DNA of 60,043 nt from the IMG/VR virus record IMGVR_UViG_3300020050_007391, positions 1 to 60,043 of that record, one strand, 5' to 3'. The DNA is from a virus. The notes beneath the pieces were generated by a model. It saw nothing but the letters and a program-made list of their open reading frames with translations, was not told the origin of the DNA and made no database searches. Positions 1-60,043 of this stretch are shown piece by piece (position 1 is the first letter of the stretch; each line of letters begins with the position of its first letter). The position numbers and the translations under genes are program-made.

Positions 1-104
1 CAGCCTCTTTATCTGGTTCTGTAGCTTCATATTTTGAATGAAATACATCAAGGATACCGTTGAACCAGTCAAGAGCCTCCGCCGCATCCCCCGCTGGCTT
101 TTGC
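1..104. repeat. Terminal direct repeat, copy 1, identical to 59940..60043. Circular-assembly overlap or terminal redundancy.
   Basis: Base-by-base comparison of the first 104 nt with the last 104 nt shows exact identity. Confidence 0.95.
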
Positions 105-244
105 GTGTCCAGCGCGGATTGTCTGTACGCAATCATTGTGTCGCGCAAGTTCAAGTGTATCGGGCTTCCGCTTTGGATGTCACCTACATTAAGACCAGTT
201 AAGATACCTTGTGCCACCTTAACCACATCATCTTTAGTTACCAT
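1..244 (-). CDS. Hypothetical protein, 5' part of a 149-aa ORF that continues across the circular junction into 59734..59939.
   Basis: ATG at 244..242 preceded by GGAGA. Translating by hand through the junction gives 150 codons with no stop, ending at TAA 59736..59734. Confidence 0.6.
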   Translation of the reverse strand, partial: MVTKDDVVKVAQGILTGLNVGDIQSGSPIHLNLRDTMIAYRQSALDTQKPAGDAAEALDWFNGILDVFHSKYEATEPDKEA

Positions 245-452
245 TTTGTTTCTCCATTTCATTACAGGCAATAACGCCGTGGTCAAACCCAGACAGATAA
301 GCGGCAAATAGTAATTCTGCGAACGTAAGTTGATGAAACCAACTACCTAATGCGCGCAACATTATAGGGAATAAGTGTCGGGCTTTTGGGTCGAACTTAG
401 TGCCGTCGATAAATAGTGTCGGTCCCATGTGTGCTTTCTTTTTACCGGCCAT
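234..452 (-). CDS. Hypothetical protein (72 aa).
   Basis: Part of track ORF 234..524. An internal ATG at 452 follows GGGGGAG and lies 1 nt after the upstream stop, which suggests translational coupling. Confidence 0.55.
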   Translation of the reverse strand: MAGKKKAHMGPTLFIDGTKFDPKARHLFPIMLRALGSWFHQLTFAELLFAAYLSGFDHGVIACNEMEKQNGN

Positions 453-453
453 C

Positions 454-912
454 TCACTCCCCCTTCGTGTACGGTTGCAGCAACGCGATAGCATCCTCTG
501 CCACTTCGACAACAACGGCATCACCGTCTTTCCCCTGCCAGCCTTCGAGGTATTTCAGAAAATACATAATTTTATCCAGCGTTTTCCTCGGCACCGCCAC
601 CATGTCGGATTGCGGGGAGGGCTGTGGGGCTGGCCTAATCACATTCTGTACATGACTTCTTTCATAAGGTGTCATTCTGTCAACGTGTGATTGTGCTAAA
701 ATTAACTGGCTAGATAGAAAGTCACGCTCATTCGCTCGGGTGCGGGTGTTCCATGCTTCTCTCGCCGCATCTTTTCCAATATACGGATGGCCAATCCGCG
801 CATCACATTTAGAGCAATGCACCCTATAATACTTTCGATCTGCGCCTGCATCGGTGAAATTATAGAACGCGCTGGCTTGGCAAAACGGGCATGGTTTCAA
901 TTCATCACTCAT
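454..912 (-). CDS. lar: Lar-like restriction-alleviation zinc-ribbon protein with a roughly 90-aa C-terminal extension.
   Basis: N-terminus MSDELKPCPFCQ...VHCSKCDARIG...AAREAWNTRT matches the Lar-family pattern KPCPFCG..C..C...A..aWN.R. Confidence 0.7.
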   Translation of the reverse strand: MSDELKPCPFCQASAFYNFTDAGADRKYYRVHCSKCDARIGHPYIGKDAAREAWNTRTRANERDFLSSQLILAQSHVDRMTPYERSHVQNVIRPAPQPSPQSDMVAVPRKTLDKIMYFLKYLEGWQGKDGDAVVVEVAEDAIALLQPYTKGE

Positions 913-1189
913 TCTTCTCTCCTAATGCTTCTCGGGCGTCTGACAATCTCGCAAGAGCATATCCGCCAGCGCCCTTCTCGTTAAATTCAGCGGTGGAGCC
1001 TTCAATCAATCCACGCATCGTCTCCCGCAGCCTCTCGTTCTCTTCGCGCAGGGACGTGACGATCCGCTCGTGGTGGTATTTGCTAACCGTTCTCTCCGGA
1101 TCAGGATTGTCTCCATAGTCAAAGAGCGTCAGCATGTACCCGTTATCGAATCTTATACGGCTTACGGTCAATTCATCCGGCATTGTCAT
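905..1189 (-). CDS. Hypothetical protein.
   Basis: Track ORF 905..1207 starts at TTG. The ATG at 1189 has AAGGGA 7 nt upstream. Confidence 0.6.
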   Translation of the reverse strand: MTMPDELTVSRIRFDNGYMLTLFDYGDNPDPERTVSKYHHERIVTSLREENERLRETMRGLIEGSTAEFNEKGAGGYALARLSDAREALGEKNE

Positions 1190-1337
1190 TTTGTTTTCCC
1201 TTTTCAAGTAATGCTAACTGCTTCCCCATTTCGCCAGAGAAACGTTCGCTGCCCTTCTCATACAAAAGCGCGAAACTAACCTTTATTTCCGGCATAATAT
1301 CGCAAGGTGTTACGTGGCCGTATTCATCTACTCCCAT
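1173..1337 (-). CDS. Hypothetical small protein (54 aa), below the track cutoff.
   Basis: Hand translation gives MGVDEYGHVTPCDIMPEIKVSFALLYEKGSERFSGEMGKQLALLEKGKQNDNAG. The ATG shares its A with the upstream TGA (TGATG), GGGGGA lies upstream, and the ORF fills an otherwise empty gap. Confidence 0.45.
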   Translation of the reverse strand: MGVDEYGHVTPCDIMPEIKVSFALLYEKGSERFSGEMGKQLALLEKGKQNDNAG

Positions 1338-1621
1338 CACTCATCCCCCGCTGCCGAGATCATGGCGGTGTAGATACGCTGGCATCCATCAACCCCGCTT
1401 ATCTTCTCGCCGCAAAGATACGCCGCGCTGTTGTGATATCGTTGCTTCATTGCGGCGTTCAGCATCTTCTCACTAGCCACTCTCGGCACCACCACGAACT
1501 CCCCACCCTCAACCTTTGCCAGCAGGGTAAGGGCGCGGCGGATTTCGGCCTCACCGACCTCGTAAATAAACCCAGCCGATCCGGCCTCATTCAATTTGTC
1601 TAAAGCTTCCTGCGCGGTCAT
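1337..1621 (-). CDS. Hypothetical protein.
   Basis: Track ORF, tightly packed in the leftward operon. Confidence 0.6.
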   Translation of the reverse strand: MTAQEALDKLNEAGSAGFIYEVGEAEIRRALTLLAKVEGGEFVVVPRVASEKMLNAAMKQRYHNSAAYLCGEKISGVDGCQRIYTAMISAAGDE

Positions 1622-1875
1622 TATGCTTTCTCCCGTTTTTTGGTAACGGGTGCAAGGTCAATGTAGTGGGTAACGCCCCAAACACGCGCGTCGTTGGTCC
1701 CGTGAAATGCGGTGTAAGGACCATGTACCGGATTAGAAGCCTTGTGGACCATATGCGTATGCCATATGTGAGACATATCTCCACCTTTCCCGAAGGCATT
1801 AATATTGTTTTTTATTAGGTAATTACCAAATGGCAATTCTTCTGTAACGGGTTTCCAATTTTCAATCGTAATCAT
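1621..1875 (-). CDS. Hypothetical protein.
   Basis: Track ORF, abutting both neighbours. Confidence 0.6.
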   Translation of the reverse strand: MITIENWKPVTEELPFGNYLIKNNINAFGKGGDMSHIWHTHMVHKASNPVHGPYTAFHGTNDARVWGVTHYIDLAPVTKKREKA

Positions 1876-1884
1876 TCCATTCTC

Positions 1885-2205
1885 CTATTCGTTGGCGTTC
1901 TTCGGCGGTTCGGGTAACGGTCGCCAGTGGGTGGGTTGGTCTGGAATGAAACACTGACCGACGCCTCGTGGATCGGGGGCAACCCAGACACCTTGCCTGT
2001 TTTTGTAAGCAGAAAACATTTCTCGATTACTGTAAATCTGGCAGTCTTCCATGCCCGGCGCAGTTTCAATCGGCTGCCACTCTGACAACCTCCTGACCTC
2101 TGCAACCAGCGCAGGGATTTTGGCGGTGAACATGTTCCAGTCTTTCGTCCCGGAAGCCGCCTCGCACAGCCGTTCCAGTTCGTCGAGGTATTCATTCGTT
2201 AGCAT
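1885..2205 (-). CDS. Hypothetical protein with a W-x-P-I-E-T-A-P ... T-H-W-x-P-L-P-x-P-P signature (DUF551-like).
   Basis: Contains SEWQPIETAPGMED and PTHWRPLPEPP. The ATG at 2205 has GAGG 7 nt upstream. Confidence 0.55.
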   Translation of the reverse strand: MLTNEYLDELERLCEAASGTKDWNMFTAKIPALVAEVRRLSEWQPIETAPGMEDCQIYSNREMFSAYKNRQGVWVAPDPRGVGQCFIPDQPTHWRPLPEPPKNANE

Positions 2206-2464
2206 TTTTAGCCTCACTTATTGTTGCAATTCTCCCGCCGTCTGACATAAGAAAATCAATCGCTTTGTCGCAGAACGATTTAATTCTAACTAGGTCAGAA
2301 ACCGTCACATTAATGCTTTCCATTTTGTCTGATCCGCAATATCGGCTAACTACCATCCTCCACATATAATCATCACTGGGCTTGTCTCCTGTTGAGTAGC
2401 GCACCATTCCGAATGAAAGCGCATGGTCATTAATTCTTTCGTGAAAACTATTTGTTGTCATCAT
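2192..2464 (-). CDS. Hypothetical protein (90 aa). A longer form starting at TTG 2725 would add a (Gly-Val)n N-terminus.
   Basis: Tandem ATG ATG at 2464..2459 directly follows the strong RBS GGAGGGG. The longer ORF begins at TTG and runs through the repeat. Confidence 0.6.
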   Translation of the reverse strand: MMTTNSFHERINDHALSFGMVRYSTGDKPSDDYMWRMVVSRYCGSDKMESINVTVSDLVRIKSFCDKAIDFLMSDGGRIATISEAKNANE

Positions 2465-2493
2465 CCCCTCCTGCGGGTTGTTATAAAGTATTA

Positions 2494-2646
2494 CCCCGAC
2501 CCCGACCGCGACCCCGACCCCGACCCCGACCGCGACCCCGACCCCGACCCCGACCCCGACCACGACCCCGACCACGACCGCGACCCCGACCCCGACCACG
2601 ACCCCGACCCCGACCCCGACCACGACCGCGACCGCGACCACGACCC
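2494..2646. repeat. Hexanucleotide tandem array of 25 units (CCCGAC/CGCGAC/CACGAC). It is G-rich on the minus (sense) strand.
   Basis: Parsed unit by unit from 2495 to 2644: 15 CCCGAC, 5 CGCGAC and 5 CACGAC units. Confidence 0.95.
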
Positions 2647-2678
2647 ATCTAGTCCAGTGCGTAACTGTGCGGCGTTCA

Positions 2679-3002
2679 TTATTTTTGCTCCCGTGGCAGA
2701 CCATGCGGCCATTCTGTAGCGTCAATCAAAGCACCGCGCCCCAATATAACGTCATGCGTATAAGGCTCGACCTCATTAAGTTTGGTCGGCCCCTCTTTCA
2801 GCGCGTTATGAAAGCGACCCGTATCAGCAATCCATGAAGCCTGCGTCAGGATGATTTCTTTCTCACCAACCGCCTTCACGATACCGAGATCAATGTGCGT
2901 AACTGTGCGGATGAGGTACGCCTTGCCTATCTCAAACGGTTGCAGATCGTCCTTTGAGTTACTGCAAAGCAAATCCTTAATATCTTTAATGCTCAGTTCC
3001 AA
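2679..3002 (-). CDS. Hypothetical protein.
   Basis: Track ORF 2679..3020. AAGGAG lies 7 nt before the TTG at 3002. The start is uncertain. Confidence 0.55.
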   Translation of the reverse strand: MELSIKDIKDLLCSNSKDDLQPFEIGKAYLIRTVTHIDLGIVKAVGEKEIILTQASWIADTGRFHNALKEGPTKLNEVEPYTHDVILGRGALIDATEWPHGLPREQK

Positions 3003-3043
3003 TTTTTTTCTCCTTCTCAAAAGCCTGAAACCGTCAGGCGCGG

Positions 3044-3361
3044 TTACTCCATATTCACAGTACCGTCACCACCATCATGTAACTGATGGTCATATACTGA
3101 TCCAGCCTTCAATTCCTTTGGCCAATCCGCGCAGTCGCCACGATTATCAAACTCGCATACATGCCGGGACCGCTTCATGATCTCCGCCATCTCATTCGCG
3201 TCGTACATCTTCGGCGGATACCAGTCACGGTAAGGGTCTTGATCTGACCGGACACAAGCCTGTATCCATTCGCGCTTGCAGTCATGCCCTGCGGGTAGTT
3301 CAGCGGCATAGACTGGCATTGCTGAACCAGCAACGGCGATGAAGAATAGGACGCGGGTCAT
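3044..3361 (-). CDS. Secreted (periplasmic) hypothetical protein.
   Basis: N-terminus MTRVLFFIAVAGSAMPVYAAE looks like a cleavable signal peptide. The mature part contains several Cys. Confidence 0.6.
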   Translation of the reverse strand: MTRVLFFIAVAGSAMPVYAAELPAGHDCKREWIQACVRSDQDPYRDWYPPKMYDANEMAEIMKRSRHVCEFDNRGDCADWPKELKAGSVYDHQLHDGGDGTVNME

Positions 3362-3372
3362 GATTTATGATC

Positions 3373-3513
3373 CTACGGGTTGATTATTGACAAGCATTCG
3401 CCACGGCTTTTGCCGGATGCGATACAGCGTTCAATGTCTGATCCGTTCAGATATGAACAAAACCCCACCATAAAAGCCGTCAGCATTACTAGGATTATGA
3501 GGTAGGTTTTCAT
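3373..3513 (-). CDS. Small membrane protein (46 aa).
   Basis: Internal ATG at 3513 overlaps the upstream stop as ATGA. The hydrophobic stretch YLIILVMLTAFMVGF is a likely single TM helix. Confidence 0.5.
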   Translation of the reverse strand: MKTYLIILVMLTAFMVGFCSYLNGSDIERCIASGKSRGECLSIINP

Positions 3514-3692
3514 TGTGCCGATCCCCCCATTTGTTTCGCTCCCGAACCTTGAACAAGCAGCGTACACATAGTTTGCAGGGTAACGCGTATAGCGACTAGC
3601 TCTTGGTGAAGAGCCTCTTCGCGCTTCTGGCGTTGGCTTTCTTGAAGTCGTTTGGTTTCTTCGCCATCAAGATCAAAAAATTTCCTAGACAT
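3510..3692 (-). CDS. Hypothetical small charged protein.
   Basis: Track ORF with a coiled-coil-like KRLQESQRQKREEALHQEL segment. Confidence 0.5.
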   Translation of the reverse strand: MSRKFFDLDGEETKRLQESQRQKREEALHQELVAIRVTLQTMCTLLVQGSGAKQMGGSAQ

Positions 3693-3704
3693 CGCGTGGG
3701 TTCC

Positions 3705-3941
3705 TTATTTTGTAATGGTGTCTATGATTTCAAAGCCTTCTTCGCGGTAACGAAGAACGCAGTCTTTATCATGGCTCTTTTGGATATGATACCCAACGAC
3801 GCCACCGGCAAGAGAGCTGCTGACGTTTCCGCCACAGTCAACGACCTGACCCGTCTTCTGGTTCTTCATGACCGTCATAGGCGTAGTGCAGGCCGAAACC
3901 ATAAGCAGAGCCGCACATGATATAAGCGTTTTCTTTAACAT
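3705..3941 (-). CDS. Putative lipoprotein, first gene of the leftward early operon.
   Basis: ATG at 3941 follows GGAGAAAG. N-terminus MLKKTLISCAALLMVSAC carries the lipobox-like V-S-A-C. Confidence 0.6.
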   Translation of the reverse strand: MLKKTLISCAALLMVSACTTPMTVMKNQKTGQVVDCGGNVSSSLAGGVVGYHIQKSHDKDCVLRYREEGFEIIDTITK

Positions 3942-4016
3942 TCTTTCTCCTTTGTAATCGGGCGACAATTCGCGCCAGTTCATTCCAGCACATTATCCGG
4001 CTGCCGGTCAATAGCT

Positions 4017-4064
4017 ATTGTCGTTTAAAAAGCAATAAAATATCATTGCTTTGTTTTCGACAAT
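4017..4064. promoter_or_regulatory. 48-bp imperfect palindrome in the divergent promoter gap, a candidate operator.
   Basis: ATTGTCG(4017-4023)...AAAAAGCAAT(4027-4036)...CATTGCTTTGTTTT(4044-4057)CGACAAT(4058-4064). The outer 7-bp arms are perfect and the inner GCAAT/ATTGC arms pair. Confidence 0.5.
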
Positions 4065-4155
4065 GATCTAGTCTGATAATTGAGGGTGCTGGATTCCTCC
4101 CCTGCACAACCCTAACACCAGCACCCTCAACCCACGCGATAAATAGGAGAATAGA

Positions 4156-4281
4156 ATGCTTGTAAGTTTTGAGGACGGCCTCTACACCATAATCGCCAAT
4201 GGCGAAGTTCATACGACCTGTGACTACATTATTGCCAAGTGTATTGTTGAAACCGCAATACAGCATGGAGGTGCGGCATGA
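4156..4281 (+). CDS. Hypothetical small protein (41 aa), below the track cutoff.
   Basis: ATG at 4156 follows AGGAGA. Its stop overlaps the next start as ATGA at 4278-4281. Confidence 0.45.
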   Translation: MLVSFEDGLYTIIANGEVHTTCDYIIAKCIVETAIQHGGAA

Positions 4282-4613
4282 GAAAGACCGTTCTCTACAT
4301 GCCTGACGGAACCGAAAAAGAGCTGCCATTAAAATGGTGCATTTGTGGCCAGTGTGACGGCGAGGGTAAATCGAGCGCATACCTCGGAGCCTATTCATGG
4401 GACGAGATGGAAGACCTCGGAGAAGACTTCATCGAGGACTATTTTGCTGGAAATTATGACCGTGTATGTGAAACATGTAATGGCGCGGGCAAAGTGCTGG
4501 AATCTGATTATGACCGCATGAGCAAGGCGGATGCCGCCGCGTTCCGCAAACAAGAATGGGATGCTGGCGAAGCAGACAGGATACAGGCCATGGAAAGGCT
4601 GTGTGGTGCATGA
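4278..4613 (+). CDS. Protein with two DnaJ-type CxxCxGxG zinc-finger motifs.
   Basis: CGQCDGEGK and CETCNGAGK match the CxxCxGxG repeats of the DnaJ cysteine-rich domain. Confidence 0.5.
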   Translation: MRKTVLYMPDGTEKELPLKWCICGQCDGEGKSSAYLGAYSWDEMEDLGEDFIEDYFAGNYDRVCETCNGAGKVLESDYDRMSKADAAAFRKQEWDAGEADRIQAMERLCGA

Positions 4614-5302
4614 TGGAGCAGGTTTTCATCCATCCTTTTCAGAACACCATTGGTCCCGGACCCTATAAACATCTGGGTTCATATGACATGGGCGCGGCGC
4701 TTGCGCATCAGCAAGCCTTTGGCGATACCGCCGCCGCGTTCCGTGACGCGCCCCGGCTGGAAGCGGGCATGGGCACCTGTTCCCATTGCGGCCAGCCCAT
4801 CCTGAACATCCAGATTGTCCGCCGGGGTGATGGAAAGCTGTACGGCGTGGGCACGGATTGCATCATGAAACTGGGTGAAGGTGAACTGGTGGATGCCGTG
4901 AAGCATGAGCGCCGCCGCGTGGCCCGTGAAAAACGCGCCGCCAAGCGTGAAGCGGAACGGCTGGCCCGCTTGCAGGAACAGCGCGAACGCAACGGCGGCA
5001 TGACGGACTGGGAATTGGCAGAACACCGCCGCGAACTGGCGCACGCCGCTGAACAAGAAAGATTAAAACCGATCAAGGCCGCGCTGGCACCGTATGCAAC
5101 GGCGCTGGAAGATGGCAAAGGCGGGTTCTGTGACTCCGTGTCCCGCGATTTGCGCAACGGCCATGTGCCGCAGGGCCGGGCCTTTGACATCATGCTGGAC
5201 ATTCTGGCGAAACAGGCCGGGCGTGCGAACAGCAAGGCATTCACGGACCGCCGCGCCGAGCTGGTCACGGAATTTAAAACCATCCAAAACATGAGAAGGT
5301 GA
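4610..5302 (+). CDS. Hypothetical protein.
   Basis: Track ORF 4556..5302. The in-frame ATG at 4610 overlaps the upstream stop. A basic coiled-coil segment (RRRVAREKRAAKREAERLARLQEQRER) is present. Confidence 0.6.
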   Translation: MMEQVFIHPFQNTIGPGPYKHLGSYDMGAALAHQQAFGDTAAAFRDAPRLEAGMGTCSHCGQPILNIQIVRRGDGKLYGVGTDCIMKLGEGELVDAVKHERRRVAREKRAAKREAERLARLQEQRERNGGMTDWELAEHRRELAHAAEQERLKPIKAALAPYATALEDGKGGFCDSVSRDLRNGHVPQGRAFDIMLDILAKQAGRANSKAFTDRRAELVTEFKTIQNMRR

Positions 5303-5307
5303 AGATC

Positions 5308-5856
5308 ATGAAAAAAAATAAGACGCCAACCCCTATCCGCATTGCGGTCGAGCCTTTGAAAGAGCAGGCAGTGCTTTACGCCAAGGAAGCGGCGCAGACC
5401 GCCATCAGGCGTTATACCTATGACCTGATCAATTCGAACAATGATATTGACGTCGCTGCTCCAATCGCCCGACCAGACACGCCGCGCTGGAAAAGACTGC
5501 CTATGCAATACAGACGGGCAGTTTTCTTGGAAATCACCAAGCGCAGAAACCCAACAAGGGGCATGAATTCAGAAGAGCCTAATTATGCTGATATATGCAA
5601 GACTGGCGTAAATACATACATCAACCGCCGGATGCGCGAAGCCGCCGAGCAATACGAGGCATTCATTGATAAGATGGAGAAGAAAGTCGGCCCGCATAAA
5701 TCAGCCATCCTGACCGGCGATCATGTCTGGGGATGCTCTATCCTTGAGATCGGGTTTGCCGACGGCAGGGCTGAGAAGTGGAAAACCAACCAGATCGACA
5801 ATGTATCAAAGTTCGGCAAGCCATTCTATCAGTGGCCGAGCCGTAAAGTTTCCTAG
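5308..5856 (+). CDS. Hypothetical protein.
   Basis: Track ORF 5299..5856. The ATG at 5308 follows AAGGTGA. Confidence 0.6.
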   Translation: MKKNKTPTPIRIAVEPLKEQAVLYAKEAAQTAIRRYTYDLINSNNDIDVAAPIARPDTPRWKRLPMQYRRAVFLEITKRRNPTRGMNSEEPNYADICKTGVNTYINRRMREAAEQYEAFIDKMEKKVGPHKSAILTGDHVWGCSILEIGFADGRAEKWKTNQIDNVSKFGKPFYQWPSRKVS

Positions 5857-5870
5857 TCGCGTGGGAAAGG

Positions 5871-5904
5871 GCCGGGGGCGGTTTTCGAGAGGCCGACCCC
5901 CGGC
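5871..5904 (+). other. GC-rich stem-loop without a T-tract.
   Basis: GCCGGGGG(5871-5878) pairs with CCCCCGGC(5897-5904), with inner CGG/CCG pairs. Confidence 0.4.
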
Positions 5905-5940
5905 TTCCGACGCGCAAAATGAGAAAAATAAGGGTCTGAA

Positions 5941-6216
5941 ATGAAGAGCTACTGGACATTTGAACGCGACGGACGGCTTTATGACCATGAGTTTACGACC
6001 ATGGATCAGGCCCAAGAAGAGGCAGACGAAGGTTTCGAGCAGGAATGCATAGACGAGGGGGGCTGGAAAAACGGCGAAACTGCCTCTGCTGAAATCTTCC
6101 TGATCGAATTCACCTATGACGACGACGGAGAGCAGGTGGAGCTTCAACGCGTAAAATCGACCGTGGACTTCGAGTATTACCACGGCGATCTGATCGAACA
6201 CGGAACCATATATTAA
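5941..6216 (+). CDS. Highly acidic small protein.
   Basis: By my count, about 25 Asp/Glu and about 6 Lys/Arg in 91 aa. Confidence 0.6.
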   Translation: MKSYWTFERDGRLYDHEFTTMDQAQEEADEGFEQECIDEGGWKNGETASAEIFLIEFTYDDDGEQVELQRVKSTVDFEYYHGDLIEHGTIY

Positions 6217-6229
6217 GGAGAATTGGAAA

Positions 6230-6595
6230 ATGCAGACAGTTTTTGACAGGGGAAACCATGAGTATGAGTTCGTGGCACAACGCCACGATGGAAATGCCAT
6301 CTATGAGGACGTGCGAGACGGATCGCGGGTTGTATGCAGACCCGAGGAAATGAGCAGGACGCCGATACGCAGGCCTTTGGAGGGGTGGCCGCTGCCACCG
6401 CAATTGTTAAAGATCGAGCTGGCGGTGGAGGCGTACCCGACGCACCACGACGACATATTGGAGCCTCTTGACCCAAATATGACCGTACAGGAATTGAAGA
6501 TCAGATCAGAAAGCCGGGCGGCCAAAGGAAATATGTTCCAGTTTGGGGTGCCCGGAGGGGCCGGAACGCCAAGAAGGTATTTTGGTGGAATCTGA
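6230..6595 (+). CDS. Hypothetical protein.
   Basis: Track ORF with AAGGAGAATTGGAAA upstream of the ATG. Confidence 0.6.
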   Translation: MQTVFDRGNHEYEFVAQRHDGNAIYEDVRDGSRVVCRPEEMSRTPIRRPLEGWPLPPQLLKIELAVEAYPTHHDDILEPLDPNMTVQELKIRSESRAAKGNMFQFGVPGGAGTPRRYFGGI

Positions 6596-6598
6596 TAC

Positions 6599-6627
6599 AG
6601 CCGGGGCTTACGCCCCGGTTTTTTATT
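6599..6627 (+). terminator. Rho-independent terminator.
   Basis: CCGGGGC(6601-6607), loop TTAC, GCCCCGG(6612-6618), then TTTTTTATT. Confidence 0.75.
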
Positions 6628-6632
6628 GCGCC

Positions 6633-6662
6633 TTGCCATAAATTATTAAATTCCTGTAATAT
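6633..6662 (+). promoter_or_regulatory. Possible sigma70-like promoter for the packaging and morphogenesis genes.
   Basis: TTGCCA(6633-6638), a 16-nt spacer, then TGTAAT(6655-6660), or TAATAT after 18 nt. It lies just upstream of the terS ATG. Confidence 0.3.
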
Positions 6663-6669
6663 CAGGGTT

Positions 6670-7218
6670 ATGAGCAACGAAAATGACAAAGAAGATGGAC
6701 GCGATCCTAAAACCAAACAATTCACTTTTGGGAACCGCTTTTGGCTTAGGCGCTCGAGCGCAGGCCGGAAGCCAAAGTTCACGGACCCAGAAGTTCTGTG
6801 GAAATGCGCCTGTGAATATTTCGAGTACACGTCCTCGACCCCGCTTTTTGAGGACAAGGTAGGTTTCTACGAGGGTACAGCCACGCACGAACCCTGCGCC
6901 AAAATGCAGCCATTTACCATCCTCGGATTGTGTATATTCCTCGACATTAACCAAGACACATGGGCCGATTGGAGAAAAAATAGAGCCGATTTATCCGAGA
7001 TCATTACAATGATCGAAAACGTCATAAAGACGCAGAAATTCAATGCTGCTGCTGCTGGTTTGCTAAATGCCAATATTATCTCACGCGACCTCGGCCTTGC
7101 GGATAAGGCAGCGATTCAGGCTCTCGACAAAGACGGTGAGCCGACCGACCTCCCTACTACTACAGACGCCAGCCTAGCATTTGCCCTTGAAGCTGCGAGG
7201 AAGGTAGATGGAGCCTAA
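6670..7218 (+). CDS. terS: Terminase small subunit.
   Basis: PFTILGLCIFLDINQDTWADW...IENVIKTQKFNAAAAGLLNANIISRDLGLADK fits the Terminase_2-type HTH plus C-terminal pattern. It lies directly upstream of terL. Confidence 0.8.
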   Translation: MSNENDKEDGRDPKTKQFTFGNRFWLRRSSAGRKPKFTDPEVLWKCACEYFEYTSSTPLFEDKVGFYEGTATHEPCAKMQPFTILGLCIFLDINQDTWADWRKNRADLSEIITMIENVIKTQKFNAAAAGLLNANIISRDLGLADKAAIQALDKDGEPTDLPTTTDASLAFALEAARKVDGA

Positions 7219-8824
7219 ACACTTCGCGCTTGATTACGAACAAACGGTGAGGTTTTATGCCCATGCCCTGCAACATGCCGCCGATAATGGCGGCCTTGAT
7301 GCTATTAAGGCCCTGAAAAAGAGGCTTGGCAGTCAGGACTTGTTCTTCCTGATGGTTTTCATCCTGAAACGCCGTGACATTATGCGGAAGTGGCTGTTCG
7401 AACGCTGCCGGGAGTTTCAGCGGGCACCGGACAACCACCTCGATCTGTGGGCGCGGGAGCACTACAAGTCCACGATCATCACTTTTGGCGGCACGATCTT
7501 TGAATTTATCAACAACCCCGAGGTCACGGCGGCCATATTCAGCCACACCAAGGGGATTGCGCGGGGGTTTCTGGCCCAGATCAAGCAGGAAATCGAGCAA
7601 AACCCTGAGCTGCATGAGCTGTGGCCCGAGATTTTCTGGGCCGATCCCATCCGAGAGGCCCCTAAATGGTCGATTGATGGCGGTATCATCCTGAAAAGGA
7701 AGACAAATCCGAAGGCCGCGACGCTTGAGGCGCATGGATTGGTAGACGGTCAGCCTACCTCACAACATTTCAGCCTGCGCATTTACGACGACGTGGTTAC
7801 TTTGGAAAGCGTTTCGACGCCCGAGCAAATCCAAAAAACAACCTCGTCATGGCAAATGTCAGATAACCTCGGGGCAGAGGGTGGCCGGGTTCGGTACATC
7901 GGCACACGCTACCACCTCTTCGACACCTACCGCACGATGCTGGATTCAGATGTTGTAACCCCCCGCATTCACCCGGCGACCGTGGACGGCACGGATACCG
8001 GCGAGCCTGTTCTCATGGACAAGGCTTCGCTGATGCACAAGCGGAAGGTGCAGGGTCCGTATGTCTTCTCGTCCCAGATGCTGCTTGATCCGACAGCCGA
8101 CAAGGCCATGGGCTTCAATCTCAAGTGGCTCAGGTACGCAGATGTTGACCGTGGAACGGCCATGCGGGCGCTCTGGCGCTTCATTCTGGTCGATCCGGCG
8201 GGGTCTAAGCAGCGGAAAAACAACGATTATACGACCATGTGGGTTCTCGGGCACGGAGAAGACGGCCAATATCGGGTGCTTGACATACGCCGGGACCGCA
8301 TGAATCTGACAAAGCGGGCGGAAACCCTGATGGAATTGCACCGGATTTGGAAGCCGGGGATCGTGGCATACGAAGAATACGGGATGCAGGCCGATATAGA
8401 GGCCATTAAAATCATCCAGCAGCGTGACCTTTACGAGTTCCCCATTCACGCGGTCGGCGGCGGCATGAAGAAAGAATGGCGGATTCTCCGCCTTATTTCA
8501 CACTTTGAGAACGGATGGAGAGAGGGCGACGGAGAGGGTAAATCGAAGATCATCCTGCCGACAACCTGTGTCCAGATCGATTATCAGGGTGTCGCCGTCG
8601 ATCTGGTGAAGGTTTTTGTCGAGCAAGAATATACAGCTTTCCCGGTTCTGGCCCATGATGATATGCTGGACGCACTGGCCCGCCTCTGTGATTTGGAGGA
8701 ACAAGGGCTGATCCAGAAGCCCAACATCGTGGCGATCCCGGAAAAGGGTGTTGGTTTAGGCGACGGGCTGCGAAACTCTAAATCGCGGCAATCTCTAGGA
8801 GAGGATTCATGGGTTACGGCATAG
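7208..8824 (+). CDS. terL: Terminase large subunit.
   Basis: 538 aa between terS and portal. LWAREHYKST is Walker-A-like, IYDDVVT is Walker-B-like, and the C-terminal half (ILVDPAGS...) is nuclease-like. Confidence 0.85.
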   Translation: MEPKHFALDYEQTVRFYAHALQHAADNGGLDAIKALKKRLGSQDLFFLMVFILKRRDIMRKWLFERCREFQRAPDNHLDLWAREHYKSTIITFGGTIFEFINNPEVTAAIFSHTKGIARGFLAQIKQEIEQNPELHELWPEIFWADPIREAPKWSIDGGIILKRKTNPKAATLEAHGLVDGQPTSQHFSLRIYDDVVTLESVSTPEQIQKTTSSWQMSDNLGAEGGRVRYIGTRYHLFDTYRTMLDSDVVTPRIHPATVDGTDTGEPVLMDKASLMHKRKVQGPYVFSSQMLLDPTADKAMGFNLKWLRYADVDRGTAMRALWRFILVDPAGSKQRKNNDYTTMWVLGHGEDGQYRVLDIRRDRMNLTKRAETLMELHRIWKPGIVAYEEYGMQADIEAIKIIQQRDLYEFPIHAVGGGMKKEWRILRLISHFENGWREGDGEGKSKIILPTTCVQIDYQGVAVDLVKVFVEQEYTAFPVLAHDDMLDALARLCDLEEQGLIQKPNIVAIPEKGVGLGDGLRNSKSRQSLGEDSWVTA

Positions 8825-10758
8825 GCAGAGACTTACCGAATCAAGACTGGGAACTCATTCGCCGCCTTTCACTCCGATGGATGAGGGCGGCAAGTCCACA
8901 TAACCGCTGGGCCAAAAAGGGCAAGCTCTGCACCGATTTCCTTGAAGGAAACCAGTGGAGCGAGGAAGCCAAGGCAGAATTGGCCGCCATGAAGCGTTCG
9001 GCCCTGACAATCAACAAGATGAACACGCTCTATCGCCTTGTTATCGGCTATCAAACGTCGAACCGCATGGACGTAAACTTCATGCCGACGTCCGATTCCC
9101 GGTCTTCTGAGGACATTTCCAAGGTATTGAACGCCATGTTTCAGGCCGAGGCTGGCCGTATGGACCTGAAATGGACGGATTCCGAGGTGTTTTCTGACGG
9201 CCTGATTACCGGGCGCGGCTGGTGGGATGCCCGCCTGTGCTTCACAGACAACGATTTTGGCGAGATTAAAATCAAATCCGAAGACCCATTCAGCATTTAC
9301 GTTGACCCTGATTGCTGCACCTATGACATGAACGAGGACGATGGCGGGGCAGCATATTTACAGAAATCATACTGGACCAGCATTGATCAGGTGGGCGACA
9401 AGTACGGTATCGGTGCGGCTGAGGCTGTTGAAAATCTCGTTTCCCCTGCACATACGTCGCAGCTTCTCTCCTTCTTGGGCGAACAGGACATTTCGCCTGA
9501 ACGATTCTTCGGCCAGTATGCAGACGACAAGGCCATGGGCAATTGGGCCGACGTTTACCACACGGATTTTGTTGATCACCAAGCCAAGCGCCTGCGCCTG
9601 ACGGAATCCCAGTACAAAATCACTCAAATTCGTCAATGTTTCATCGATCTTGAGACTGGCGAACGCAAGCCGGTGCCGGATGAATGGATGAAGCCGGAAG
9701 AGCAGTACCGGATCAGGGCCGTTCTTGACCATGCGGCCAACCTCGGCAATGAAGTCGTCGTAAAGCCTCGCCCGGTAAAAAGCATTCGCTGGACCGTCAC
9801 ATGCGCCGACGCACTTCTGCACGATAGCTGGTCGCCGTATGAATCATACACCCTCATACCGTTCTTCCCGTATTTCCGCCGTGGGACAACACGCGGAATG
9901 CTGGAAGACCTGATCGACCCGCAGCGTGAGGTCAACAAGAAACGCTCCGTCATGACGGACATTCTGAACCGAAACGCAAACTCTGGGTGGATTTATGAAA
10001 GCCAGACGCTCGACCCTGAGCAGGAAGAAAACCTGCGCCGTTACGGTTCTGCCCCCGGTATCGCGGTGAAATGGACCCGCAGCAACCCGAACTCAGAAGC
10101 GCCGCGCCGCCTTGAACCCGGCAATTATCCGCAGGGCCTCGACAGACTGGAAGAAAAGAACGCCATCGACCTTCACGAGATCAGCGGGATCAATGAATCC
10201 GCCCTCGGGCAGCTTGATAGAGTTCAATCTGGCCGCGCCATCGAAGCCCGCCAGCGTCAGGCCGTGCTTTCGATCCAGCCTTATCAGGACAATTTCACGA
10301 GGTCCAAGAAGGTGCAGGGACGCAAGGCTCTCGAAATCTTCCAGAACCATTACACCGAAGAGCGCATATTCCGCGTAATAGGTGAAGACAGCAACATGGC
10401 GACGTATGAGATCAACAAGAAGATCATGACCGGGGATAATGCAATTTCCCGTATGAATGACATCACAATCGGCAAGTACAGCGTCAATATCGATGAAATA
10501 CCGATCAGCGCGACCTTCAAACAAGGCCAGTTCGAGGAAATGATGATGATCCTTGAGAAGCTTGGCCCGATTGGTCAGGCCATGGCTGGAACGCGTCCTG
10601 ATTTGATCATCGATCAGACATCAATACCGCGCAAGGACGAATGGAAAGAGGCATTGCTCGGTAGTGCCGCAGCATTGCCCCCGCCGGGTGCGCCTGCTGC
10701 TGGCGGTGGTATGCCCGTTGGTCCTGCGGCTGGAACACCAGAAATGATGGCATCATGA
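8809..10758 (+). CDS. Portal protein.
   Basis: 649 aa immediately after terL with a 16-nt overlap and a GGAGAGG RBS. Size and position are typical of a portal. Confidence 0.8.
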   Translation: MGYGIGRDLPNQDWELIRRLSLRWMRAASPHNRWAKKGKLCTDFLEGNQWSEEAKAELAAMKRSALTINKMNTLYRLVIGYQTSNRMDVNFMPTSDSRSSEDISKVLNAMFQAEAGRMDLKWTDSEVFSDGLITGRGWWDARLCFTDNDFGEIKIKSEDPFSIYVDPDCCTYDMNEDDGGAAYLQKSYWTSIDQVGDKYGIGAAEAVENLVSPAHTSQLLSFLGEQDISPERFFGQYADDKAMGNWADVYHTDFVDHQAKRLRLTESQYKITQIRQCFIDLETGERKPVPDEWMKPEEQYRIRAVLDHAANLGNEVVVKPRPVKSIRWTVTCADALLHDSWSPYESYTLIPFFPYFRRGTTRGMLEDLIDPQREVNKKRSVMTDILNRNANSGWIYESQTLDPEQEENLRRYGSAPGIAVKWTRSNPNSEAPRRLEPGNYPQGLDRLEEKNAIDLHEISGINESALGQLDRVQSGRAIEARQRQAVLSIQPYQDNFTRSKKVQGRKALEIFQNHYTEERIFRVIGEDSNMATYEINKKIMTGDNAISRMNDITIGKYSVNIDEIPISATFKQGQFEEMMMILEKLGPIGQAMAGTRPDLIIDQTSIPRKDEWKEALLGSAAALPPPGAPAAGGGMPVGPAAGTPEMMAS

Positions 10759-10937
10759 GCGCAAACGACAACGTAACGAACATCGGAGCAAACCCAAAGG
10801 TTTCGACGCTGTACGAAAAACTCAACGCGGTTATCGAAGACCACGTAATGAATTGTCCTCATCCGGTGACGGGCGCAGAAGTCATTGGCACACTGGAATT
10901 CCTCAAGGCTGCGCACATGGGAGTGTATGATAAATGA
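10755..10937 (+). CDS. Hypothetical small protein.
   Basis: Track ORF, coupled to the portal stop. Confidence 0.5.
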   Translation: MSANDNVTNIGANPKVSTLYEKLNAVIEDHVMNCPHPVTGAEVIGTLEFLKAAHMGVYDK

Positions 10938-11461
10938 CAGATACAACAGACAAGCACTTTTGCCCTCGACGTGAAGAGGCTCCGCATATTGCCAAGGCAT
11001 TCCCGGAAGGAGACGTTTGGGATGATCGTGATGGATATCGCGCCTGCACTTACTGTGGGTCGATGCACCCGGACGATTTGTTTGAAGCAATAGAACGTGG
11101 TGACAAGCTCGGTCCAACCGATAAGAGCTACAAGATTTATGTTGATCTGCCGCATAAAAACCCTGACTCCGTGCGCGTTGTTGGCTCTGCTAATTTCAAA
11201 CCGGGCGACTCCTACAAGAACTGGAATGATCTGACGCCAGAAGAGAAAGAAATTGCAAAGGGCTATGATCCAACTGATGGGCAGGAAAGATTCATTCAGT
11301 TCGGAACAAACGGCGCTATCAATCACGCCAAGTTTTATTTCCAGCACCTTTCACCGGAGCAACGTACCAAATTTGTTCAGCTCTTGAATGACAAGAAGAT
11401 GAACATCGGATACCCCGGATATTTTTACTCTCTCCCATATTTTGTGAAGAAAGAACTGTAA
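10934..11461 (+). CDS. Hypothetical protein.
   Basis: Track ORF with an ATGA overlap with the upstream gene. Confidence 0.6.
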   Translation: MTDTTDKHFCPRREEAPHIAKAFPEGDVWDDRDGYRACTYCGSMHPDDLFEAIERGDKLGPTDKSYKIYVDLPHKNPDSVRVVGSANFKPGDSYKNWNDLTPEEKEIAKGYDPTDGQERFIQFGTNGAINHAKFYFQHLSPEQRTKFVQLLNDKKMNIGYPGYFYSLPYFVKKEL

Positions 11462-11464
11462 GAC

Positions 11465-12025
11465 ATGAAGGCTAATTTACCTGAAAATATTTGGAACTCA
11501 CCCGCGATCCGCAAACGCCTCTGGCAAGAAGCTGGTTTCGACATCGACCGTGGCGTGTTCAAGCAACAGTACTGGATGCTTGTTCCAGAGGCCCCGAGTA
11601 TGCGCGGTGAAATCACACTGCGAAACTATACTCCATCGGTAATCGACGTTGATCCGCACGAGCTACAGGTACATTTTGCCAAAGAAATGCGTGAAGCCCT
11701 GCAACGTACCGTCGCCCATGATGGTGTCTGGATCGTCGGCTACACCCACCCGCCGGGCAGCGATCAAGTAGTGCGCGTCGATGGTGACAATGCGTGGAAC
11801 CGGATCATCATGATCTGGCTGGACGAGGACGCAGATGCACAATTCACTGTCGAATCAGACCTTCCGTTCATCGATATGGTCACTGCGGGCAAGCACTATT
11901 ACTGCAATCTGGCCGATCAGGCGTGGGAGAAATATGAAGAGGCGTTCGGTAAGCGGGCCATGAAGGGCGATTTCATGCTGTCCGAAGACCAGAAAAACAA
12001 GGAAGCCCTATCGACTTTGCGTTAG
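11465..12025 (+). CDS. Hypothetical protein.
   Basis: Track ORF, followed by a terminator. Confidence 0.6.
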   Translation: MKANLPENIWNSPAIRKRLWQEAGFDIDRGVFKQQYWMLVPEAPSMRGEITLRNYTPSVIDVDPHELQVHFAKEMREALQRTVAHDGVWIVGYTHPPGSDQVVRVDGDNAWNRIIMIWLDEDADAQFTVESDLPFIDMVTAGKHYYCNLADQAWEKYEEAFGKRAMKGDFMLSEDQKNKEALSTLR

Positions 12026-12057
12026 AATACTTGATCAACCGTGAACCTCTTAACTTG

Positions 12058-12084
12058 CCGCCCGGAAACGGGCGGTTTTCTTTT
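12058..12084 (+). terminator. Rho-independent terminator.
   Basis: CCGCCCG, loop GAAA, CGGGCGG, followed by TTTTCTTTT. Confidence 0.8.
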
Positions 12085-12129
12085 GTCAATCTGCGCACGC
12101 CGATATTCTTTTAAAATCAATGCCTTAAC

Positions 12130-12144
12130 TTAATTTTAGATTAA
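12130..12144. promoter_or_regulatory. TTAA-N7-TTAA element (CtrA-box-like) in an AT-rich gap.
   Basis: TTAA(12130-12133), ttttaga, TTAA(12141-12144). This could arise by chance in AT-rich DNA. Confidence 0.2.
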
Positions 12145-12216
12145 AATGAACGGAGTTTGCGCACGCCGTCTTGCTCACTATCGAAAACTGACGCAAAATT
12201 AGGTTGGGAGATTCGT

Positions 12217-12369
12217 ATGCCGGTAAGCCTTCAATGGGCCATCGCCAAAATCATGAAGATCATCAACCCGAAGTTCTATGGGACATTCACCTTGACGTTC
12301 AATGCCGGACAGTGCGTTGGACTTGAGGTAAAGGAAACCTTCAAGCCCGATCCCCAAGAGTTGACCTGA
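12217..12369 (+). CDS. Small moron-like protein (50 aa), possibly DUF2292/YezD-like.
   Basis: ATG at 12217 follows GGGAGA. FYGTFTLTFNAGQCVGLEVKETFKP resembles the small beta-hairpin YezD pattern. Terminators flank it on both sides. Confidence 0.45.
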   Translation: MPVSLQWAIAKIMKIINPKFYGTFTLTFNAGQCVGLEVKETFKPDPQELT

Positions 12370-12413
12370 TCACAGAAAACACATAGAATCTGGTCATGGT
12401 ATCGGAAAAACCG

Positions 12414-12452
12414 GGCCGCTTTCGCGCTTGATTGCGCGAGGCGGCCTTTTTG
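12414..12452 (+). terminator. Rho-independent terminator.
   Basis: GGCCGC(12414-12419) pairs with GCGGCC(12441-12446), inner GCGC/GCGC pairs are present, and TTTTTG follows. Confidence 0.7.
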
Positions 12453-12574
12453 CATTCTGAAATCATCCCATTCGTCAGGGGTATATGACGCTTCCGCCCG
12501 GTGCATGGCGTAAATGCACCAGCCGCCGCCGGGTTTTCGGGCGCTAACCGCAAGTCAGCGAAAAGGACACAGAA

Positions 12575-13729
12575 ATGCCCGTTGAAAACGAACAAATCGA
12601 AGACGTGAACGCCCAAGAAGCGCCCACAAACCAAGGAAATCCCGCAGAAAACGACCCGGTAGAGCAGTATGAGGATGATGATCCGATGCTGAAATCTATG
12701 CGGGAAGCAGAAGCGGAAATTGCAGCAGAAGCCGAAGGTAAACCCGCCGACCAGCCCGCAGAAGATCAGCCGCAAGGCGAACCGAAGCAGGCGGCACCGG
12801 CAGCAGAACCCAAAGGTCAGCCGCAAGGAGGGGACAATAACAAATCCCCGATGATTCCCAAGGCTCGATTTGACGATGTTTTATCGGAGCGTGACCACTA
12901 CAGACAAGCGACCACGTATCTTCAAGGAATTGTGGATACACAGACCAAGATGCTCAAGGAAGGGGTGGTCCCAACGGCAAAAGCCGAAGGAGAACCGATC
13001 CAAGGCCAAGAGCAAGGAGGTCAGGCAGCTCCTAAGCCTGCTGCGAATGCGATTGAAACCCAGATTACCGGCATCGAAGATAAAAAAATCGATCTTGGTG
13101 AGAAGTACGAAAACGGAGAAATCAGCTTCGTTGAAATGCAGAAGGGTTTGATTGAGGCAGACAGGCAAATCAGGGCGCTCGATGAACAGCGGCTTATCGC
13201 TATTTCAGAGAACGCCAAAAATACGGCTGTTGAAGTCGTTTCTGCCAACAACAGGCAGATGCAAATCAACAACGAAGCCGTAAGGATTCAGGAGCAGCAC
13301 CCGTATGTAGCCGAGATTGACGCCCTGCCTGCGGGTATCCGCGATGGTGTTTGGGCAGAGATCACAAAAGAGGCCGCACAGAATCTCGCCGCCAAAGGGA
13401 TCAATCCCAATGATGGCAGTGCAGCTTCCAGGCTGGCTCTCATACAGGAAAAGGCCGCGCTGACGAACGTATATGGCCCGCGCTACACCGGAAAGAACAT
13501 CCAGACTACCAATGCCAACGGGAACAACAAGGGACGGTCTGAAACAGCTCAACAGCGGGCTACCAAACTTGACCTTGCAGATCAACAACCGCCTGAGCTT
13601 TCACCAACCGGTGCACAGGAATCCAGAGAATTGACCGCAAAAGACATCGAGAACATGACCCAAGATGAGGTTGCGGACGCTTTACAAAGGAATCCCAAGC
13701 TGTTGGAGAAGGTCGCAGGTTTCCGTTAA
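12575..13729 (+). CDS. Scaffolding protein (putative).
   Basis: Lies directly upstream of the capsid gene. The N-terminus is acidic and low-complexity, followed by long helical, Gln/Glu/Ala-rich sequence. Confidence 0.6.
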   Translation: MPVENEQIEDVNAQEAPTNQGNPAENDPVEQYEDDDPMLKSMREAEAEIAAEAEGKPADQPAEDQPQGEPKQAAPAAEPKGQPQGGDNNKSPMIPKARFDDVLSERDHYRQATTYLQGIVDTQTKMLKEGVVPTAKAEGEPIQGQEQGGQAAPKPAANAIETQITGIEDKKIDLGEKYENGEISFVEMQKGLIEADRQIRALDEQRLIAISENAKNTAVEVVSANNRQMQINNEAVRIQEQHPYVAEIDALPAGIRDGVWAEITKEAAQNLAAKGINPNDGSAASRLALIQEKAALTNVYGPRYTGKNIQTTNANGNNKGRSETAQQRATKLDLADQQPPELSPTGAQESRELTAKDIENMTQDEVADALQRNPKLLEKVAGFR

Positions 13730-13783
13730 TCGGGCCGAGATCATGGTGATCCGCGCCCACACTAGGCAAAAGGAGAACATGCC

Positions 13784-14887
13784 ATGACTGCTACCGACTT
13801 TGGCGCTCTTACAGCGGCACAAAAGAAGGTCTGGGCTGGTAAACTTTGGATTCAATTCCGGGACGAATCGTTCTGGCAATCCAACGGTTTCATCGGCACA
13901 AACATGAACACCCCGATTCATCGTGTCGATGAACTGACCAAGACCACACGCGGCCTTGAGTGCGTTATGCAGCTTGTCAACGACCTCGAAAACGACGGCG
14001 TTGCAGGCGATAACGACCTGACTGGCAACGAAGAGGAAATGGTCAACGACGCTCAGATCATCAAGATCGACCAACTGGCACATGCGGTTAAATCCAAAGG
14101 CCAGATGTCAGAGCAAGCGACCGTTATCCGTTTCCGCGAACAAGCTAAAGACAAGCTGGCTTTCTGGCTGCCGGATAAGATCGATGAACTGATGTTCCTG
14201 ACAGCCGCAGGCCGTCCGTACACCAAAAAGGTTGACCTGTCCACTCGTGGTGCAAGCCAGCTCCCGCAGCTTGCTTTTGCGTCTGATGTGACAGCGCCTT
14301 CGACAAACCGGATCAAATACGCTGGTACGGCAACGTCGGAAGCTACGTTGACCAACTCCGACAAGCTCTCTTGGAACCTCTGCGTCGAGGCCAAGACATA
14401 TGCACGTCGTCAGGGTATCCGCCCCATCCGTCAGGGTGGAAAGGAATACTATGCGATGGTCATTTCTCCGGAGCAGCGTCGTGATCTGGTGACGGACACA
14501 AACTATCAAACAATCGTCAGCCGTGCTGCGGATCGTGGTTCCAACAACCCGCTGTTCCGTAACGCTCTGGCCGTTGTTGACGGTCTGATCCTGTACGAAC
14601 ACCGCAAGGTTATCAACACAACTGGCCTGACCAGCGGTGTTGATAAATGGGGCTCAGGCTTCAACCTTGACGGCGCTCAGGCTACCCTCATGGGTGCTGG
14701 CGCTCTGGGCTTCACGACCCTTGGCGGTGGTGAATGGCTCGAAGGTGATATCAACGACTATGGCCGCAAGCCGTCGATTGGTTATCAGCAGATGCTCGGT
14801 ATCCTCAAGCCTCAGTTCAAGCCGACGAAATCCGGCACGAAAGAGGACTATGGCACCGTCGCTGTCAAGACCTACGCGAAAATCTAA
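13784..14887 (+). CDS. Major capsid protein, HK97 fold, N4-gp56-type family.
   Basis: 367 aa. The DNDLTGNEEEM motif is like the LEGNEE signature of N4-gp56-family capsid proteins. It sits after the scaffold gene and has a strong RBS (AAGGAGAACATGCC). Confidence 0.8.
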   Translation: MTATDFGALTAAQKKVWAGKLWIQFRDESFWQSNGFIGTNMNTPIHRVDELTKTTRGLECVMQLVNDLENDGVAGDNDLTGNEEEMVNDAQIIKIDQLAHAVKSKGQMSEQATVIRFREQAKDKLAFWLPDKIDELMFLTAAGRPYTKKVDLSTRGASQLPQLAFASDVTAPSTNRIKYAGTATSEATLTNSDKLSWNLCVEAKTYARRQGIRPIRQGGKEYYAMVISPEQRRDLVTDTNYQTIVSRAADRGSNNPLFRNALAVVDGLILYEHRKVINTTGLTSGVDKWGSGFNLDGAQATLMGAGALGFTTLGGGEWLEGDINDYGRKPSIGYQQMLGILKPQFKPTKSGTKEDYGTVAVKTYAKI

Positions 14888-14897
14888 CCCAACATGG

Positions 14898-14916
14898 GGG
14901 CCGCATTAAGCGGCCC
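14898..14916 (+). terminator. Stem-loop after the capsid gene, a possible attenuator.
   Basis: GGGCCGC, loop ATTAA, GCGGCCC. The downstream T-tract is weak. Confidence 0.4.
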
Positions 14917-14953
14917 TCACCCCCTTTGAACAATCTTTTAAGGAGAAATCCAA

Positions 14954-15724
14954 ATGAGGAAATTTCGTATCCAACTGGTCGATATGGTGACAAAAGCCGC
15001 CATCCAGACCGCTGGTGGCAAGGCGTATGTCGCTCTTAACGGCGAAGCCAAAAAAGCCACGCTTTATGACGAAGACGGTGCAGCCCTGTCAAACCCTGTA
15101 TCGCTGACCAACGGTATTCTTGAGTTCTATACCGCTGATTCCGTGAGCAAGGCTGACCTGTTCGTTCAGTCTCCTACTGGCCACTTCACTGTGATCAAGG
15201 ACGTTATCGCGTCTGGTCCGAACTCTCTCTACATCGATACAAGCCGTCTGGATACCGTCATGGTTATCCCGTTCAGCATCGATGACACGACCGCGACGAC
15301 TGAAACAGACACCGGTTTTGATCTGCCGACAAATGCAGCCGTCATTCCCGATGGTATTGGCGTCAATGTTCTGACGCTGGATGCCACGGAAACGATTGAC
15401 GTTGGCATTCTGTCCAGTGAATCAGGCGGTGATGCCAATGGTTTCTTGGCTCTGGCGTCTGTCGCGGCTGCCGTGTTTGTTCCGGGTGCAACCGTCGTGA
15501 CGACGGGCAGCAACGAAACATACCTTGCCTCCACAACGCTCGGTGCCTTGGTCCATAATTTCTTGGCCGGTGCTGACGTGGCTGGTGATGTTGGAACGTC
15601 GTACAAGAAACTGCTTGTTTGCGACGGTACTGCAAAATCAATCAGCTACACACTGACGGCTGGCACTGATACGGCAGAAGGCTTTATCACCATCCCGCTG
15701 CAACTGCCGTACGCCTCGCTGTAA
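14954..15724 (+). CDS. Virion protein candidate (head decoration or fibre-like).
   Basis: 256 aa, Thr/Ala/Gly-rich and beta-like. Bracketed by stem-loops directly after the capsid gene. The N-terminus weakly resembles the shared fibre module (ATLYDEDGAALSNPVSLTNG). Confidence 0.4.
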   Translation: MRKFRIQLVDMVTKAAIQTAGGKAYVALNGEAKKATLYDEDGAALSNPVSLTNGILEFYTADSVSKADLFVQSPTGHFTVIKDVIASGPNSLYIDTSRLDTVMVIPFSIDDTTATTETDTGFDLPTNAAVIPDGIGVNVLTLDATETIDVGILSSESGGDANGFLALASVAAAVFVPGATVVTTGSNETYLASTTLGALVHNFLAGADVAGDVGTSYKKLLVCDGTAKSISYTLTAGTDTAEGFITIPLQLPYASL

Positions 15725-15750
15725 TAGCGCGGTATATCTGATTTAAATAA

Positions 15751-15780
15751 AGCCGGGGCAATCCCGCCCCGGCTTTTATC
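15751..15780 (+). terminator. Rho-independent terminator.
   Basis: AGCCGGGG(15751-15758) pairs with CCCCGGCT(15767-15774), then TTTTATC. Confidence 0.7.
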
Positions 15781-15800
15781 AAAGAAGGAACATAAAGGTC

Positions 15801-16607
15801 ATGGAAAGTAAATTTGTTCGCGTATTCGACAGCAGCGCAACAAGCGAATGCCCGGTACGAAATCACCAATTGATTATTGGCGGTCAGGTCAAGAATTTTG
15901 AGTTCAAAGAAGGTGAAGGTCTGCGCCTGCCGTTTGATATCGGCATGAAGTTCATGCAGGTTGGATTCACCGTGAAGGAAGACGATGATGATGTTGTCAT
16001 TGACCGTCCGGCAGAGACGCAAGACGCTGTTCGTTTCCAGATCGGTGAAGACGAGGTTGTCGCCCGTTATTCGGAGCTGACGACAGAATCCCTGAAACTC
16101 CGCGCAGTTACATGCCCCGGCGGCGAGAAGTTCCTTGTCCAGCCGTTTGAGCGTTCCGAGATCATCCATTTTATCAAGACGGCTTCTGCCCCTGATAATG
16201 TTGGCCATGATGAAACAATCGACGGCCTTGACGATCTTCTGGATGATGCAGAAGAGGTTGACCTTGCATCGTTGCCCGGTGCGAATGTTCCTCTGATGCC
16301 CGCCACAAAGGAAATCAACCCGGTCGCCGTTGAGGTCGAGCTGAAAATGATGACGCCTGATAAAATGACGGCAGTACCGGCGGCCAATGCTGCGGGCCTG
16401 CGTGTCGATCCTGAAATGGAAACCGCCGAGGCTCCGAAGCTTCCTGACTTTGCTTCCGACGAAGCTGCTGAGCTGACAATGAAGCTGAATGCCGATGGAA
16501 ATCTCTCGACAGCAGCAATAAGCCAGATCAAAGGCACGGGAAAAGACGGAGAAATCACGGTTGCTGACGTAAAGGCAGCCGCTAAAACAGAAGCGAAAGG
16601 CGCTTAA
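15801..16607 (+). CDS. Acidic hypothetical virion-module protein.
   Basis: Track ORF. The C-terminal KGTGKDGEITVADVKAAA resembles the GxGxxGRItkxDV motif of peripheral-subunit-binding domains. Confidence 0.55.
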   Translation: MESKFVRVFDSSATSECPVRNHQLIIGGQVKNFEFKEGEGLRLPFDIGMKFMQVGFTVKEDDDDVVIDRPAETQDAVRFQIGEDEVVARYSELTTESLKLRAVTCPGGEKFLVQPFERSEIIHFIKTASAPDNVGHDETIDGLDDLLDDAEEVDLASLPGANVPLMPATKEINPVAVEVELKMMTPDKMTAVPAANAAGLRVDPEMETAEAPKLPDFASDEAAELTMKLNADGNLSTAAISQIKGTGKDGEITVADVKAAAKTEAKGA

Positions 16608-17317
16608 TGCCGTCAATGCAGACAGCTAAACAAGTCGGAGAGAACGCCCTGCGAAACATCGGGGCGTTCCCTGCTTCTCAGTCTCAAGCTGATGAAGGTG
16701 AATTACGCACATCATTGAAATGGCTTGAAATGATGCTGAACTCGGAAGCAGGTATCAGCACGATTACCAGCTTCATTCGCGTCGTCGATATCCCTGTGGA
16801 AGCAGGTGTCGGTGATTATAATCTCACAGATTACGCCGATACTGCCGAGGCGCAGAACGTATTCAGTGTTTCGCTGGTCGATAATTACGGCAATGTCGAT
16901 CCCCTGACGATCATGTATGAGAGCCAAGGGGCAGAAGAGAACCTGAAAGACACCGGCGCACCAAAGCGGGCTGTAATCACACGCGCCGTTGAGCCGGTGT
17001 TGAAGGTTTACCCCATGCCGGTACAGTCAAACGTCGATGCTGGTCAGGTATTGCGCGTCCGTTTTCAGACATACCATGATCCAATTGACTCATCTGGCGC
17101 GGCTGACAGTGATTTACGCCTGCGTCCGTCGTGGTATCTGTGGTGTACGAAGGCTTTGGCCTATGAGCTGGGCTGTGGCCCCGTGCGACGCCTGACAGAA
17201 GCCGAACTGAACCGCCTGCGCGATGATGCTATGGTACTCAAGAACAGGCTTATGGGCCGCGATGGTCAGTACAATTCCAGTCAACCCCCAATTCAAGACC
17301 CAATGGCCGGGAGTTAA
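16607..17317 (+). CDS. Head-to-tail adaptor, P22 gp4-like (putative).
   Basis: N-terminus AKQVGENALRNIGAFPASQSQADEGELRTSLKWLEMMLNSE parallels P22 gp4 (KGDLVRAALRKLGV...MQDAVDDLEAMMAEW). The position fits. Confidence 0.5.
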   Translation: MPSMQTAKQVGENALRNIGAFPASQSQADEGELRTSLKWLEMMLNSEAGISTITSFIRVVDIPVEAGVGDYNLTDYADTAEAQNVFSVSLVDNYGNVDPLTIMYESQGAEENLKDTGAPKRAVITRAVEPVLKVYPMPVQSNVDAGQVLRVRFQTYHDPIDSSGAADSDLRLRPSWYLWCTKALAYELGCGPVRRLTEAELNRLRDDAMVLKNRLMGRDGQYNSSQPPIQDPMAGS

Positions 17318-17320
17318 GCG

Positions 17321-18847
17321 ATGGCAAGAACCCGAATAGCAGAATTTGGTCTTATTCAGAAGCTTTTGGCGTATGCAACCGTCGCCGTTTACGTTGCTGA
17401 CACAAATGGCGAAAGCACGGGCGTTCTGGCGACGCTCTATCAGGAATCAACAGGTCCGGAATCGCGCTCAAACCCTCAGACGCTTGATGAAAATGGCAAG
17501 CTGACCGTTGATTGCTGGGTTGAGGACTATGTGATGGCCGAAATCAGCAACATCACAGAGACAGCAGAGCGCAGTATCAGGAAAATTCGTGCAAATCCCG
17601 TTCAATATCCGCTGCCGGTCACGTCTGCATCGGTGAATACTGCGGATGTAGATGCCGCTGCCGCCGCTGCCGCCGCGTCTGCTGCAACGGCGACGACACA
17701 GGCCGGTATTGCGACAACACAGGCCAGTAATGCTTCCACAAGCGCATCGACGGCAACGACACAGGCGGCAACGGCCACCACGCAAGCCGGTATTGCGACC
17801 ACGCAGGCAGGAAATGCGGCGACATCTGCCGCTGCCGCCCTCGTATCACAGAATGCCGCAGAAGCAGCGTCGAATGGTATGAAATGGAGAACGCCAGTCG
17901 AGGCCAGAACAACAGGCGCTCTCCCGGCCTGTACGTATTCAAATGGTTCAAGCGGTGTCGGTGCAACACTTACCGCAAACGCGAACGGCGCTTTATCAGC
18001 ACAAGATGGTATTACTCTGGTTGCCAATGACAGGCTGGCCGTCTTTGATCAGGCGTCTACGCAGCACAACGGCATTTATGTTGTCACGCAGGTTGGCTCT
18101 GGCGGCACTCCTTGGATACTCACGCGCGCTACCGATGCAGACACATGGGACGAGCTGGTAGGGCAAGTGGTGACTGTCAAGGGCGGGACACTGTGGGCTG
18201 ACTATACGTTCATCTGCACAATCGATAGCGGCGGAACAATCGGAACAACATCAATAACATGGTCTACATTCAAGGTCGTTCTGCCTGATGGAAGCGTAAC
18301 GCTTCTCAAACTGGCTTCTAGCGTACAAACATCGCTGGTGAATGCAGACACGGCCCTACAGCCCGGGCAGGCAACAACAATTACCTTGGACACTATTAAA
18401 GCGACAACTTCTGGTACTACGGTAGATTTCACGTCGATCCCATCCGGGGTAAAGCGTGTCACGGTAAACTTCTCCGGGGTTTCAACCAACGGAACAGATG
18501 CTATTCTGGTTCAGCTTGGGGATAGTGGCGGGGTTGAGAACACTGGCTATCTTGGCGGTTGCACAACGGCTACCACAGCCACTGCAACTACAAACTATAC
18601 GGCAGGGATTGGAATCACAATAGCAGCTGGCACGAACGTCATCCACGGAAGTATCGTGTTCGCGCTTATCGATAGTGCTACCAACCTATGGGCCGCCTCT
18701 GGCGTTCTCGCAAGCTCTGACTCCGCCCGCAGTTATTACACGGCAGGGTCAAAGGCGCTTTCAGATACTCTTGATAGATTACGCATCACTACATCTGGCG
18801 GTACAAATACATTTGACGCTGGTTCGATTAACATTTCTTATGAATAA
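17321..18847 (+). CDS. Tail fibre protein with the shared N-terminal module and an Ala/Thr/Gln repeat stalk.
   Basis: N-terminus MARTRIAEF...ATLYQESTG...NPQTLDENGK, then the ATTQAG-type repeat run, then a C-terminal beta-rich domain. Confidence 0.7.
   Translation: MARTRIAEFGLIQKLLAYATVAVYVADTNGESTGVLATLYQESTGPESRSNPQTLDENGKLTVDCWVEDYVMAEISNITETAERSIRKIRANPVQYPLPVTSASVNTADVDAAAAAAAASAATATTQAGIATTQASNASTSASTATTQAATATTQAGIATTQAGNAATSAAAALVSQNAAEAASNGMKWRTPVEARTTGALPACTYSNGSSGVGATLTANANGALSAQDGITLVANDRLAVFDQASTQHNGIYVVTQVGSGGTPWILTRATDADTWDELVGQVVTVKGGTLWADYTFICTIDSGGTIGTTSITWSTFKVVLPDGSVTLLKLASSVQTSLVNADTALQPGQATTITLDTIKATTSGTTVDFTSIPSGVKRVTVNFSGVSTNGTDAILVQLGDSGGVENTGYLGGCTTATTATATTNYTAGIGITIAAGTNVIHGSIVFALIDSATNLWAASGVLASSDSARSYYTAGSKALSDTLDRLRITTSGGTNTFDAGSINISYE
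17650..17840 (+). repeat. In-frame low-complexity repeat (ATTQAGIATTQA...) inside the fibre gene.
   Basis: The translation shows ATATTQAGIATTQASNASTSASTATTQAATATTQAGIATTQAGNAATSAAAA. Confidence 0.8.
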
Positions 18848-18863
18848 AATAAATGGAGGTTCA

Positions 18864-19490
18864 ATGTTTGGATCGTTTCTCATTCTTCTTATCTGTGGCG
18901 CTCTTTATCTGATCAAAGGTGGTCAGCATCGATCATTCAGGCTTTATCTTGAGCATAAGGCAGGGATCGAACACGACGCGTCAGGTCATCCGATTGGCGG
19001 CTTGTCAATTCCTCAATGGCTGGTACACAGGCTTATGGACGGCAAGTCACTGTCAGGCATGTTGTTTGCTGTTCTCTACATGATCGTCGCTTCGGATTAC
19101 GGTTTTGTGCCGTTCCTGTTTGCCATGGCTATGTGGCTGGCTGCCGTATCACCGAAGATGGGCCGTATTGTCGGGAAGATTGGCGGTTTTAAAGGTAACT
19201 GGGATGAAAATGAGCAACAGTACCCCAGCGCCGACGACACTGACATGAAGATGATGCTGGAAGGATGGAAAGACGGCATCATTCGTGGCGTTTATATGGG
19301 AGCTTGTATGGCTGTACTATTCGACGATACAAGCCTGATCTGGTTCGGCGCTCTGTACCCGGCGACAGCTTTTGTTGGGACGTCAATTGAACAGTGGAGA
19401 AGCAAGATTGTAGCGGCACCGTGGGTTATCCATGAGGGAATCTGTGGTGTTGCCTGCTTTGGATTAGGAATAGCCTTGTCAACAATGTAA
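18864..19490 (+). CDS. Polytopic membrane protein of unknown role at the head of the lysis cassette.
   Basis: ATG at 18864 follows GGAGG. Several hydrophobic helices are visible (FLILLICGALYLI, MLFAVLYMIVA, FVPFLFAMAMWLAAV, GVYMGACMAVLF, ICGVACFGLGIAL). Confidence 0.6.
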   Translation: MFGSFLILLICGALYLIKGGQHRSFRLYLEHKAGIEHDASGHPIGGLSIPQWLVHRLMDGKSLSGMLFAVLYMIVASDYGFVPFLFAMAMWLAAVSPKMGRIVGKIGGFKGNWDENEQQYPSADDTDMKMMLEGWKDGIIRGVYMGACMAVLFDDTSLIWFGALYPATAFVGTSIEQWRSKIVAAPWVIHEGICGVACFGLGIALSTM

Positions 19491-19507
19491 TTACTATAGG
19501 TGAGAAA

Positions 19508-19756
19508 ATGGCACCAATCGACATTTCAGGTCTTACAGAATACGGGATTGCCGGGATACTGCTTCTGGTGATCTTCGCAGGTGGAGCGTTCGTTTGCAGA
19601 TGGTTCATGGATGCTTTCAAGGAGTGCCATAATTCTACAAAGGCAGCTATTGAGAAAAGCGACAAGGTTCACTTAGAGGTATCGGAAAAAGTATCTGCTT
19701 CCATCAATACCCTTTCCATCGCAGTCGCAAAGCTGGAGGTAAAGCTGGATAAATGA
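19508..19756 (+). CDS. Holin candidate.
   Basis: 82 aa with one clear TM helix (YGIAGILLLVIFAGGAFVCRWF) and a charged C-terminus. It lies immediately upstream of, and overlaps, the endolysin gene. Confidence 0.5.
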   Translation: MAPIDISGLTEYGIAGILLLVIFAGGAFVCRWFMDAFKECHNSTKAAIEKSDKVHLEVSEKVSASINTLSIAVAKLEVKLDK

Positions 19757-20214
19757 AGAGAAAATCGACGAAGTTTATCGTTATTCACTGCTCCGCGACG
19801 CCTCCTAGCATGGATATAGGCGTTGAAACCCTGCGCGAATGGCACAAGAAGAATGGATGGTCAGACGTTGGCTACCACATCATCATCAGGCGCGATGGAA
19901 CCGTACAGGAGGGCCGCCCGATTGATAATCAGGGCGCACACGTCGCCGGATACAACCATACCAGCATCGGAATTGTCATGATTGGCGGTGTTGGAGAGAA
20001 CGGCAAGGCCGAGAATAACTTCACCCCGGCACAATTCCGGGCATTGTCACGAGAGGTTAAGGGCTATCGCGCCAAATATCCGGGCGCTCATGTTCTCGGG
20101 CACCGCGACCTTTCCCCTGATCTGAACGGCGATGGCAAGATTACATCGAACGAATGGATCAAGGAATGCCCGTCGTTTGACGTATCAAAATGGATGAGAG
20201 AGGAAAAAATATGA
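19753..20214 (+). CDS. Endolysin, N-acetylmuramoyl-L-alanine amidase (Amidase_2 / T7 lysozyme-like).
   Basis: FIVIHCSATPP...GWSDVGYHIIIRRDGTVQEGRP...GAHVAGYNHTSIGIVMIGG is the classic Amidase_2/PGRP pattern. Confidence 0.9.
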   Translation: MKRKSTKFIVIHCSATPPSMDIGVETLREWHKKNGWSDVGYHIIIRRDGTVQEGRPIDNQGAHVAGYNHTSIGIVMIGGVGENGKAENNFTPAQFRALSREVKGYRAKYPGAHVLGHRDLSPDLNGDGKITSNEWIKECPSFDVSKWMREEKI

Positions 20215-20531
20215 TCCCCTTACCACCACAGGCGCAGGCATTTATTCTCAAATATGTTGCGATTCCTTTGGTGCTTGCCGTGGTTATACTTCTGGCCGTC
20301 TGGGCTGTTGATCGACACATACGCAAGGACGAACGGAAAAGATGCGACGCTGAATACGCAGAGCTTGCGAAACAGGCAGATGAGAAGGCACAGAAGAAGA
20401 TAACGGAGGTCAGGAATGACTATAAAAAGATCGATAAAGACATGCCTGCTGGGGACGGGAAAGATTATCCTGCCCCTGCTGTTGATTACGTCATTGACCG
20501 CCTGCGAGAGCGTTTTCATCACGACGAATGA
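20211..20531 (+). CDS. i-spanin (Rz-like).
   Basis: ATG at 20211 overlaps the endolysin stop as ATGA. There is an N-terminal TM helix (AIPLVLAVVILLAVWAV) followed by a charged helical periplasmic part. Confidence 0.7.
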   Translation: MIPLPPQAQAFILKYVAIPLVLAVVILLAVWAVDRHIRKDERKRCDAEYAELAKQADEKAQKKITEVRNDYKKIDKDMPAGDGKDYPAPAVDYVIDRLRERFHHDE

Positions 20532-20667
20532 CCGGGCCAATCAGTGCGTTCACCCGTACTATCCACGCCCTCCTTACACTGACCAGACGAGGGCAAAACT
20601 GATTTTAGACTACGCCGAGGCGGTCGATACGTGCCGCGCTCTTCTAGGACATGAGGTAAACACATGA
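20416..20667 (+). CDS. o-spanin (Rz1-like lipoprotein), overlapped architecture.
   Basis: Starts in another frame inside the i-spanin gene and extends past it. GGAGG RBS, lipobox LLLITSLTAC with Cys30, and a Pro-rich mature part. Confidence 0.7.
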   Translation: MTIKRSIKTCLLGTGKIILPLLLITSLTACESVFITTNDRANQCVHPYYPRPPYTDQTRAKLILDYAEAVDTCRALLGHEVNT

Positions 20668-21086
20668 CAAGCTCAAGGACAGCGGTTCAGGATTTCAGCA
20701 CATCGAATAAGCTGTATGTGAATGCAGTCGTCACTTTCTACACCGTACTAAATGGTGAGAAGACGGCCCAGCTTGCAGATGTTTACTCGACGCTGACGGG
20801 TAGCCAGAAACTGGCAAACCCCCAAACGCTGGACAGCTACGGTAAATTCAAGCAGCCGTGCTATATCGAGGAAGCTGTAATCATGACGGTTACAGGGCTT
20901 GGTAATACGCCTGATCACGACACTGGCGTTGTTGGCCTTCCTGTCATTATCAATGGGAATGGCTCTCCGGAAGGCGTTGTCACAGCAGGAATTGGCTCTC
21001 TTTATACACGCCTTGACGGCGGCGCGAACACAACCCTGTACGTCAAGGAATCTGGAACCGGATCGTCTGGGTGGGTGGCAAAATGA
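20664..21086 (+). CDS. Short fibre-like protein carrying the shared N-terminal module.
   Basis: ADVYSTLTGSQKLANPQTLDSYGK module. The C-terminal GSPEGVVTAGIGSLYTRLDGGANTTLYVKESGTGSSGW is a motif common at phage fibre ends. Confidence 0.6.
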   Translation: MTSSRTAVQDFSTSNKLYVNAVVTFYTVLNGEKTAQLADVYSTLTGSQKLANPQTLDSYGKFKQPCYIEEAVIMTVTGLGNTPDHDTGVVGLPVIINGNGSPEGVVTAGIGSLYTRLDGGANTTLYVKESGTGSSGWVAK

Positions 21087-21166
21087 AGCTGTGTGTTACC
21101 TGCAAGATTCAAAGATAACGCAGAACTCTTAGTTTCTGCATTAATTTACCTCGAAGGGGTGGCAAA

Positions 21167-23059
21167 ATGACACGACGCATTGCAGAATTTGATATCTGGA
21201 GGCCGGGTTATGGTGGTGCGGTTGTATCTGTCCTTCTTCCCGGCACAACCACGCTGGCGTCACTGTTTCTTGATGAAGACCTGACTGAACCGGCTGATAA
21301 CCCGCAGACACTTTCATCGAAGGCTCACCCTGATGGTACGTCATTTGGCAAGTTTGATGCCCCGCTCTATATCGGAACATCATATTACCTGAGCATCGAT
21401 GGAATTGAGACAACCGGAATCGTCCGTCCACCGTTCTCTACACTCACGGGAGAGGATGCCAGCGAGGCGACGGTGAAGGCCGACGGATCAAACCATGCAG
21501 TTACACTGTCAGATTATCTGTCTCAGACTGTTAATGTGAAGAACTACGGTAGCTTTGTGGCTGGTGGTGGCGGTGTCGCTGCTACAAATACGTCCACGAT
21601 GGAGCTTGCAATCGCTGCCCTCACGAATGGCGGTGAAGTTTACGTACCTCCGGGAACATACAATATCAACGACTTCGAGATACCAGAGGGCGTTGTAATC
21701 CGAGGGGCTGGCAGGGAAGCAACGACGCTCAAGAGCGTCATGGGTGCCGTCAGTTTCACGCTGGTTGGTTCCAGAGCTGGTTTCAAGGACATCACATTGG
21801 ATGGAGACACGCTATCGACAAACAGCGTCGGCGTTCGATCTGTCGGAAACAATGAGACTGTATTTTCCTCCGTCATGGTCAGGAGATTCGAGACTGGCCT
21901 GCACTTCCTCGGTGGTAAAGGCCATGTTTGGAATGACCTTTCCATTGAGAACACAGACACTGGCGCAAAGCTTCACGGCGATCTGAATGCTGGTGGCGGC
22001 GGTGGCGGGGCTGCTTTTGAAGACATTATATGGACAGGCGGCCTTGTCAGTGTCGCAACTGTGATTGGCGTGTCACTTTCATACGAAGACAGTGTATGCC
22101 ACAACATTAATATTTCAGGCGTAGGGTTTGAGCTTTGCGTTGGCACCGCACTCGACATAAACGGGGCGCAAGAAATGCGCTTTGAAGGCTGCTGGTGGGA
22201 TACGAATACGAAAAACATCAATATTCAAGACGATACGGCACCTCTTACACCGGCGACACAGCAGAATAACGACGTTTATATTGTCCGGTTCGAGAATGGC
22301 CGCATGTTCGGCGGTGAATTGGAGTTCACAGGCACAGCGCAGGACGTTGTATTCAAGAATATGAAGCTTGAAGACGTTGATTTCACCCTGAGTACGCCAC
22401 TTTTGAACCTGATCCTGCTGGAAGACTGTTTCGAAGACGACAATGTGACGATTACGGGCGAAACAACCAAGCTATTGCGGTCCACAACGTCAAAGAATGG
22501 AGCTTCATTTGGCGTGACCACAGGGAATGCCGCCACGAAGGCGTGGAGCTATAGCCTTGTTCCGGGCCAGCTTGTGTATCTTGTCGCAAAAGTCCTTGGC
22601 GTCGGCAGAAACGTGGCGCAGAGAGGCATGTATCATGTAGGATGCGGCGCATATCGTCCCGGATCGACCCTCGGTTACGACACCCAGACTGCAAACTTCA
22701 CTGCCGGTCGCACAGTGACTGGACAGTCAAGCGGAGCAACGGCCATGATTCAGGCCGACAGCGACAGCGGCACTACCGGAACATTGACGCTGATCAATAT
22801 TGATGGAGAGTTCCTTGATAACGAGATCATCATAGATGATAACGGATCTCCGGGAAGCGCAACAGTAAACGGTACGTTGAGTCACCAGAACGTATCCCTC
22901 GATACGGTCGGAAACATAAACTTGAGAACAGCATACGAGACAAACGCGAACTGGGCTGCGGTGTTTGCTGCTAACGGTGCAGAGGTTGAACTGCGTGTGA
23001 CTGGTGATACAAGCCAGACGGTAGAATGGACTGTTCATGTTGACGTGGTGGCCAACTGA
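21167..23059 (+). CDS. Tailspike with a right-handed beta-helix (pectate-lyase-like) domain, a likely polysaccharide depolymerase.
   Basis: Shared N-terminal module (MTRRIAEF...DNPQTLSS), then NTSTMELAIAALTNGGEVYVPPGTYNINDFEIPEGVVIRGAGREATTLKS, typical of Pectate_lyase_3-type spikes. Confidence 0.75.
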   Translation: MTRRIAEFDIWRPGYGGAVVSVLLPGTTTLASLFLDEDLTEPADNPQTLSSKAHPDGTSFGKFDAPLYIGTSYYLSIDGIETTGIVRPPFSTLTGEDASEATVKADGSNHAVTLSDYLSQTVNVKNYGSFVAGGGGVAATNTSTMELAIAALTNGGEVYVPPGTYNINDFEIPEGVVIRGAGREATTLKSVMGAVSFTLVGSRAGFKDITLDGDTLSTNSVGVRSVGNNETVFSSVMVRRFETGLHFLGGKGHVWNDLSIENTDTGAKLHGDLNAGGGGGGAAFEDIIWTGGLVSVATVIGVSLSYEDSVCHNINISGVGFELCVGTALDINGAQEMRFEGCWWDTNTKNINIQDDTAPLTPATQQNNDVYIVRFENGRMFGGELEFTGTAQDVVFKNMKLEDVDFTLSTPLLNLILLEDCFEDDNVTITGETTKLLRSTTSKNGASFGVTTGNAATKAWSYSLVPGQLVYLVAKVLGVGRNVAQRGMYHVGCGAYRPGSTLGYDTQTANFTAGRTVTGQSSGATAMIQADSDSGTTGTLTLINIDGEFLDNEIIIDDNGSPGSATVNGTLSHQNVSLDTVGNINLRTAYETNANWAAVFAANGAEVELRVTGDTSQTVEWTVHVDVVAN

Positions 23060-24477
23060 TGGGCGACTGGATTGACATTGAGCTGAATAAAAAGCTCTTC
23101 AAGAACGTGGATGAAAGTGCCTTAACCAGCACGTTCGCGGCCTTGGAGAACTGCTTTGTCACAGAATCCAATGGAATTTCTCGTTTCCCCGGCCTGAAAG
23201 AGTTTGTTGATGTTGGCGGCAGCGGTGAATTGCACATGAGCCGTCAGGGTAATGATATGATCGCCGTCAGTACGGATGGAAGATCATTCAAGATAGATAA
23301 GAATGGCCTGTATTCAGCTATTGAAGGTACGCCAGTGCTTGGCGGTGACAGGTGTTCTTTCGCCCGCACGCGTGACGGTCTGATGATGGGTGCCGGTGCC
23401 CAGATCATTAAATACGACGGGCAGAAGAACTCCGTTTTGAGTGCTGATGCACCGCTTTCCTCATTTGTCGGATATCTTGATGGCTATGTTATGGCCGTCG
23501 AGAAAGACAGCGGAAGATTCCAGTACTCTGAGCCAAATAACTTCAAGAGCTGGCCGGGATTGAACACATTTGGCGTTGACGGAAACCCAGACAATATCAA
23601 TGCCATGCTGATTACGCCTTTCAATGAGATACTTTTCAGCGGTGAGGAGAGCATCGAGCAATATGAAAGGTACGTCGGCGCTCAGGTTCCATTCTTCCGT
23701 CGTTGGTCAACAGGTGACGGTATCAGTGAGCCATGGACATTCTGCTACGCTGACAATGCTGCATGGGGCCTTAACTCGAAATATGAGTTCGTGCGCCTCT
23801 CAGGTCAAACAAGCCAGAGCGTTTCTGACGACATACAGAAAGAGATAGAATACAGGTACAGCTTCGATAACATCGGAAGCCTAGATAAATCGTGGGCCGC
23901 GCCAGCCTATATCAAAGGCCAGAAATTAATAATATTTCAAGCCCCGGAAGCGACAAACTTCTACGGGACAAAAGGATTTACGGCGGTCTTCGATATTCGC
24001 CGTGGACAATGGTTTGAGATATTTGGCTGGGATCAGGATAATGGAGTACCGACATTGTGGCCCGGTCGCTCTGTCTTCATGATCTGGGGAAAAACATTTG
24101 TCGGCGGCAAGGGTAAGATTTACCAGCTATCCCCTGAAACCTATAACAATGACGGTCAAGTCCAGCGTTCTTATATCCGCACTGCCCATTTTGATAATCT
24201 TGGCACAATCAGGATAGAGCGCGTCAAAATGACGATCAAACGTGGTGTCGGAACGTATGAAGTCAATCCAAAAATAATGTTCAGGAGCAATCCTGATAAA
24301 AAGGGATTCGGTAATACCCAGACAAGAGAGCTGGGAAAAACAGGCAATGATATCATGGATATAGAGTTCGGATCGCAGGGCATCGCTGATACGTGGCAAT
24401 TCGAGCTTGCCGTGACTGATGATTGCGAGTTCGAGCTGCGACGGCTACAAGTCGAAATTTCCAAGGTGGTGCGGTAA
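23059..24477 (+). CDS. Tail hub protein, P22 gp10-like (putative).
   Basis: 472 aa. The position between spike and needle fits, and the N-terminus ...NGISRFPGLKEFVDVGG... resembles the 'phage stabilisation protein' family. Confidence 0.4.
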   Translation: MGDWIDIELNKKLFKNVDESALTSTFAALENCFVTESNGISRFPGLKEFVDVGGSGELHMSRQGNDMIAVSTDGRSFKIDKNGLYSAIEGTPVLGGDRCSFARTRDGLMMGAGAQIIKYDGQKNSVLSADAPLSSFVGYLDGYVMAVEKDSGRFQYSEPNNFKSWPGLNTFGVDGNPDNINAMLITPFNEILFSGEESIEQYERYVGAQVPFFRRWSTGDGISEPWTFCYADNAAWGLNSKYEFVRLSGQTSQSVSDDIQKEIEYRYSFDNIGSLDKSWAAPAYIKGQKLIIFQAPEATNFYGTKGFTAVFDIRRGQWFEIFGWDQDNGVPTLWPGRSVFMIWGKTFVGGKGKIYQLSPETYNNDGQVQRSYIRTAHFDNLGTIRIERVKMTIKRGVGTYEVNPKIMFRSNPDKKGFGNTQTRELGKTGNDIMDIEFGSQGIADTWQFELAVTDDCEFELRRLQVEISKVVR

Positions 24478-25091
24478 TGTCAGACGATAATACAGATACC
24501 GATATACCTATCCCGAGAACGCTGGAAACGCCTCCACGTTCGACCGGCAACGCCCAGCAGGATTACCCGGTTCTGGTCGATTACATCTATCGGACATATC
24601 AGGTTATCAAAGAATCTGTCGATTATATTAACGCCCAGATATCCGGCGGCGATATCGATTTTGACACGTCAAACCTGCCGAATCCTGAGACATCCACCGT
24701 GGCACAGGCCCAAAAAACGGCCAATGAGGCATTTATTTTAGCCTCTCAGGCCAAGGATACGGCTGAGGCGGCACAGACAAATGTTACCAGTCTTACGTCT
24801 ACAGTTACCGCGCTGCAAACCAGTCTTAATGACTTCATCGCCAGCTTTGTATCTGGAACCGTTAATATTGCCGATGCCAACACATCCGCGACTGTAAACT
24901 TTGGCGTTGCCCAGCCGGATACAAATTACAGAGTCATAATTCAGCCTATTTCTGTAGTCGCTTCGCCAGCGTCAGGGGCGTTTACAATTCGCACAAAAAC
25001 ATATGGAACTAGCAGTTTTTCGTTTACAATAGTGGCAGCTCCCGGAGTGGGAAATACTGTTACTTATGAGTGGCAACTTGTGAGAAATTAG
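24477..25091 (+). CDS. Tail needle / plug candidate (gp26-like).
   Basis: ATG at 24477 overlaps the upstream TAA. The central segment is heptad-like (AQAQKTANEAFILASQAKDTAEAAQTNVTSLTSTVTALQTSLNDF), with a small C-terminal beta domain. Confidence 0.4.
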   Translation: MSDDNTDTDIPIPRTLETPPRSTGNAQQDYPVLVDYIYRTYQVIKESVDYINAQISGGDIDFDTSNLPNPETSTVAQAQKTANEAFILASQAKDTAEAAQTNVTSLTSTVTALQTSLNDFIASFVSGTVNIADANTSATVNFGVAQPDTNYRVIIQPISVVASPASGAFTIRTKTYGTSSFSFTIVAAPGVGNTVTYEWQLVRN

Positions 25092-25092
25092 G

Positions 25093-26316
25093 ATGGTCGA
25101 ATTGTCAGAGCAGGATTTCTATTTACTCAACGGTAACAGCTATCGCGGCTCACGCTATGCCAATTTTGTAGGCTCTGGCGTTGATCCGCAAGGCAATGTC
25201 TCATCCGCAATAAACGAGAACGCTGTCAACATCGGAAAGGGAACGTCTGTCGATCCATCACAGAGCGTTCAGCCGTCGATTGACAGCGGCTCAGCCGCTT
25301 CAAAAGGGCTGGTAAGACAAGCAAACGCAGCAAATGCACCGGCACCCATGACGATGGGCAAGGCTGCAACAAATATGGCCCTCGGGGCAGCCGTCCCGTT
25401 TGCGACATCTTCACTAGGCAGCGGGGTAGGCGCAGCGGCAGCCAGCGGTCTTTCGACATCAGATGGGATGAGATTAGGCGTAAATGCAGCAAAAGAGAGA
25501 ATTTCATCCGGACTATTAGGCGGAACGTCAGGTCTTGGCGCTGGGGCAACGGCAACAAACGCAGCCCTTGGATCGATGGGCGGCAAGTTCGGTCCGGCAA
25601 CGTCCGGTTCTGTTTCAAAGGCTGCCGCTGGGGCTGGCATCGGCGGTGCCGTTGGTACTGGATTCGGTTCTGCAATTTCAACATTACTGGCGGGAGGCTC
25701 TCCAAAATCTGCGGCGGCAAGCGGTATCGGCTCTGGGATCGGTTACGCCGTTGGGAATATGATCCTTCCCGGAATCGGCGGATGGATCGGAAGCACACTT
25801 GGAAGCACGGTATTTGGTAAAATGTTCGGTGGATCAAAACCGCCTCGCGTTACGCTTGGCTTGCAGATGTATCCTGATGAGCAAGGAAGATATAAAACAA
25901 CGAAGGTATCCACAAAAGGAAGCAGTAATGAAACTGCCAGCAAATATGCTGATCAAATCAGCGGTATCCTGAACTCTTTCAAAGATGCCACGGGAATTAA
26001 ATTCAAAACTGGTGTTGGTATTGAAACCAATATTGGCAAGAAAGATCAGGGAACAACATATCTGAACACAAATCAGCGCATATCTGAAAAGCCCGGTGAT
26101 GCCGGTGCTGCTGCTTTTGCTGTTCTGCGTGATCGCCGGAACTATGATCTGGGTCCGGATTCCGCATATAACGATTTCTTCCAGAAGGCGCTTGCCGAAT
26201 CTTCGTCGATCAGCGATCTTGGCGGAAGGCTTGACAGTTACGGCGCATCACGCGGCCTGATTTCTACGCCTGAAATGAAGCGCGGCACTGATAGAAAAAC
26301 GTCATTTTACAGTTAA
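25093..26316 (+). CDS. Gly-rich internal virion / ejection protein candidate.
   Basis: Long glycine-zipper-like runs (GSGVGAAAASG, GAGIGGAVGTGFGSAIS, GSGIGYAVGNMILPGIGGWIGSTLGS). It sits in the gp7/gp20/gp16 slot. Confidence 0.45.
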   Translation: MVELSEQDFYLLNGNSYRGSRYANFVGSGVDPQGNVSSAINENAVNIGKGTSVDPSQSVQPSIDSGSAASKGLVRQANAANAPAPMTMGKAATNMALGAAVPFATSSLGSGVGAAAASGLSTSDGMRLGVNAAKERISSGLLGGTSGLGAGATATNAALGSMGGKFGPATSGSVSKAAAGAGIGGAVGTGFGSAISTLLAGGSPKSAAASGIGSGIGYAVGNMILPGIGGWIGSTLGSTVFGKMFGGSKPPRVTLGLQMYPDEQGRYKTTKVSTKGSSNETASKYADQISGILNSFKDATGIKFKTGVGIETNIGKKDQGTTYLNTNQRISEKPGDAGAAAFAVLRDRRNYDLGPDSAYNDFFQKALAESSSISDLGGRLDSYGASRGLISTPEMKRGTDRKTSFYS

Positions 26317-26328
26317 GGAGAATCGACT

Positions 26329-26736
26329 ATGAACATGCCGATGCAACAACGACCGCAGATGCCGCCGCAACAAGCCGCCGCTGGCGCACCTGCCGCGCCG
26401 CAAGCACCCATGGATGGAATGCAAGATGAATTTGAAGAAGGCATGGGCGGCCCGGAGATCAACGGCGAAGAGCTGCAAATGCTTTTGTTCTCACGCGTTC
26501 AGGAGCTTTCACAGCCTGAAATGATGATTCTTGACCAAATGATAACGCCGCAGACGGTGCCTGTTTTATTTAAACTCTTCCCCGAACTTGGTATCTTGTT
26601 CGAACAGGGAACGCAGTTACAGGGAATGTCTCCGCAAGGTCAGGCAAATGTTCAGCAGATGCCCGCCGGTTCTGCGTATGAAAGTGAGAATCCTTTGGTG
26701 AATGATGGCAATCTCTCACAAGGTCTGATGGGTTAG
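26329..26736 (+). CDS. Met/Gln/Pro-rich internal virion protein candidate.
   Basis: Track ORF with an AAGGAGA RBS and a low-complexity MQQRPQMPPQQAAAGAPAAPQAP N-terminus. Confidence 0.45.
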   Translation: MNMPMQQRPQMPPQQAAAGAPAAPQAPMDGMQDEFEEGMGGPEINGEELQMLLFSRVQELSQPEMMILDQMITPQTVPVLFKLFPELGILFEQGTQLQGMSPQGQANVQQMPAGSAYESENPLVNDGNLSQGLMG

Positions 26737-26740
26737 AGGA

Positions 26741-27439
26741 ATGGCTAGTTTTTGGGACTTCGTACCGACAATAATTTCTGCTGGTGCCACATTGTATGGA
26801 GCCAAACAGGCATCCGACAACAACAATAAGGCTGCCCAGCAGGCAGTCGCGGCCCAGCAGCAGGCTACAGCAGCAGAGCAGGAGGCCATAAGAACTGCCC
26901 AGCGCAACATGGAGAGGCAGCAGCAAATGGCATCACCCGGATTGATGGCGCTTCAAAGCGTTATCGGACGGGGAGAGCAGCTCACACCGGCACAGATATT
27001 AGCCCTTGAGGATGCCCGCCGTACCTCTCTTGATTCCCTGCAAGGTGGAAGTCTTCGCGGCTCTGCCAGAGCAACGGCAGCCGTTGTCAACGACGTAGAA
27101 GGACGCATGAGAACTGGATTCATGGACAGCAACAGAAGCCGCGCAGATCAGGCGGCCTCCAATCTATCTGGGCAGTACTTCAACGCTGGCAACAACATTT
27201 CCGACCTCAACCTTTCGGCTGGAAGGAGCGCATCACAAGGACTGATGAATACCGGAGATATCAGCGCGTCCAATACCATTGGTCAGGGCCGCATTAAGGG
27301 TCAGGCTATCGGTGATGTCGGGGCGCTTATTGCAGATCAGCTCAAGCGTTCTGAAACGGAAAGACGCGATTCGTCTTATAAGCCAACAGCTTATGATGAC
27401 ATTCGCTGGAATACCCCACGTCAAGGCGAGGTGATGTAA
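26741..27439 (+). CDS. Internal virion protein candidate.
   Basis: Track ORF, Gln/Ala-rich, coupled to its neighbours. Confidence 0.45.
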   Translation: MASFWDFVPTIISAGATLYGAKQASDNNNKAAQQAVAAQQQATAAEQEAIRTAQRNMERQQQMASPGLMALQSVIGRGEQLTPAQILALEDARRTSLDSLQGGSLRGSARATAAVVNDVEGRMRTGFMDSNRSRADQAASNLSGQYFNAGNNISDLNLSAGRSASQGLMNTGDISASNTIGQGRIKGQAIGDVGALIADQLKRSETERRDSSYKPTAYDDIRWNTPRQGEVM

Positions 27440-28350
27440 TGGTTTCCCAGAACCTTTTGCAAGGATTATCACAAGGCGAAAACCCTGTTGCTCAGGCATT
27501 CGACGCCAGAACACAGCAGCTTGAACAAAAGAGAGCGGCGGAGCAGAAGGCTATCGACGACAAACAAAGGCAGCATGATCAGGATATGCTCAAGGTTTTC
27601 GAGTTTGCTGGCGACGGGTATGTTGATGAGGCGCGTTATTTCGCCCAGCAGAAGGGCCTGCAAGTGCCTGAATCAATCTATGGTAATGCTGACATGGCCA
27701 AAGGCTTGTCGCTGGCAGGGAAGATATACGGCGACGATGCCGCTGCCGCCCAGAAATTCACGACCGCATGGATGGGCACGCAGGGCGATATGAACACAAG
27801 GCTGTTGGCAGCACAGAAGGCTGCCGGTGCCGCCGTCAATCCGGAAGATCGTCAGCTTCAAAAGCAGATTGCTCTGGAGAACTGGAAACTCAAAAACCGC
27901 GTCGGGGGCAGCGAAAACAACGGATTTTCCCTTTCTCCGGGCCAAACACGGTATAACGCTGCTGGTGGCATCATTGCATCAGCTCCTGCGGCAGACGATA
28001 ATGGAGAATATGAAGCCTATTCAAAGGCTTACAATGCAGCTATTTCCAGCGGTCTTATGTCTCAGGAAGAAGCGCAGCAGGCGGGAGAGAACGCTGCCGC
28101 CCAATACCGCTTGTACAACCAAAGACCAGCAGCGCCACCACCATCTGGGAACATTCAGCCAGCGATGACGTCAGCGCCGACACCAGCCGGGCAACAGAAC
28201 AAAGGCGTCTATGCCGTTCAACAAATGCTCCTGCCCGCTTCTGCTGGCGGCAGGGGCTTGACACCGGATCAGGTTATGCAAGGATTGATACAGCGAGGTG
28301 CCACAGAGCAACAAGCGCGTCAACTCCTTAACGCCGCCGGGGTCAATTGA
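27439..28350 (+). CDS. Internal virion protein candidate.
   Basis: Track ORF, Gln/Ala-rich. Its start shares the terminal A of the upstream stop (TAATG), and its own stop shares an A with the start of the giant gene (TGATG). Confidence 0.45.
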   Translation: MVSQNLLQGLSQGENPVAQAFDARTQQLEQKRAAEQKAIDDKQRQHDQDMLKVFEFAGDGYVDEARYFAQQKGLQVPESIYGNADMAKGLSLAGKIYGDDAAAAQKFTTAWMGTQGDMNTRLLAAQKAAGAAVNPEDRQLQKQIALENWKLKNRVGGSENNGFSLSPGQTRYNAAGGIIASAPAADDNGEYEAYSKAYNAAISSGLMSQEEAQQAGENAAAQYRLYNQRPAAPPPSGNIQPAMTSAPTPAGQQNKGVYAVQQMLLPASAGGRGLTPDQVMQGLIQRGATEQQARQLLNAAGVN

Positions 28351-31300
28351 TGGCAGACAATAACGACGATCTTTTCAATGCAGCATTAGGAAGTTTGAGC
28401 CAGCCAGCACCGGCGCAAACGCCATCGTCAGCGACACCGGAAATCGGCGGCGACGATCCTTTGTTCTCTGCGGCAATGAAAGGTCTTCCTCCTGCGGATA
28501 TTGGAACAGGAGAGAAAGTAACAAGGTCGGTTGCTGCTGGGCTTGGCGCTATTCCTGAGTCGGTTTGGGGAACGGTCGAAGCCATATCAGGCGTAGGATC
28601 GGATTATATTACAGGCCCGCTTGATGAGGGTCTAAAGATGCTTGGCTCTGATCCTTCCGGAGATAAGGACGTTTTCGGTGCTGTACGAGATTTCGCACAT
28701 GAAATGAAGGGCGGAATTAAGACATCAAATCAGCAAACAATAGAACCCGTCATGAAAAATGCTGGGATCATTGGAAGAGGTGTTTACGGAGGCATACAAT
28801 CACTCGCATCAAACGCACCGGGTATCGCCATGTCAGTTATGACTGGCAATCCATTACCTGCTCTTGCTTCCGCCGGTCTTGTCTCTGGTGGGACGGCAGC
28901 AGGCGATGCGCTTGATAAAGGAAAAACACCGACAGAAGCCTTGCAATACGCTGTCATGCAAGGCGGCTCTGAAATATTAACCGAGAAGATTCCTGTCGCT
29001 CGACTTCTCGGAGATTTGAAGGCTGGATCGGGGTTCTTAAAAACTCTCGGCCATCAGATGATTACAGAGGTTCCGTCAGAGCAGGTTGCTACAATATGGC
29101 AGAATTTCAATGAATGGGCTTTCCTCAATCCAGAGAAGCCATTCTCTGAATACTTGAATGCACTGCCAGAAGATATGGCATTGACGCTGGTTTCTACGTT
29201 GGTTTCAACAGGCATACAGACCGGCGCTATGCACACACTGGACCGTGCAATTAATGGGAAGAGGGAAAAAGAGGAAGAGCCTCCACCAGAAGATCAGACA
29301 CCACCACAAAATCCACCAAGATCAACCCGCGATGATCTGGAAGCTGCGATGCAGCGACCGGAGGTGCAATCCCCCCCCGCCCCGTCCCCTGAAACTGCAC
29401 CTGTCACTCAGGCAGTCGCCCCCGCAGCCGCACCCTCTCCCACACCGCCTATGGCGGATACCACTGGTGCGGCACCAGCCCAGCAGGGATTTAGACCCGG
29501 CAACATCGTTGAGCATGTCAACGGTTATGGCGAGGTCATAAAAGGAACCGTCGAGAGCGTACAAAATAGTTCCATTGGCCAGACGGTGCAAGTTATTGAT
29601 GAAAAAGGCCAAATACACACGATTTTTGAAGGCGACGGCACGACACAGGTTATTGGTCAAATGCCTGTCTCGACACGGGATGAATTGGCTGCGGCCATGG
29701 AACCAGCTTCCCCCGGTCAGGAATTGGAATCAAAAGACGCGCCACTCGCGCCACAGGCAGACCAAGCAGTTCCGGAACAGAACCTTGCCCCGGAACCTAT
29801 GGGACCGCGCACCTTCAAAGATTCTCTGCCTGATTTGTCCGAAGAAGAGCTGCTGAACCACTATAACGGCAAGAACGTACAGCGCCGTAACATGGCCGCA
29901 GCAGAGCTTGAGCGCCGCTATCCTGAATGGGGCGTCACAAAGGCTATCGATGTCGCACAGGCAGCAGCGTCTGCAAATGTCAGTCCGACAGAAGCACAGA
30001 AGGAAGCCGGAAATTACAAAAAGGGCCACGTCAGTATAAGCGGGCTGCCAATTACTATCGAGAACGCGAAGGGTTCAATGAGAAGCGGCACAGATCGCTA
30101 CGGCAAAAACTGGCAAGTCCAGATGCCCGCGCACTACGGATACGTCAAGCGCACTACCGGAGCCGATGGCGACCACGTTGATGTCTATATCGGTGACAAC
30201 CACCAGTCTCAGAACGTCTACGTTGTTGATCAGATCAATGAAGACACGAAGGAGTTCGATGAACATAAGGCATTGGTCGGATTTAACACGATCCAAGAGG
30301 CCATGAGCGCATACGAAGACGGGTTCTCGGATATGAAAGCTGAGCATCGTGTCGGTGCCGTCACTATCATGACCATGGCGGAGTTCAAAGATTGGCTGAA
30401 AAACGAGAACACCAAGAAGCCTCTGCTTTATAAAAAGCCTGAGAACGATAATCCTTTTGTTCCGACAGAGGAAAAGTATCCTGTCGATGTTCCTTTTGAG
30501 GACACGAAACCGCCAGCGCAAGAAATAAAACCTGAACCGAGCGTGGAAGAATCCAAGCCAGAGCCTGCACAGGCCGAAGGGCAACCGGAGCAGCAGAATG
30601 CTGAACCGGCCCCCGCCGAGGCTACGCAGGGTCCGCAGCAGGGCACGGTGGGAATGAAACTGGCGGCAGGTCAAGTCGTTCTGACAACGACAGGACGTGA
30701 AACATCGCCATTCCCGAAGGTCGATACAAGCAACGACAGAAAGACGGCAAATACCATTAAGCGCGTCGATAATTGGCTCATGCAGAACGCGCTGGACGAG
30801 GCGCGGGCGCGTGGTGATGAGTTCAACGCCCGCCAGTTTGAGGCGAACCTGAGCAAGCCGTCGCCTGCCGACAAGGATTCGGCGGAATATTACCTGTTCG
30901 ATCCTGATTTTGTCTTCACGCCACCGGCGGAGCCGAAACCAATGACCCCTACACAAGATGAAGGGAATTACTCTGTTCAGGAAGAGACTATGCGGCGTAT
31001 GACCGCAGAAGAAAAGCGACTGAATGAAGGAGAATGGACGGTTGTAGCGGAAAGAAAAAGCCCTTGGTCTGTTGAAAATGGTTTTGGACAAACTCAAGAG
31101 GATGCCAGATCGGATGCCCTGCGTCGCGTTGGGTTTTCAAATCAGGAGGAAAAACCGGAAGTTGGGCCTGCGCCGAGTGAGCCAGAGAACGCGCCCGCGC
31201 AGGAACCGGGTAATGTCCAGCAGCCCGAATCTGGCGGCGGTGAGGTCAATGCAGTAAAGGCCGTGGCCGTTAAATCTTCACTGTATGAAGCCATCAAAAA

Positions 31301-34300
31301 GGGCGGAAAAGACCCTACAATGTATGTCTTTTCACCGGCAGAGGCGCTGGAGATCATTGCTGAACTTGAGGAAAAGAGCGCCGATCAATGGGGTCATGGC
31401 GTTGGCGTGACCGTAAGGGTTTCAAAATATTACAAAGACCCTGCTGACGGCATCGCGTTTTCTGTTGCCGATGGGATCGGCAGGAAGATCAGTATTTCAG
31501 ACGATGTAAGATCATTCCTTTATCCAGAGGCGACGCAGCCCGCCGCCGAATCACCCCCCCTGCAACCCCCAGAGGTTGCAGTACCAGACGCACCGACGAC
31601 GCCATCCACCGTCATTAAAATTTCTGATGTCAGTGTGAACGATAGCCGAGGCGGCGAAATGTTCGGGTATAAGGAACTGACCGTTGACGGCAAGGCATTG
31701 GTAGGCGCTGACATTAACCTGTATAACGGCGGCGTTTATATTCAGAACATTGTTACGAGGCAGGAGGCGCGGAGAAAGGGATACGCCAAGAAATTGGTAG
31801 ATGACTTGTTCCGCGAATTCCCTGACGAAAAAATCTTCGTGTCAAACATGACCGATGACGGCGGAGCTTTCTTCCGTGCCACATATAACGTCGGAGAAGA
31901 CGGCCATATTACAAAAAAAGAGCGCGGCAAAAAGCTGAAAGATGTTGGGGAAAAGATGGATGGCAAGCGGGCCTTCCAAGACCGGATGAAGAAGGCCAAG
32001 GCGTCGGAGCAGGCAAAGCAGATCATCGCCGCGACGAAGAAGGCCGCTGTTTTCAATATCGAAAAGCGCGAGGAACAGACCACCGGAACGGTACGGTTTG
32101 CGCAGACCCTGCTCGATAATATTGAGGATTTCAGCGCCCACCTGAAAAAGATCGGCGCAATCAGTCCGGGAGATCGCAGCAGATACGGTTACAAAATGCC
32201 GGGATGGGAAGAACAGGTCAAAATCCTGTTCTCTGAAAATATTGAACGCGACGGCGACCGCTTCGTGGTTGGAAGCTGGCGCTATACAGCCGAGCAGATC
32301 GAAAAGAAAAAGAAGGCGATTATCGAAGCCGCTGAAAACTTTATCGAATACGGCTCACGCATCAGCGATATGTTTGCCTTTTCCGACACGGTTGCAGAAT
32401 TCAAGCTGGAACTGAAAAACGCGCTGGAAGATGAAGAATTCTCGGACCTGCTGAAAGAGTTCCAGAAGCATTACAGCCTTGAGCGCAGCCTGTTTTCAGA
32501 CAATAAATGGGACACATTCGGAGCAATCACGGATGATTGGAATATCGTAGAGAATCAACGCGCCAAGCCGATGGTGCGCCCGAAGCTGGAGCATATCGTG
32601 CGCGACGGCCTGCCGGATCGCAGGAATGGCCGCGACATAACGCCGCAGGAGTTCAAGGATACGTTCGGATTCCGTGGCGTCGAATTCGGGGAATGGGTCA
32701 ACGCAAAAGAAGGGCAAGCGCATATCAACCACGCCTATGATGCGCTCTTGGATATGGCCGAGCGCCTGAAAATCACGCCGCAACATATCTCCTTGGGCGG
32801 TAAGCTGGGTTTCGCCTTCGGCAGCCGTGGAAGCGGGGAACACGCCGCGCATTTCGAGCCGGATACCAACGTCATCAACCTGACAAAGACAAAGGGCGAC
32901 GGTTCTGTAGCGCACGAATGGCTTCACGCGCTGGACTTCAACCTGCGCAAGAATGATGCTGCGTCTAAACGATTGATGGACCTTGCCTATATGTCGCTGG
33001 AGCGCGATGTGAAAATCGACATCAAGGGCATGGTCAATGATTTCCTGCTGGATAAACGCGCCTTCTATCGCGGCAACAAAAAGATGGATTACGGCGCTGT
33101 CGGCCATGCGCGGGAGTATCTAAATCGCATTGTTCTAAGTAAGGCCACGAATCCAGACTATTACCCTATGACGAAGTTCAAGCGCGAGGGCGACGCGCTC
33201 GGCAAGGACTATTGGGGGACCGGGAAAGAGTTGCTGGCGCGGGCATGGGAATCCTTCATCTATGACACGCTGGCAGGTAAGTCGCCCTATCTGGTCAATG
33301 ATTGGGTGGGGGATGGCACGGTCACGAAAGACGCCGGTTTCCGGGGCATCCCGTACCCGACAGGCGAGGAACGCGCCAGATTCAACACGTTTTTTGACGA
33401 ATTCCTGAAACTTATCGAGTTTTCGGACGTTGGGGTGAAGTTCAAGGACGGCGCAAAATTGCCGATTGAGCAGGAATTTGATAAAATTGTTAATGAGGCG
33501 CAATCTTATCTGCCAAAACTGGCAGAAATGTTGCAGGAGGCCAAAAATGGAACTGTTCAGCAAGACCCGATTCAAACAGGCGTATCAGATGGCGATGGCG
33601 CAGCAAGCGCCGAAGGACTACCGGGAACTGGTACGGACGAAGACATTGAAAGACTATTTGGGCGAGGTCGCGGAGGAAGCGCAGCAGATGTTCGACCAGA
33701 CCGTGAAGAATCTCAAGGAGAATCGGGGGATGGGCGAGGAAGCGCAGTTCGTGGCGACGGAGATAGTCTTCGCGGAAATGATACAGTTTTAGAGCCGCAA
33801 GGCCCGGAAGCTGAAATCCCGGTCTATAACGCCAAGGGTGAAAATCACATCATCCCGGTCGGCGCTCTCGATGAGAAGCGCGGCCAGCGGCAAAAAGCCA
33901 AAGACAATATCCAGATCATCAAACTGGTCAAGCAGATCGAGTCGGAAGACCGCGCCGCGACGCCGGAAGAACAGGAACTCCTTGCCAAATATACCGGGTG
34001 GGGCAGCGTCAAGAATGTTTTCCCCGATGGCACCGGCCAGTTGAAAGAAGACTGGAAGGGTCTCGGCAACGAGGTCAAGGAACTTCTGACCGAGAAAGAA
34101 TATTCCGAAGCCCGCCGCACCATTCAATACGCGCACTATACGTCGGAAATTGTCGTCCGCAGCATGTGGCAGGCAATGGAGCGTTTCGGCCTGAAATCCG
34201 GAACGGTGTTTGAACCGGGCATGGGGATTGGTAACTTCGCCGGGATGATGCCGCAGGGGATGCACCTGAATTATTCCGGCCTCGAATTCGACAGCATGAC

Positions 34301-37300
34301 CTCGCGCATTGCCCGTATTCTTTACCCACAATTCGGCGTCCGCCATGCCGATTTCACATCGGCCCGCTATGCCGACAATATGTTCGATGCCGCGATTGGC
34401 AACCCGCCTTTTTCCAGCATGAAAGTCAAGGGCGACGCCAAATACAAAGACCTGTCGCTGCATAATTATTTCTTCGTCAAAACCATCGACATGGTTGCAC
34501 CGGGCGGAGTCGTGGCTTTCGTCACCAGCCGCTACAGCATGGACACGATTGACAGCAGCGCCCGCGACATGATGGCGGAGAAAGTTGATCTGGTTGGGGC
34601 AATCCGCCTGCCTGATACCGCCTTCAAGACCAATGCGCACACCGAAGTCGTGACAGACATCATTTTCCTGCGCAAGCGCCTTCCCGGAGAGGAAGCGAAC
34701 GGCGTCAAATGGTCGCAGGTGGAAGAACTCAAACTGGCCGACAAGAACGGCAAACCATTCGTCGTCAATGAATATTTCATCAATAACCCGGAAATGGTGC
34801 TTGGTAACTTCTCCAGCGAAGGCAGCATGTACGCGGAAGGCACATTGACGGTCAGCCCGGTCAAGAACGCGGACCTGCAACAGCAATTGCAAGAGGCCAT
34901 CGAGCGCCTGCCGGAAAACGTGATTTCCGAAGTGCAAAAGGCTGATGTCGGCCATATCGACATGGACGTAGCGGACAAAGACGGCACCTATTATTTGAAG
35001 GGTGACGTTTTGATGCAGGTCGATGGCAAGCAGGGCTTCCCTGTCACCATGCGCGGCAAAGGGGCTGGCGGCATCACCAAGGCGGAAGCCGAGAAAATCC
35101 GTGGTCTGATCCCGGTCAGGGACGCTTTGCGCAAGACAATGGCAGCAATGCTGGCCCGCGATGACAAGGCCATGAAGGCGGCGCAAAAGGATCTGAAAAA
35201 GCACCACAGCGCCTATGTCAAGAAATACGGCCCCATCACCAAGTCGGAGACAGAATCGCGGGTGCCGAGCGCCGGTCAGATCGAGGAAGCCCGCGACGAT
35301 CTCCGCGCTGATTTTCTGGCAGCCGACGAGGAATTCGATGAAGGCGACATCGACCTGTCGAGCCTGCTGAACAAGGTCAACCCGGAAACCGGCAAGAAAT
35401 ACACTCCGGCCCAGATCGGCACGATCCGCCGTAAGCGCCGCGAAGAAATCGAGGCCGCTGGCGGAGTCGTCAATGAAGGAGATTTCAACCCGGACGATGT
35501 GCCGGACAACATCACGGTCAAATACCCGAACCTAGACCCGTTCAAGGGCGACCCGGAATATTATAATTTGATGATCCTTGAGAATTACAACGAGGAAACC
35601 GGCGAAGCCAAGACCACGGACGTATTCGAGAAGAATATTATTGCCGAAATCAGGAAGCCGGAAATCAAAACCGCTGTTGATGCGCTGAATTACTCACTGA
35701 TTACCACGAATGACATTGACATTGATATGATGTCAAAGGAACTCGGCACCAACCGGGACGCGGTGATTGACGAACTGGAGCAACTGGACCTGATCTACAA
35801 GCTGCCTGACCCGTACACCGGCAATCCGGTCTATATCTACTCGGAAGAATATCTCTCCGGCTATGTCAAGGACAAGCTGGCCTTTGCCAAGCGTCTGGCC
35901 GAGAGCGATCCGGTTTACAAGCGCAATGTCGCCGCCCTCGAAGCTGTGCAGCCGACAGACATCGAGCCGAGCAGCATCAACACGCAGTTGGGATCACCGT
36001 ATTTCGAGCCGAAGGTGATTGAAGATTTCATGCGGCAGGAACTCAATATCCCGGTCAGCATTAGTTACACCAAGGCAATCAACCATTGGGAAGTCACCGC
36101 GCACGACCCACGCGCCCCGGAAAACATCAACCAGTACGGGACGAGCAGCCGCAGCGCCTCCGACATCATGGAACGCCTGCTGATGCGCAAGGATTTGAAG
36201 GTGACGCGCAAAACCACCGACCCGGAAACCGGCAAGGACAAGCAGGTTGTCGATGTCGAGGAAACGCAAGCCGCCAATGACAAGGCCAAAATCCTGCAAG
36301 AGAAATTCGATAAATGGGTATGGCAATCCAGCCATGCCGAGCGGGTGCATCGCAAATACAACGATGAATATAACAATGTCGTTCCGCGTAAGTATAACGG
36401 GGAGCATGTGAACGCTGGCGTTTCGCCGCAGGCTGCGCCCAAGGGGCTGATGAAACACCAGAAAAATATCATCTGGCGTATCTTGCAATCCGGGAACACC
36501 TACATCGCCCATGCCGTCGGTGCCGGTAAGACGCTGGAAATGATCGCCTCGGCCATGGAAATGCGCCGCCTCGGCCAGTGGAAGAAGCCGATGTTTGTTG
36601 TGCCGAATCACATGCTGGCGCAGTTTTCCAAGGAATTCATGGAGGCCTACCCGCAGGCCAAGATCATGGTGGCGGACGAGCGCAACTTCCACACTGACCG
36701 CCGCAAGCGGTTTATTTCCAATGTCGCCGGTTCTGACCTCGATGCCGTGATTATCACCTTCTCCGGTTTCAAGAAAATCGGCGTCAGCAGCATGTTCGAG
36801 ATCGAAATGACCGAGCGTGAAATGAACAAGTACCGCGCCGCCTTGGAAGAAGCTGGCGGCAAAAAGGCGTCAAAGAGCAGGGGCAGCACAGCTTCCGCAA
36901 TTGAAAAGAAGCTGGAGGCGATGCAAAAACGCCTCGATTCCCTGAAAGCAGACAAGGACAATACCTTCACGTTCGAGGAACTCGGCGTTGATGGCCTGCT
37001 GGTCGATGAGGGGCATAATTTCAGGAAGCTGTCTTTCTCTACCATGCAAGGCACAATGAAGGGCGTGAACCCGGTTGGGTCGCAGATGTCATGGGATTTG
37101 TATATGAAATCCCGCTATCTGGAGAAGATCAATCCGGGCCGTGGTCTGGTTCTGGCCTCCGGGACGCCCCTGACCAACACTCTGGCCGAGATTTTCACCA
37201 TCCAGCGTTATATGAGCGAAAAGGAACTGGAGCGTAACGGCCTGAACAATTTCGATGCGTGGTCGTCGGTGTTTGCGGCAAGCGTCACCAACCCGGAGCG

Positions 37301-40300
37301 CCAGCCGTCCGGCGCGTACAAAAATGTCACCCGTCTGGCGGAATTCAGGAATCTCGGCGTCCTGTCGCAGCAGGTCAATATGTTCATGGATACCGTTACC
37401 AGCGACGAACTCGGATCACTGGTGGACCGCCCAACCATGAAAACCGGGACCATGATTATCCGCACCACCAAGCCGACGCGGGAATACATGGCCTTCCAGA
37501 AATATCTGGAGCATCGCACCGACGAAGTGGCGAAGGCGAAGCAGAAGAACGCCAAGGGCGCGGATAATATCCTGTCCATCATTGGCGAGGGCCGGAAAGC
37601 CGCCGTCGATATGCGTATGATCGACCCGACGCTGCCGGAGAAGCCTTCCAAGCTGGAAGATATGATCGAAACCGTCTTTGAAGTCTGGAAACGGACCTCG
37701 GATGATAATTTCAAGAACAAATACAGCGGCGATGACTCGCCCGCGCCGATCAAAGGCGGGGTGCAGCTTATCTTCTCCGATCTCGGCGTCCAGACCATCA
37801 GCAAAGATGGAAAATCGTTCTCGGCCTACGACCATATCCGCCGCAAGCTGATCCGCAACGGCGTCCCGGCATCGCAGGTGGCCTTTATTGCCGATTACGA
37901 CACCTTCGTTAAGAAGGTCCAGCTTCAATTCAAACTGCGCAAGGGCGAAATCCGTATCCTGATCGGCTCGACGGCGAAAATGGGGACCGGCCTTAATGTG
38001 CAAAACCGCCTGAAAGCGATCCATAATCTTGACGCGCCGTGGCTGCCTGCCGATCTGGAGCAGCGTATCGGTCGCGGTCTTCGCCAAGGCAACCAGTACA
38101 AAGAGATTGAAGTTTACGGCTACGGCACGGAAGGCTCCTACGATTCGACCATGTGGGGGATGCTGGAAACCAAAGCCAAGGCGATCATCCAGTTCCTGAA
38201 AGGCGACCGCAACATGACCTCGATGCGCGACATCGAGGAAACAGACCATTTCCGCATGGCAAAAGCCATGACTTCCGGCGATCCCCGCGTATTGAAGCAG
38301 GCGGAATTGATGTCGGAAGTCGAGAAGCTGGACCGTCAATCAAAAAATTTCCGCAACGAGCAGGTGCGTATCCGGTCTGATATTTCCTCGAAAGAGGCTG
38401 GTATCGAATACCACCACCAGCGGATTGATGACATCACCACAGCGGCAGCCAAGCGCAAGACACCGGAAGAAAACAAATTCCTGATGACGGTGCAGGGGAA
38501 GCCCTATGACGAGCGGGCCAAGGCAGCCGAGGCGCTGGAACTGGCGATCAAGGGGTTGATTGCAAACAATGTCGATACACCGGCAGGCGGCGTCAAAATT
38601 GGCGAATTGCAGGGCTTCGATGTGCATATGTTTATTGCCACCGGAAACCTTGGAACTTCCTATGAGATTTTCCTGAATGATCCGGCTTTTGGTCAGGATG
38701 ATGCAAAGCGTTGGGTATCGAGCGCGGATTCTGAAATTTCCGCCTCCGGCACGATCACGACGCTGACCAATGCGCTCAACCGCATGGAAAAGAACAAGGA
38801 AAAATCGCAATCCACCATCGAGTCCAACAAGCGAGAGATCGGCGTCCTGAAAAGCCAGATTGCCGATAAATTCCCGAAAGAAGCGGAACTGGCCGACAAG
38901 AAAAAGCAACTGGACGAGATCGACACCGATCTGAAACTGAACGCGCCGGTCGAGGTTGTCTATGACGAATACCCAATCTCTTATTGGGAAGCCAACAAAG
39001 AGGCCATGAACTCTAAATTCTACATTGTTAACGATGAAGAAGAGGTATATGGGTGGACTTCTGTACCTGCTGATAAGGAAAAGGCCGTCAAAGGTTCTGA
39101 TCTGCGTAATCGCCTTGAAAATGACCTGACAAGACGACTGAAACAGCTTGGTTTCGACCGTACAAACATTACCGTTATCACGAATGCAGACTTGAGAACG
39201 CAGGATGGCCGCAGCGTTCAAGGCGCATATAAGGATAATGTGATCTGGCTTTCTATGGCAGATGATCCCATATCAATCCTTGATCACGAGGCGATACACG
39301 CCCTGCGTGATGCCGGTGCATTCACCGATCAGGAGTGGCGTACACTGGAAGCACAAGCGAAAAAATGGCGTCAGAAGTTCAATATCGACAGCCGTTATGA
39401 GGGCAGAGGGCTGACAGAAGAGGCGCTGAACGAAGAAGCCATTGCCGACGGGTTCAAGAATTTCGCTATGAATGGGTCAGAGAATGGCCCAGCCCGCCGT
39501 ATTTACAACAAGGTTGTGAGATTCCTGCAAGCTATCCGTGACGTTCTGCGCGGTAAGAAATGGGATTTCAAGACGGCAGACGACATATTCAAATCAATCG
39601 ACCGTGGCGAAGTTACGGAGCGCATCGTCGGGAAGACAGGAGATAAACGTACCGGCGAACGTATTATGTACTCTCAAAAAGGAAACATTAAGACTGATAG
39701 TGATGCCTTCAAGAAGTGGTTTGGCGACAGCAAAGTTACAGGTTCAGACGGAAATCCGCTGGTTGTTTATCATGGTACTCGTGCCGATATAGAGGCATTT
39801 GATCCGCAGAAATTAGGAGAAAACACTCAGGCCGAATCTGCAAAACATGGATTTTTCTTTGCCTCCAGTGCCGATGTTGCATCGTCATATGCAGAAATAG
39901 ATAGTATAGGATTTGAGGATACCGCTTGGTTTAAGGCTATTGACAGGGCGACAAAAGGAATTATTGGCAAAGCATCTGAAAAAGTCATGCTTTCCCTTGG
40001 TTATGAGAAAGTTCCAGAGACAGACACGCCAAATGTGATTCCTGTATATCTGTCTATTAAGAACCCAATGACTGTTGATTTCAAAAACAATAGATACCGG
40101 GAAAAAACATATAATGAGATTATTACAGAAGCAAAGTCTTCTGGACATGATGGTGTAATTCTTAGGAACACATTTGATCCCGGTCGCGCTTCACACGGAA
40201 GAGAAAAGACCGATGTTTTTGTGGCATTCAAACCAGCACAAATAAAATCGGTCAACAATCGCGGTACGTTCGACCCTGATGATGCCCGTATATTGTTCTC

Positions 40301-43073
40301 TCTTCCTGAGAATAAGAAAGACGCACTCAAAGAAGCAGAAGCCAACCTTGATCGCATTAAGGGAATGGAAGATAGTTTCCGTCCGTCTCTAGCCCGTATT
40401 TCATCTTATATCCTGCACCCGCACCAGATCGCATCTCTATACAAGTCTTTCACGCCTGTTTACATGGAAGCGATCAAGATGATGAAGTCACGCGACGTTA
40501 TCGTTCACACACTGACAAGCGACATTGACCTTTATAATAAGCTGAAAAAACAGCCCAAGAAACGTGTCAACGCCGTTCTTGAGCTTGGCAGGCTGATGAA
40601 GGAAAACTTTGAACGTGATGACAATGGCAATATCACTGTAGAGAACCTCGGATTAACGCAAGCCCGTCATAGCAAGGCCGGTGAGAAGATAACCCTGACT
40701 GGCCCGGAAGTCGCCGCATATATCGGTGTTCGCAGAGCCATGAACAAGGCCCTCAACATCTACATGGAAACCATACTTCAAGAATATGGATATGTTGATA
40801 AGGGCATTAACACACGGGAGAAGCTGGCAAGAGCAATTAAGGATGAAACCGATCAGCGCGAAATCCAGCGTATGCAAGAAGTTTTGAAGATGCTAAGCGA
40901 GATCGAGGCGCAGCAGCGCATGGGGTATATCCCATTCAAGCGATGGGGCGAGGTCGGTATAACTGTCCGCCGCAAGGGCGAAGAAGATGAAGACGATCAG
41001 CTTGTTTTGTTCGACCGCATTGAGCTGCCGAAATCGAAGATACTGCGCGGTGATAAGATAGGCGAGAATAAGATTGTCCGTGAGGCTGTCAAGAAGATCA
41101 CCGACGAATACCCGGCGGACAAATACGATGTCACAGTTTTCGAGGTCAAAGACTTCACCAGCTTGCAAGCAAACCTGAAACTCAATGAACTTGATGTTCT
41201 GGCTGCCAGCAGCGATATGAGCATGGAAGACTATGGATACCTGCGCGGAATGCTGGAAGATGCCATGAAGCGTCGCGGATTCCGTTCTCACTTCTTCAAA
41301 GCAGACGATGTGCCGGGCTATAGCGACGACTTTGAACGTGCGATTAACGATTATATCGTTAGCATTTCCGGCCATCTGTCGCGCCGCAAACACATTCCGA
41401 AGCTGGATAAGGCTGTCAGTGAGATCGAGAAAGCTGGCGAAGCTTCGTTATTCGACTACGCCCGCAAGTACGTTTCATATATTACCGATCCGAAAGAAGA
41501 GTTTGGCTCTATCCGCCAAATGGCCTTCCTTTGGTATCTGGCCGGTAACATTGCCTCCGGATTTACCAACCTGATGCAGACAACAATGGTGACGGCCCCT
41601 TGGTTGAAAGCGATGTTCTCTCATACCCAGATTGCAGAAAAGATGTCTGTCGCCTACAAGGATGCGATATCGATGATTGATGTATCGGCAGGTACAGATG
41701 TCTTCAACTTCGACAAAGCCCCTTATGATGTCCGTCTGGCATTGAAAAAGGCAGAGGCAGAGGGTGATTTCATCCCGCTCAACACATTCGATGCTATGGC
41801 GATTGCGAATACCAATATCGCCTATCTGCGCGGAATCGACCGGACAGCCCGTAACCTTATGGACGTTGTAGGTATAACATTCTCAACACCAGAGCGCCTT
41901 AACCGGGTTGTCACGTATATAACCGCTTATAGATTTGCAATTGATCCAAATAACCGCCAGAAGATCATGTCGTTCGTCAACCGCGATCAGATCGGGAAAC
42001 AAAGCCTTCAAGGCAAGACAGGCGCAGAATTTGCTGCTGCCTTTGCAGACTATGCTGTGTTTTCAACGCAGTTCCGCATGGGAAAACTCAATAGGCCATC
42101 ACTTGCTCGTGGCATAGGGACGCTTCCATTCCAGTTCCTGTCATTTTCTATGCAGGCGTTCGAGCTGATGTATAGGCTTGGTAAAGTCCATGGCGAGAAA
42201 GCTGGAATGTCTGCATTTATTATGCTGATGTTTGTGATAGCGATGTCTGGAATCAAGGGTTTCCCGTTTGCCGAGGACGTTCAGACCATGATTGAGAAGG
42301 TCTACAAGCTCCTGAGCCGTACAGACCTAGATATTGATGCTGAAATGAGAAAGATTCTGGCAGAAACAGTGGGCGTCACAGCCGCAGATGCGATTATGAA
42401 GGGTGTCCCATCGGCGCTATTGAACGTCGATATGTCTGGCCGTCTTGGTTTCGGCAATATTGTCCCTGACAACACGAGCGACCTGTACGGCGTCTGGTAC
42501 GATATGCTCTTCACAAAACCAAGTCAGGCCGCCATCGACGTTGCCCGTGGTAACTATATTGATGCCTTTGCTAATATTTCACCAGCATTCCTCAGAAACC
42601 CCCTGCAAGCTTATTCTTGGGCAGAGGGCGGCATACGATCTGGCCGCACTGGCGATCCGATCATTACGAAGGAAGAAATCAATGATTCTGACATATTCTT
42701 GAAGGCTCTGGGGTTCACTTCCGGTAATGTCGCCCGCGAACGCGATAGAGTGTATTCTGAGCAACGTGCATCCAGAGCCGTTGACGACCTGCGGGCTGAT
42801 TATTATGACCGTCTGGCCCGCGCCTATGTCTCCAGAAAGAACGCATACGGCAAAGACCCGGAAGCAACACAGGCGTATCAGGACCAGATTGAGTCTATAA
42901 TGGCTGAAATAGCACGCTATAATGAGGATGAGCCGCTTTACAGGCAGATCATCATTAATCCCAAAACCCTCAAGCAGCGCATTATCAAAGAGGTAAAGGG
43001 TGCCGAAGCTAACAAAGTGAGAAAACAGGCCCGAGGCGAAGCGGAAAGACTGAAAGAAGCCTATGGCAAATAA
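28350..43073 (+). CDS. Giant multidomain 'polyvalent' virion/ejection protein of about 4,907 aa. Domains in order: pyrophosphatase-like, GNAT-like, zincin, N6-adenine MTase, SF2 helicase, second zincin, ART-like, C-terminal membrane module.
   Basis: One uninterrupted ORF. The track start is TTG 28347; the ATG at 28350 shares its A with the upstream TGA. Motifs are listed in the domain features below. Confidence 0.9.
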   Translation: MADNNDDLFNAALGSLSQPAPAQTPSSATPEIGGDDPLFSAAMKGLPPADIGTGEKVTRSVAAGLGAIPESVWGTVEAISGVGSDYITGPLDEGLKMLGSDPSGDKDVFGAVRDFAHEMKGGIKTSNQQTIEPVMKNAGIIGRGVYGGIQSLASNAPGIAMSVMTGNPLPALASAGLVSGGTAAGDALDKGKTPTEALQYAVMQGGSEILTEKIPVARLLGDLKAGSGFLKTLGHQMITEVPSEQVATIWQNFNEWAFLNPEKPFSEYLNALPEDMALTLVSTLVSTGIQTGAMHTLDRAINGKREKEEEPPPEDQTPPQNPPRSTRDDLEAAMQRPEVQSPPAPSPETAPVTQAVAPAAAPSPTPPMADTTGAAPAQQGFRPGNIVEHVNGYGEVIKGTVESVQNSSIGQTVQVIDEKGQIHTIFEGDGTTQVIGQMPVSTRDELAAAMEPASPGQELESKDAPLAPQADQAVPEQNLAPEPMGPRTFKDSLPDLSEEELLNHYNGKNVQRRNMAAAELERRYPEWGVTKAIDVAQAAASANVSPTEAQKEAGNYKKGHVSISGLPITIENAKGSMRSGTDRYGKNWQVQMPAHYGYVKRTTGADGDHVDVYIGDNHQSQNVYVVDQINEDTKEFDEHKALVGFNTIQEAMSAYEDGFSDMKAEHRVGAVTIMTMAEFKDWLKNENTKKPLLYKKPENDNPFVPTEEKYPVDVPFEDTKPPAQEIKPEPSVEESKPEPAQAEGQPEQQNAEPAPAEATQGPQQGTVGMKLAAGQVVLTTTGRETSPFPKVDTSNDRKTANTIKRVDNWLMQNALDEARARGDEFNARQFEANLSKPSPADKDSAEYYLFDPDFVFTPPAEPKPMTPTQDEGNYSVQEETMRRMTAEEKRLNEGEWTVVAERKSPWSVENGFGQTQEDARSDALRRVGFSNQEEKPEVGPAPSEPENAPAQEPGNVQQPESGGGEVNAVKAVAVKSSLYEAIKKGGKDPTMYVFSPAEALEIIAELEEKSADQWGHGVGVTVRVSKYYKDPADGIAFSVADGIGRKISISDDVRSFLYPEATQPAAESPPLQPPEVAVPDAPTTPSTVIKISDVSVNDSRGGEMFGYKELTVDGKALVGADINLYNGGVYIQNIVTRQEARRKGYAKKLVDDLFREFPDEKIFVSNMTDDGGAFFRATYNVGEDGHITKKERGKKLKDVGEKMDGKRAFQDRMKKAKASEQAKQIIAATKKAAVFNIEKREEQTTGTVRFAQTLLDNIEDFSAHLKKIGAISPGDRSRYGYKMPGWEEQVKILFSENIERDGDRFVVGSWRYTAEQIEKKKKAIIEAAENFIEYGSRISDMFAFSDTVAEFKLELKNALEDEEFSDLLKEFQKHYSLERSLFSDNKWDTFGAITDDWNIVENQRAKPMVRPKLEHIVRDGLPDRRNGRDITPQEFKDTFGFRGVEFGEWVNAKEGQAHINHAYDALLDMAERLKITPQHISLGGKLGFAFGSRGSGEHAAHFEPDTNVINLTKTKGDGSVAHEWLHALDFNLRKNDAASKRLMDLAYMSLERDVKIDIKGMVNDFLLDKRAFYRGNKKMDYGAVGHAREYLNRIVLSKATNPDYYPMTKFKREGDALGKDYWGTGKELLARAWESFIYDTLAGKSPYLVNDWVGDGTVTKDAGFRGIPYPTGEERARFNTFFDEFLKLIEFSDVGVKFKDGAKLPIEQEFDKIVNEAQSYLPKLAEMLQEAKNGTVQQDPIQTGVSDGDGAASAEGLPGTGTDEDIERLFGRGRGGSAADVRPDREESQGESGDGRGSAVRGDGDSLRGNDTVLEPQGPEAEIPVYNAKGENHIIPVGALDEKRGQRQKAKDNIQIIKLVKQIESEDRAATPEEQELLAKYTGWGSVKNVFPDGTGQLKEDWKGLGNEVKELLTEKEYSEARRTIQYAHYTSEIVVRSMWQAMERFGLKSGTVFEPGMGIGNFAGMMPQGMHLNYSGLEFDSMTSRIARILYPQFGVRHADFTSARYADNMFDAAIGNPPFSSMKVKGDAKYKDLSLHNYFFVKTIDMVAPGGVVAFVTSRYSMDTIDSSARDMMAEKVDLVGAIRLPDTAFKTNAHTEVVTDIIFLRKRLPGEEANGVKWSQVEELKLADKNGKPFVVNEYFINNPEMVLGNFSSEGSMYAEGTLTVSPVKNADLQQQLQEAIERLPENVISEVQKADVGHIDMDVADKDGTYYLKGDVLMQVDGKQGFPVTMRGKGAGGITKAEAEKIRGLIPVRDALRKTMAAMLARDDKAMKAAQKDLKKHHSAYVKKYGPITKSETESRVPSAGQIEEARDDLRADFLAADEEFDEGDIDLSSLLNKVNPETGKKYTPAQIGTIRRKRREEIEAAGGVVNEGDFNPDDVPDNITVKYPNLDPFKGDPEYYNLMILENYNEETGEAKTTDVFEKNIIAEIRKPEIKTAVDALNYSLITTNDIDIDMMSKELGTNRDAVIDELEQLDLIYKLPDPYTGNPVYIYSEEYLSGYVKDKLAFAKRLAESDPVYKRNVAALEAVQPTDIEPSSINTQLGSPYFEPKVIEDFMRQELNIPVSISYTKAINHWEVTAHDPRAPENINQYGTSSRSASDIMERLLMRKDLKVTRKTTDPETGKDKQVVDVEETQAANDKAKILQEKFDKWVWQSSHAERVHRKYNDEYNNVVPRKYNGEHVNAGVSPQAAPKGLMKHQKNIIWRILQSGNTYIAHAVGAGKTLEMIASAMEMRRLGQWKKPMFVVPNHMLAQFSKEFMEAYPQAKIMVADERNFHTDRRKRFISNVAGSDLDAVIITFSGFKKIGVSSMFEIEMTEREMNKYRAALEEAGGKKASKSRGSTASAIEKKLEAMQKRLDSLKADKDNTFTFEELGVDGLLVDEGHNFRKLSFSTMQGTMKGVNPVGSQMSWDLYMKSRYLEKINPGRGLVLASGTPLTNTLAEIFTIQRYMSEKELERNGLNNFDAWSSVFAASVTNPERQPSGAYKNVTRLAEFRNLGVLSQQVNMFMDTVTSDELGSLVDRPTMKTGTMIIRTTKPTREYMAFQKYLEHRTDEVAKAKQKNAKGADNILSIIGEGRKAAVDMRMIDPTLPEKPSKLEDMIETVFEVWKRTSDDNFKNKYSGDDSPAPIKGGVQLIFSDLGVQTISKDGKSFSAYDHIRRKLIRNGVPASQVAFIADYDTFVKKVQLQFKLRKGEIRILIGSTAKMGTGLNVQNRLKAIHNLDAPWLPADLEQRIGRGLRQGNQYKEIEVYGYGTEGSYDSTMWGMLETKAKAIIQFLKGDRNMTSMRDIEETDHFRMAKAMTSGDPRVLKQAELMSEVEKLDRQSKNFRNEQVRIRSDISSKEAGIEYHHQRIDDITTAAAKRKTPEENKFLMTVQGKPYDERAKAAEALELAIKGLIANNVDTPAGGVKIGELQGFDVHMFIATGNLGTSYEIFLNDPAFGQDDAKRWVSSADSEISASGTITTLTNALNRMEKNKEKSQSTIESNKREIGVLKSQIADKFPKEAELADKKKQLDEIDTDLKLNAPVEVVYDEYPISYWEANKEAMNSKFYIVNDEEEVYGWTSVPADKEKAVKGSDLRNRLENDLTRRLKQLGFDRTNITVITNADLRTQDGRSVQGAYKDNVIWLSMADDPISILDHEAIHALRDAGAFTDQEWRTLEAQAKKWRQKFNIDSRYEGRGLTEEALNEEAIADGFKNFAMNGSENGPARRIYNKVVRFLQAIRDVLRGKKWDFKTADDIFKSIDRGEVTERIVGKTGDKRTGERIMYSQKGNIKTDSDAFKKWFGDSKVTGSDGNPLVVYHGTRADIEAFDPQKLGENTQAESAKHGFFFASSADVASSYAEIDSIGFEDTAWFKAIDRATKGIIGKASEKVMLSLGYEKVPETDTPNVIPVYLSIKNPMTVDFKNNRYREKTYNEIITEAKSSGHDGVILRNTFDPGRASHGREKTDVFVAFKPAQIKSVNNRGTFDPDDARILFSLPENKKDALKEAEANLDRIKGMEDSFRPSLARISSYILHPHQIASLYKSFTPVYMEAIKMMKSRDVIVHTLTSDIDLYNKLKKQPKKRVNAVLELGRLMKENFERDDNGNITVENLGLTQARHSKAGEKITLTGPEVAAYIGVRRAMNKALNIYMETILQEYGYVDKGINTREKLARAIKDETDQREIQRMQEVLKMLSEIEAQQRMGYIPFKRWGEVGITVRRKGEEDEDDQLVLFDRIELPKSKILRGDKIGENKIVREAVKKITDEYPADKYDVTVFEVKDFTSLQANLKLNELDVLAASSDMSMEDYGYLRGMLEDAMKRRGFRSHFFKADDVPGYSDDFERAINDYIVSISGHLSRRKHIPKLDKAVSEIEKAGEASLFDYARKYVSYITDPKEEFGSIRQMAFLWYLAGNIASGFTNLMQTTMVTAPWLKAMFSHTQIAEKMSVAYKDAISMIDVSAGTDVFNFDKAPYDVRLALKKAEAEGDFIPLNTFDAMAIANTNIAYLRGIDRTARNLMDVVGITFSTPERLNRVVTYITAYRFAIDPNNRQKIMSFVNRDQIGKQSLQGKTGAEFAAAFADYAVFSTQFRMGKLNRPSLARGIGTLPFQFLSFSMQAFELMYRLGKVHGEKAGMSAFIMLMFVIAMSGIKGFPFAEDVQTMIEKVYKLLSRTDLDIDAEMRKILAETVGVTAADAIMKGVPSALLNVDMSGRLGFGNIVPDNTSDLYGVWYDMLFTKPSQAAIDVARGNYIDAFANISPAFLRNPLQAYSWAEGGIRSGRTGDPIITKEEINDSDIFLKALGFTSGNVARERDRVYSEQRASRAVDDLRADYYDRLARAYVSRKNAYGKDPEATQAYQDQIESIMAEIARYNEDEPLYRQIIINPKTLKQRIIKEVKGAEANKVRKQARGEAERLKEAYGK
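29988..30400 (+). other. Domain in the giant ORF: inorganic-pyrophosphatase-like segment.
   Basis: GNYKKGHVSISGLPITIEN...TTGADGDHVDVYIGD...VYVVDQI. GADGDHVDV resembles the DGDPxDV metal-site motif of family I PPases. Confidence 0.4.
31600..31900 (+). other. Domain in the giant ORF: GNAT-type acetyltransferase-like.
   Basis: YIQNIVTRQEARRKGYAKKLVDDLFREF fits the GNAT motif A (R/Q-x-x-G-x-G/A). Confidence 0.5.
32600..33300 (+). other. Domain in the giant ORF: zincin-like metallopeptidase (first HExxH).
   Basis: GDGSVAHEWLHALDF, with HEWLH encoded at 32913..32927. Confidence 0.5.
33950..34800 (+). other. Domain in the giant ORF: gamma-class N6-adenine DNA methyltransferase.
   Basis: Motif I VFEPGMGIGNF is followed by motif IV AAIGNPPFSS, with NPPF at 34401..34412. 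Confidence 0.8.
36440..38110 (+). other. Domain in the giant ORF: SF2 (SNF2/DEAD-like) helicase.
   Basis: AVGAGKT (36519..36533), LLVDEGHNF (DEGH at 37005..37016), LASGTPLTN, STAKMGTGLNVQ and EQRIGRGLRQGN. Confidence 0.8.
39230..39560 (+). other. Domain in the giant ORF: second HExxH motif region.
   Basis: ILDHEAIHALRDAG, with HEAIH encoded at 39285..39299. Confidence 0.4.
39740..40260 (+). other. Domain in the giant ORF: ADP-ribosyltransferase-like (ART of polyvalent proteins), tentative.
   Basis: LVVYHGTRADIEAFD ... HGFFFASSADVASSYA ... VIPVYLSIKNP ... GHDGVILRNT resembles the H-G-T / S / acidic pattern of phage ART-like modules. Confidence 0.35.
41500..42520 (+). other. Domain in the giant ORF: hydrophobic helices plus a GRLGFG (PLxRFG-like) motif.
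   Basis: MAFLWYLAGNIASGFTNLMQTTMV, GIGTLPFQFLSFSMQAFELMY, MSAFIMLMFVIAMSGIKGF, then VDMSGRLGFGNIVP. Confidence 0.5.
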
Positions 43074-43136
43074 GAGAAATATTGTTAGAAACCGCCTTTT
43101 ACAATAAAATGTAACCATATTCTAAGGAGAATCCTC

Positions 43137-43517
43137 ATGGACGCCAGTGTAGATATCAAGATTGACGAGCAGGCCACGGAAACAGCCACATGGAACCTGA
43201 CGGCAGATGAGCCAGATGGGGAGTGGTGGAAGAGCGTCGGTAAATCCGACAAATCGTTCCATATTTTTGGTGATTTGGATGGTGGCGTTGTCGAGCTGAA
43301 CGGATCAGGCGACAAGCGGTGCGTGACCGACAAGGCCAATGCCGCATTCTTCAAAATACGCGATCCTGACAGGAATTTAATCGCTGTCAGCAGTGTATCT
43401 GACGATTACAATGCAGATATAATTTTCATCAACCCCGTATATATGCGACCGAGACTTGTTGGCGCTGGTCCAAATGCCAATGTCTACGTTGTCGTTACAG
43501 GCGCGTATGTTCGTTAA
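43137..43517 (+). CDS. Hypothetical protein.
   Basis: Track ORF with an AAGGAGA RBS. Confidence 0.6.
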   Translation: MDASVDIKIDEQATETATWNLTADEPDGEWWKSVGKSDKSFHIFGDLDGGVVELNGSGDKRCVTDKANAAFFKIRDPDRNLIAVSSVSDDYNADIIFINPVYMRPRLVGAGPNANVYVVVTGAYVR

Positions 43518-43533
43518 TTAAGGAGATAATGCC

Positions 43534-44103
43534 GTGAGCGAATTTCTAAAGCAGGATCAGGAAGATGAACAAGAGCTGGCAAAAATCTTGCGCCAAAAGA
43601 GCAAGGAACTGAGGGTTTATGAGAACATTGAACGCGCTCTCAGGGCTTTAAATTCTCTGCGTCAGCGCCATGTCGATTTAGAGGCAAGCTTTACCGGACT
43701 GACAGTGAAATACTCTTCGCTGAAAGAAGAGGTTGATAAAGCAGAAGACTTTATCGCCAAGGCAAATATTGATGCGGCGAACAAGATCAAAGATGCCAAA
43801 GATAAAGCGCAGGAAATTATCAATGAGGCGACTGCAAAGGCAGACGATATCGTTAAATCTGCCGATTCAAGTGCCGCTGCCGTAGTCGCAAAAACTGCCC
43901 AAGAATTGAACGAAAAGATTTCAGATGCCGAAAACAGGCTATCAGAAATGTCGCAGGCAATCGATGGGAAGCAGTCTGATTATGATGCTGTTATTCGTCT
44001 GCGCGAGGAAAGGAATAATCTTATCGCCTCAAATATCGAAGAGGGCGCAAAGCTGGAGAAAATCCGCAGAGATTTGTCGGCCATTCTCAACGTGCAAAAA
44101 TAA
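43534..44103 (+). CDS. Coiled-coil protein.
   Basis: GTG start after AAGGAG. Long charged helical sequence (KDKAQEIINEATAKADDIVKSAD...). Confidence 0.55.
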   Translation: MSEFLKQDQEDEQELAKILRQKSKELRVYENIERALRALNSLRQRHVDLEASFTGLTVKYSSLKEEVDKAEDFIAKANIDAANKIKDAKDKAQEIINEATAKADDIVKSADSSAAAVVAKTAQELNEKISDAENRLSEMSQAIDGKQSDYDAVIRLREERNNLIASNIEEGAKLEKIRRDLSAILNVQK

Positions 44104-44127
44104 TTAAACCTCACTATAGGTGAAGCC

Positions 44128-44322
44128 ATGATCTCCATACCAAACGGCACAGCAACTTATGACACCCCGCTGCGTGAGTATGTCGCGCAGATCGGGGATG
44201 CCGTTGTCCGGGCAAAGACGCTGGACGGGTTCAGGATGGTAGTGGCGCTGACCGAAGAAGAAACGGCTTTGCTGGAATCCTACAGAGAAGAACAAGAGGC
44301 AGCACATGGCGGCGATAACTGA
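44128..44322 (+). CDS. Hypothetical small protein.
   Basis: Track ORF with an AGGTGA RBS. Confidence 0.5.
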   Translation: MISIPNGTATYDTPLREYVAQIGDAVVRAKTLDGFRMVVALTEEETALLESYREEQEAAHGGDN

Positions 44323-45157
44323 CTTATCTGATTACGTTAATCTTTCAACCGGGGGTAACTCAGGCAACCCGGAGGCACTGTTTATCTCAATTGACGGTCG
44401 CGTGGGCGCGTCTGCGGCAACGGCTCCTGTGGCCGGTCGCATGGTATCGCTCTGGCAGTACAACAAAAGCAAAGGCGGATCGGGCACAGCGCCAGCAACA
44501 GCGCGGGCGCTGACGCGGACGACACAAGGCGCGTTTGCACAGAATGCACCGGGTGCCAGCGCAACAAAATGGCTCAAGGGCGGGTATGCGATCTGTAACG
44601 CCCCCGGCAGCGTTATGCTGTACGACAGGCTAGTTGATAGCGGCGGATTAAGCGGTACGGCGACAACAGCGCAAACAACAAACCTGCCCACTGCAACCCT
44701 GACCCGCCATACAGATGGCCTTGGCAATTTTATTTTTGTCGAGGTCAGCACGATTATCGGGACAACAGCCACCACGGCAACGATTGGATATAAAGATACG
44801 AACGGCGACAGCCGGACGACCCCGGCGTTCTCTATCGGCGGCACAGGCTTGCGTGAGGCGCAGCGGTTTATCCGCGTCCCGCTTGCTGATGCTTATGCGA
44901 ATTTGGGTGTCACAGAGATCGAGAATATAGACCTTGTGGCATCTACAACGACTATTGGCGATATCGCGGTGGGGATTGGCCACGAACTCTGTGCACTGCC
45001 ATGTATTGGTGCGGGCGGCTGTGCCCCCGAGGACTTCCTTTCTGGCGCTCAGAACATGGTTGATGTCGGGGAAGCTTGCCTGTCCGGTTATTTCATCGGG
45101 TCTTTGACGACAGTGCCGAGCTTCGATATCGGGCTGTTCTTTGTGGATAAGGTGTAA
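44306..45157 (+). CDS. Hypothetical protein, paralogue A of a tandem pair.
   Basis: YDRLVDSGGLSGTATTAQTTNLPTATLTRHTDGLG aligns with IDRLSHNGGMAANVAGTLTTNLPTAALTRNTDGIG in the next gene. Confidence 0.65.
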   Translation: MAAITDLSDYVNLSTGGNSGNPEALFISIDGRVGASAATAPVAGRMVSLWQYNKSKGGSGTAPATARALTRTTQGAFAQNAPGASATKWLKGGYAICNAPGSVMLYDRLVDSGGLSGTATTAQTTNLPTATLTRHTDGLGNFIFVEVSTIIGTTATTATIGYKDTNGDSRTTPAFSIGGTGLREAQRFIRVPLADAYANLGVTEIENIDLVASTTTIGDIAVGIGHELCALPCIGAGGCAPEDFLSGAQNMVDVGEACLSGYFIGSLTTVPSFDIGLFFVDKV

Positions 45158-45159
45158 CA

Positions 45160-46005
45160 ATGCCGATCAGCGATTTCAGCACCTACAAAACACTGAGGGA
45201 TAACGCGCAGCAGATTATTTACCAGAAAACCATGAACAGCGGTCAATACACCACGTCAGGCGCATGGTCTGATTCATGGAATTTGAATCCAATAAACGGC
45301 GTAACCCCCTCGACAGCAGTGGCACCAAACAATACAACTGCCGGGGCGCTTCTACCAAGCTATTTCGGTCTTTTAGACCAACCAGCAGCAACCAGACGAA
45401 TTTCAACATTCGGATGTTCTGCCGGAGGTGTTCAGGCTGTGGTTCCCGGCGCTTGTATGCTGATTGATCGCCTTTCCCACAATGGCGGTATGGCTGCAAA
45501 CGTGGCCGGAACGCTTACAACGAACCTTCCAACGGCTGCGTTGACAAGGAACACGGACGGCATCGGTGTAAAAATGGCTCTGGTTGTTTACAACCAGATC
45601 GGGGCAACCGCTGGCGGCGCGACTGTAAGTTACGACAACGAAAGCGGGGTTACTAAAACTTCTCCGACATTCGTGGTCGGCGGGACAGGGCGCAGGGAAC
45701 AGGGTGTTTTTATAAACATCCCGATCACAGATGGCGATCTGGGCGTCACCAAAATCAACAGCATTACAATGCCAAACACGGGGACGGCTGGAAACTTTGG
45801 TCTTTTACTTTATAGACCGATTGCCGTTGCCCCGAATAACTTCGCCGGGGCAAAAGGGAAGCAGTCTGTCTTGGACATGATGTTTAACGCTGGCCACTTC
45901 CCGGTATGGCCGAATGATTCTTGTATGGGTCTTATTTTTACGAACCCGTCAGCCGCAAACGTATATGCACAGGTACATATCAGACTGATCGAGGATGACG
46001 TATGA
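45160..46005 (+). CDS. Hypothetical protein, paralogue B of a tandem pair.
   Basis: See paralogue A. The two are similar in length (281 vs 283 aa), and the later motifs also align (GGTGLREAQRFIRVPL vs GGTGRREQGVFINIPI). Confidence 0.65.
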   Translation: MPISDFSTYKTLRDNAQQIIYQKTMNSGQYTTSGAWSDSWNLNPINGVTPSTAVAPNNTTAGALLPSYFGLLDQPAATRRISTFGCSAGGVQAVVPGACMLIDRLSHNGGMAANVAGTLTTNLPTAALTRNTDGIGVKMALVVYNQIGATAGGATVSYDNESGVTKTSPTFVVGGTGRREQGVFINIPITDGDLGVTKINSITMPNTGTAGNFGLLLYRPIAVAPNNFAGAKGKQSVLDMMFNAGHFPVWPNDSCMGLIFTNPSAANVYAQVHIRLIEDDV

Positions 46006-46841
46006 CGTGGGGCGGCTCCGGTCCATTTCTATTCGACGGGGCAGCTGTAGAGGTCGGGTTTGTCCCGGTTGAGGCAATCCCTGCGCCTCCCGGTGGCTTT
46101 ATTTCGGCATGGTGCTATAATTGCAATACTATTTTAGGTGATGGCATGAAAAAAAACGTAGCAGGGCAGAAGATCGGGGCGCAGATGATTACAGCTTCTG
46201 ATGGCAGCGCGTTTACAGGTACGGTTTCTGTTTTTGTCACGGGCGACGGAGGAACTCAAGGTGCGGGCGGCGGGTCTGTTACCCATGAAGGCAATGGGTA
46301 TCATGGATATGCTCCTACACAGGCAGAAACAAACTATGACCATATTGCTTTTACGTTCACCGGAACGGGCGCGGTATCATCAACGGTACAGGTATTTACA
46401 GATTTTCCGCAGACTGGCGATGCGTTTGACCGCCTCGGCGCTCCTGCTGGGGCTTCCGTATCTGCCGATATTGCGACAAGGCTGCCGACTGCCAGCTATA
46501 CGGCACCACCATCCGCTGCCACGATTGCGGGTTCGGTATGGGATGAGGCATACGCCGGGCACCTTACAGGCGGCACGTTTGGGTACGTGGTGGCCAACCT
46601 TCCCGATGCGGCAACAACAGCATACACAGTCTGGCAGGCCGATCCTGCGGGCTGGTCTGCCGCTGCTGATACATTCGGGAAGCTGCTGATCGACGCGGAA
46701 ACAGACGCTGGACTGATTAAAGCCAAGACAGACAATCTGACGTTTACCGTGGCGGGACAGGTTAATGCTAATACCGAAAGCATGAACGGCGCTGAAATAC
46801 TTGGTGATGGGTCTTCTGGTAACTTGTGGCGAGGTGCATAG
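46002..46841 (+). CDS. Fibre-like hypothetical protein. An alternative start lies at 46146.
   Basis: Track ORF. The ATG at 46146 (MKKNVAGQK...) has an AGGTGA RBS. The Gly/Thr/Ala-rich, beta-like sequence recalls tail-fibre-associated proteins. Confidence 0.5.
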   Translation: MTWGGSGPFLFDGAAVEVGFVPVEAIPAPPGGFISAWCYNCNTILGDGMKKNVAGQKIGAQMITASDGSAFTGTVSVFVTGDGGTQGAGGGSVTHEGNGYHGYAPTQAETNYDHIAFTFTGTGAVSSTVQVFTDFPQTGDAFDRLGAPAGASVSADIATRLPTASYTAPPSAATIAGSVWDEAYAGHLTGGTFGYVVANLPDAATTAYTVWQADPAGWSAAADTFGKLLIDAETDAGLIKAKTDNLTFTVAGQVNANTESMNGAEILGDGSSGNLWRGA

Positions 46842-46853
46842 TGGCGTCTTTCT

Positions 46854-46901
46854 CATCATCATCATTCAGTACATCATCATTCAGTACATCATCGTTTGAC
46901 A
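46854..46901. repeat. About 2.5 tandem copies of a 15-mer (CATCATCATTCAGTA) at the convergent junction.
   Basis: catcatcatcattcagta / catcatcattcagta / catcatcgtttgaca, read directly from the sequence. Confidence 0.85.
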
Positions 46902-46936
46902 TTGACGACGTTGTAAAATCAAAAATAACAGCTATG

Positions 46937-47281
46937 CTACTCCGCAGGCGTCGGCGGTGCAGCCGGAAGCGCCGTGGCCGCAGGTGAAACACCGCCACGC
47001 TCCAATATCATAGCGATACGCATAGCATCGCTGCATTCATAAGAGACAATCTCCAAGAATTTCAAAGCCATGATTGGGTCTTTAATCTCGTTGACCTCCC
47101 TGAACATAGCTATTGCAAGATAGAGAGCCTTCCCATGAGGCCCATTATCGTTTGCATGATGAAAATCAGGCCAACCCGGCATGTTGTCAGGGAAGAACAT
47201 ATCGTTGTATTTTCCAGCAATCGATATCCTCTCGCTGAGTACGTGTTTTTTGTCCTGTATCTGTGCCACTTTATTCCCCAT
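46937..47281 (-). CDS. Hypothetical protein.
   Basis: Track ORF, last gene of the leftward operon. Confidence 0.6.
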   Translation of the reverse strand: MGNKVAQIQDKKHVLSERISIAGKYNDMFFPDNMPGWPDFHHANDNGPHGKALYLAIAMFREVNEIKDPIMALKFLEIVSYECSDAMRIAMILERGGVSPAATALPAAPPTPAE

Positions 47282-47283
47282 GA

Positions 47284-47439
47284 TTAACGGCGCTTTCTTC
47301 TTTTGGCGTATCCTTCGGCGATACGCATGATCTGTGCCCGCTCACTATCGGTATAAAAGCGTCCAACTTCATCAAGATTTAGAAATTCAGCAGCTCTTTG
47401 TACGTCGCTCATAGTCGGTGCGAAAAGTTCTTCATTCAT
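47284..47439 (-). CDS. Hypothetical small protein, start uncertain (the track gives GTG at 47484).
   Basis: ATG at 47439 follows GGGGAATAAAC. Confidence 0.45.
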   Translation of the reverse strand: MNEELFAPTMSDVQRAAEFLNLDEVGRFYTDSERAQIMRIAEGYAKRRKRR

Positions 47440-47485
47440 GTTTATTCCCCACAGTGGATTTACTTTCATTTTATAATGATACACG

Positions 47486-47504
47486 TTGCTTTTTACTTGG
47501 CAAT
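47486..47504. promoter_or_regulatory. Degenerate copy of the TTGC-N10-GCAA palindrome.
   Basis: TTGCTTTTTACTTGGCAA in a short gap within the operon. Confidence 0.3.
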
Positions 47505-47516
47505 GGCCCGAATGAA

Positions 47517-47603
47517 CTATTTCGCCATATGTTCTGATTCATCCATACAGTTCAGGCATTTCTTAATGTCTCCCATGCGTAAGATATCTTGTGCCAACGT
47601 CAT
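47517..47603 (-). CDS. Possible 28-aa peptide, below the track cutoff.
   Basis: Hand translation gives MTLAQDILRMGDIKKCLNCMDESEHMAK. Its ATG overlaps the upstream stop as ATGA. Confidence 0.3.
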   Translation of the reverse strand: MTLAQDILRMGDIKKCLNCMDESEHMAK

Positions 47604-47803
47604 TTCCATCCACCTATCGGTCCGTAAAAACCGTCTTTGTGTTGCTCATAATTCAATTCTTCCGGCGTTTTCTTCGGAAATAGGTCGTGCCATTTGCCAT
47701 CGTGGCATTCTGAACACTTGACCTTATCCTTGTCTTCTCCCCAATACCGTCCAACAGCGGTATTCTCGATGCAGCCACATTTTGTGCATTTGAATAGTGG
47801 CAT
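47600..47803 (-). CDS. Four-Cys zinc-ribbon protein.
   Basis: CTKCG ... CSEC pairs in 67 aa. Confidence 0.55.
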   Translation of the reverse strand: MPLFKCTKCGCIENTAVGRYWGEDKDKVKCSECHDGKWHDLFPKKTPEELNYEQHKDGFYGPIGGWK

Positions 47804-48252
47804 TATGCGGCCATCAGTTCTGTATAGCTGAACCCATTACCGAGGCACTGCTGAATGCTCACCTTTCTGCCGCCGGTCTTGATAACACGGTCGTCAAAAA
47901 CCATCGCGTATTCATCGATCATGATTTCTCCGCGAACGAACGCTGACCCATCAGGGGTTAGCGACCAGTAGCCAGATTTCTTCTTTTTGCCCGGTACATG
48001 AGGCATCTGCTCTACAATGCCGAAATATCTCGCCTTCCCAAGATCGCCACTGCCTGCCTGACCTTCCGGGATCAGCTTGGAGGCGTGGATAAATTCACCA
48101 CCCCGCGCACCCAAGCGATACATTCTGATGAGCTGCACGGCCAGATCAGTGTGAATCGTGCGGCGATATACCTGAGAATGGCGTCCGCAGCATGGGCAGT
48201 CGCCCTTCCATCCGTTCATCAGTTTCTGCATGAACTCGCTAAACAATTTCAT
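47803..48252 (-). CDS. Hypothetical protein with an N-terminal CPCCG motif.
   Basis: Track ORF, coupled to both neighbours. Confidence 0.55.
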   Translation of the reverse strand: MKLFSEFMQKLMNGWKGDCPCCGRHSQVYRRTIHTDLAVQLIRMYRLGARGGEFIHASKLIPEGQAGSGDLGKARYFGIVEQMPHVPGKKKKSGYWSLTPDGSAFVRGEIMIDEYAMVFDDRVIKTGGRKVSIQQCLGNGFSYTELMAA

Positions 48253-49091
48253 TCTCCTTCACTTCTGGGGTTCTCTTGTAGTCTGGTTGCTTCGTCTGCA
48301 CGATCAAACTCCGGGTATCCGTTATGAACTATCCCATCAAGTTCACGCCCAAGCTTTTTGATAATGGTCTGGTTTGCGCCGCCGTACTGCTTAAACAGAA
48401 ACGGTATTCCAGCACATTCACATTGATCACGAATACTGCGGAACCAATCAGGATCAGTATGGCGATAATGGCTTCCAGATTCTCCACCAACGATAACCCA
48501 ATCAAGCATATGGTTTAGCGGTCGTCCTAAGAATTTTGCTGCATTTCTCCATTCTGAGCTGTTGCATAGCTCCACTGGACCGAGAAGAGGCTCCATGGAA
48601 AGAAAGTGGATAACGCTGGGTATCGAGTAAAAGTCAGCGGCACGTATGCTGTACTCTCTCTGGTTTTCTACCGTGATCCCAAGCCATACGTTCCGATATC
48701 CATTCTTTCCCCAATCTGGGGGCAGCATACCGGAGATATTCTGCGGCCTTTTCGTCAGCAGCAGCCAATCAAGATTTGGCGTTTCACGAATAAGTTTCCA
48801 GAGATCGTCGCGCCATTCTGTTGGAACCTGATTGTCAAAAACGTCAGCAAGCGATGCACAGAAAACCCTCGGACGAATCCCGAGGCGCTGGGCCTGCTTA
48901 TTCCAACGTACCGGATCGCCCCACGTCTTTGTACGCTCTCGCGGTGCGCTCGAACCCCAATTTCTGCCCTCACGATACCGCTTGTTCCAATCTTCCGCAT
49001 AACAGAAGTCACATGCAGGGGAAATCTTTGTGCAACCAATCCATGGGTTAAAAGTGTGGTCGCACCACTCTATACCTGAATTCTCGGCCAT
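48249..49091 (-). CDS. Phage Gp37/Gp68-family (DUF5131) three-Cys protein.
   Basis: N-terminus SGIEWCDHTFNPWIGCTKISPACDFCYAE matches the family signature IEW.d.T.NP..GC...S.GC..CYA. Confidence 0.7.
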   Translation of the reverse strand: MAENSGIEWCDHTFNPWIGCTKISPACDFCYAEDWNKRYREGRNWGSSAPRERTKTWGDPVRWNKQAQRLGIRPRVFCASLADVFDNQVPTEWRDDLWKLIRETPNLDWLLLTKRPQNISGMLPPDWGKNGYRNVWLGITVENQREYSIRAADFYSIPSVIHFLSMEPLLGPVELCNSSEWRNAAKFLGRPLNHMLDWVIVGGESGSHYRHTDPDWFRSIRDQCECAGIPFLFKQYGGANQTIIKKLGRELDGIVHNGYPEFDRADEATRLQENPRSEGE

Positions 49092-49852
49092 TATTTACCT
49101 CCACAATCTGGGCATCCGGAATCGCCTCCACCGCAAGTCGCACATGAAGAGGCAGGCGCACTTGTCGATTCCGGTGGTGATGGCATGTCTCCGGGGAAAA
49201 GGCTGTCTGCCGGTGCGGGAGACTCGGGAATTGTCTGGGTTATTACTTCTGTTCGCTCTTTCAGCTTGCTCACAAGATGATCATAGGCAGATTGGCTTGC
49301 GGCCTTGATCTTTTCAATCTTGGCAGACTGGCTATTCCAATAAAACTCAGCATCCTTGGCTGTTGGTGCCTCTTTGAGTTTTGCCTGTATCTCTGTCGCA
49401 TCCCTCCTGATCTCCGCCATCGGATCAGTCTCAGACGCTGGTTTAGCTGTCTGCTGTATTTTCAGAGGGTGAACAGTATGTGGAGACTTCACGCCACGAG
49501 AAACTGTGACGCTCATATTCTGAGGTACAGTTATATGACTCATGTGGCTGATCCTAATTCCTCCGACTGCCGCCCCGCCCCATTTTACAGTTTCATCGCG
49601 GTAAAGCGTCATGCTTTTTCCGACATAGCTTTGGGATTCATCGCCCCATACAAGTACCATAACCCGGCGCATACCTTTGCTCGGCTTGTATGGTTTCCCA
49701 TTATCGCCCTCATAGTTCAGTATTACCGGCTGATCCGACCCTTTCTTCACCGTAGCTTTAGTGATTTTGATGGTCAGCTCTCTCCCAATAAGATCGTCTG
49801 CATTGAGCTGGTCGCTTTTTGCAATGATCGTGTCTGTCATATCGCCACTCAT
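49091..49852 (-). CDS. Hypothetical protein with a C-terminal CxxC...CxxC tail, a possible ssDNA-binding or annealing partner of the nuclease.
   Basis: Track ORF coupled to the nuclease gene. C-terminus CATCGGGDSGCPDCGG. The function is only a position-based guess. Confidence 0.3.
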   Translation of the reverse strand: MSGDMTDTIIAKSDQLNADDLIGRELTIKITKATVKKGSDQPVILNYEGDNGKPYKPSKGMRRVMVLVWGDESQSYVGKSMTLYRDETVKWGGAAVGGIRISHMSHITVPQNMSVTVSRGVKSPHTVHPLKIQQTAKPASETDPMAEIRRDATEIQAKLKEAPTAKDAEFYWNSQSAKIEKIKAASQSAYDHLVSKLKERTEVITQTIPESPAPADSLFPGDMPSPPESTSAPASSCATCGGGDSGCPDCGGK

Positions 49853-50736
49853 GGTCTAATATCTCCTGCTTCTTCTTCCCAACGTGATAGAACCCAAGGC
49901 GGCGGGCAAGAATGTATCGTGTATGGCTTTTCGCCGCGCCAAATCCCGGTTTCTAAACAATTTTTGAACCTGTTGCAGCCGCTATTGTAACGATCCATCA
50001 TGTCGTCAGTGTAGCTTGCATCGGTCGTAATCACCTGAACGTGGAACGGTTTCTTTACCTGCTGGACCACATAGACCAGATTAGGTGCGCGTCCGGTTAT
50101 GCTCTGGTAAACGTCACGATAATGAACGCTCTGCATCCATTTACCTTCCCCCCATAGCTGGTTTTTCTGCCAGTTCTCGAAGCTGACGCCGGTAGTCTTG
50201 TAGTCCACGATTATGTCCGAATATTTTTCATCCAGCCAGTCGAAACGCGCCCGCTTCCAAACGCCATTCGTCAGGCAGAAGGCTGATTGTTCTGCCTTGC
50301 CCGCCGTCATCAGGCCGGGGTAATCATGCTGTGAATCAAGATAATTGTGTAGCTCGTCAGCCATACGCCTTACGTCGTCCAACATTTCTTGATGGCTTGT
50401 GTTAAGCGCAATCAATCCCCGACGCTCAATATCAGCTTTCGCCAACTTGGCATCATCCTTACGCCAAGAATCAAACGGGGCAATCTCATAAGTATCCTTG
50501 CCACCGCGAAGTACGAAGTCATGCGCGATTGTTCCTAGATCAGCAGCCGCAGAAGATGTGTCATCTTCCTTATAATCCGGATTCAGGCGCGGGCTTTCCA
50601 AATAACAGTCTTTTTCTGTTCTCTCCATGATGGTAATGACCATGGACGACGACAAAGACGGCTTAATGCAGGGGTCTTTGTGGTAGACCTTCTTCTCCGG
50701 CATCCCGTTTACGATACAGTTTTCAGTGATTTGCAT
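49849..50736 (-). CDS. PD-(D/E)XK nuclease (RecB / lambda-Exo-like exonuclease).
   Basis: ARFDWLDEKYSDIIVDYKTT (D ... D-x-K) followed by QSVHY (QxxxY), as in RecB-family nucleases. Confidence 0.75.
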   Translation of the reverse strand: MQITENCIVNGMPEKKVYHKDPCIKPSLSSSMVITIMERTEKDCYLESPRLNPDYKEDDTSSAAADLGTIAHDFVLRGGKDTYEIAPFDSWRKDDAKLAKADIERRGLIALNTSHQEMLDDVRRMADELHNYLDSQHDYPGLMTAGKAEQSAFCLTNGVWKRARFDWLDEKYSDIIVDYKTTGVSFENWQKNQLWGEGKWMQSVHYRDVYQSITGRAPNLVYVVQQVKKPFHVQVITTDASYTDDMMDRYNSGCNRFKNCLETGIWRGEKPYTIHSCPPPWVLSRWEEEAGDIRP

Positions 50737-50764
50737 TTCAATTTCTCCTTGTGACTAAACTAAT

Positions 50765-50788
50765 GCATTGCTTTTTACTCGTCAATGC
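50765..50788. promoter_or_regulatory. GCATTG-N12-CAATGC inverted repeat in an intra-operon gap.
   Basis: gcattgctttttactcgtcaatgc, read directly. It shares the CATTGCTTTTT arm with 53501..53522. Confidence 0.45.
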
Positions 50789-50800
50789 ACAAAAACATAT

Positions 50801-51640
50801 TTAAGCGCACGCCATTGCTATTCTGCGGTTTCTCTCAACCTGATAATCAGCATTTTTCATGGAGCGATCCCACATGCGCTGCTGTTCTGGTGATTTCGGC
50901 ATATCAACAATGAAGCCTGATTCATCACGTCTGGCGACAGAACCCTTGCTACGCAGGCCAACAATCACGCGCTCATCCGGATAATCGTAATAATCACCGT
51001 ATCGCCAGTCGTGCAGATCGCCATCGATCACGCGCAGCTTTTTGGAACCGAGCCTCCATGTCTCCGGGAGCTTATCCTCGCTCTTGGCCCGGAACACTAC
51101 CGCAACATTCATGCCGTTCTTCAAGGCAGTCAGGCATTTTTCCTCGTTATCTTCCGAGCGCGAGAATGTCAGCTTGTAATTGTCCGGCAGGTTCTTCCGG
51201 TTCCAACGCTTCGTATAGTCCATGAAGGGAATATGCGGGAAAACCGACATAATGTTTGGTGCGGCACCACAACGAATGTTTTCCCAAGGTATGTCGCTGG
51301 TCCCGTTCAATCTTATGCCGCAGATATACCCGTTCTTGTTAGCCTTGCGGTCGGCGGCGTGGATTTCTTCCATCAACATTGTCATGAAGTCCTCGCGCTG
51401 CTCAAAAAACATCTTTGTCCGGTTTATCCGGGCGGTTTCCTTGCGGGCGTAGTGGAATCCAGCCGTGTTCAGACACGCAGCCGTGCACCCAGCCGAGCGC
51501 ATGGGGCAGACCTCATAACCAGACCGATCAGCCGGTGACAGGTGCATCACAAACCCGAGAACGCCAACGCTCATGTTTTTTATTACTTTCGGATGCCTCT
51601 CGGTTTCCGAAAGCAGGCGGAGTACTTTTGTTTGTGTCAT
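50801..51640 (-). CDS. GP88-like three-Cys protein (tentative family call).
   Basis: VMHLSPADRSGYEVCPMRSAGCTAACLNTAGFH resembles the N-terminal Cys cluster of the phage GP88 domain family. Confidence 0.45.
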   Translation of the reverse strand: MTQTKVLRLLSETERHPKVIKNMSVGVLGFVMHLSPADRSGYEVCPMRSAGCTAACLNTAGFHYARKETARINRTKMFFEQREDFMTMLMEEIHAADRKANKNGYICGIRLNGTSDIPWENIRCGAAPNIMSVFPHIPFMDYTKRWNRKNLPDNYKLTFSRSEDNEEKCLTALKNGMNVAVVFRAKSEDKLPETWRLGSKKLRVIDGDLHDWRYGDYYDYPDERVIVGLRSKGSVARRDESGFIVDMPKSPEQQRMWDRSMKNADYQVERNRRIAMACA

Positions 51641-52080
51641 AAAAGTTTTCCCTGTGCTGGTTCTATCGGCTTCTTGATCTTTTCGGGCTTCTCTTTGTAT
51701 CTGGAGCTATAGTCTGGTGGGAAGAAACCAAGGGCACCCTTGCACGGAATCAAATCTTCATATGCGATTGAGTCCTCAAGGACAAAGCCATGTTTCCCAA
51801 AAAAGAATGGGCTGGGGTGAGTAGCAACGCAATCAACGATATTTGTTTCACCAACAATACCGCCTTTCTGCATTGTGTCTGCGTGAGGTATCTCCTGACC
51901 GATAATCCTTGACCAGAATTCGTAATCGAAGTCCTTGTCAATATTCATCCCGGCATGAACAAGGACACGACCACGATACTCTGTGTACCAGTTCCTATTC
52001 TCTACCGGCTTGAAACCACGAACGATCAGCCAAGCCCAAGGCTGGTTGATTGATATTGCTTTAGTATCTGATGCTGACAT
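51637..52080 (-). CDS. ASCH (PUA-like) domain protein.
   Basis: ISINQPWAWLIVRGFKPVENRNWYTEYRGRVLVHAG matches the ASCH pattern QPWA..i..G.K..E.R.w. Confidence 0.7.
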   Translation of the reverse strand: MSASDTKAISINQPWAWLIVRGFKPVENRNWYTEYRGRVLVHAGMNIDKDFDYEFWSRIIGQEIPHADTMQKGGIVGETNIVDCVATHPSPFFFGKHGFVLEDSIAYEDLIPCKGALGFFPPDYSSRYKEKPEKIKKPIEPAQGKLL

Positions 52081-53464
52081 GAGGAATCTGCCCTTTTATG
52101 ATTGCCACAAGCAGGTCTTGCATAGGGTCTTCGCCATTGATCCCAGCCTCGACAACCTTGTGCATGGCTGCTTTGGCCTCGTTGTTGATTTTGCGCTGAT
52201 GCTCAATGTTCGCAGCACGAACGGCTTCGGCGTCAGCTTTTGCCTTCTCCTCTGCCGCGATACGATCACGCTCACGCTGGGCGGTTTCCTCGTCCCGGCG
52301 CTTTTGTTCTGCCTGCTGGCGCTCTTCTTCCGCCTTGGCCTCCTTTTGCTCTTTCTCGATGGCAGCGGCAAGGCGACCGTCAAGAACCGCCTTAACGTCG
52401 TCACGGGATTTTAGAGCCTGATCAGCAAACTCCTGCCAGTTTGTACGACCATAGATGTCTTCAAGAGTCGTCATACGAACCCTGATTTGCGTTGATCTGT
52501 AAGAATCAGGAACATCGGCGCAGCTTTGCAGGCTGGTAATGGCGGCATTGATAGATGCTTTCCTATCCTCTTCCAGTTTATTTGCGCGGGCTTCGGCCTG
52601 CTCCTTCTCACGCTGGATGCGATCTTGCTCTTCCTGCATTTCCTTGCGCTTTTTCTCCGCCTCCGCCTCTGCCTCCTGACGAGCTTTGTCGGCAGCTTCC
52701 TTGGCGATCCTATCTTCCTCTTCTTTCTTTTTGCGCTTTTCCTCTTCTTCGCGCAGGCGGGAAAGTTCAGCTTGATCGTCGTCAAACTTTTTACGATCAT
52801 TCAGTGCCTTACTGAGTTCCTGAACATTACGATTAAAAAGCCATTGAGCGCGGTCTTTGAATTCCTGCCAGTCACGGGAGGCGATCAGGTCAGAGTTTTG
52901 ATTGATAGCCCTTTCAATTTCATCGACTGGGTAGCTTGGATTTGCCCACTGTTGCAGGATATTCAGTTTCTCAAGGGCGTCTTCATGTCCCTTAACTCTA
53001 TCTTTCTCAATCTGGTTATATTCATCGCGTGGCTTCAATACTTCATCGCGCAATGTGTCGAGGGCTATTCCCATGCGCTTTGCTTCCGACTTCACCTTAT
53101 TGATACGGGCAAGGTCTTCCGCAATGATCTCATCTGCTTTTTCTTTAAGGCGCTCTTTCGCGCTGCCGATTTGTCTGGCGACGGAGCCAATGCGCTCACG
53201 GCCTTTTTTTGTGGTCACATCAAAAACTTCTGACTGAACCTGCTCTTTGATTTTATTTATAACACCATCAAGACCATTCTCTTTTGAGAATGATTCAATG
53301 GTTACAATCGACTGGTTCCCGGCTATCAGAGCAAGGTCAGTTCCACAGTTCATCTCTATTGTTTCTTTCACTCCATCTTCATTGACAATATCAATGCAAT
53401 TGTCTTGTCGCGGTGATTCAGGTGTCGCTTGTTCAGCAAAGTCTATGATCTTTATTTGTTCCAT
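52061..53464 (-). CDS. Large Lys/Glu-rich coiled-coil protein, first gene of the leftward operon.
   Basis: 467 aa with long runs such as EEEKRKKKEEEDRIAKEAADKARQEAEAEAEKKRKEMQEEQDRIQREKEQAEA. Confidence 0.6.
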   Translation of the reverse strand: MEQIKIIDFAEQATPESPRQDNCIDIVNEDGVKETIEMNCGTDLALIAGNQSIVTIESFSKENGLDGVINKIKEQVQSEVFDVTTKKGRERIGSVARQIGSAKERLKEKADEIIAEDLARINKVKSEAKRMGIALDTLRDEVLKPRDEYNQIEKDRVKGHEDALEKLNILQQWANPSYPVDEIERAINQNSDLIASRDWQEFKDRAQWLFNRNVQELSKALNDRKKFDDDQAELSRLREEEEKRKKKEEEDRIAKEAADKARQEAEAEAEKKRKEMQEEQDRIQREKEQAEARANKLEEDRKASINAAITSLQSCADVPDSYRSTQIRVRMTTLEDIYGRTNWQEFADQALKSRDDVKAVLDGRLAAAIEKEQKEAKAEEERQQAEQKRRDEETAQRERDRIAAEEKAKADAEAVRAANIEHQRKINNEAKAAMHKVVEAGINGEDPMQDLLVAIIKGQIPHVSIRY

Positions 53465-53500
53465 TGGTCTTCTCCTTCATTAATACATAGTAACATATTT

Positions 53501-53552
53501 CATTGCTTTTTGAAAAGCAATGATGAAATAGGGTTGCTTTTTAAAAAACAAT
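53501..53552. promoter_or_regulatory. Two adjacent palindromic operator-like sites in the divergent gap.
   Basis: CATTGCTTTTTGAAAAGCAATG (53501..53522) has perfect 10-bp arms. GTTGCTTTTTAAAAAACAAT (53533..53552) is imperfect and touches the ATG at 53551. Confidence 0.55.
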
Positions 53553-53805
53553 GGATAAAAATAAAATCATGATAGTAGATGATCGAATGCAACAAAAACT
53601 TGCCAACCTTGAACGGGTAAAGAAATGGGCCGCCAGAATTGATAAGCTGGCGAAGCGCAAGAAAAACCCGCTGAAAGAAGCTGAGTTCTGCCGTAAACAT
53701 AAATTGCAGATCGCTGGTTTTAATCGCAGCAAGAATGGCGTGTCCTTCCCAAGCCCTAAAACAATCGCCAAAGTCGAGGCGGCATTTAAGGCAGAGAAGG
53801 TTTGA
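53551..53805 (+). CDS. Small basic protein, candidate Cro-like regulator.
   Basis: 84 aa, the first gene next to the palindromes. It has no visible Shine-Dalgarno sequence. EAEFCRKHKLQIAGFNRSKNG could be an HTH. Confidence 0.35.
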   Translation: MDKNKIMIVDDRMQQKLANLERVKKWAARIDKLAKRKKNPLKEAEFCRKHKLQIAGFNRSKNGVSFPSPKTIAKVEAAFKAEKV

Positions 53806-53818
53806 TTCGTCACGGAAC

Positions 53819-53890
53819 GATTGCGGCGTTCTATGTGACTTTTGTAAGCCCTCAGTGGACTGATCTCCTAGCCGCAATCTGGGAGATCAG
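53819..53890 (+). other. Two interleaved perfect 9-bp inverted repeats.
   Basis: GATTGCGGC(53819-53827) pairs with GCCGCAATC(53871-53879). CTGATCTCC(53860-53868) pairs with GGAGATCAG(53882-53890). Confidence 0.6.
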
Positions 53891-53929
53891 CCTATTGGGG
53901 GTATTTGACTTTGTGGGGAGAATTTCTGA

Positions 53930-54622
53930 ATGACTTTACCTTGGTATCCTCGTGACATGGGGAAATACGCCCGCAAGACGGGAACGCTCAGTCTGGTTCA
54001 GCACGGAGCCTATAACCTATTGTTAGATCACTACTATTCGTCTGGTCCGATCAATGCTTTCGAGCAATGCTCCAGCAATGCTTCCCTAATGCCCGATCAT
54101 TCGGGTATCTATCGCCTATGCAAAGCTACAACAAAGGCAGAGCAGGAGGCCGTAGATTTCATCATAAAGAAGTATTTTTACCTCGACGACAAGGGTTTTT
54201 ACCGCAACAAGGAAGCCGATGAAGTAATTGAAATTCAAATGAAAAAGCATGACAACCGGGTGCGGGCCGGAAAGTCAAAAGCAATGCTCAAGCAATGCTC
54301 AAGCAATACCCCCCAGAAGAAGACTAAGAAAAAGATATATTCCCCCCTACCCCCCGAGGGGGAAGAGCCTGCGGCTCGGGTTTCCGTTTCTCGGAAAAGG
54401 GGGGGGGAGATACCCTTCAACATCGAGACTTGGCTGACAGAGCCAGCAAGGGACGAGGCCAGAGCCAACGCACCGCAATGGGATTTGCACACTTTAATCA
54501 TTGATTACAACGAGTTAATCAACGAAGGAAAGATGGAAATGCCCAAAAAACCGAGTTCGGCTTTCCCAAAATGGGTTCTCTCTCGCACCAAGGGTAAGCC
54601 GCCTCCGGGTGTAGCAGATTAA
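53930..54622 (+). CDS. DUF1376 (YdaU-like) protein, likely involved in replication initiation.
   Basis: LPWYPRDMGKYARKTGTLSLVQHGAYNLLLDHYY matches the DUF1376 N-terminal signature. Confidence 0.65.
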   Translation: MTLPWYPRDMGKYARKTGTLSLVQHGAYNLLLDHYYSSGPINAFEQCSSNASLMPDHSGIYRLCKATTKAEQEAVDFIIKKYFYLDDKGFYRNKEADEVIEIQMKKHDNRVRAGKSKAMLKQCSSNTPQKKTKKKIYSPLPPEGEEPAARVSVSRKRGGEIPFNIETWLTEPARDEARANAPQWDLHTLIIDYNELINEGKMEMPKKPSSAFPKWVLSRTKGKPPPGVAD

Positions 54623-54718
54623 AATGGACAACGCGCCAATGGCTTCCGGGGTGCTTTTCTTCCGTCCATAGCCAAAAACATTTCAGGCCACTCAGCGGGC
54701 AAATTTAAGGGAAAAACA

Positions 54719-54919
54719 TTGAGGCAGATTATCGCAATAGATTCTTGGATTTTGGCTCAGGTCAAATGCCATATTCACCCCTTCTGCTGGTACTTCAATG
54801 CTGGGCCGATCTTCAAAGCTGCATTCCGGGATGATGGCCTTATATACAGGTCCGGATTTAAGACAGAGGAAGAGGCGCGGGAATGGGGAAAAAGAGAGGG
54901 GATTTTGAAAGATGAATAA
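54719..54919 (+). CDS. Hypothetical small protein (TTG start).
   Basis: Track ORF. Its stop overlaps the MTase start. Confidence 0.4.
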   Translation: MRQIIAIDSWILAQVKCHIHPFCWYFNAGPIFKAAFRDDGLIYRSGFKTEEEAREWGKREGILKDE

Positions 54920-55604
54920 AGTTCAGATCGGCACGGCGACGCTGTACCTCGGAAAATGCGAGGACATTCTGCCTGAGATCGGCATGGTCGATATTCTGTG
55001 TACCGACGTTCCATACAAATTCAATGCAACCGGCGGCGGGAAGTTTCGAAAGAAACGCACATACATGGATGATATTCAGGCTGCTGATCTTGATGATGGT
55101 TTTGACATCGAGATTATAAACGGCCTGCTCTATCGATCCGCCGTCGTGTTCTGCCACAATGACCAGCTTCATAAGATACTGCCTCATATGGCAGGGCACT
55201 ATAAGCGCCACGCCTTATGCTTCTGGGAAAAGACGAACCCGATACCAATGGCGAACAAACACTATCTGCCAAATATCGAGCCTTACATTCATGCGTGGAA
55301 TGATGGCGGCCATCCTGTCGGTGCGCTGGTCGATAAAAGGCGGACGATCCTGACTACCAATGGAAAGTCTGAATTTGATCATCCGACAGTGAAACCGCTG
55401 GCGGTCATGGAAAAGATCATGCGTAACGTAAACGGCGATTGTGTTCTTGATCCTTACATGGGCACTGGCTCTACTGGTGTAGCTGCCGTTCGCCACGGAA
55501 AAAAGTTTGTCGGCATAGAGGTGAGACAAAAATATTTTGATATCGCCTGCGCGAGAATCGAGAAAGAAATATCGAATAAAACGAGAAACGGTATTGACGA
55601 GTGA
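54912..55604 (+). CDS. Orphan beta-class N6-adenine (or N4-cytosine) DNA methyltransferase.
   Basis: DILCTDVPY (a DPPY-type motif IV) lies N-terminal to HPTVKP and VLDPYMGTGSTGVAA (motif I), which is the beta-class order. No nuclease gene is adjacent. Confidence 0.8.
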   Translation: MNKVQIGTATLYLGKCEDILPEIGMVDILCTDVPYKFNATGGGKFRKKRTYMDDIQAADLDDGFDIEIINGLLYRSAVVFCHNDQLHKILPHMAGHYKRHALCFWEKTNPIPMANKHYLPNIEPYIHAWNDGGHPVGALVDKRRTILTTNGKSEFDHPTVKPLAVMEKIMRNVNGDCVLDPYMGTGSTGVAAVRHGKKFVGIEVRQKYFDIACARIEKEISNKTRNGIDE

Positions 55605-55658
55605 ACAGCAATGATTGAATATGCTACGACGAATCGTTTAACACACATCAAGGAGAAA

Positions 55659-56063
55659 ATGATGTCAGATATCGACGCACAACCGTCAAAAGACGGCGAC
55701 CTGAAAAGTTTCCATTCAATGATCTTGAAACTTGATCACGGTGCCCTTAATGATCTGCTGACGGAGAAGATGAAAGAGGGCATCCGTGAGATTTCAGATG
55801 CCTGTCATGATCGCGGTGGTAAGCATGAAGCCGTTCTTACGCTCAAGCTGAAATTCCAGATGGATCAGAAGGATCGCGTCGTTGAAATCTACCCTGACGT
55901 TGATTGCAAGCTGCCAAAGGCTCCTTTGGGCCGCGCCGGTCTGTATTTCGCCAACGAGAAGGGCGAATTCCTGCGCGAGAATCCGCGTCAGCTCACACTC
56001 GAAGACGAGCTTGAGCGCCAGCGCCGCCAGAAAATGGCTGACGCACAAAATGTTTCTGCGTAA
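55659..56063 (+). CDS. Hypothetical protein.
   Basis: Track ORF 55611..56063. The ATG at 55659 follows AAGGAGAAA. Confidence 0.6.
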   Translation: MMSDIDAQPSKDGDLKSFHSMILKLDHGALNDLLTEKMKEGIREISDACHDRGGKHEAVLTLKLKFQMDQKDRVVEIYPDVDCKLPKAPLGRAGLYFANEKGEFLRENPRQLTLEDELERQRRQKMADAQNVSA

Positions 56064-56096
56064 TCCCCGACACCCATAAAGATAGAAAGTACGAAT

Positions 56097-56993
56097 ATGT
56101 CAGATAAAACAGACGCAAATATCACCCAGATGCTGGCCAATATTCAGCCGCGCTTGGTTGATATTTCCGAACCGGCCAAGGGTACAGCCCAAGTCCTGCT
56201 TGTCCCGAACGGGATGAATGCAGTCAGTATCAATGAGTATCTTGATAAGAACCTTCTTCTGCCGAAGCGCCGCAAGGGTACGATCAAAACGCAGCGCCTT
56301 ACGTCATTCAACGATGTGACGAACCGCTTCAAAAATGAAAGTTCTGCGGTATTTGCTGCCGCCACGGTCAGCGAGCAAGTAATTAATGCCAGCGTGACGA
56401 CGATCCTGAATTATCACCCGGCCAACGGCGTCAATACAGACGCCCAGCATGGAGATCACCGGGTTGAATATAACTTCCCGGTTTCCAAGGAGCTGTTGTT
56501 CTGGCTTTCCAACAACGGTAAGGCAATGACGCAGGCTGATTTTGCTCTGATGCTTGAAGAGCGCATTAACGAAATGACCGTAGCGACGGACGCGGATCGT
56601 GATGCAATTCTCAATCTCTCACCGAAATTTGCTGAACCTCTGGAAATCCTTGAACTGTCAAAACGCCTGACGATCTATTCAGAAGAGGCGACTGTTCAGA
56701 GCGTGAACCTGTCCTCCGGTGAGAAGGAAATCAGGTTCAGCAGCGAGCATAAAGACGCACAAGGCAAACCTGTGAAGGTGCCCGACTTCTTTATGATCCG
56801 CGTTCCTTTGTTTACGGGCGAAAAAGAACACAGGATCGCCGTTCGCCTGCGCTATCGCAAGGCTGGTGCCGGTGTTCTTTGGTACTACGACCTGTATCGC
56901 CTTGATGTCGTTTTCCAAACAGCCTTTGAGCAGGCGCTTGAAGCTGTGAAGAAAGAAACCGGACTTCCGCTTTTCCTCGGCAGCCCGGAATAA
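56097..56993 (+). CDS. Hypothetical protein, possibly DUF2303/YfdQ-like.
   Basis: 298-aa track ORF. The family guess comes only from size and prophage context. Confidence 0.5.
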   Translation: MSDKTDANITQMLANIQPRLVDISEPAKGTAQVLLVPNGMNAVSINEYLDKNLLLPKRRKGTIKTQRLTSFNDVTNRFKNESSAVFAAATVSEQVINASVTTILNYHPANGVNTDAQHGDHRVEYNFPVSKELLFWLSNNGKAMTQADFALMLEERINEMTVATDADRDAILNLSPKFAEPLEILELSKRLTIYSEEATVQSVNLSSGEKEIRFSSEHKDAQGKPVKVPDFFMIRVPLFTGEKEHRIAVRLRYRKAGAGVLWYYDLYRLDVVFQTAFEQALEAVKKETGLPLFLGSPE

Positions 56994-57016
56994 TCCACCA
57001 ACCCTAAACCAAGAAA

Positions 57017-57241
57017 GTGAATACCATGAACAATGATCAAGAAACACCGCAGGTTGAAGAAAACACAGAAGCTCAGGCGTCTGCACCAGCAAATTCATCC
57101 GAAGTGAATGGCGACAGCCCGCAGTCTGATGAGCCTGCAAAAGAAACAGAGGCGTCCGAAGGCGAGACAGCAGCAGAACCGGCAGCAACCGAAGAGGCTA
57201 CTGAATCGAAAAACGTCGAATCTGGAGAAGCTGCGGCGTAA
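57017..57241 (+). CDS. Very acidic low-complexity protein. An alternative ATG start lies at 57026.
   Basis: By my count, about 19 Asp/Glu and 2 Lys in 74 aa. Confidence 0.5.
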   Translation: MNTMNNDQETPQVEENTEAQASAPANSSEVNGDSPQSDEPAKETEASEGETAAEPAATEEATESKNVESGEAAA

Positions 57242-57267
57242 CCGCACTGATTTGTTTGTCATTTTAG

Positions 57268-57300
57268 AACTTCCCCTCGGGGCACCGAGGGGAAGTTTAT
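57268..57300 (+). terminator. Rho-independent terminator.
   Basis: A perfect 13-bp stem, AACTTCCCCTCGG / CCGAGGGGAAGTT, with loop GGCA, followed by TAT. Confidence 0.7.
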
Positions 57301-57715
57301 GAGGTGGTAAACTGATTACCTACAGATACCCTAGCGAAACGGAAGCGTTGATCTGGTGAAAGTAACTGCCGTTGATGTGTGAGGCAGGTAGGATAGCCGG
57401 GGAGTGGATGGAGTAGGTGTGTCCGACACGTTTTCGGATGAAAGTGCGAATGGATTTTAAATCCACGAGCCGGTGAACGCCGACTGTATAGAACAGGCTT
57501 GAGATAGCCGTAGGCGTGACAGAAAGCTAGCGTGTAGCTGGCAGGTTGGCGAGAGGGCCGACGCCTTTCTTAGAGAGCCGAGGTGTTGTGTTTGAATCTC
57601 CTCGGCTCTCTTGGACGGGAACAAACCTTTCCCGGTGAGTGTTGGCGGCAGGTGACGCTAACATTCTCCCGGAGAGGGAAACTTTTCCGGATTAACCCCA
57701 ACAAGAATAAAGGAA
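57301..57715 (+). other. About 415 nt of non-coding, hairpin-rich sequence of unknown role (ncRNA, long 5' leader or origin).
   Basis: No credible ORF. A 12-bp perfect stem pairs 57572-57583 with 57600-57611. Several 5-6 bp hairpins are present, and GGCAGGT occurs three times. Confidence 0.4.
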
Positions 57716-57721
57716 GTGAAT

Positions 57722-57955
57722 ATGATTGTGCTTGTTACCGGCCCGGACGGGCAAAAACGCCTTGGTCGCTCAAAGAGCAAGAATGCAGCAATTCAAGCAG
57801 TCGTGGCGGAGCAGTACACTGCACGTCCCGTAAACGCTGACGAGCTGGTTGATCTGATGGATCAGGGTTTGAAGGTTGAGGATTTCATGGGTGCGGAAGA
57901 AGTCGCGTCCGATGAAGCCGAAACTTCACCTCAGACGGTGGCCGTCAATGGCTAA
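57722..57955 (+). CDS. Hypothetical protein, coupled to csp.
   Basis: ATG at 57722 follows AAGGAAG. Its 3' end overlaps the csp start by 8 nt. Confidence 0.55.
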
Positions 57956-58190
57956 TCGCGCAGGAATCCAGAAGAAGGGTACGGTGAAGTGGTTTAACTC
58001 TGCGAAGGGTTTCGGCTTCATTGCTCCAGAAGACGGCGGTAACGACGTGTTCGTACACATTACAGCCGTTCAGAAGTCAGGGCTGAATACTCTTAACGAG
58101 GGCGATGTCGTGAATTTCAGCATTGAAGAAAGTCGCGGAAAATTCGTTGCTGCTGATTTAACCCTGCTTGAACATGGGCAGAGACGGTGA
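57948..58190 (+). CDS. csp: Cold-shock domain protein (CspA family).
   Basis: [32 protein letters not shown] contains the RNP1 (KGFGFI) and RNP2 (VFVH) motifs. Confidence 0.9.
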
Positions 58191-58199
58191 TAGCTTAAA

Positions 58200-58222
58200 G
58201 GTTCTTCTCCCCAAGAAGAACC
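58200..58222 (+). terminator. Stem-loop after csp.
   Basis: GGTTCTTC, loop TCCCCAA, GAAGAACC. The 8-bp stem is perfect. Confidence 0.5.
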
Positions 58223-58250
58223 CTGTCTCTCTGTTTCCCCAAACACTTAA

Positions 58251-58281
58251 ACCCCCGTCCTTGTGGCGGGGGTTTTTGTTT
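58251..58281. terminator. Rho-independent terminator in the convergent gap.
   Basis: ACCCCCG / CGGGGGT stem followed by TTTTGTTT. Confidence 0.75.
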
Positions 58282-58361
58282 GGTACGCTTGTCTCAAGCG
58301 ACAGCGAGTTCACGCTTGGTCAGAAAAATGTTGTAGTGACCGCCCTGATACCAGCATCTCG

Positions 58362-59039
58362 CTATGCAGATTCCTCCATTTCGATCATATTCTTCACGCT
58401 CTGGGGTTTGTAAATCCGGTCAGTGACTTTCTTCTTCTCGATCACGCGGAATCCAGCCGTACCCAACCTCTCCCCGATCTCACGATACGACAAGCCATCG
58501 AGCCGTAAGCTTTTTGCCATGGCGATTGCCTCTGGCGGTGGCGGGGTTCGGCCTTCGCACCTGCCATCCTTTTCACGTTTCCGGGCGCGGGCGTCGCCCA
58601 TTTTCTTCACGAGGCTCTTTTTTTCGTATTGGGATACGGCCGCGATGATGATTCGCAGCATTTCCGCCGTTGGCGTTTCGTCAAGGAAATGGTTCGGGGC
58701 GTCCACAGGGATCAGGCTGATCCCGGCCTTCTTCAAGTCTTCATGGCCCATGAGCTGCACCATGACGTCGCGGGCGAACCGGTTGGCGGTTTCGACCAAG
58801 ATCAGATCAATGGAATTTGCCATGGCGTAATCGACCAGCTTCTTGAACTCAGGGCGAAGGCCGACAGCTATCGTGCCGGACACCCCATCGTCGTAATATT
58901 CTTTCACGACCTGAATACTCTCCCGGAGGGCATATTTCCGGACGGCCTCCTGCTGGCGCGGCAGGGTGTCTTTTTCCTCCCCGACGCCCGACGCCGATGA
59001 GGTTCTGTAGTACGCCAAAGCACGTTTTTGAAAAGCCAT
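58362..59039 (-). CDS. Small serine recombinase (resolvase/invertase family) with a C-terminal HTH.
   Basis: ALAYYRTSS...RQQEAV...YYDDGVSGT...RPEFKKLV...DLILVETANRFARD is the resolvase catalytic-domain pattern. The C-terminal LSYREIGERLG is HTH-like. The ATG at 59039 follows GGGAGA. Confidence 0.85.
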   Translation of the reverse strand: MAFQKRALAYYRTSSASGVGEEKDTLPRQQEAVRKYALRESIQVVKEYYDDGVSGTIAVGLRPEFKKLVDYAMANSIDLILVETANRFARDVMVQLMGHEDLKKAGISLIPVDAPNHFLDETPTAEMLRIIIAAVSQYEKKSLVKKMGDARARKREKDGRCEGRTPPPPEAIAMAKSLRLDGLSYREIGERLGTAGFRVIEKKKVTDRIYKPQSVKNMIEMEESA

Positions 59040-59056
59040 GTTTTCTCCCGTTTTTC

Positions 59057-59166
59057 CCGTCAACTATACCCCTAATTGTTGACACGGTGAATAGTCGTTT
59101 AATCTTTGTATATCAATGACTTAGCCATTTTATGACATACCCTAAAAATAGGCGTCAACTATCGCC
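59057..59166. promoter_or_regulatory. Repeated GTCAAC/GTTGAC half-sites upstream of the recombinase gene, a candidate res or att site.
   Basis: CGTCAACTAT occurs at 59058 and 59153, an inverted GTTGACACG at 59078, and ATACCC(C)TAA cores at 59065 and 59137. Confidence 0.45.
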
Positions 59167-59228
59167 GGATAATTTAAAAACCCAAAAACAGGTCAGTTTT
59201 ATTGATTTTGTCGTTATATATCAATTAT

Positions 59229-59741
59229 TTACTTATAATCCAGAAACTTTGACAGCTCAGGAGGTAAAATTTCCCTTCTGACGGCAGAAAGTGTGCCAAC
59301 CGGGTATCGCTTTATGCCAACTACAATGGCTCCGTCGCATTGGAATGATAGTCCGTCTTGGTCGCAGTCTGGATCGTTTTCGATCTCTCCATACGGCTCG
59401 ACCTGATAAACAACCCCGTCCCTCTTGGCATTGTCAGCGGTGAGGGCCTCGATGGCATCTTTCAAGGCAATTCCGGACTGATTTAATTCATACCAGCGTT
59501 TTTGCGCCTCCTCTCCGATTTCTTCTGTAGGCGCTTTTACTATCGGCGCTTCAAACCATGTCATATTGTTGTATGGGGCTTTCTCACCCAATGCGGCAAC
59601 GGCGTTTTGAAATCGTGTCGCGCACAATACAAGATATGAAACAGATGCCGCCTGCACGTATTCCTTGTGGGGAATAACCTCAGTGGGCTTTTCGTTAAAA
59701 TACTGGTTACTATTCGTGCTTATCCAAATTCGATTAGACAT
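59229..59741 (-). CDS. Hypothetical protein (170 aa).
   Basis: Track ORF 59229..59780. The ATG at 59741 overlaps the stop of the junction-spanning ORF (ATGTCTAA). Confidence 0.6.
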   Translation of the reverse strand: MSNRIWISTNSNQYFNEKPTEVIPHKEYVQAASVSYLVLCATRFQNAVAALGEKAPYNNMTWFEAPIVKAPTEEIGEEAQKRWYELNQSGIALKDAIEALTADNAKRDGVVYQVEPYGEIENDPDCDQDGLSFQCDGAIVVGIKRYPVGTLSAVRREILPPELSKFLDYK

Positions 59742-60043
59742 TATACGCTCCTGTTGTTGGTGATATGGCCTGAATTGCATTGTCTGCTTGTTCGATTATG
59801 AACCGCATATCTGTTCTCATACCAAGTTCTAAACAAAGTCCGGCTTGCTTTTTTATGCACCTCAAAGCAAACAGGGCCTTCTCTAAATCACCCCCGCCAC
59901 AATCGCCAGTGAGGGCGGCGCGGATTGTGCTGATATGTTCAGCCTCTTTATCTGGTTCTGTAGCTTCATATTTTGAATGAAATACATCAAGGATACCGTT
60001 GAACCAGTCAAGAGCCTCCGCCGCATCCCCCGCTGGCTTTTGC
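59734..60043 (-). CDS. 3' part of the junction-spanning 149-aa ORF. It is the same gene as 1..244, and 59940..60043 duplicates 1..104.
   Basis: Hand translation is continuous from 244 down to 1, then from 59939 down to the TAA at 59734. Confidence 0.6.
   Translation of the reverse strand, partial: QKPAGDAAEALDWFNGILDVFHSKYEATEPDKEAEHISTIRAALTGDCGGGDLEKALFALRCIKKQAGLCLELGMRTDMRFIIEQADNAIQAISPTTGAYNV
59940..60043. repeat. Terminal direct repeat, copy 2, identical to 1..104.
   Basis: Exact identity to 1..104. Confidence 0.95.

What the first reader, a model, noticed from the sequence alone, without database searches (positions are those of the whole stretch)
28350..43073. A 14.7-kb single ORF encodes a polyvalent, probably injected, counter-defence protein
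About a quarter of the genome is one uninterrupted ORF. Reading the translation, I can place these elements in order:
- a Gly/Ala-rich hydrophobic N-terminus and Pro-rich linkers
- a pyrophosphatase-like GADGDHVDV segment
- a GNAT-like RQEARRKGYAKKL
- HEWLH (32913..32927)
- gamma-class N6-adenine MTase motifs, FEPGMGIGNF and NPPF (34401..34412)
- a full SF2 helicase motif set, GAGKT at 36519, DEGH at 37005, SGTP and QRIGRGLRQGN
- a second HEAIH (39285..39299)
- a YHGT/FFASS ART-like segment
- C-terminal hydrophobic helices

The gene sits exactly where P22-type genomes carry ejection proteins, after the gp10-like and needle genes and four Gly/Gln-rich small proteins. That position suggests it is packaged and delivered with the DNA.

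Fusions of this kind are known as polyvalent proteins of phages and conjugative elements. P1 DarB is a packaged MTase-helicase that protects incoming DNA from type I restriction. Very large virion proteins are also reported in Bcep22-like podophages.

The particular domain combination and order here, especially PPase-like plus GNAT plus two zincins plus an ART-like segment around a DarB-like core, is what deserves attention.
Basis: partly seen in the sequence, partly recalled or inferred. Interest (0 to 1): 0.85.

Follow-up and report, generated by a model that had tools for sequence, protein, structure and literature searches.

The report
Giant injected phage multi-enzyme protein
One gene filling a quarter of this roughly 60-kb short-tailed phage genome encodes a 4,907-residue chain of enzymes that is very probably packed into the virus particle and injected with the DNA, but it is a new example of an already described class, not a new kind of thing.

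Summary

Profile and structure searches support almost all the motif-based domain calls:
- InPase, ART-PolyVal and LPD1, all above Pfam cut-offs
- a gamma-type N6-adenine methyltransferase and an SF2 helicase, collinear with P1 DarB and 33-40% identical to Bcep22, Gervaise and PEp14 'DarB-like' giants
- a CLCA_X-type zincin (HEWLH)
- a second zincin (HEAIH), supported by conserved ligands and a model
- a small GNAT, supported by its predicted fold
- a C-terminal PLxRFG domain

Packaging and ejection are inferred, not shown. The gene closes the virion operon. Homologues were found in virions by mass spectrometry. The protein has no cysteines where about 47 are expected, which is a published hallmark of ejected proteins.

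The class is well known. It includes the polyvalent proteins of Iyer et al. 2017, Bcep22 gp75, PEp14 gp27 (4,914 aa) and Pavtok gp27 (5,007 aa). The partial combinations also exist elsewhere.

What differs here:
- no N-terminal transglycosylase; a widespread polyvalent-protein N-module stands in its place
- an exact mosaic of modules not seen elsewhere in these searches
- strongly uneven GC3 along the ORF

Verdict: new member of a known kind, modest interest.

The parts
28350..43073 (+). Single 4,907-aa ORF (546 kDa, no cysteines): a giant DarB-like polyvalent virion protein, and the last long gene of the late structural operon.
   Evidence: Start is an ATGA overlap with the upstream ORF. No stop codon in 14.7 kb.
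28512..29279 (+). Conserved N-terminal module (aa 55-310, Gly/Ala-rich). It is the N-terminal 'chassis' of a large family of 2,000-4,100-aa cysteine-free phage polyvalent proteins. It sits where Bcep22-type giants carry an SLT transglycosylase.
   Evidence: 1,355 representative clusters, almost always with the match near residues 110-400 of the protein; 104 of 121 long members have no cysteine. Pfam content of 17 members. IMG/VR relatives.
29991..30401 (+). InPase domain (aa 548-684), a type I inorganic-pyrophosphatase fold that keeps the DGDxVDV metal-binding motif.
   Evidence: PF18823, 173 bits against a cut-off of 26.8; weak match to PRK01250; the same domain sits at the C-terminus of a solved phage portal, 9b41_L.
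30672..31010 (+). Unnamed conserved domain (aa 775-887), 53% identical to F116 p59 residues 684-799.
   Evidence: No Pfam match.
31602..31919 (+). Minimal GNAT acetyltransferase domain (aa 1085-1190) with the acetyl-CoA motif RRKGYA.
   Evidence: six GNAT Pfam families hit the same stretch, the best at 20.3 bits against a cut-off of 20.7; stand-alone homologues of 127-135 aa; model pLDDT 86; top 50 Foldseek PDB hits are all GNATs, the best being PanZ/YhhK at E 6e-4.
32598..33416 (+). Zincin metallopeptidase 1 (CLCA_X type, HEWLHALD at aa 1522-1529) together with LPD1 (aa 1617-1689).
   Evidence: NF041907, E 1.4e-34. LPD1; 36% identity to Stx2-86 gp35, with AAHxEP, AHEWxHxLD and ARAxE conserved. 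PMC3650047 and PMC5512222 describe the family.
33522..38939 (+). DarB-like core (aa 1725-3530), collinear with Bcep22 gp75, Gervaise gp28, PEp14 gp27 and P1 DarB. GC3 is 0.69.
   Evidence: PHROG 10089..
34134..34778 (+). Gamma-type N6-adenine DNA methyltransferase domain. Motif I is FEPGMGIGNF (aa 1954) and motif IV is NPPF (aa 2018), 64 residues apart.
   Evidence: Eco57I, 26.6 bits against a cut-off of 25.3.; aligns with P1 DarB residues 91-307.
36447..38309 (+). SF2 (SNF2 / ResIII-type) helicase with GAGKT, DEGH, SGTP and QRIGRGLRQGN.
   Evidence: C-terminal lobe similarity to DrmD and BrxH; aligns with P1 DarB residues 570-1291 and 1467-1590.
39102..39629 (+). Zincin metallopeptidase 2 (aa 3585-3760). 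HEAIH at aa 3646-3650, and an EE pair at aa 3695-3696 on a later helix.
   Evidence: 14 homologues, with H, E, H and EE invariant or nearly so; model pLDDT 76 with zincin topology. PDB search not significant, but the top hits are IrrE/PprI zincins. BFVD hits down to E 8e-8 on segments of large polyvalent phage proteins.
39717..40274 (+). ART-PolyVal ADP-ribosyltransferase domain (aa 3790-3975) with a 41-aa insert. GC3 is only 0.33.
   Evidence: PF18760, 70.9 bits against a cut-off of 31.2; 34% identity to F116 p60. H3808, Y3900 and D3934 conserved in at least 26 of 30 sequences..
40926..42986 (+). C-terminal PLxRFG ('tail-700') domain (aa 4193-4879), containing the only strong TM-like segment (aa 4613-4640, nt 42186-42269).
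   Evidence: NF032893, 233 bits against a cut-off of 100; shared with PEp14, Skulduggery and F116 p60..
24477..28350 (+). Five cysteine-free, low-complexity small ORFs directly upstream: a needle-like candidate and four Gly/Gln/Ala-rich proteins. They are candidate co-ejected proteins.
   Evidence: No profile hits. Together with the giant ORF they form a 6,188-aa cysteine-free block.
23059..24477 (+). gp10-like tail hub / nozzle gene, which anchors the module as P22-like.
   Evidence: PHROG 578, E 6e-30. PDB 9vyg_M and 7eeq_1.

Best explanation
The ORF encodes a giant 'DarB-like' polyvalent virion protein of the kind found in Bcep22-, PEp14- and F116-like podophages.

**Shown by the sequence**
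- It is a single chain.
- Its parts, in order, are: a conserved N-terminal polyvalent-protein module; Pro-rich linkers; InPase; a small GNAT; a CLCA_X zincin with LPD1; an N6-adenine methyltransferase plus SF2 helicase core homologous to P1 DarB; a second zincin; an ART-PolyVal ADP-ribosyltransferase; and a C-terminal PLxRFG domain with one TM-like helix.

**Inferred**
- It is made late, as the last gene of the virion operon.
- A few copies are packed into the head. At about 1.2 nm3 per kDa, one copy displaces the volume of only about 0.6 kb of DNA.
- At infection it is threaded, at least partly unfolded, through the tail and the periplasm, together with the five cysteine-free small proteins encoded just upstream. 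Passage through the oxidising periplasm would explain why it has no cysteine.
- Inside the cell, the methyltransferase-helicase core acts on the entering genome to blunt type I restriction, as P1 DarB does.
- InPase, GNAT and ART act on host nucleotides or proteins in the first minutes of infection.
- The two zincins, which bracket the core, may cut the chain into separate effectors. This is the most speculative step.
For: **Domain identities**
-.

**Homology**
- Collinear with Bcep22, Gervaise and PEp14 giants at 33-40% identity over about 1,800 aa.
- Collinear with P1 DarB in three segments.

**Genome position**
- The gene sits at the end of the structural operon, as in Bcep22, Gervaise, PEp14, Skulduggery and F116.

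**Virion presence of homologues**
- JC1 gp69 was detected by mass spectrometry with 51 unique peptides. The same paper cites mass spectrometry of Bcep22 virions (PMC9144972).
- Stx phage phi24B gp47 is abundant in virions (bioRxiv 10.64898/2026.04.10.717836). The giant protein of a related Stx phage (Stx2-86 gp35) is homologous to aa 1422-1698 here.

**Absence of cysteine**
- There are 0 cysteines in 4,907 aa. The window background of 0.96% predicts about 47, so P is about 2.5e-21.
- There are also none in the five upstream ORFs, in Bcep22 gp75, Gervaise gp28, PEp14 gp27, Skulduggery gp28 and Stx2-86 gp35, or in 104 of 121 long proteins that share the N-module.
- Cysteine suppression is a published hallmark of ejected phage proteins (PMC11445570).

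**Other support**
- Very large putative ejection proteins with P1 homology are recognised in short-tailed phages (PMC8402733).
- The InPase domain also occurs on a portal C-terminus, which is a head-internal location.
Against: - No experimental data exist for this phage. Packaging, ejection, processing and every enzymatic activity are inferred.
- The N-terminal lytic transglycosylase of the Bcep22, PEp14 and Skulduggery giants is absent, and tblastn with their N-termini finds no SLT anywhere in the window. The entry mechanics may therefore differ.
- No homologues of the P1 packaging partners DarA, DdrA or DdrB were found.
- The nearest relatives by capsid and portal (KPP25, MW202615) carry unrelated giant terminal proteins. 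Function cannot be carried over by phage lineage alone.
- The second zincin has no significant match in the PDB.
- Anti-restriction activity has been shown only for P1 DarB, which is 22-29% identical.
Confidence: 0.75

Rival explanations
1. It is mainly a structural ejectosome or internal-core protein, the functional equivalent of T7 gp15/gp16 or P22 gp7/16/20. On this view its essential job is to build or extend the trans-envelope conduit for the DNA, and the enzymatic modules are dispensable passengers.
For: - It sits in the ejection-protein slot, after the gp10-like gene and the small low-complexity proteins.
- It has no cysteine.
- The N- and C-terminal modules are conserved across many giants whose cargo varies.
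- There is a TM-like helix in the PLxRFG domain.
- A conduit role has been proposed for phi24B gp47 (bioRxiv 10.64898/2026.04.10.717836).
- Relatives carry an N-terminal SLT, as T7 gp16 does.
Against: - About 60% of the chain consists of recognisable enzymes that keep their catalytic motifs.
- The core is homologous to a proven anti-restriction protein.
- This protein lacks the SLT domain.
- The two roles do not exclude each other, so this is a rival only in its exclusive form.
Confidence: 0.15
2. It is not packaged. It would be a late cytoplasmic enzyme complex that methylates or remodels progeny DNA, and modifies host factors, in the producing cell before lysis.
For: - The methyltransferase and helicase could act on replicating or packaging DNA.
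- The gene is late-expressed by position.
- No DarA-like packaging partners were found.
Against: - Homologues are found in purified virions (PMC9144972; bioRxiv 10.64898/2026.04.10.717836).
- A purely cytoplasmic enzyme has no reason to lack cysteine entirely (PMC11445570).
- It carries terminal modules shared with virion proteins.
Confidence: 0.05
3. The single ORF is an assembly or annotation artefact that fuses what are really two or more genes, as in F116, where the equivalent region is split into p59 and p60.
For: - The window looks like a metagenome-assembled circle, with a 104-bp terminal overlap.
- GC3 varies from 0.33 to 0.69 along the ORF.
- F116 has a split version.
Against: - A misassembly would have to keep the reading frame across every junction with no stop codon in 14.7 kb.
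- Homology-supported domains lie in the same frame from aa 55 to aa 4879.
- Single ORFs of 4,511-4,914 aa with the same core exist in isolated, sequenced phages.
- P0099 and P0132 independently join the N-module to the core in one protein.
Confidence: 0.03

Closest known systems
Bcep22 gp75 / BcepIL02 / JC1 gp69 and Ralstonia Gervaise gp28, the 'DarB-like antirestriction' giants (4,511-4,602 aa)
   Same: - The methyltransferase-helicase core is 37-40% identical and collinear over about 1,800 aa.
- It is the last long gene of the virion operon in a roughly 60-kb podophage.
- It takes up about a quarter of the genome.
- It has no cysteines.
- JC1 gp69 was found in virions by mass spectrometry.

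Sources; PMC9144972.
   Different: - Those proteins start with an SLT lytic transglycosylase and carry LPD3 and LPD38. This one has no SLT.
- This one has a different N-module, plus InPase, GNAT, two zincins, ART and a PLxRFG C-terminus.
- Bcep22-like phages encode a separate GNAT gene upstream, and it shows no sequence similarity to the GNAT fused here.
Erwinia phage PEp14 gp27 (4,914 aa), its relative Pavtok gp27 (5,007 aa), and Pseudomonas phage Skulduggery gp28
   Same: - Almost identical length.
- Homologous core (33-37% identity; PEp14 only).
- Homologous C-terminal PLxRFG domain (23-24% identity).
- No cysteines.
- Same genome position.

Sources; PMC8402733.
   Different: - PEp14 has an N-terminal SLT plus LPD37 and LPD39.
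- It has no InPase, ART or GNAT.
P1 DarB (2,255 aa), a packaged anti-restriction methyltransferase-helicase
   Same: - Same order of N6-adenine methyltransferase followed by SF2 helicase.
- Three collinear alignments, with E from 1e-18 down to 1e-11.
- Its function, protection of the incoming DNA from type I restriction, is the working model for the core.
   Different: - Identity is only 22-29%.
- DarB is less than half the size and has no accessory enzymes.
- It has 9 cysteines.
- It belongs to a myovirus.
- It needs DarA, Hdf, DdrA and Ulx for packaging, and no homologues of those tested were detected here.
Phage-type polyvalent proteins (Iyer et al. 2017, PMC5512222), in particular the large family that shares this N-terminal module (for example P0099, P0132, P0047)
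   Same: - The N-module is 35-52% identical.
- The cargo vocabulary is the same: ART-PolyVal, InPase, methyltransferase/helicase, GNAT and zincins.
- P0099 and P0132 combine N-module + DarB core. P0047 combines N-module + InPase + ART.
- Nearly all members lack cysteine.

Sources.
   Different: - Most members are 2,000-3,000 aa, and 11 of the 17 sampled start with LPD22.
- None of the 150 listed has the full set found here.
- None shows a BLAST match to its PLxRFG C-terminus.
Stx-phage giant protein (phi24B gp47, 2,811 aa; Stx2-86 gp35, 2,783 aa)
   Same: - The zincin + LPD1 block is homologous (36% identity, active-site residues conserved).
- Stx2-86 gp35 has no cysteines.
- Stx2-86 gp35 is the last gene of its virion module.
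- phi24B gp47 is abundant in virions and proposed to be an ejection protein.
- The major capsid proteins of these phages are distantly related.

Sources; bioRxiv 10.64898/2026.04.10.717836.
   Different: - No methyltransferase-helicase core, InPase, ART or PLxRFG similarity was detected outside that block.
N4 gp50 / DEV gp71 virion RNA polymerases (about 3,400-3,500 aa)
   Same: It works in a similar way: a giant, cysteine-free enzyme packed in a podovirus head and ejected to act at the very start of infection, with a zincin-like region and membrane-associating ends (PMC11445570, PMC5512222).
   Different: The cargo is unrelated (an RNA polymerase). No sequence homology was tested or claimed.
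Pseudomonas phage F116 p59 + p60
   Same: - p60 carries ART-PolyVal (34% identity) and the PLxRFG C-terminus (26% identity).
- p59 shares the unnamed domain at aa 775-887 (53% identity).
- Both lie at the end of the virion module.

Sources.
   Different: - The region is split into two genes.
- No BLAST match to the DarB-like core.
- A few cysteines are present (4 and 1).

Membership tests
Phage-type polyvalent protein (Iyer et al. 2017) | Several (2-15) functionally unrelated conflict-type domains in one polypeptide | tested here: met
   At least nine recognisable modules: N-module, InPase, GNAT, zincin 1 / LPD1, methyltransferase, helicase, zincin 2, ART and PLxRFG.
Phage-type polyvalent protein (Iyer et al. 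2017) | Carries family-specific domains (InPase, ART-PolyVal, LPDs) above curated cut-offs | tested here: met
   Bits against cut-off: PF18823 173 vs 26.8; PF18760 70.9 vs 31.2; PF18796 46 vs 27.
Phage-type polyvalent protein (Iyer et al. 2017) | Zincin metallopeptidase hub domain(s) with HExxH and a downstream acidic ligand | tested here: met
   HEWLHALD matches CLCA_X at E 1e-34, and matches the 'Asp three residues after HExxH' phage type (PMC5512222). HEAIH...EE is invariant in homologues and the model has zincin topology. The PDB fold search for the second zincin was not significant.
Phage-type polyvalent protein (Iyer et al. 2017) | Delivered into the cell with the invading DNA | not testable with these tools
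   Only indirect evidence: gene position, virion mass spectrometry of homologues, and absence of cysteine (PMC9144972; PMC11445570).
Bcep22 / PEp14-type giant DarB-like virion protein | ORF of more than 3,500 aa closing the virion morphogenesis operon of a roughly 60-kb podophage | tested here: met
   4,907 aa. It lies after the terminase, portal, major capsid, tailspike and gp10-like genes on the same strand. The genome is 59,939 bp and circular. The layout matches.
Bcep22 / PEp14-type giant DarB-like virion protein | Collinear homology of the methyltransferase-helicase core | tested here: met
   33-40% identity across aa 1725-3530. PHROG 10089, E = 0.
Bcep22 / PEp14-type giant DarB-like virion protein | N-terminal lytic transglycosylase (SLT) domain | tested here: not met
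   No SLT match in Pfam. tblastn with the N-termini of the relatives finds nothing significant in the window. Bcep22, PEp14 and Skulduggery all have it.
Bcep22 / PEp14-type giant DarB-like virion protein | Physically present in purified virions | not testable with these tools
   Shown for JC1 gp69 (PMC9144972, which also cites mass spectrometry of Bcep22 virions). No data for this phage.
P1 DarB | N6-adenine methyltransferase followed by SF2 helicase, homologous to DarB | tested here: met
   Three collinear BLASTP segments at 22-29% identity, E from 9e-19 to 9e-12. Bcep22 gp75 shows a comparable level of similarity to DarB.
P1 DarB | Works with DarA / Hdf / DdrA / DdrB / Ulx for head incorporation | tested here: not met
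   tblastn with P1 DarA, DdrA, DdrB and Ulx against the window gives no significant hit; the best is Ulx at E 0.018. Hdf was not tested.
P1 DarB | Protects incoming DNA from type I restriction in cis | not testable with these tools
   Needs plating assays.
Gamma-class N6-adenine DNA methyltransferase | SAM-binding motif I (FxGxG) closely followed by catalytic motif IV (NPPF/Y) | tested here: met
   FEPGMGIGNF at aa 1954 and NPPF at aa 2018, 64 residues apart. Eco57I Pfam match just above cut-off.
SF2 helicase (SNF2 / ResIII type) | Motifs I, II, III and VI in order; profile matches to both RecA-like lobes | tested here: met
   GAGKT, DEGH, SGTP and QRIGRGLRQGN. ResIII, SNF2-rel_dom and Helicase_C are all above cut-off.
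GNAT acetyltransferase | GNAT fold with the beta4-alpha3 acetyl-CoA motif (Q/R-x-x-G-x-G/A) | tested here: met
   The best Pfam score falls just short (20.3 against 20.7). The pLDDT 86 model matches only GNATs, at probability 1.0 and TM up to 0.59. RRKGYA fits the motif (direct reading). Substrate is unknown.
ART-PolyVal ADP-ribosyltransferase | Profile match, and retention of the residues conserved across the family | tested here: met
   PF18760 at 2e-19. H3808, Y3900 and D3934 are conserved in at least 26 of 30 aligned homologues. Catalytic roles were not assigned experimentally.
PLxRFG ('tail-700') domain proteins | NCBIfam NF032893 match above cut-off at the C-terminus | tested here: met
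   233.5 bits against a cut-off of 100, covering model positions 3-660 of 681. The function of the domain is unknown.

The most novel reading that the evidence does not exclude
The chain may be a self-processing effector polyprotein. On this reading it was assembled recently by in-frame module capture, which would explain GC3 ranging from 0.33 to 0.69 along a single ORF. After ejection the two zincins, which bracket the DarB-like core, would cut it into at least four independent effectors. The InPase, GNAT and ART modules would then disable defences other than restriction-modification, for example immunity based on nucleotide signals or NAD. That would make this a phage analogue of MARTX-type multi-effector toxins, with an activity not yet described.
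Probability: 0.15. Interest if true: 0.6.

Novelty: new member of a known kind. Interest (0 to 1): 0.3.

Why it matters
Giant polyvalent virion proteins are thought to be how many podophages deliver a ready-made anti-defence toolkit at the moment of DNA entry. Almost none of their modules has been tested.

This example is a clean, complete and divergent member. The core is no more than 40% identical to cultured relatives, and no close full-length relative turned up in any collection searched. It shows three things:
- The DarB-like core can be mounted on a different N-terminal chassis, without a transglycosylase.
- InPase, GNAT and ART modules travel with the core.
- Complete absence of cysteine marks the whole ejection block.

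Its value is as a comparative data point and as a source of candidate anti-defence domains. It is not a new principle.

Tried and rejected
**Searches that found nothing or too little**
- Megablast of the gene against 50,697 phage records gave no match.
- A full-length homologous-protein search timed out.
- An exact-sequence look-up found no record.
- Pattern scans of IMG/VR, JGI metagenomes and GTDB genomes found only N-module or core relatives. None had the whole architecture.
- tRNA and Rfam scans were empty.
- Promoter and terminator scans inside and around the gene did not exceed shuffled controls.

**Hypotheses tested and dropped**
- I tested whether the fused GNAT corresponds to the separate 'acyl-CoA N-acyltransferase' gene of Bcep22-like phages. 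phmmer and hmmsearch found no similarity, so this was rejected.
- I tested whether the closest capsid and portal relatives (KPP25, MW202615) carry a homologous giant. They do not, by BLASTP.
- I considered whether the long antisense ORFs inside the gene (up to 472 aa) are real genes. They are rejected. The longest are all in the codon-aligned antisense frame, where stops need TTA, CTA or TCA sense codons, and only 62 of the 4,907 codons are of those types.

**Results that stayed inconclusive**
- Foldseek of the HEAIH model against the PDB gave no significant hit (best E 0.15). Only the ranking, with IrrE/PprI zincins on top, and the BFVD search were informative.
- The 'needle' assignment of 24477..25091 could not be confirmed.

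**Segments left unassigned**
- aa 330-545, 690-1080 (apart from the F116-like block), 1190-1417, 3530-3585 and 3975-4190 gave no credible Pfam match.
Full report
**1. The observation**

The window holds one ORF from 28347 (TTG) to 43073 on the + strand. The plausible start is the ATG at 28350, which overlaps the stop of the upstream ORF as ATGA. The product is 4,907 aa, 546 kDa, pI 5.5.

The first 104 bases of the window recur at its end. The sequence is therefore a circular genome of 59,939 bp, and the gene takes up about a quarter of it.

A stop-free run of 4,907 codons cannot be chance. GC1 > GC2 in every 1.5-kb block, and homology-supported domains lie in the same frame from aa 55 to aa 4879.

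The long antisense ORFs inside the gene are by-products. The longest are all in the codon-aligned antisense frame, and only 62 sense codons are TTA, CTA or TCA.

**2. What the pieces are**

Pfam places these above their curated cut-offs:
- InPase, aa 548-684, 3e-51
- LPD1, aa 1617-1689
- an Eco57I-type methyltransferase, around aa 2002-2079
- ResIII and SNF2-related, aa 2700-2893
- Helicase_C, aa 3194-3247
- ART-PolyVal, aa 3800-3973, 2e-19

PHROG 10089 'DarB-like antirestriction' covers aa 1775-3676 with E = 0.

NCBIfam adds two domains. One is a C-terminal PLxRFG ('tail-700') domain at aa 4193-4879, scoring 233 bits against a cut-off of 100. The other is a CLCA_X zincin at aa 1417-1687, E 1e-34.

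The CLCA_X family was described as a phage- and plasmid-borne relative of CLCA metalloproteases (PMC3650047). HEWLHALD also fits the common phage-type polyvalent metallopeptidase, with Asp three residues after HExxH (PMC5512222). Alignment with Stx2-86 gp35 shows AAHxEP, AHEWxHxLD and ARAxE conserved.

*GNAT.* By Pfam the call was only borderline: six GNAT families hit the same stretch, the best at 20.3 bits against 20.7. Four stand-alone homologues of 127-135 aa, 53-65% identical, exist in metagenomes. With them, AlphaFold gives a pLDDT 86 model. Its top 50 PDB matches are all GNATs, the best being PanZ/YhhK at E 6e-4 and probability 1.0.

*Second zincin.* It has no Pfam match. Fourteen homologues keep H, E, H and an EE pair 45 residues downstream. 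The model (pLDDT 76) has the helix, beta-sheet, HExxH-helix, Glu-helix order of zincins. The PDB fold search is not significant, although IrrE/PprI zincins rank first. The viral library gives hits down to E 8e-8 on segments of large phage proteins, some named RelA/SpoT or 'large polyvalent protein-associated'. I rate this call well supported but not proven.

*ART.* The domain keeps the residues conserved across 30 homologues: H3808, Y3900 and D3934.

*InPase.* It keeps the DGDxVDV metal site. The same domain sits at the C-terminus of a solved phage portal, 9b41_L.

**3. The ends of the protein**

The N-terminal module (aa 55-310) is not a membrane segment by hydropathy. It is a very common module. 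An exhaustive search finds 1,355 representative clusters, almost always with the match near residues 110-400 of proteins 2,000-4,100 aa long.

Seventeen of these were scanned with Pfam, and they are classic phage-type polyvalent proteins. LPD22 occurs in 11 and ART-PolyVal in 7. LPD38, 2H, RadC, InPase, PBECR, RelA/SpoT, GNAT, methyltransferase and SLT also appear.

Two relatives (P0099, P0132) join this module to a DarB-like core. One (P0047) joins it to InPase and ART.

The C-terminal PLxRFG domain is shared with PEp14 gp27, Skulduggery gp28 and F116 p60. It holds the only strong TM-like segment.

**4. Relatives and genome context**

The genome is that of a P22-like podophage. Terminase, portal, major capsid, pectate-lyase tailspike and gp10-like nozzle genes are followed by five small low-complexity ORFs and then the giant gene, all on one strand.

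The core is 33-40% identical to the 4,511-4,914-aa 'DarB-like antirestriction' proteins of Bcep22, Gervaise and PEp14, which occupy the same position. It is collinear with P1 DarB in three segments at 22-29% identity.

Differences from those relatives:
- They open with an SLT transglycosylase and carry other LPDs. No SLT is detectable here or anywhere else in the window.
- The closest phages by capsid and portal (KPP25, MW202615, AP1; 30-42% identity) carry large terminal proteins with no similarity to this one. The giant gene is therefore exchanged between lineages.

GC3 inside the ORF is uneven: 0.41 in the N-module, 0.69 in zincin 1 and the core, and 0.33 in ART. The gene-level mean for the window is 0.54 with sd 0.06. 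That fits a mosaic origin.

**5. Packaged and injected?**

This cannot be shown by computation, but four lines agree:
- The gene sits in the ejection-protein slot.
- JC1 gp69 was detected in virions by mass spectrometry, in a paper that also cites mass spectrometry of Bcep22 virions (PMC9144972). phi24B gp47 is also present in virions (bioRxiv 10.64898/2026.04.10.717836), and the giant protein of a related Stx phage, Stx2-86 gp35, shares the zincin / LPD1 block with this protein.
- The literature already treats such giants as putative ejection proteins that must pass through unfolded (PMC8402733).
- The protein has no cysteine at all. The window background predicts about 47, so P is about 2.5e-21.

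The five upstream ORFs are also cysteine-free. So are Bcep22 gp75, Gervaise gp28, PEp14 gp27, Skulduggery gp28, the KPP25 and MW202615 giants, Stx2-86 gp35, and 104 of 121 long proteins sharing the N-module. Cysteine suppression is a published hallmark of ejected podophage proteins, attributed to passage through the oxidising periplasm (PMC11445570).

**6. Mechanism**

Most likely (confidence about 0.75), a few copies are packed in the head and ejected with the small cysteine-free proteins and the DNA. The methyltransferase-helicase core would then protect the entering genome as P1 DarB does. InPase, GNAT and ART would act on host nucleotides or proteins. The zincins, which bracket the core, may release the modules, as Iyer et al. 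propose for the class (PMC5512222).

Domain identities and homologies are shown. Delivery, processing and targets are inferred.

Rivals:
- a mainly structural conduit protein (0.15 in its exclusive form)
- an unpackaged late enzyme (0.05)
- an assembly fusion (0.03)

**7. Novelty**

The class, the size, the core, each accessory domain, the cysteine signature and even the partial combinations are already on record. What is particular here is the exact mosaic, the lack of SLT, and the compositional patchwork.

No close full-length relative was found in phage records, IMG/VR, JGI metagenomes or GTDB genomes.

Noticed in passing
window 24477..43073: This is a contiguous cysteine-free block of 6,188 residues: five small ORFs plus the giant ORF. 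The other ORFs in the window average 0.96% Cys. Unrelated giant terminal proteins of other podophages (KPP25 gp01, the MW202615 2,166-aa protein) are cysteine-free too. The pattern could serve as a sequence-only predictor of ejected proteins.
   Followed up: yes
window 1..104 and 59940..60043: The first 104 bases are repeated exactly at the end of the window. This is an assembly overlap that indicates a complete circular (or circularly permuted) genome of 59,939 bp.
   Followed up: partly
window 28350..43073 (by module): GC3 is strongly uneven within the single ORF: N-module 0.41, zincin 1 and the DarB-like core 0.69, ART 0.33. The gene-level mean is 0.54 with sd 0.06. This suggests modules captured from donors of different base composition.
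   Followed up: partly
window 30672..31010 (aa 775-887): An unnamed domain is 53% identical to residues 684-799 of Pseudomonas phage F116 p59. That is far more conserved than anything else shared with F116. It has no Pfam family, and in F116 a ParB-like sequence follows it.
   Followed up: no
window 31587..31949; P0016-P0019; L011 3299..3685: The GNAT module also exists as stand-alone 127-135-aa proteins, 53-65% identical, on metagenomic contigs. One sits on an 11.5-kb phage-like contig next to IF3-like, glutaredoxin and NUDIX genes.
   Followed up: partly
window 28353..28490 (aa 2-48): The extreme N-terminus carries a short duplicated motif, DDLFNAALGSL and DDPLFSAAMKGL, ahead of the conserved module. 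Many relatives have an LPD22 domain in this position. It could be a packaging or docking signal.
   Followed up: no
PDB 9b41 chain L, against window 29991..30401: The only solved structure with sequence similarity to the giant protein is a 765-aa phage portal whose C-terminal 130 residues are an InPase domain. So this pyrophosphatase-like domain is repeatedly attached to head-internal proteins.
   Followed up: partly
window 43137..46841: The five + strand ORFs after the giant gene have no PHROG match where scanned (four of the five) and no credible Pfam match. In all relatives examined, a recognisable lysis cassette lies in this position, in some after two short reverse-strand genes. No endolysin or transglycosylase was recognised among the window ORFs I scanned.
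   Followed up: partly
window 12575..13729: A 384-aa cysteine-free ORF with no profile match lies between the portal region and the major capsid gene. By position it could be a scaffolding protein.
   Followed up: no
L025 (Terriglobia MAG contig, 277 kb) and L028: Relatives of the DarB-like core, with best segments 35-47% identical, lie on long contigs of Terriglobia / Acidobacteriota MAGs. They may be prophages or conjugative elements, and they hint at a soil or peat origin for the core.
   Followed up: no
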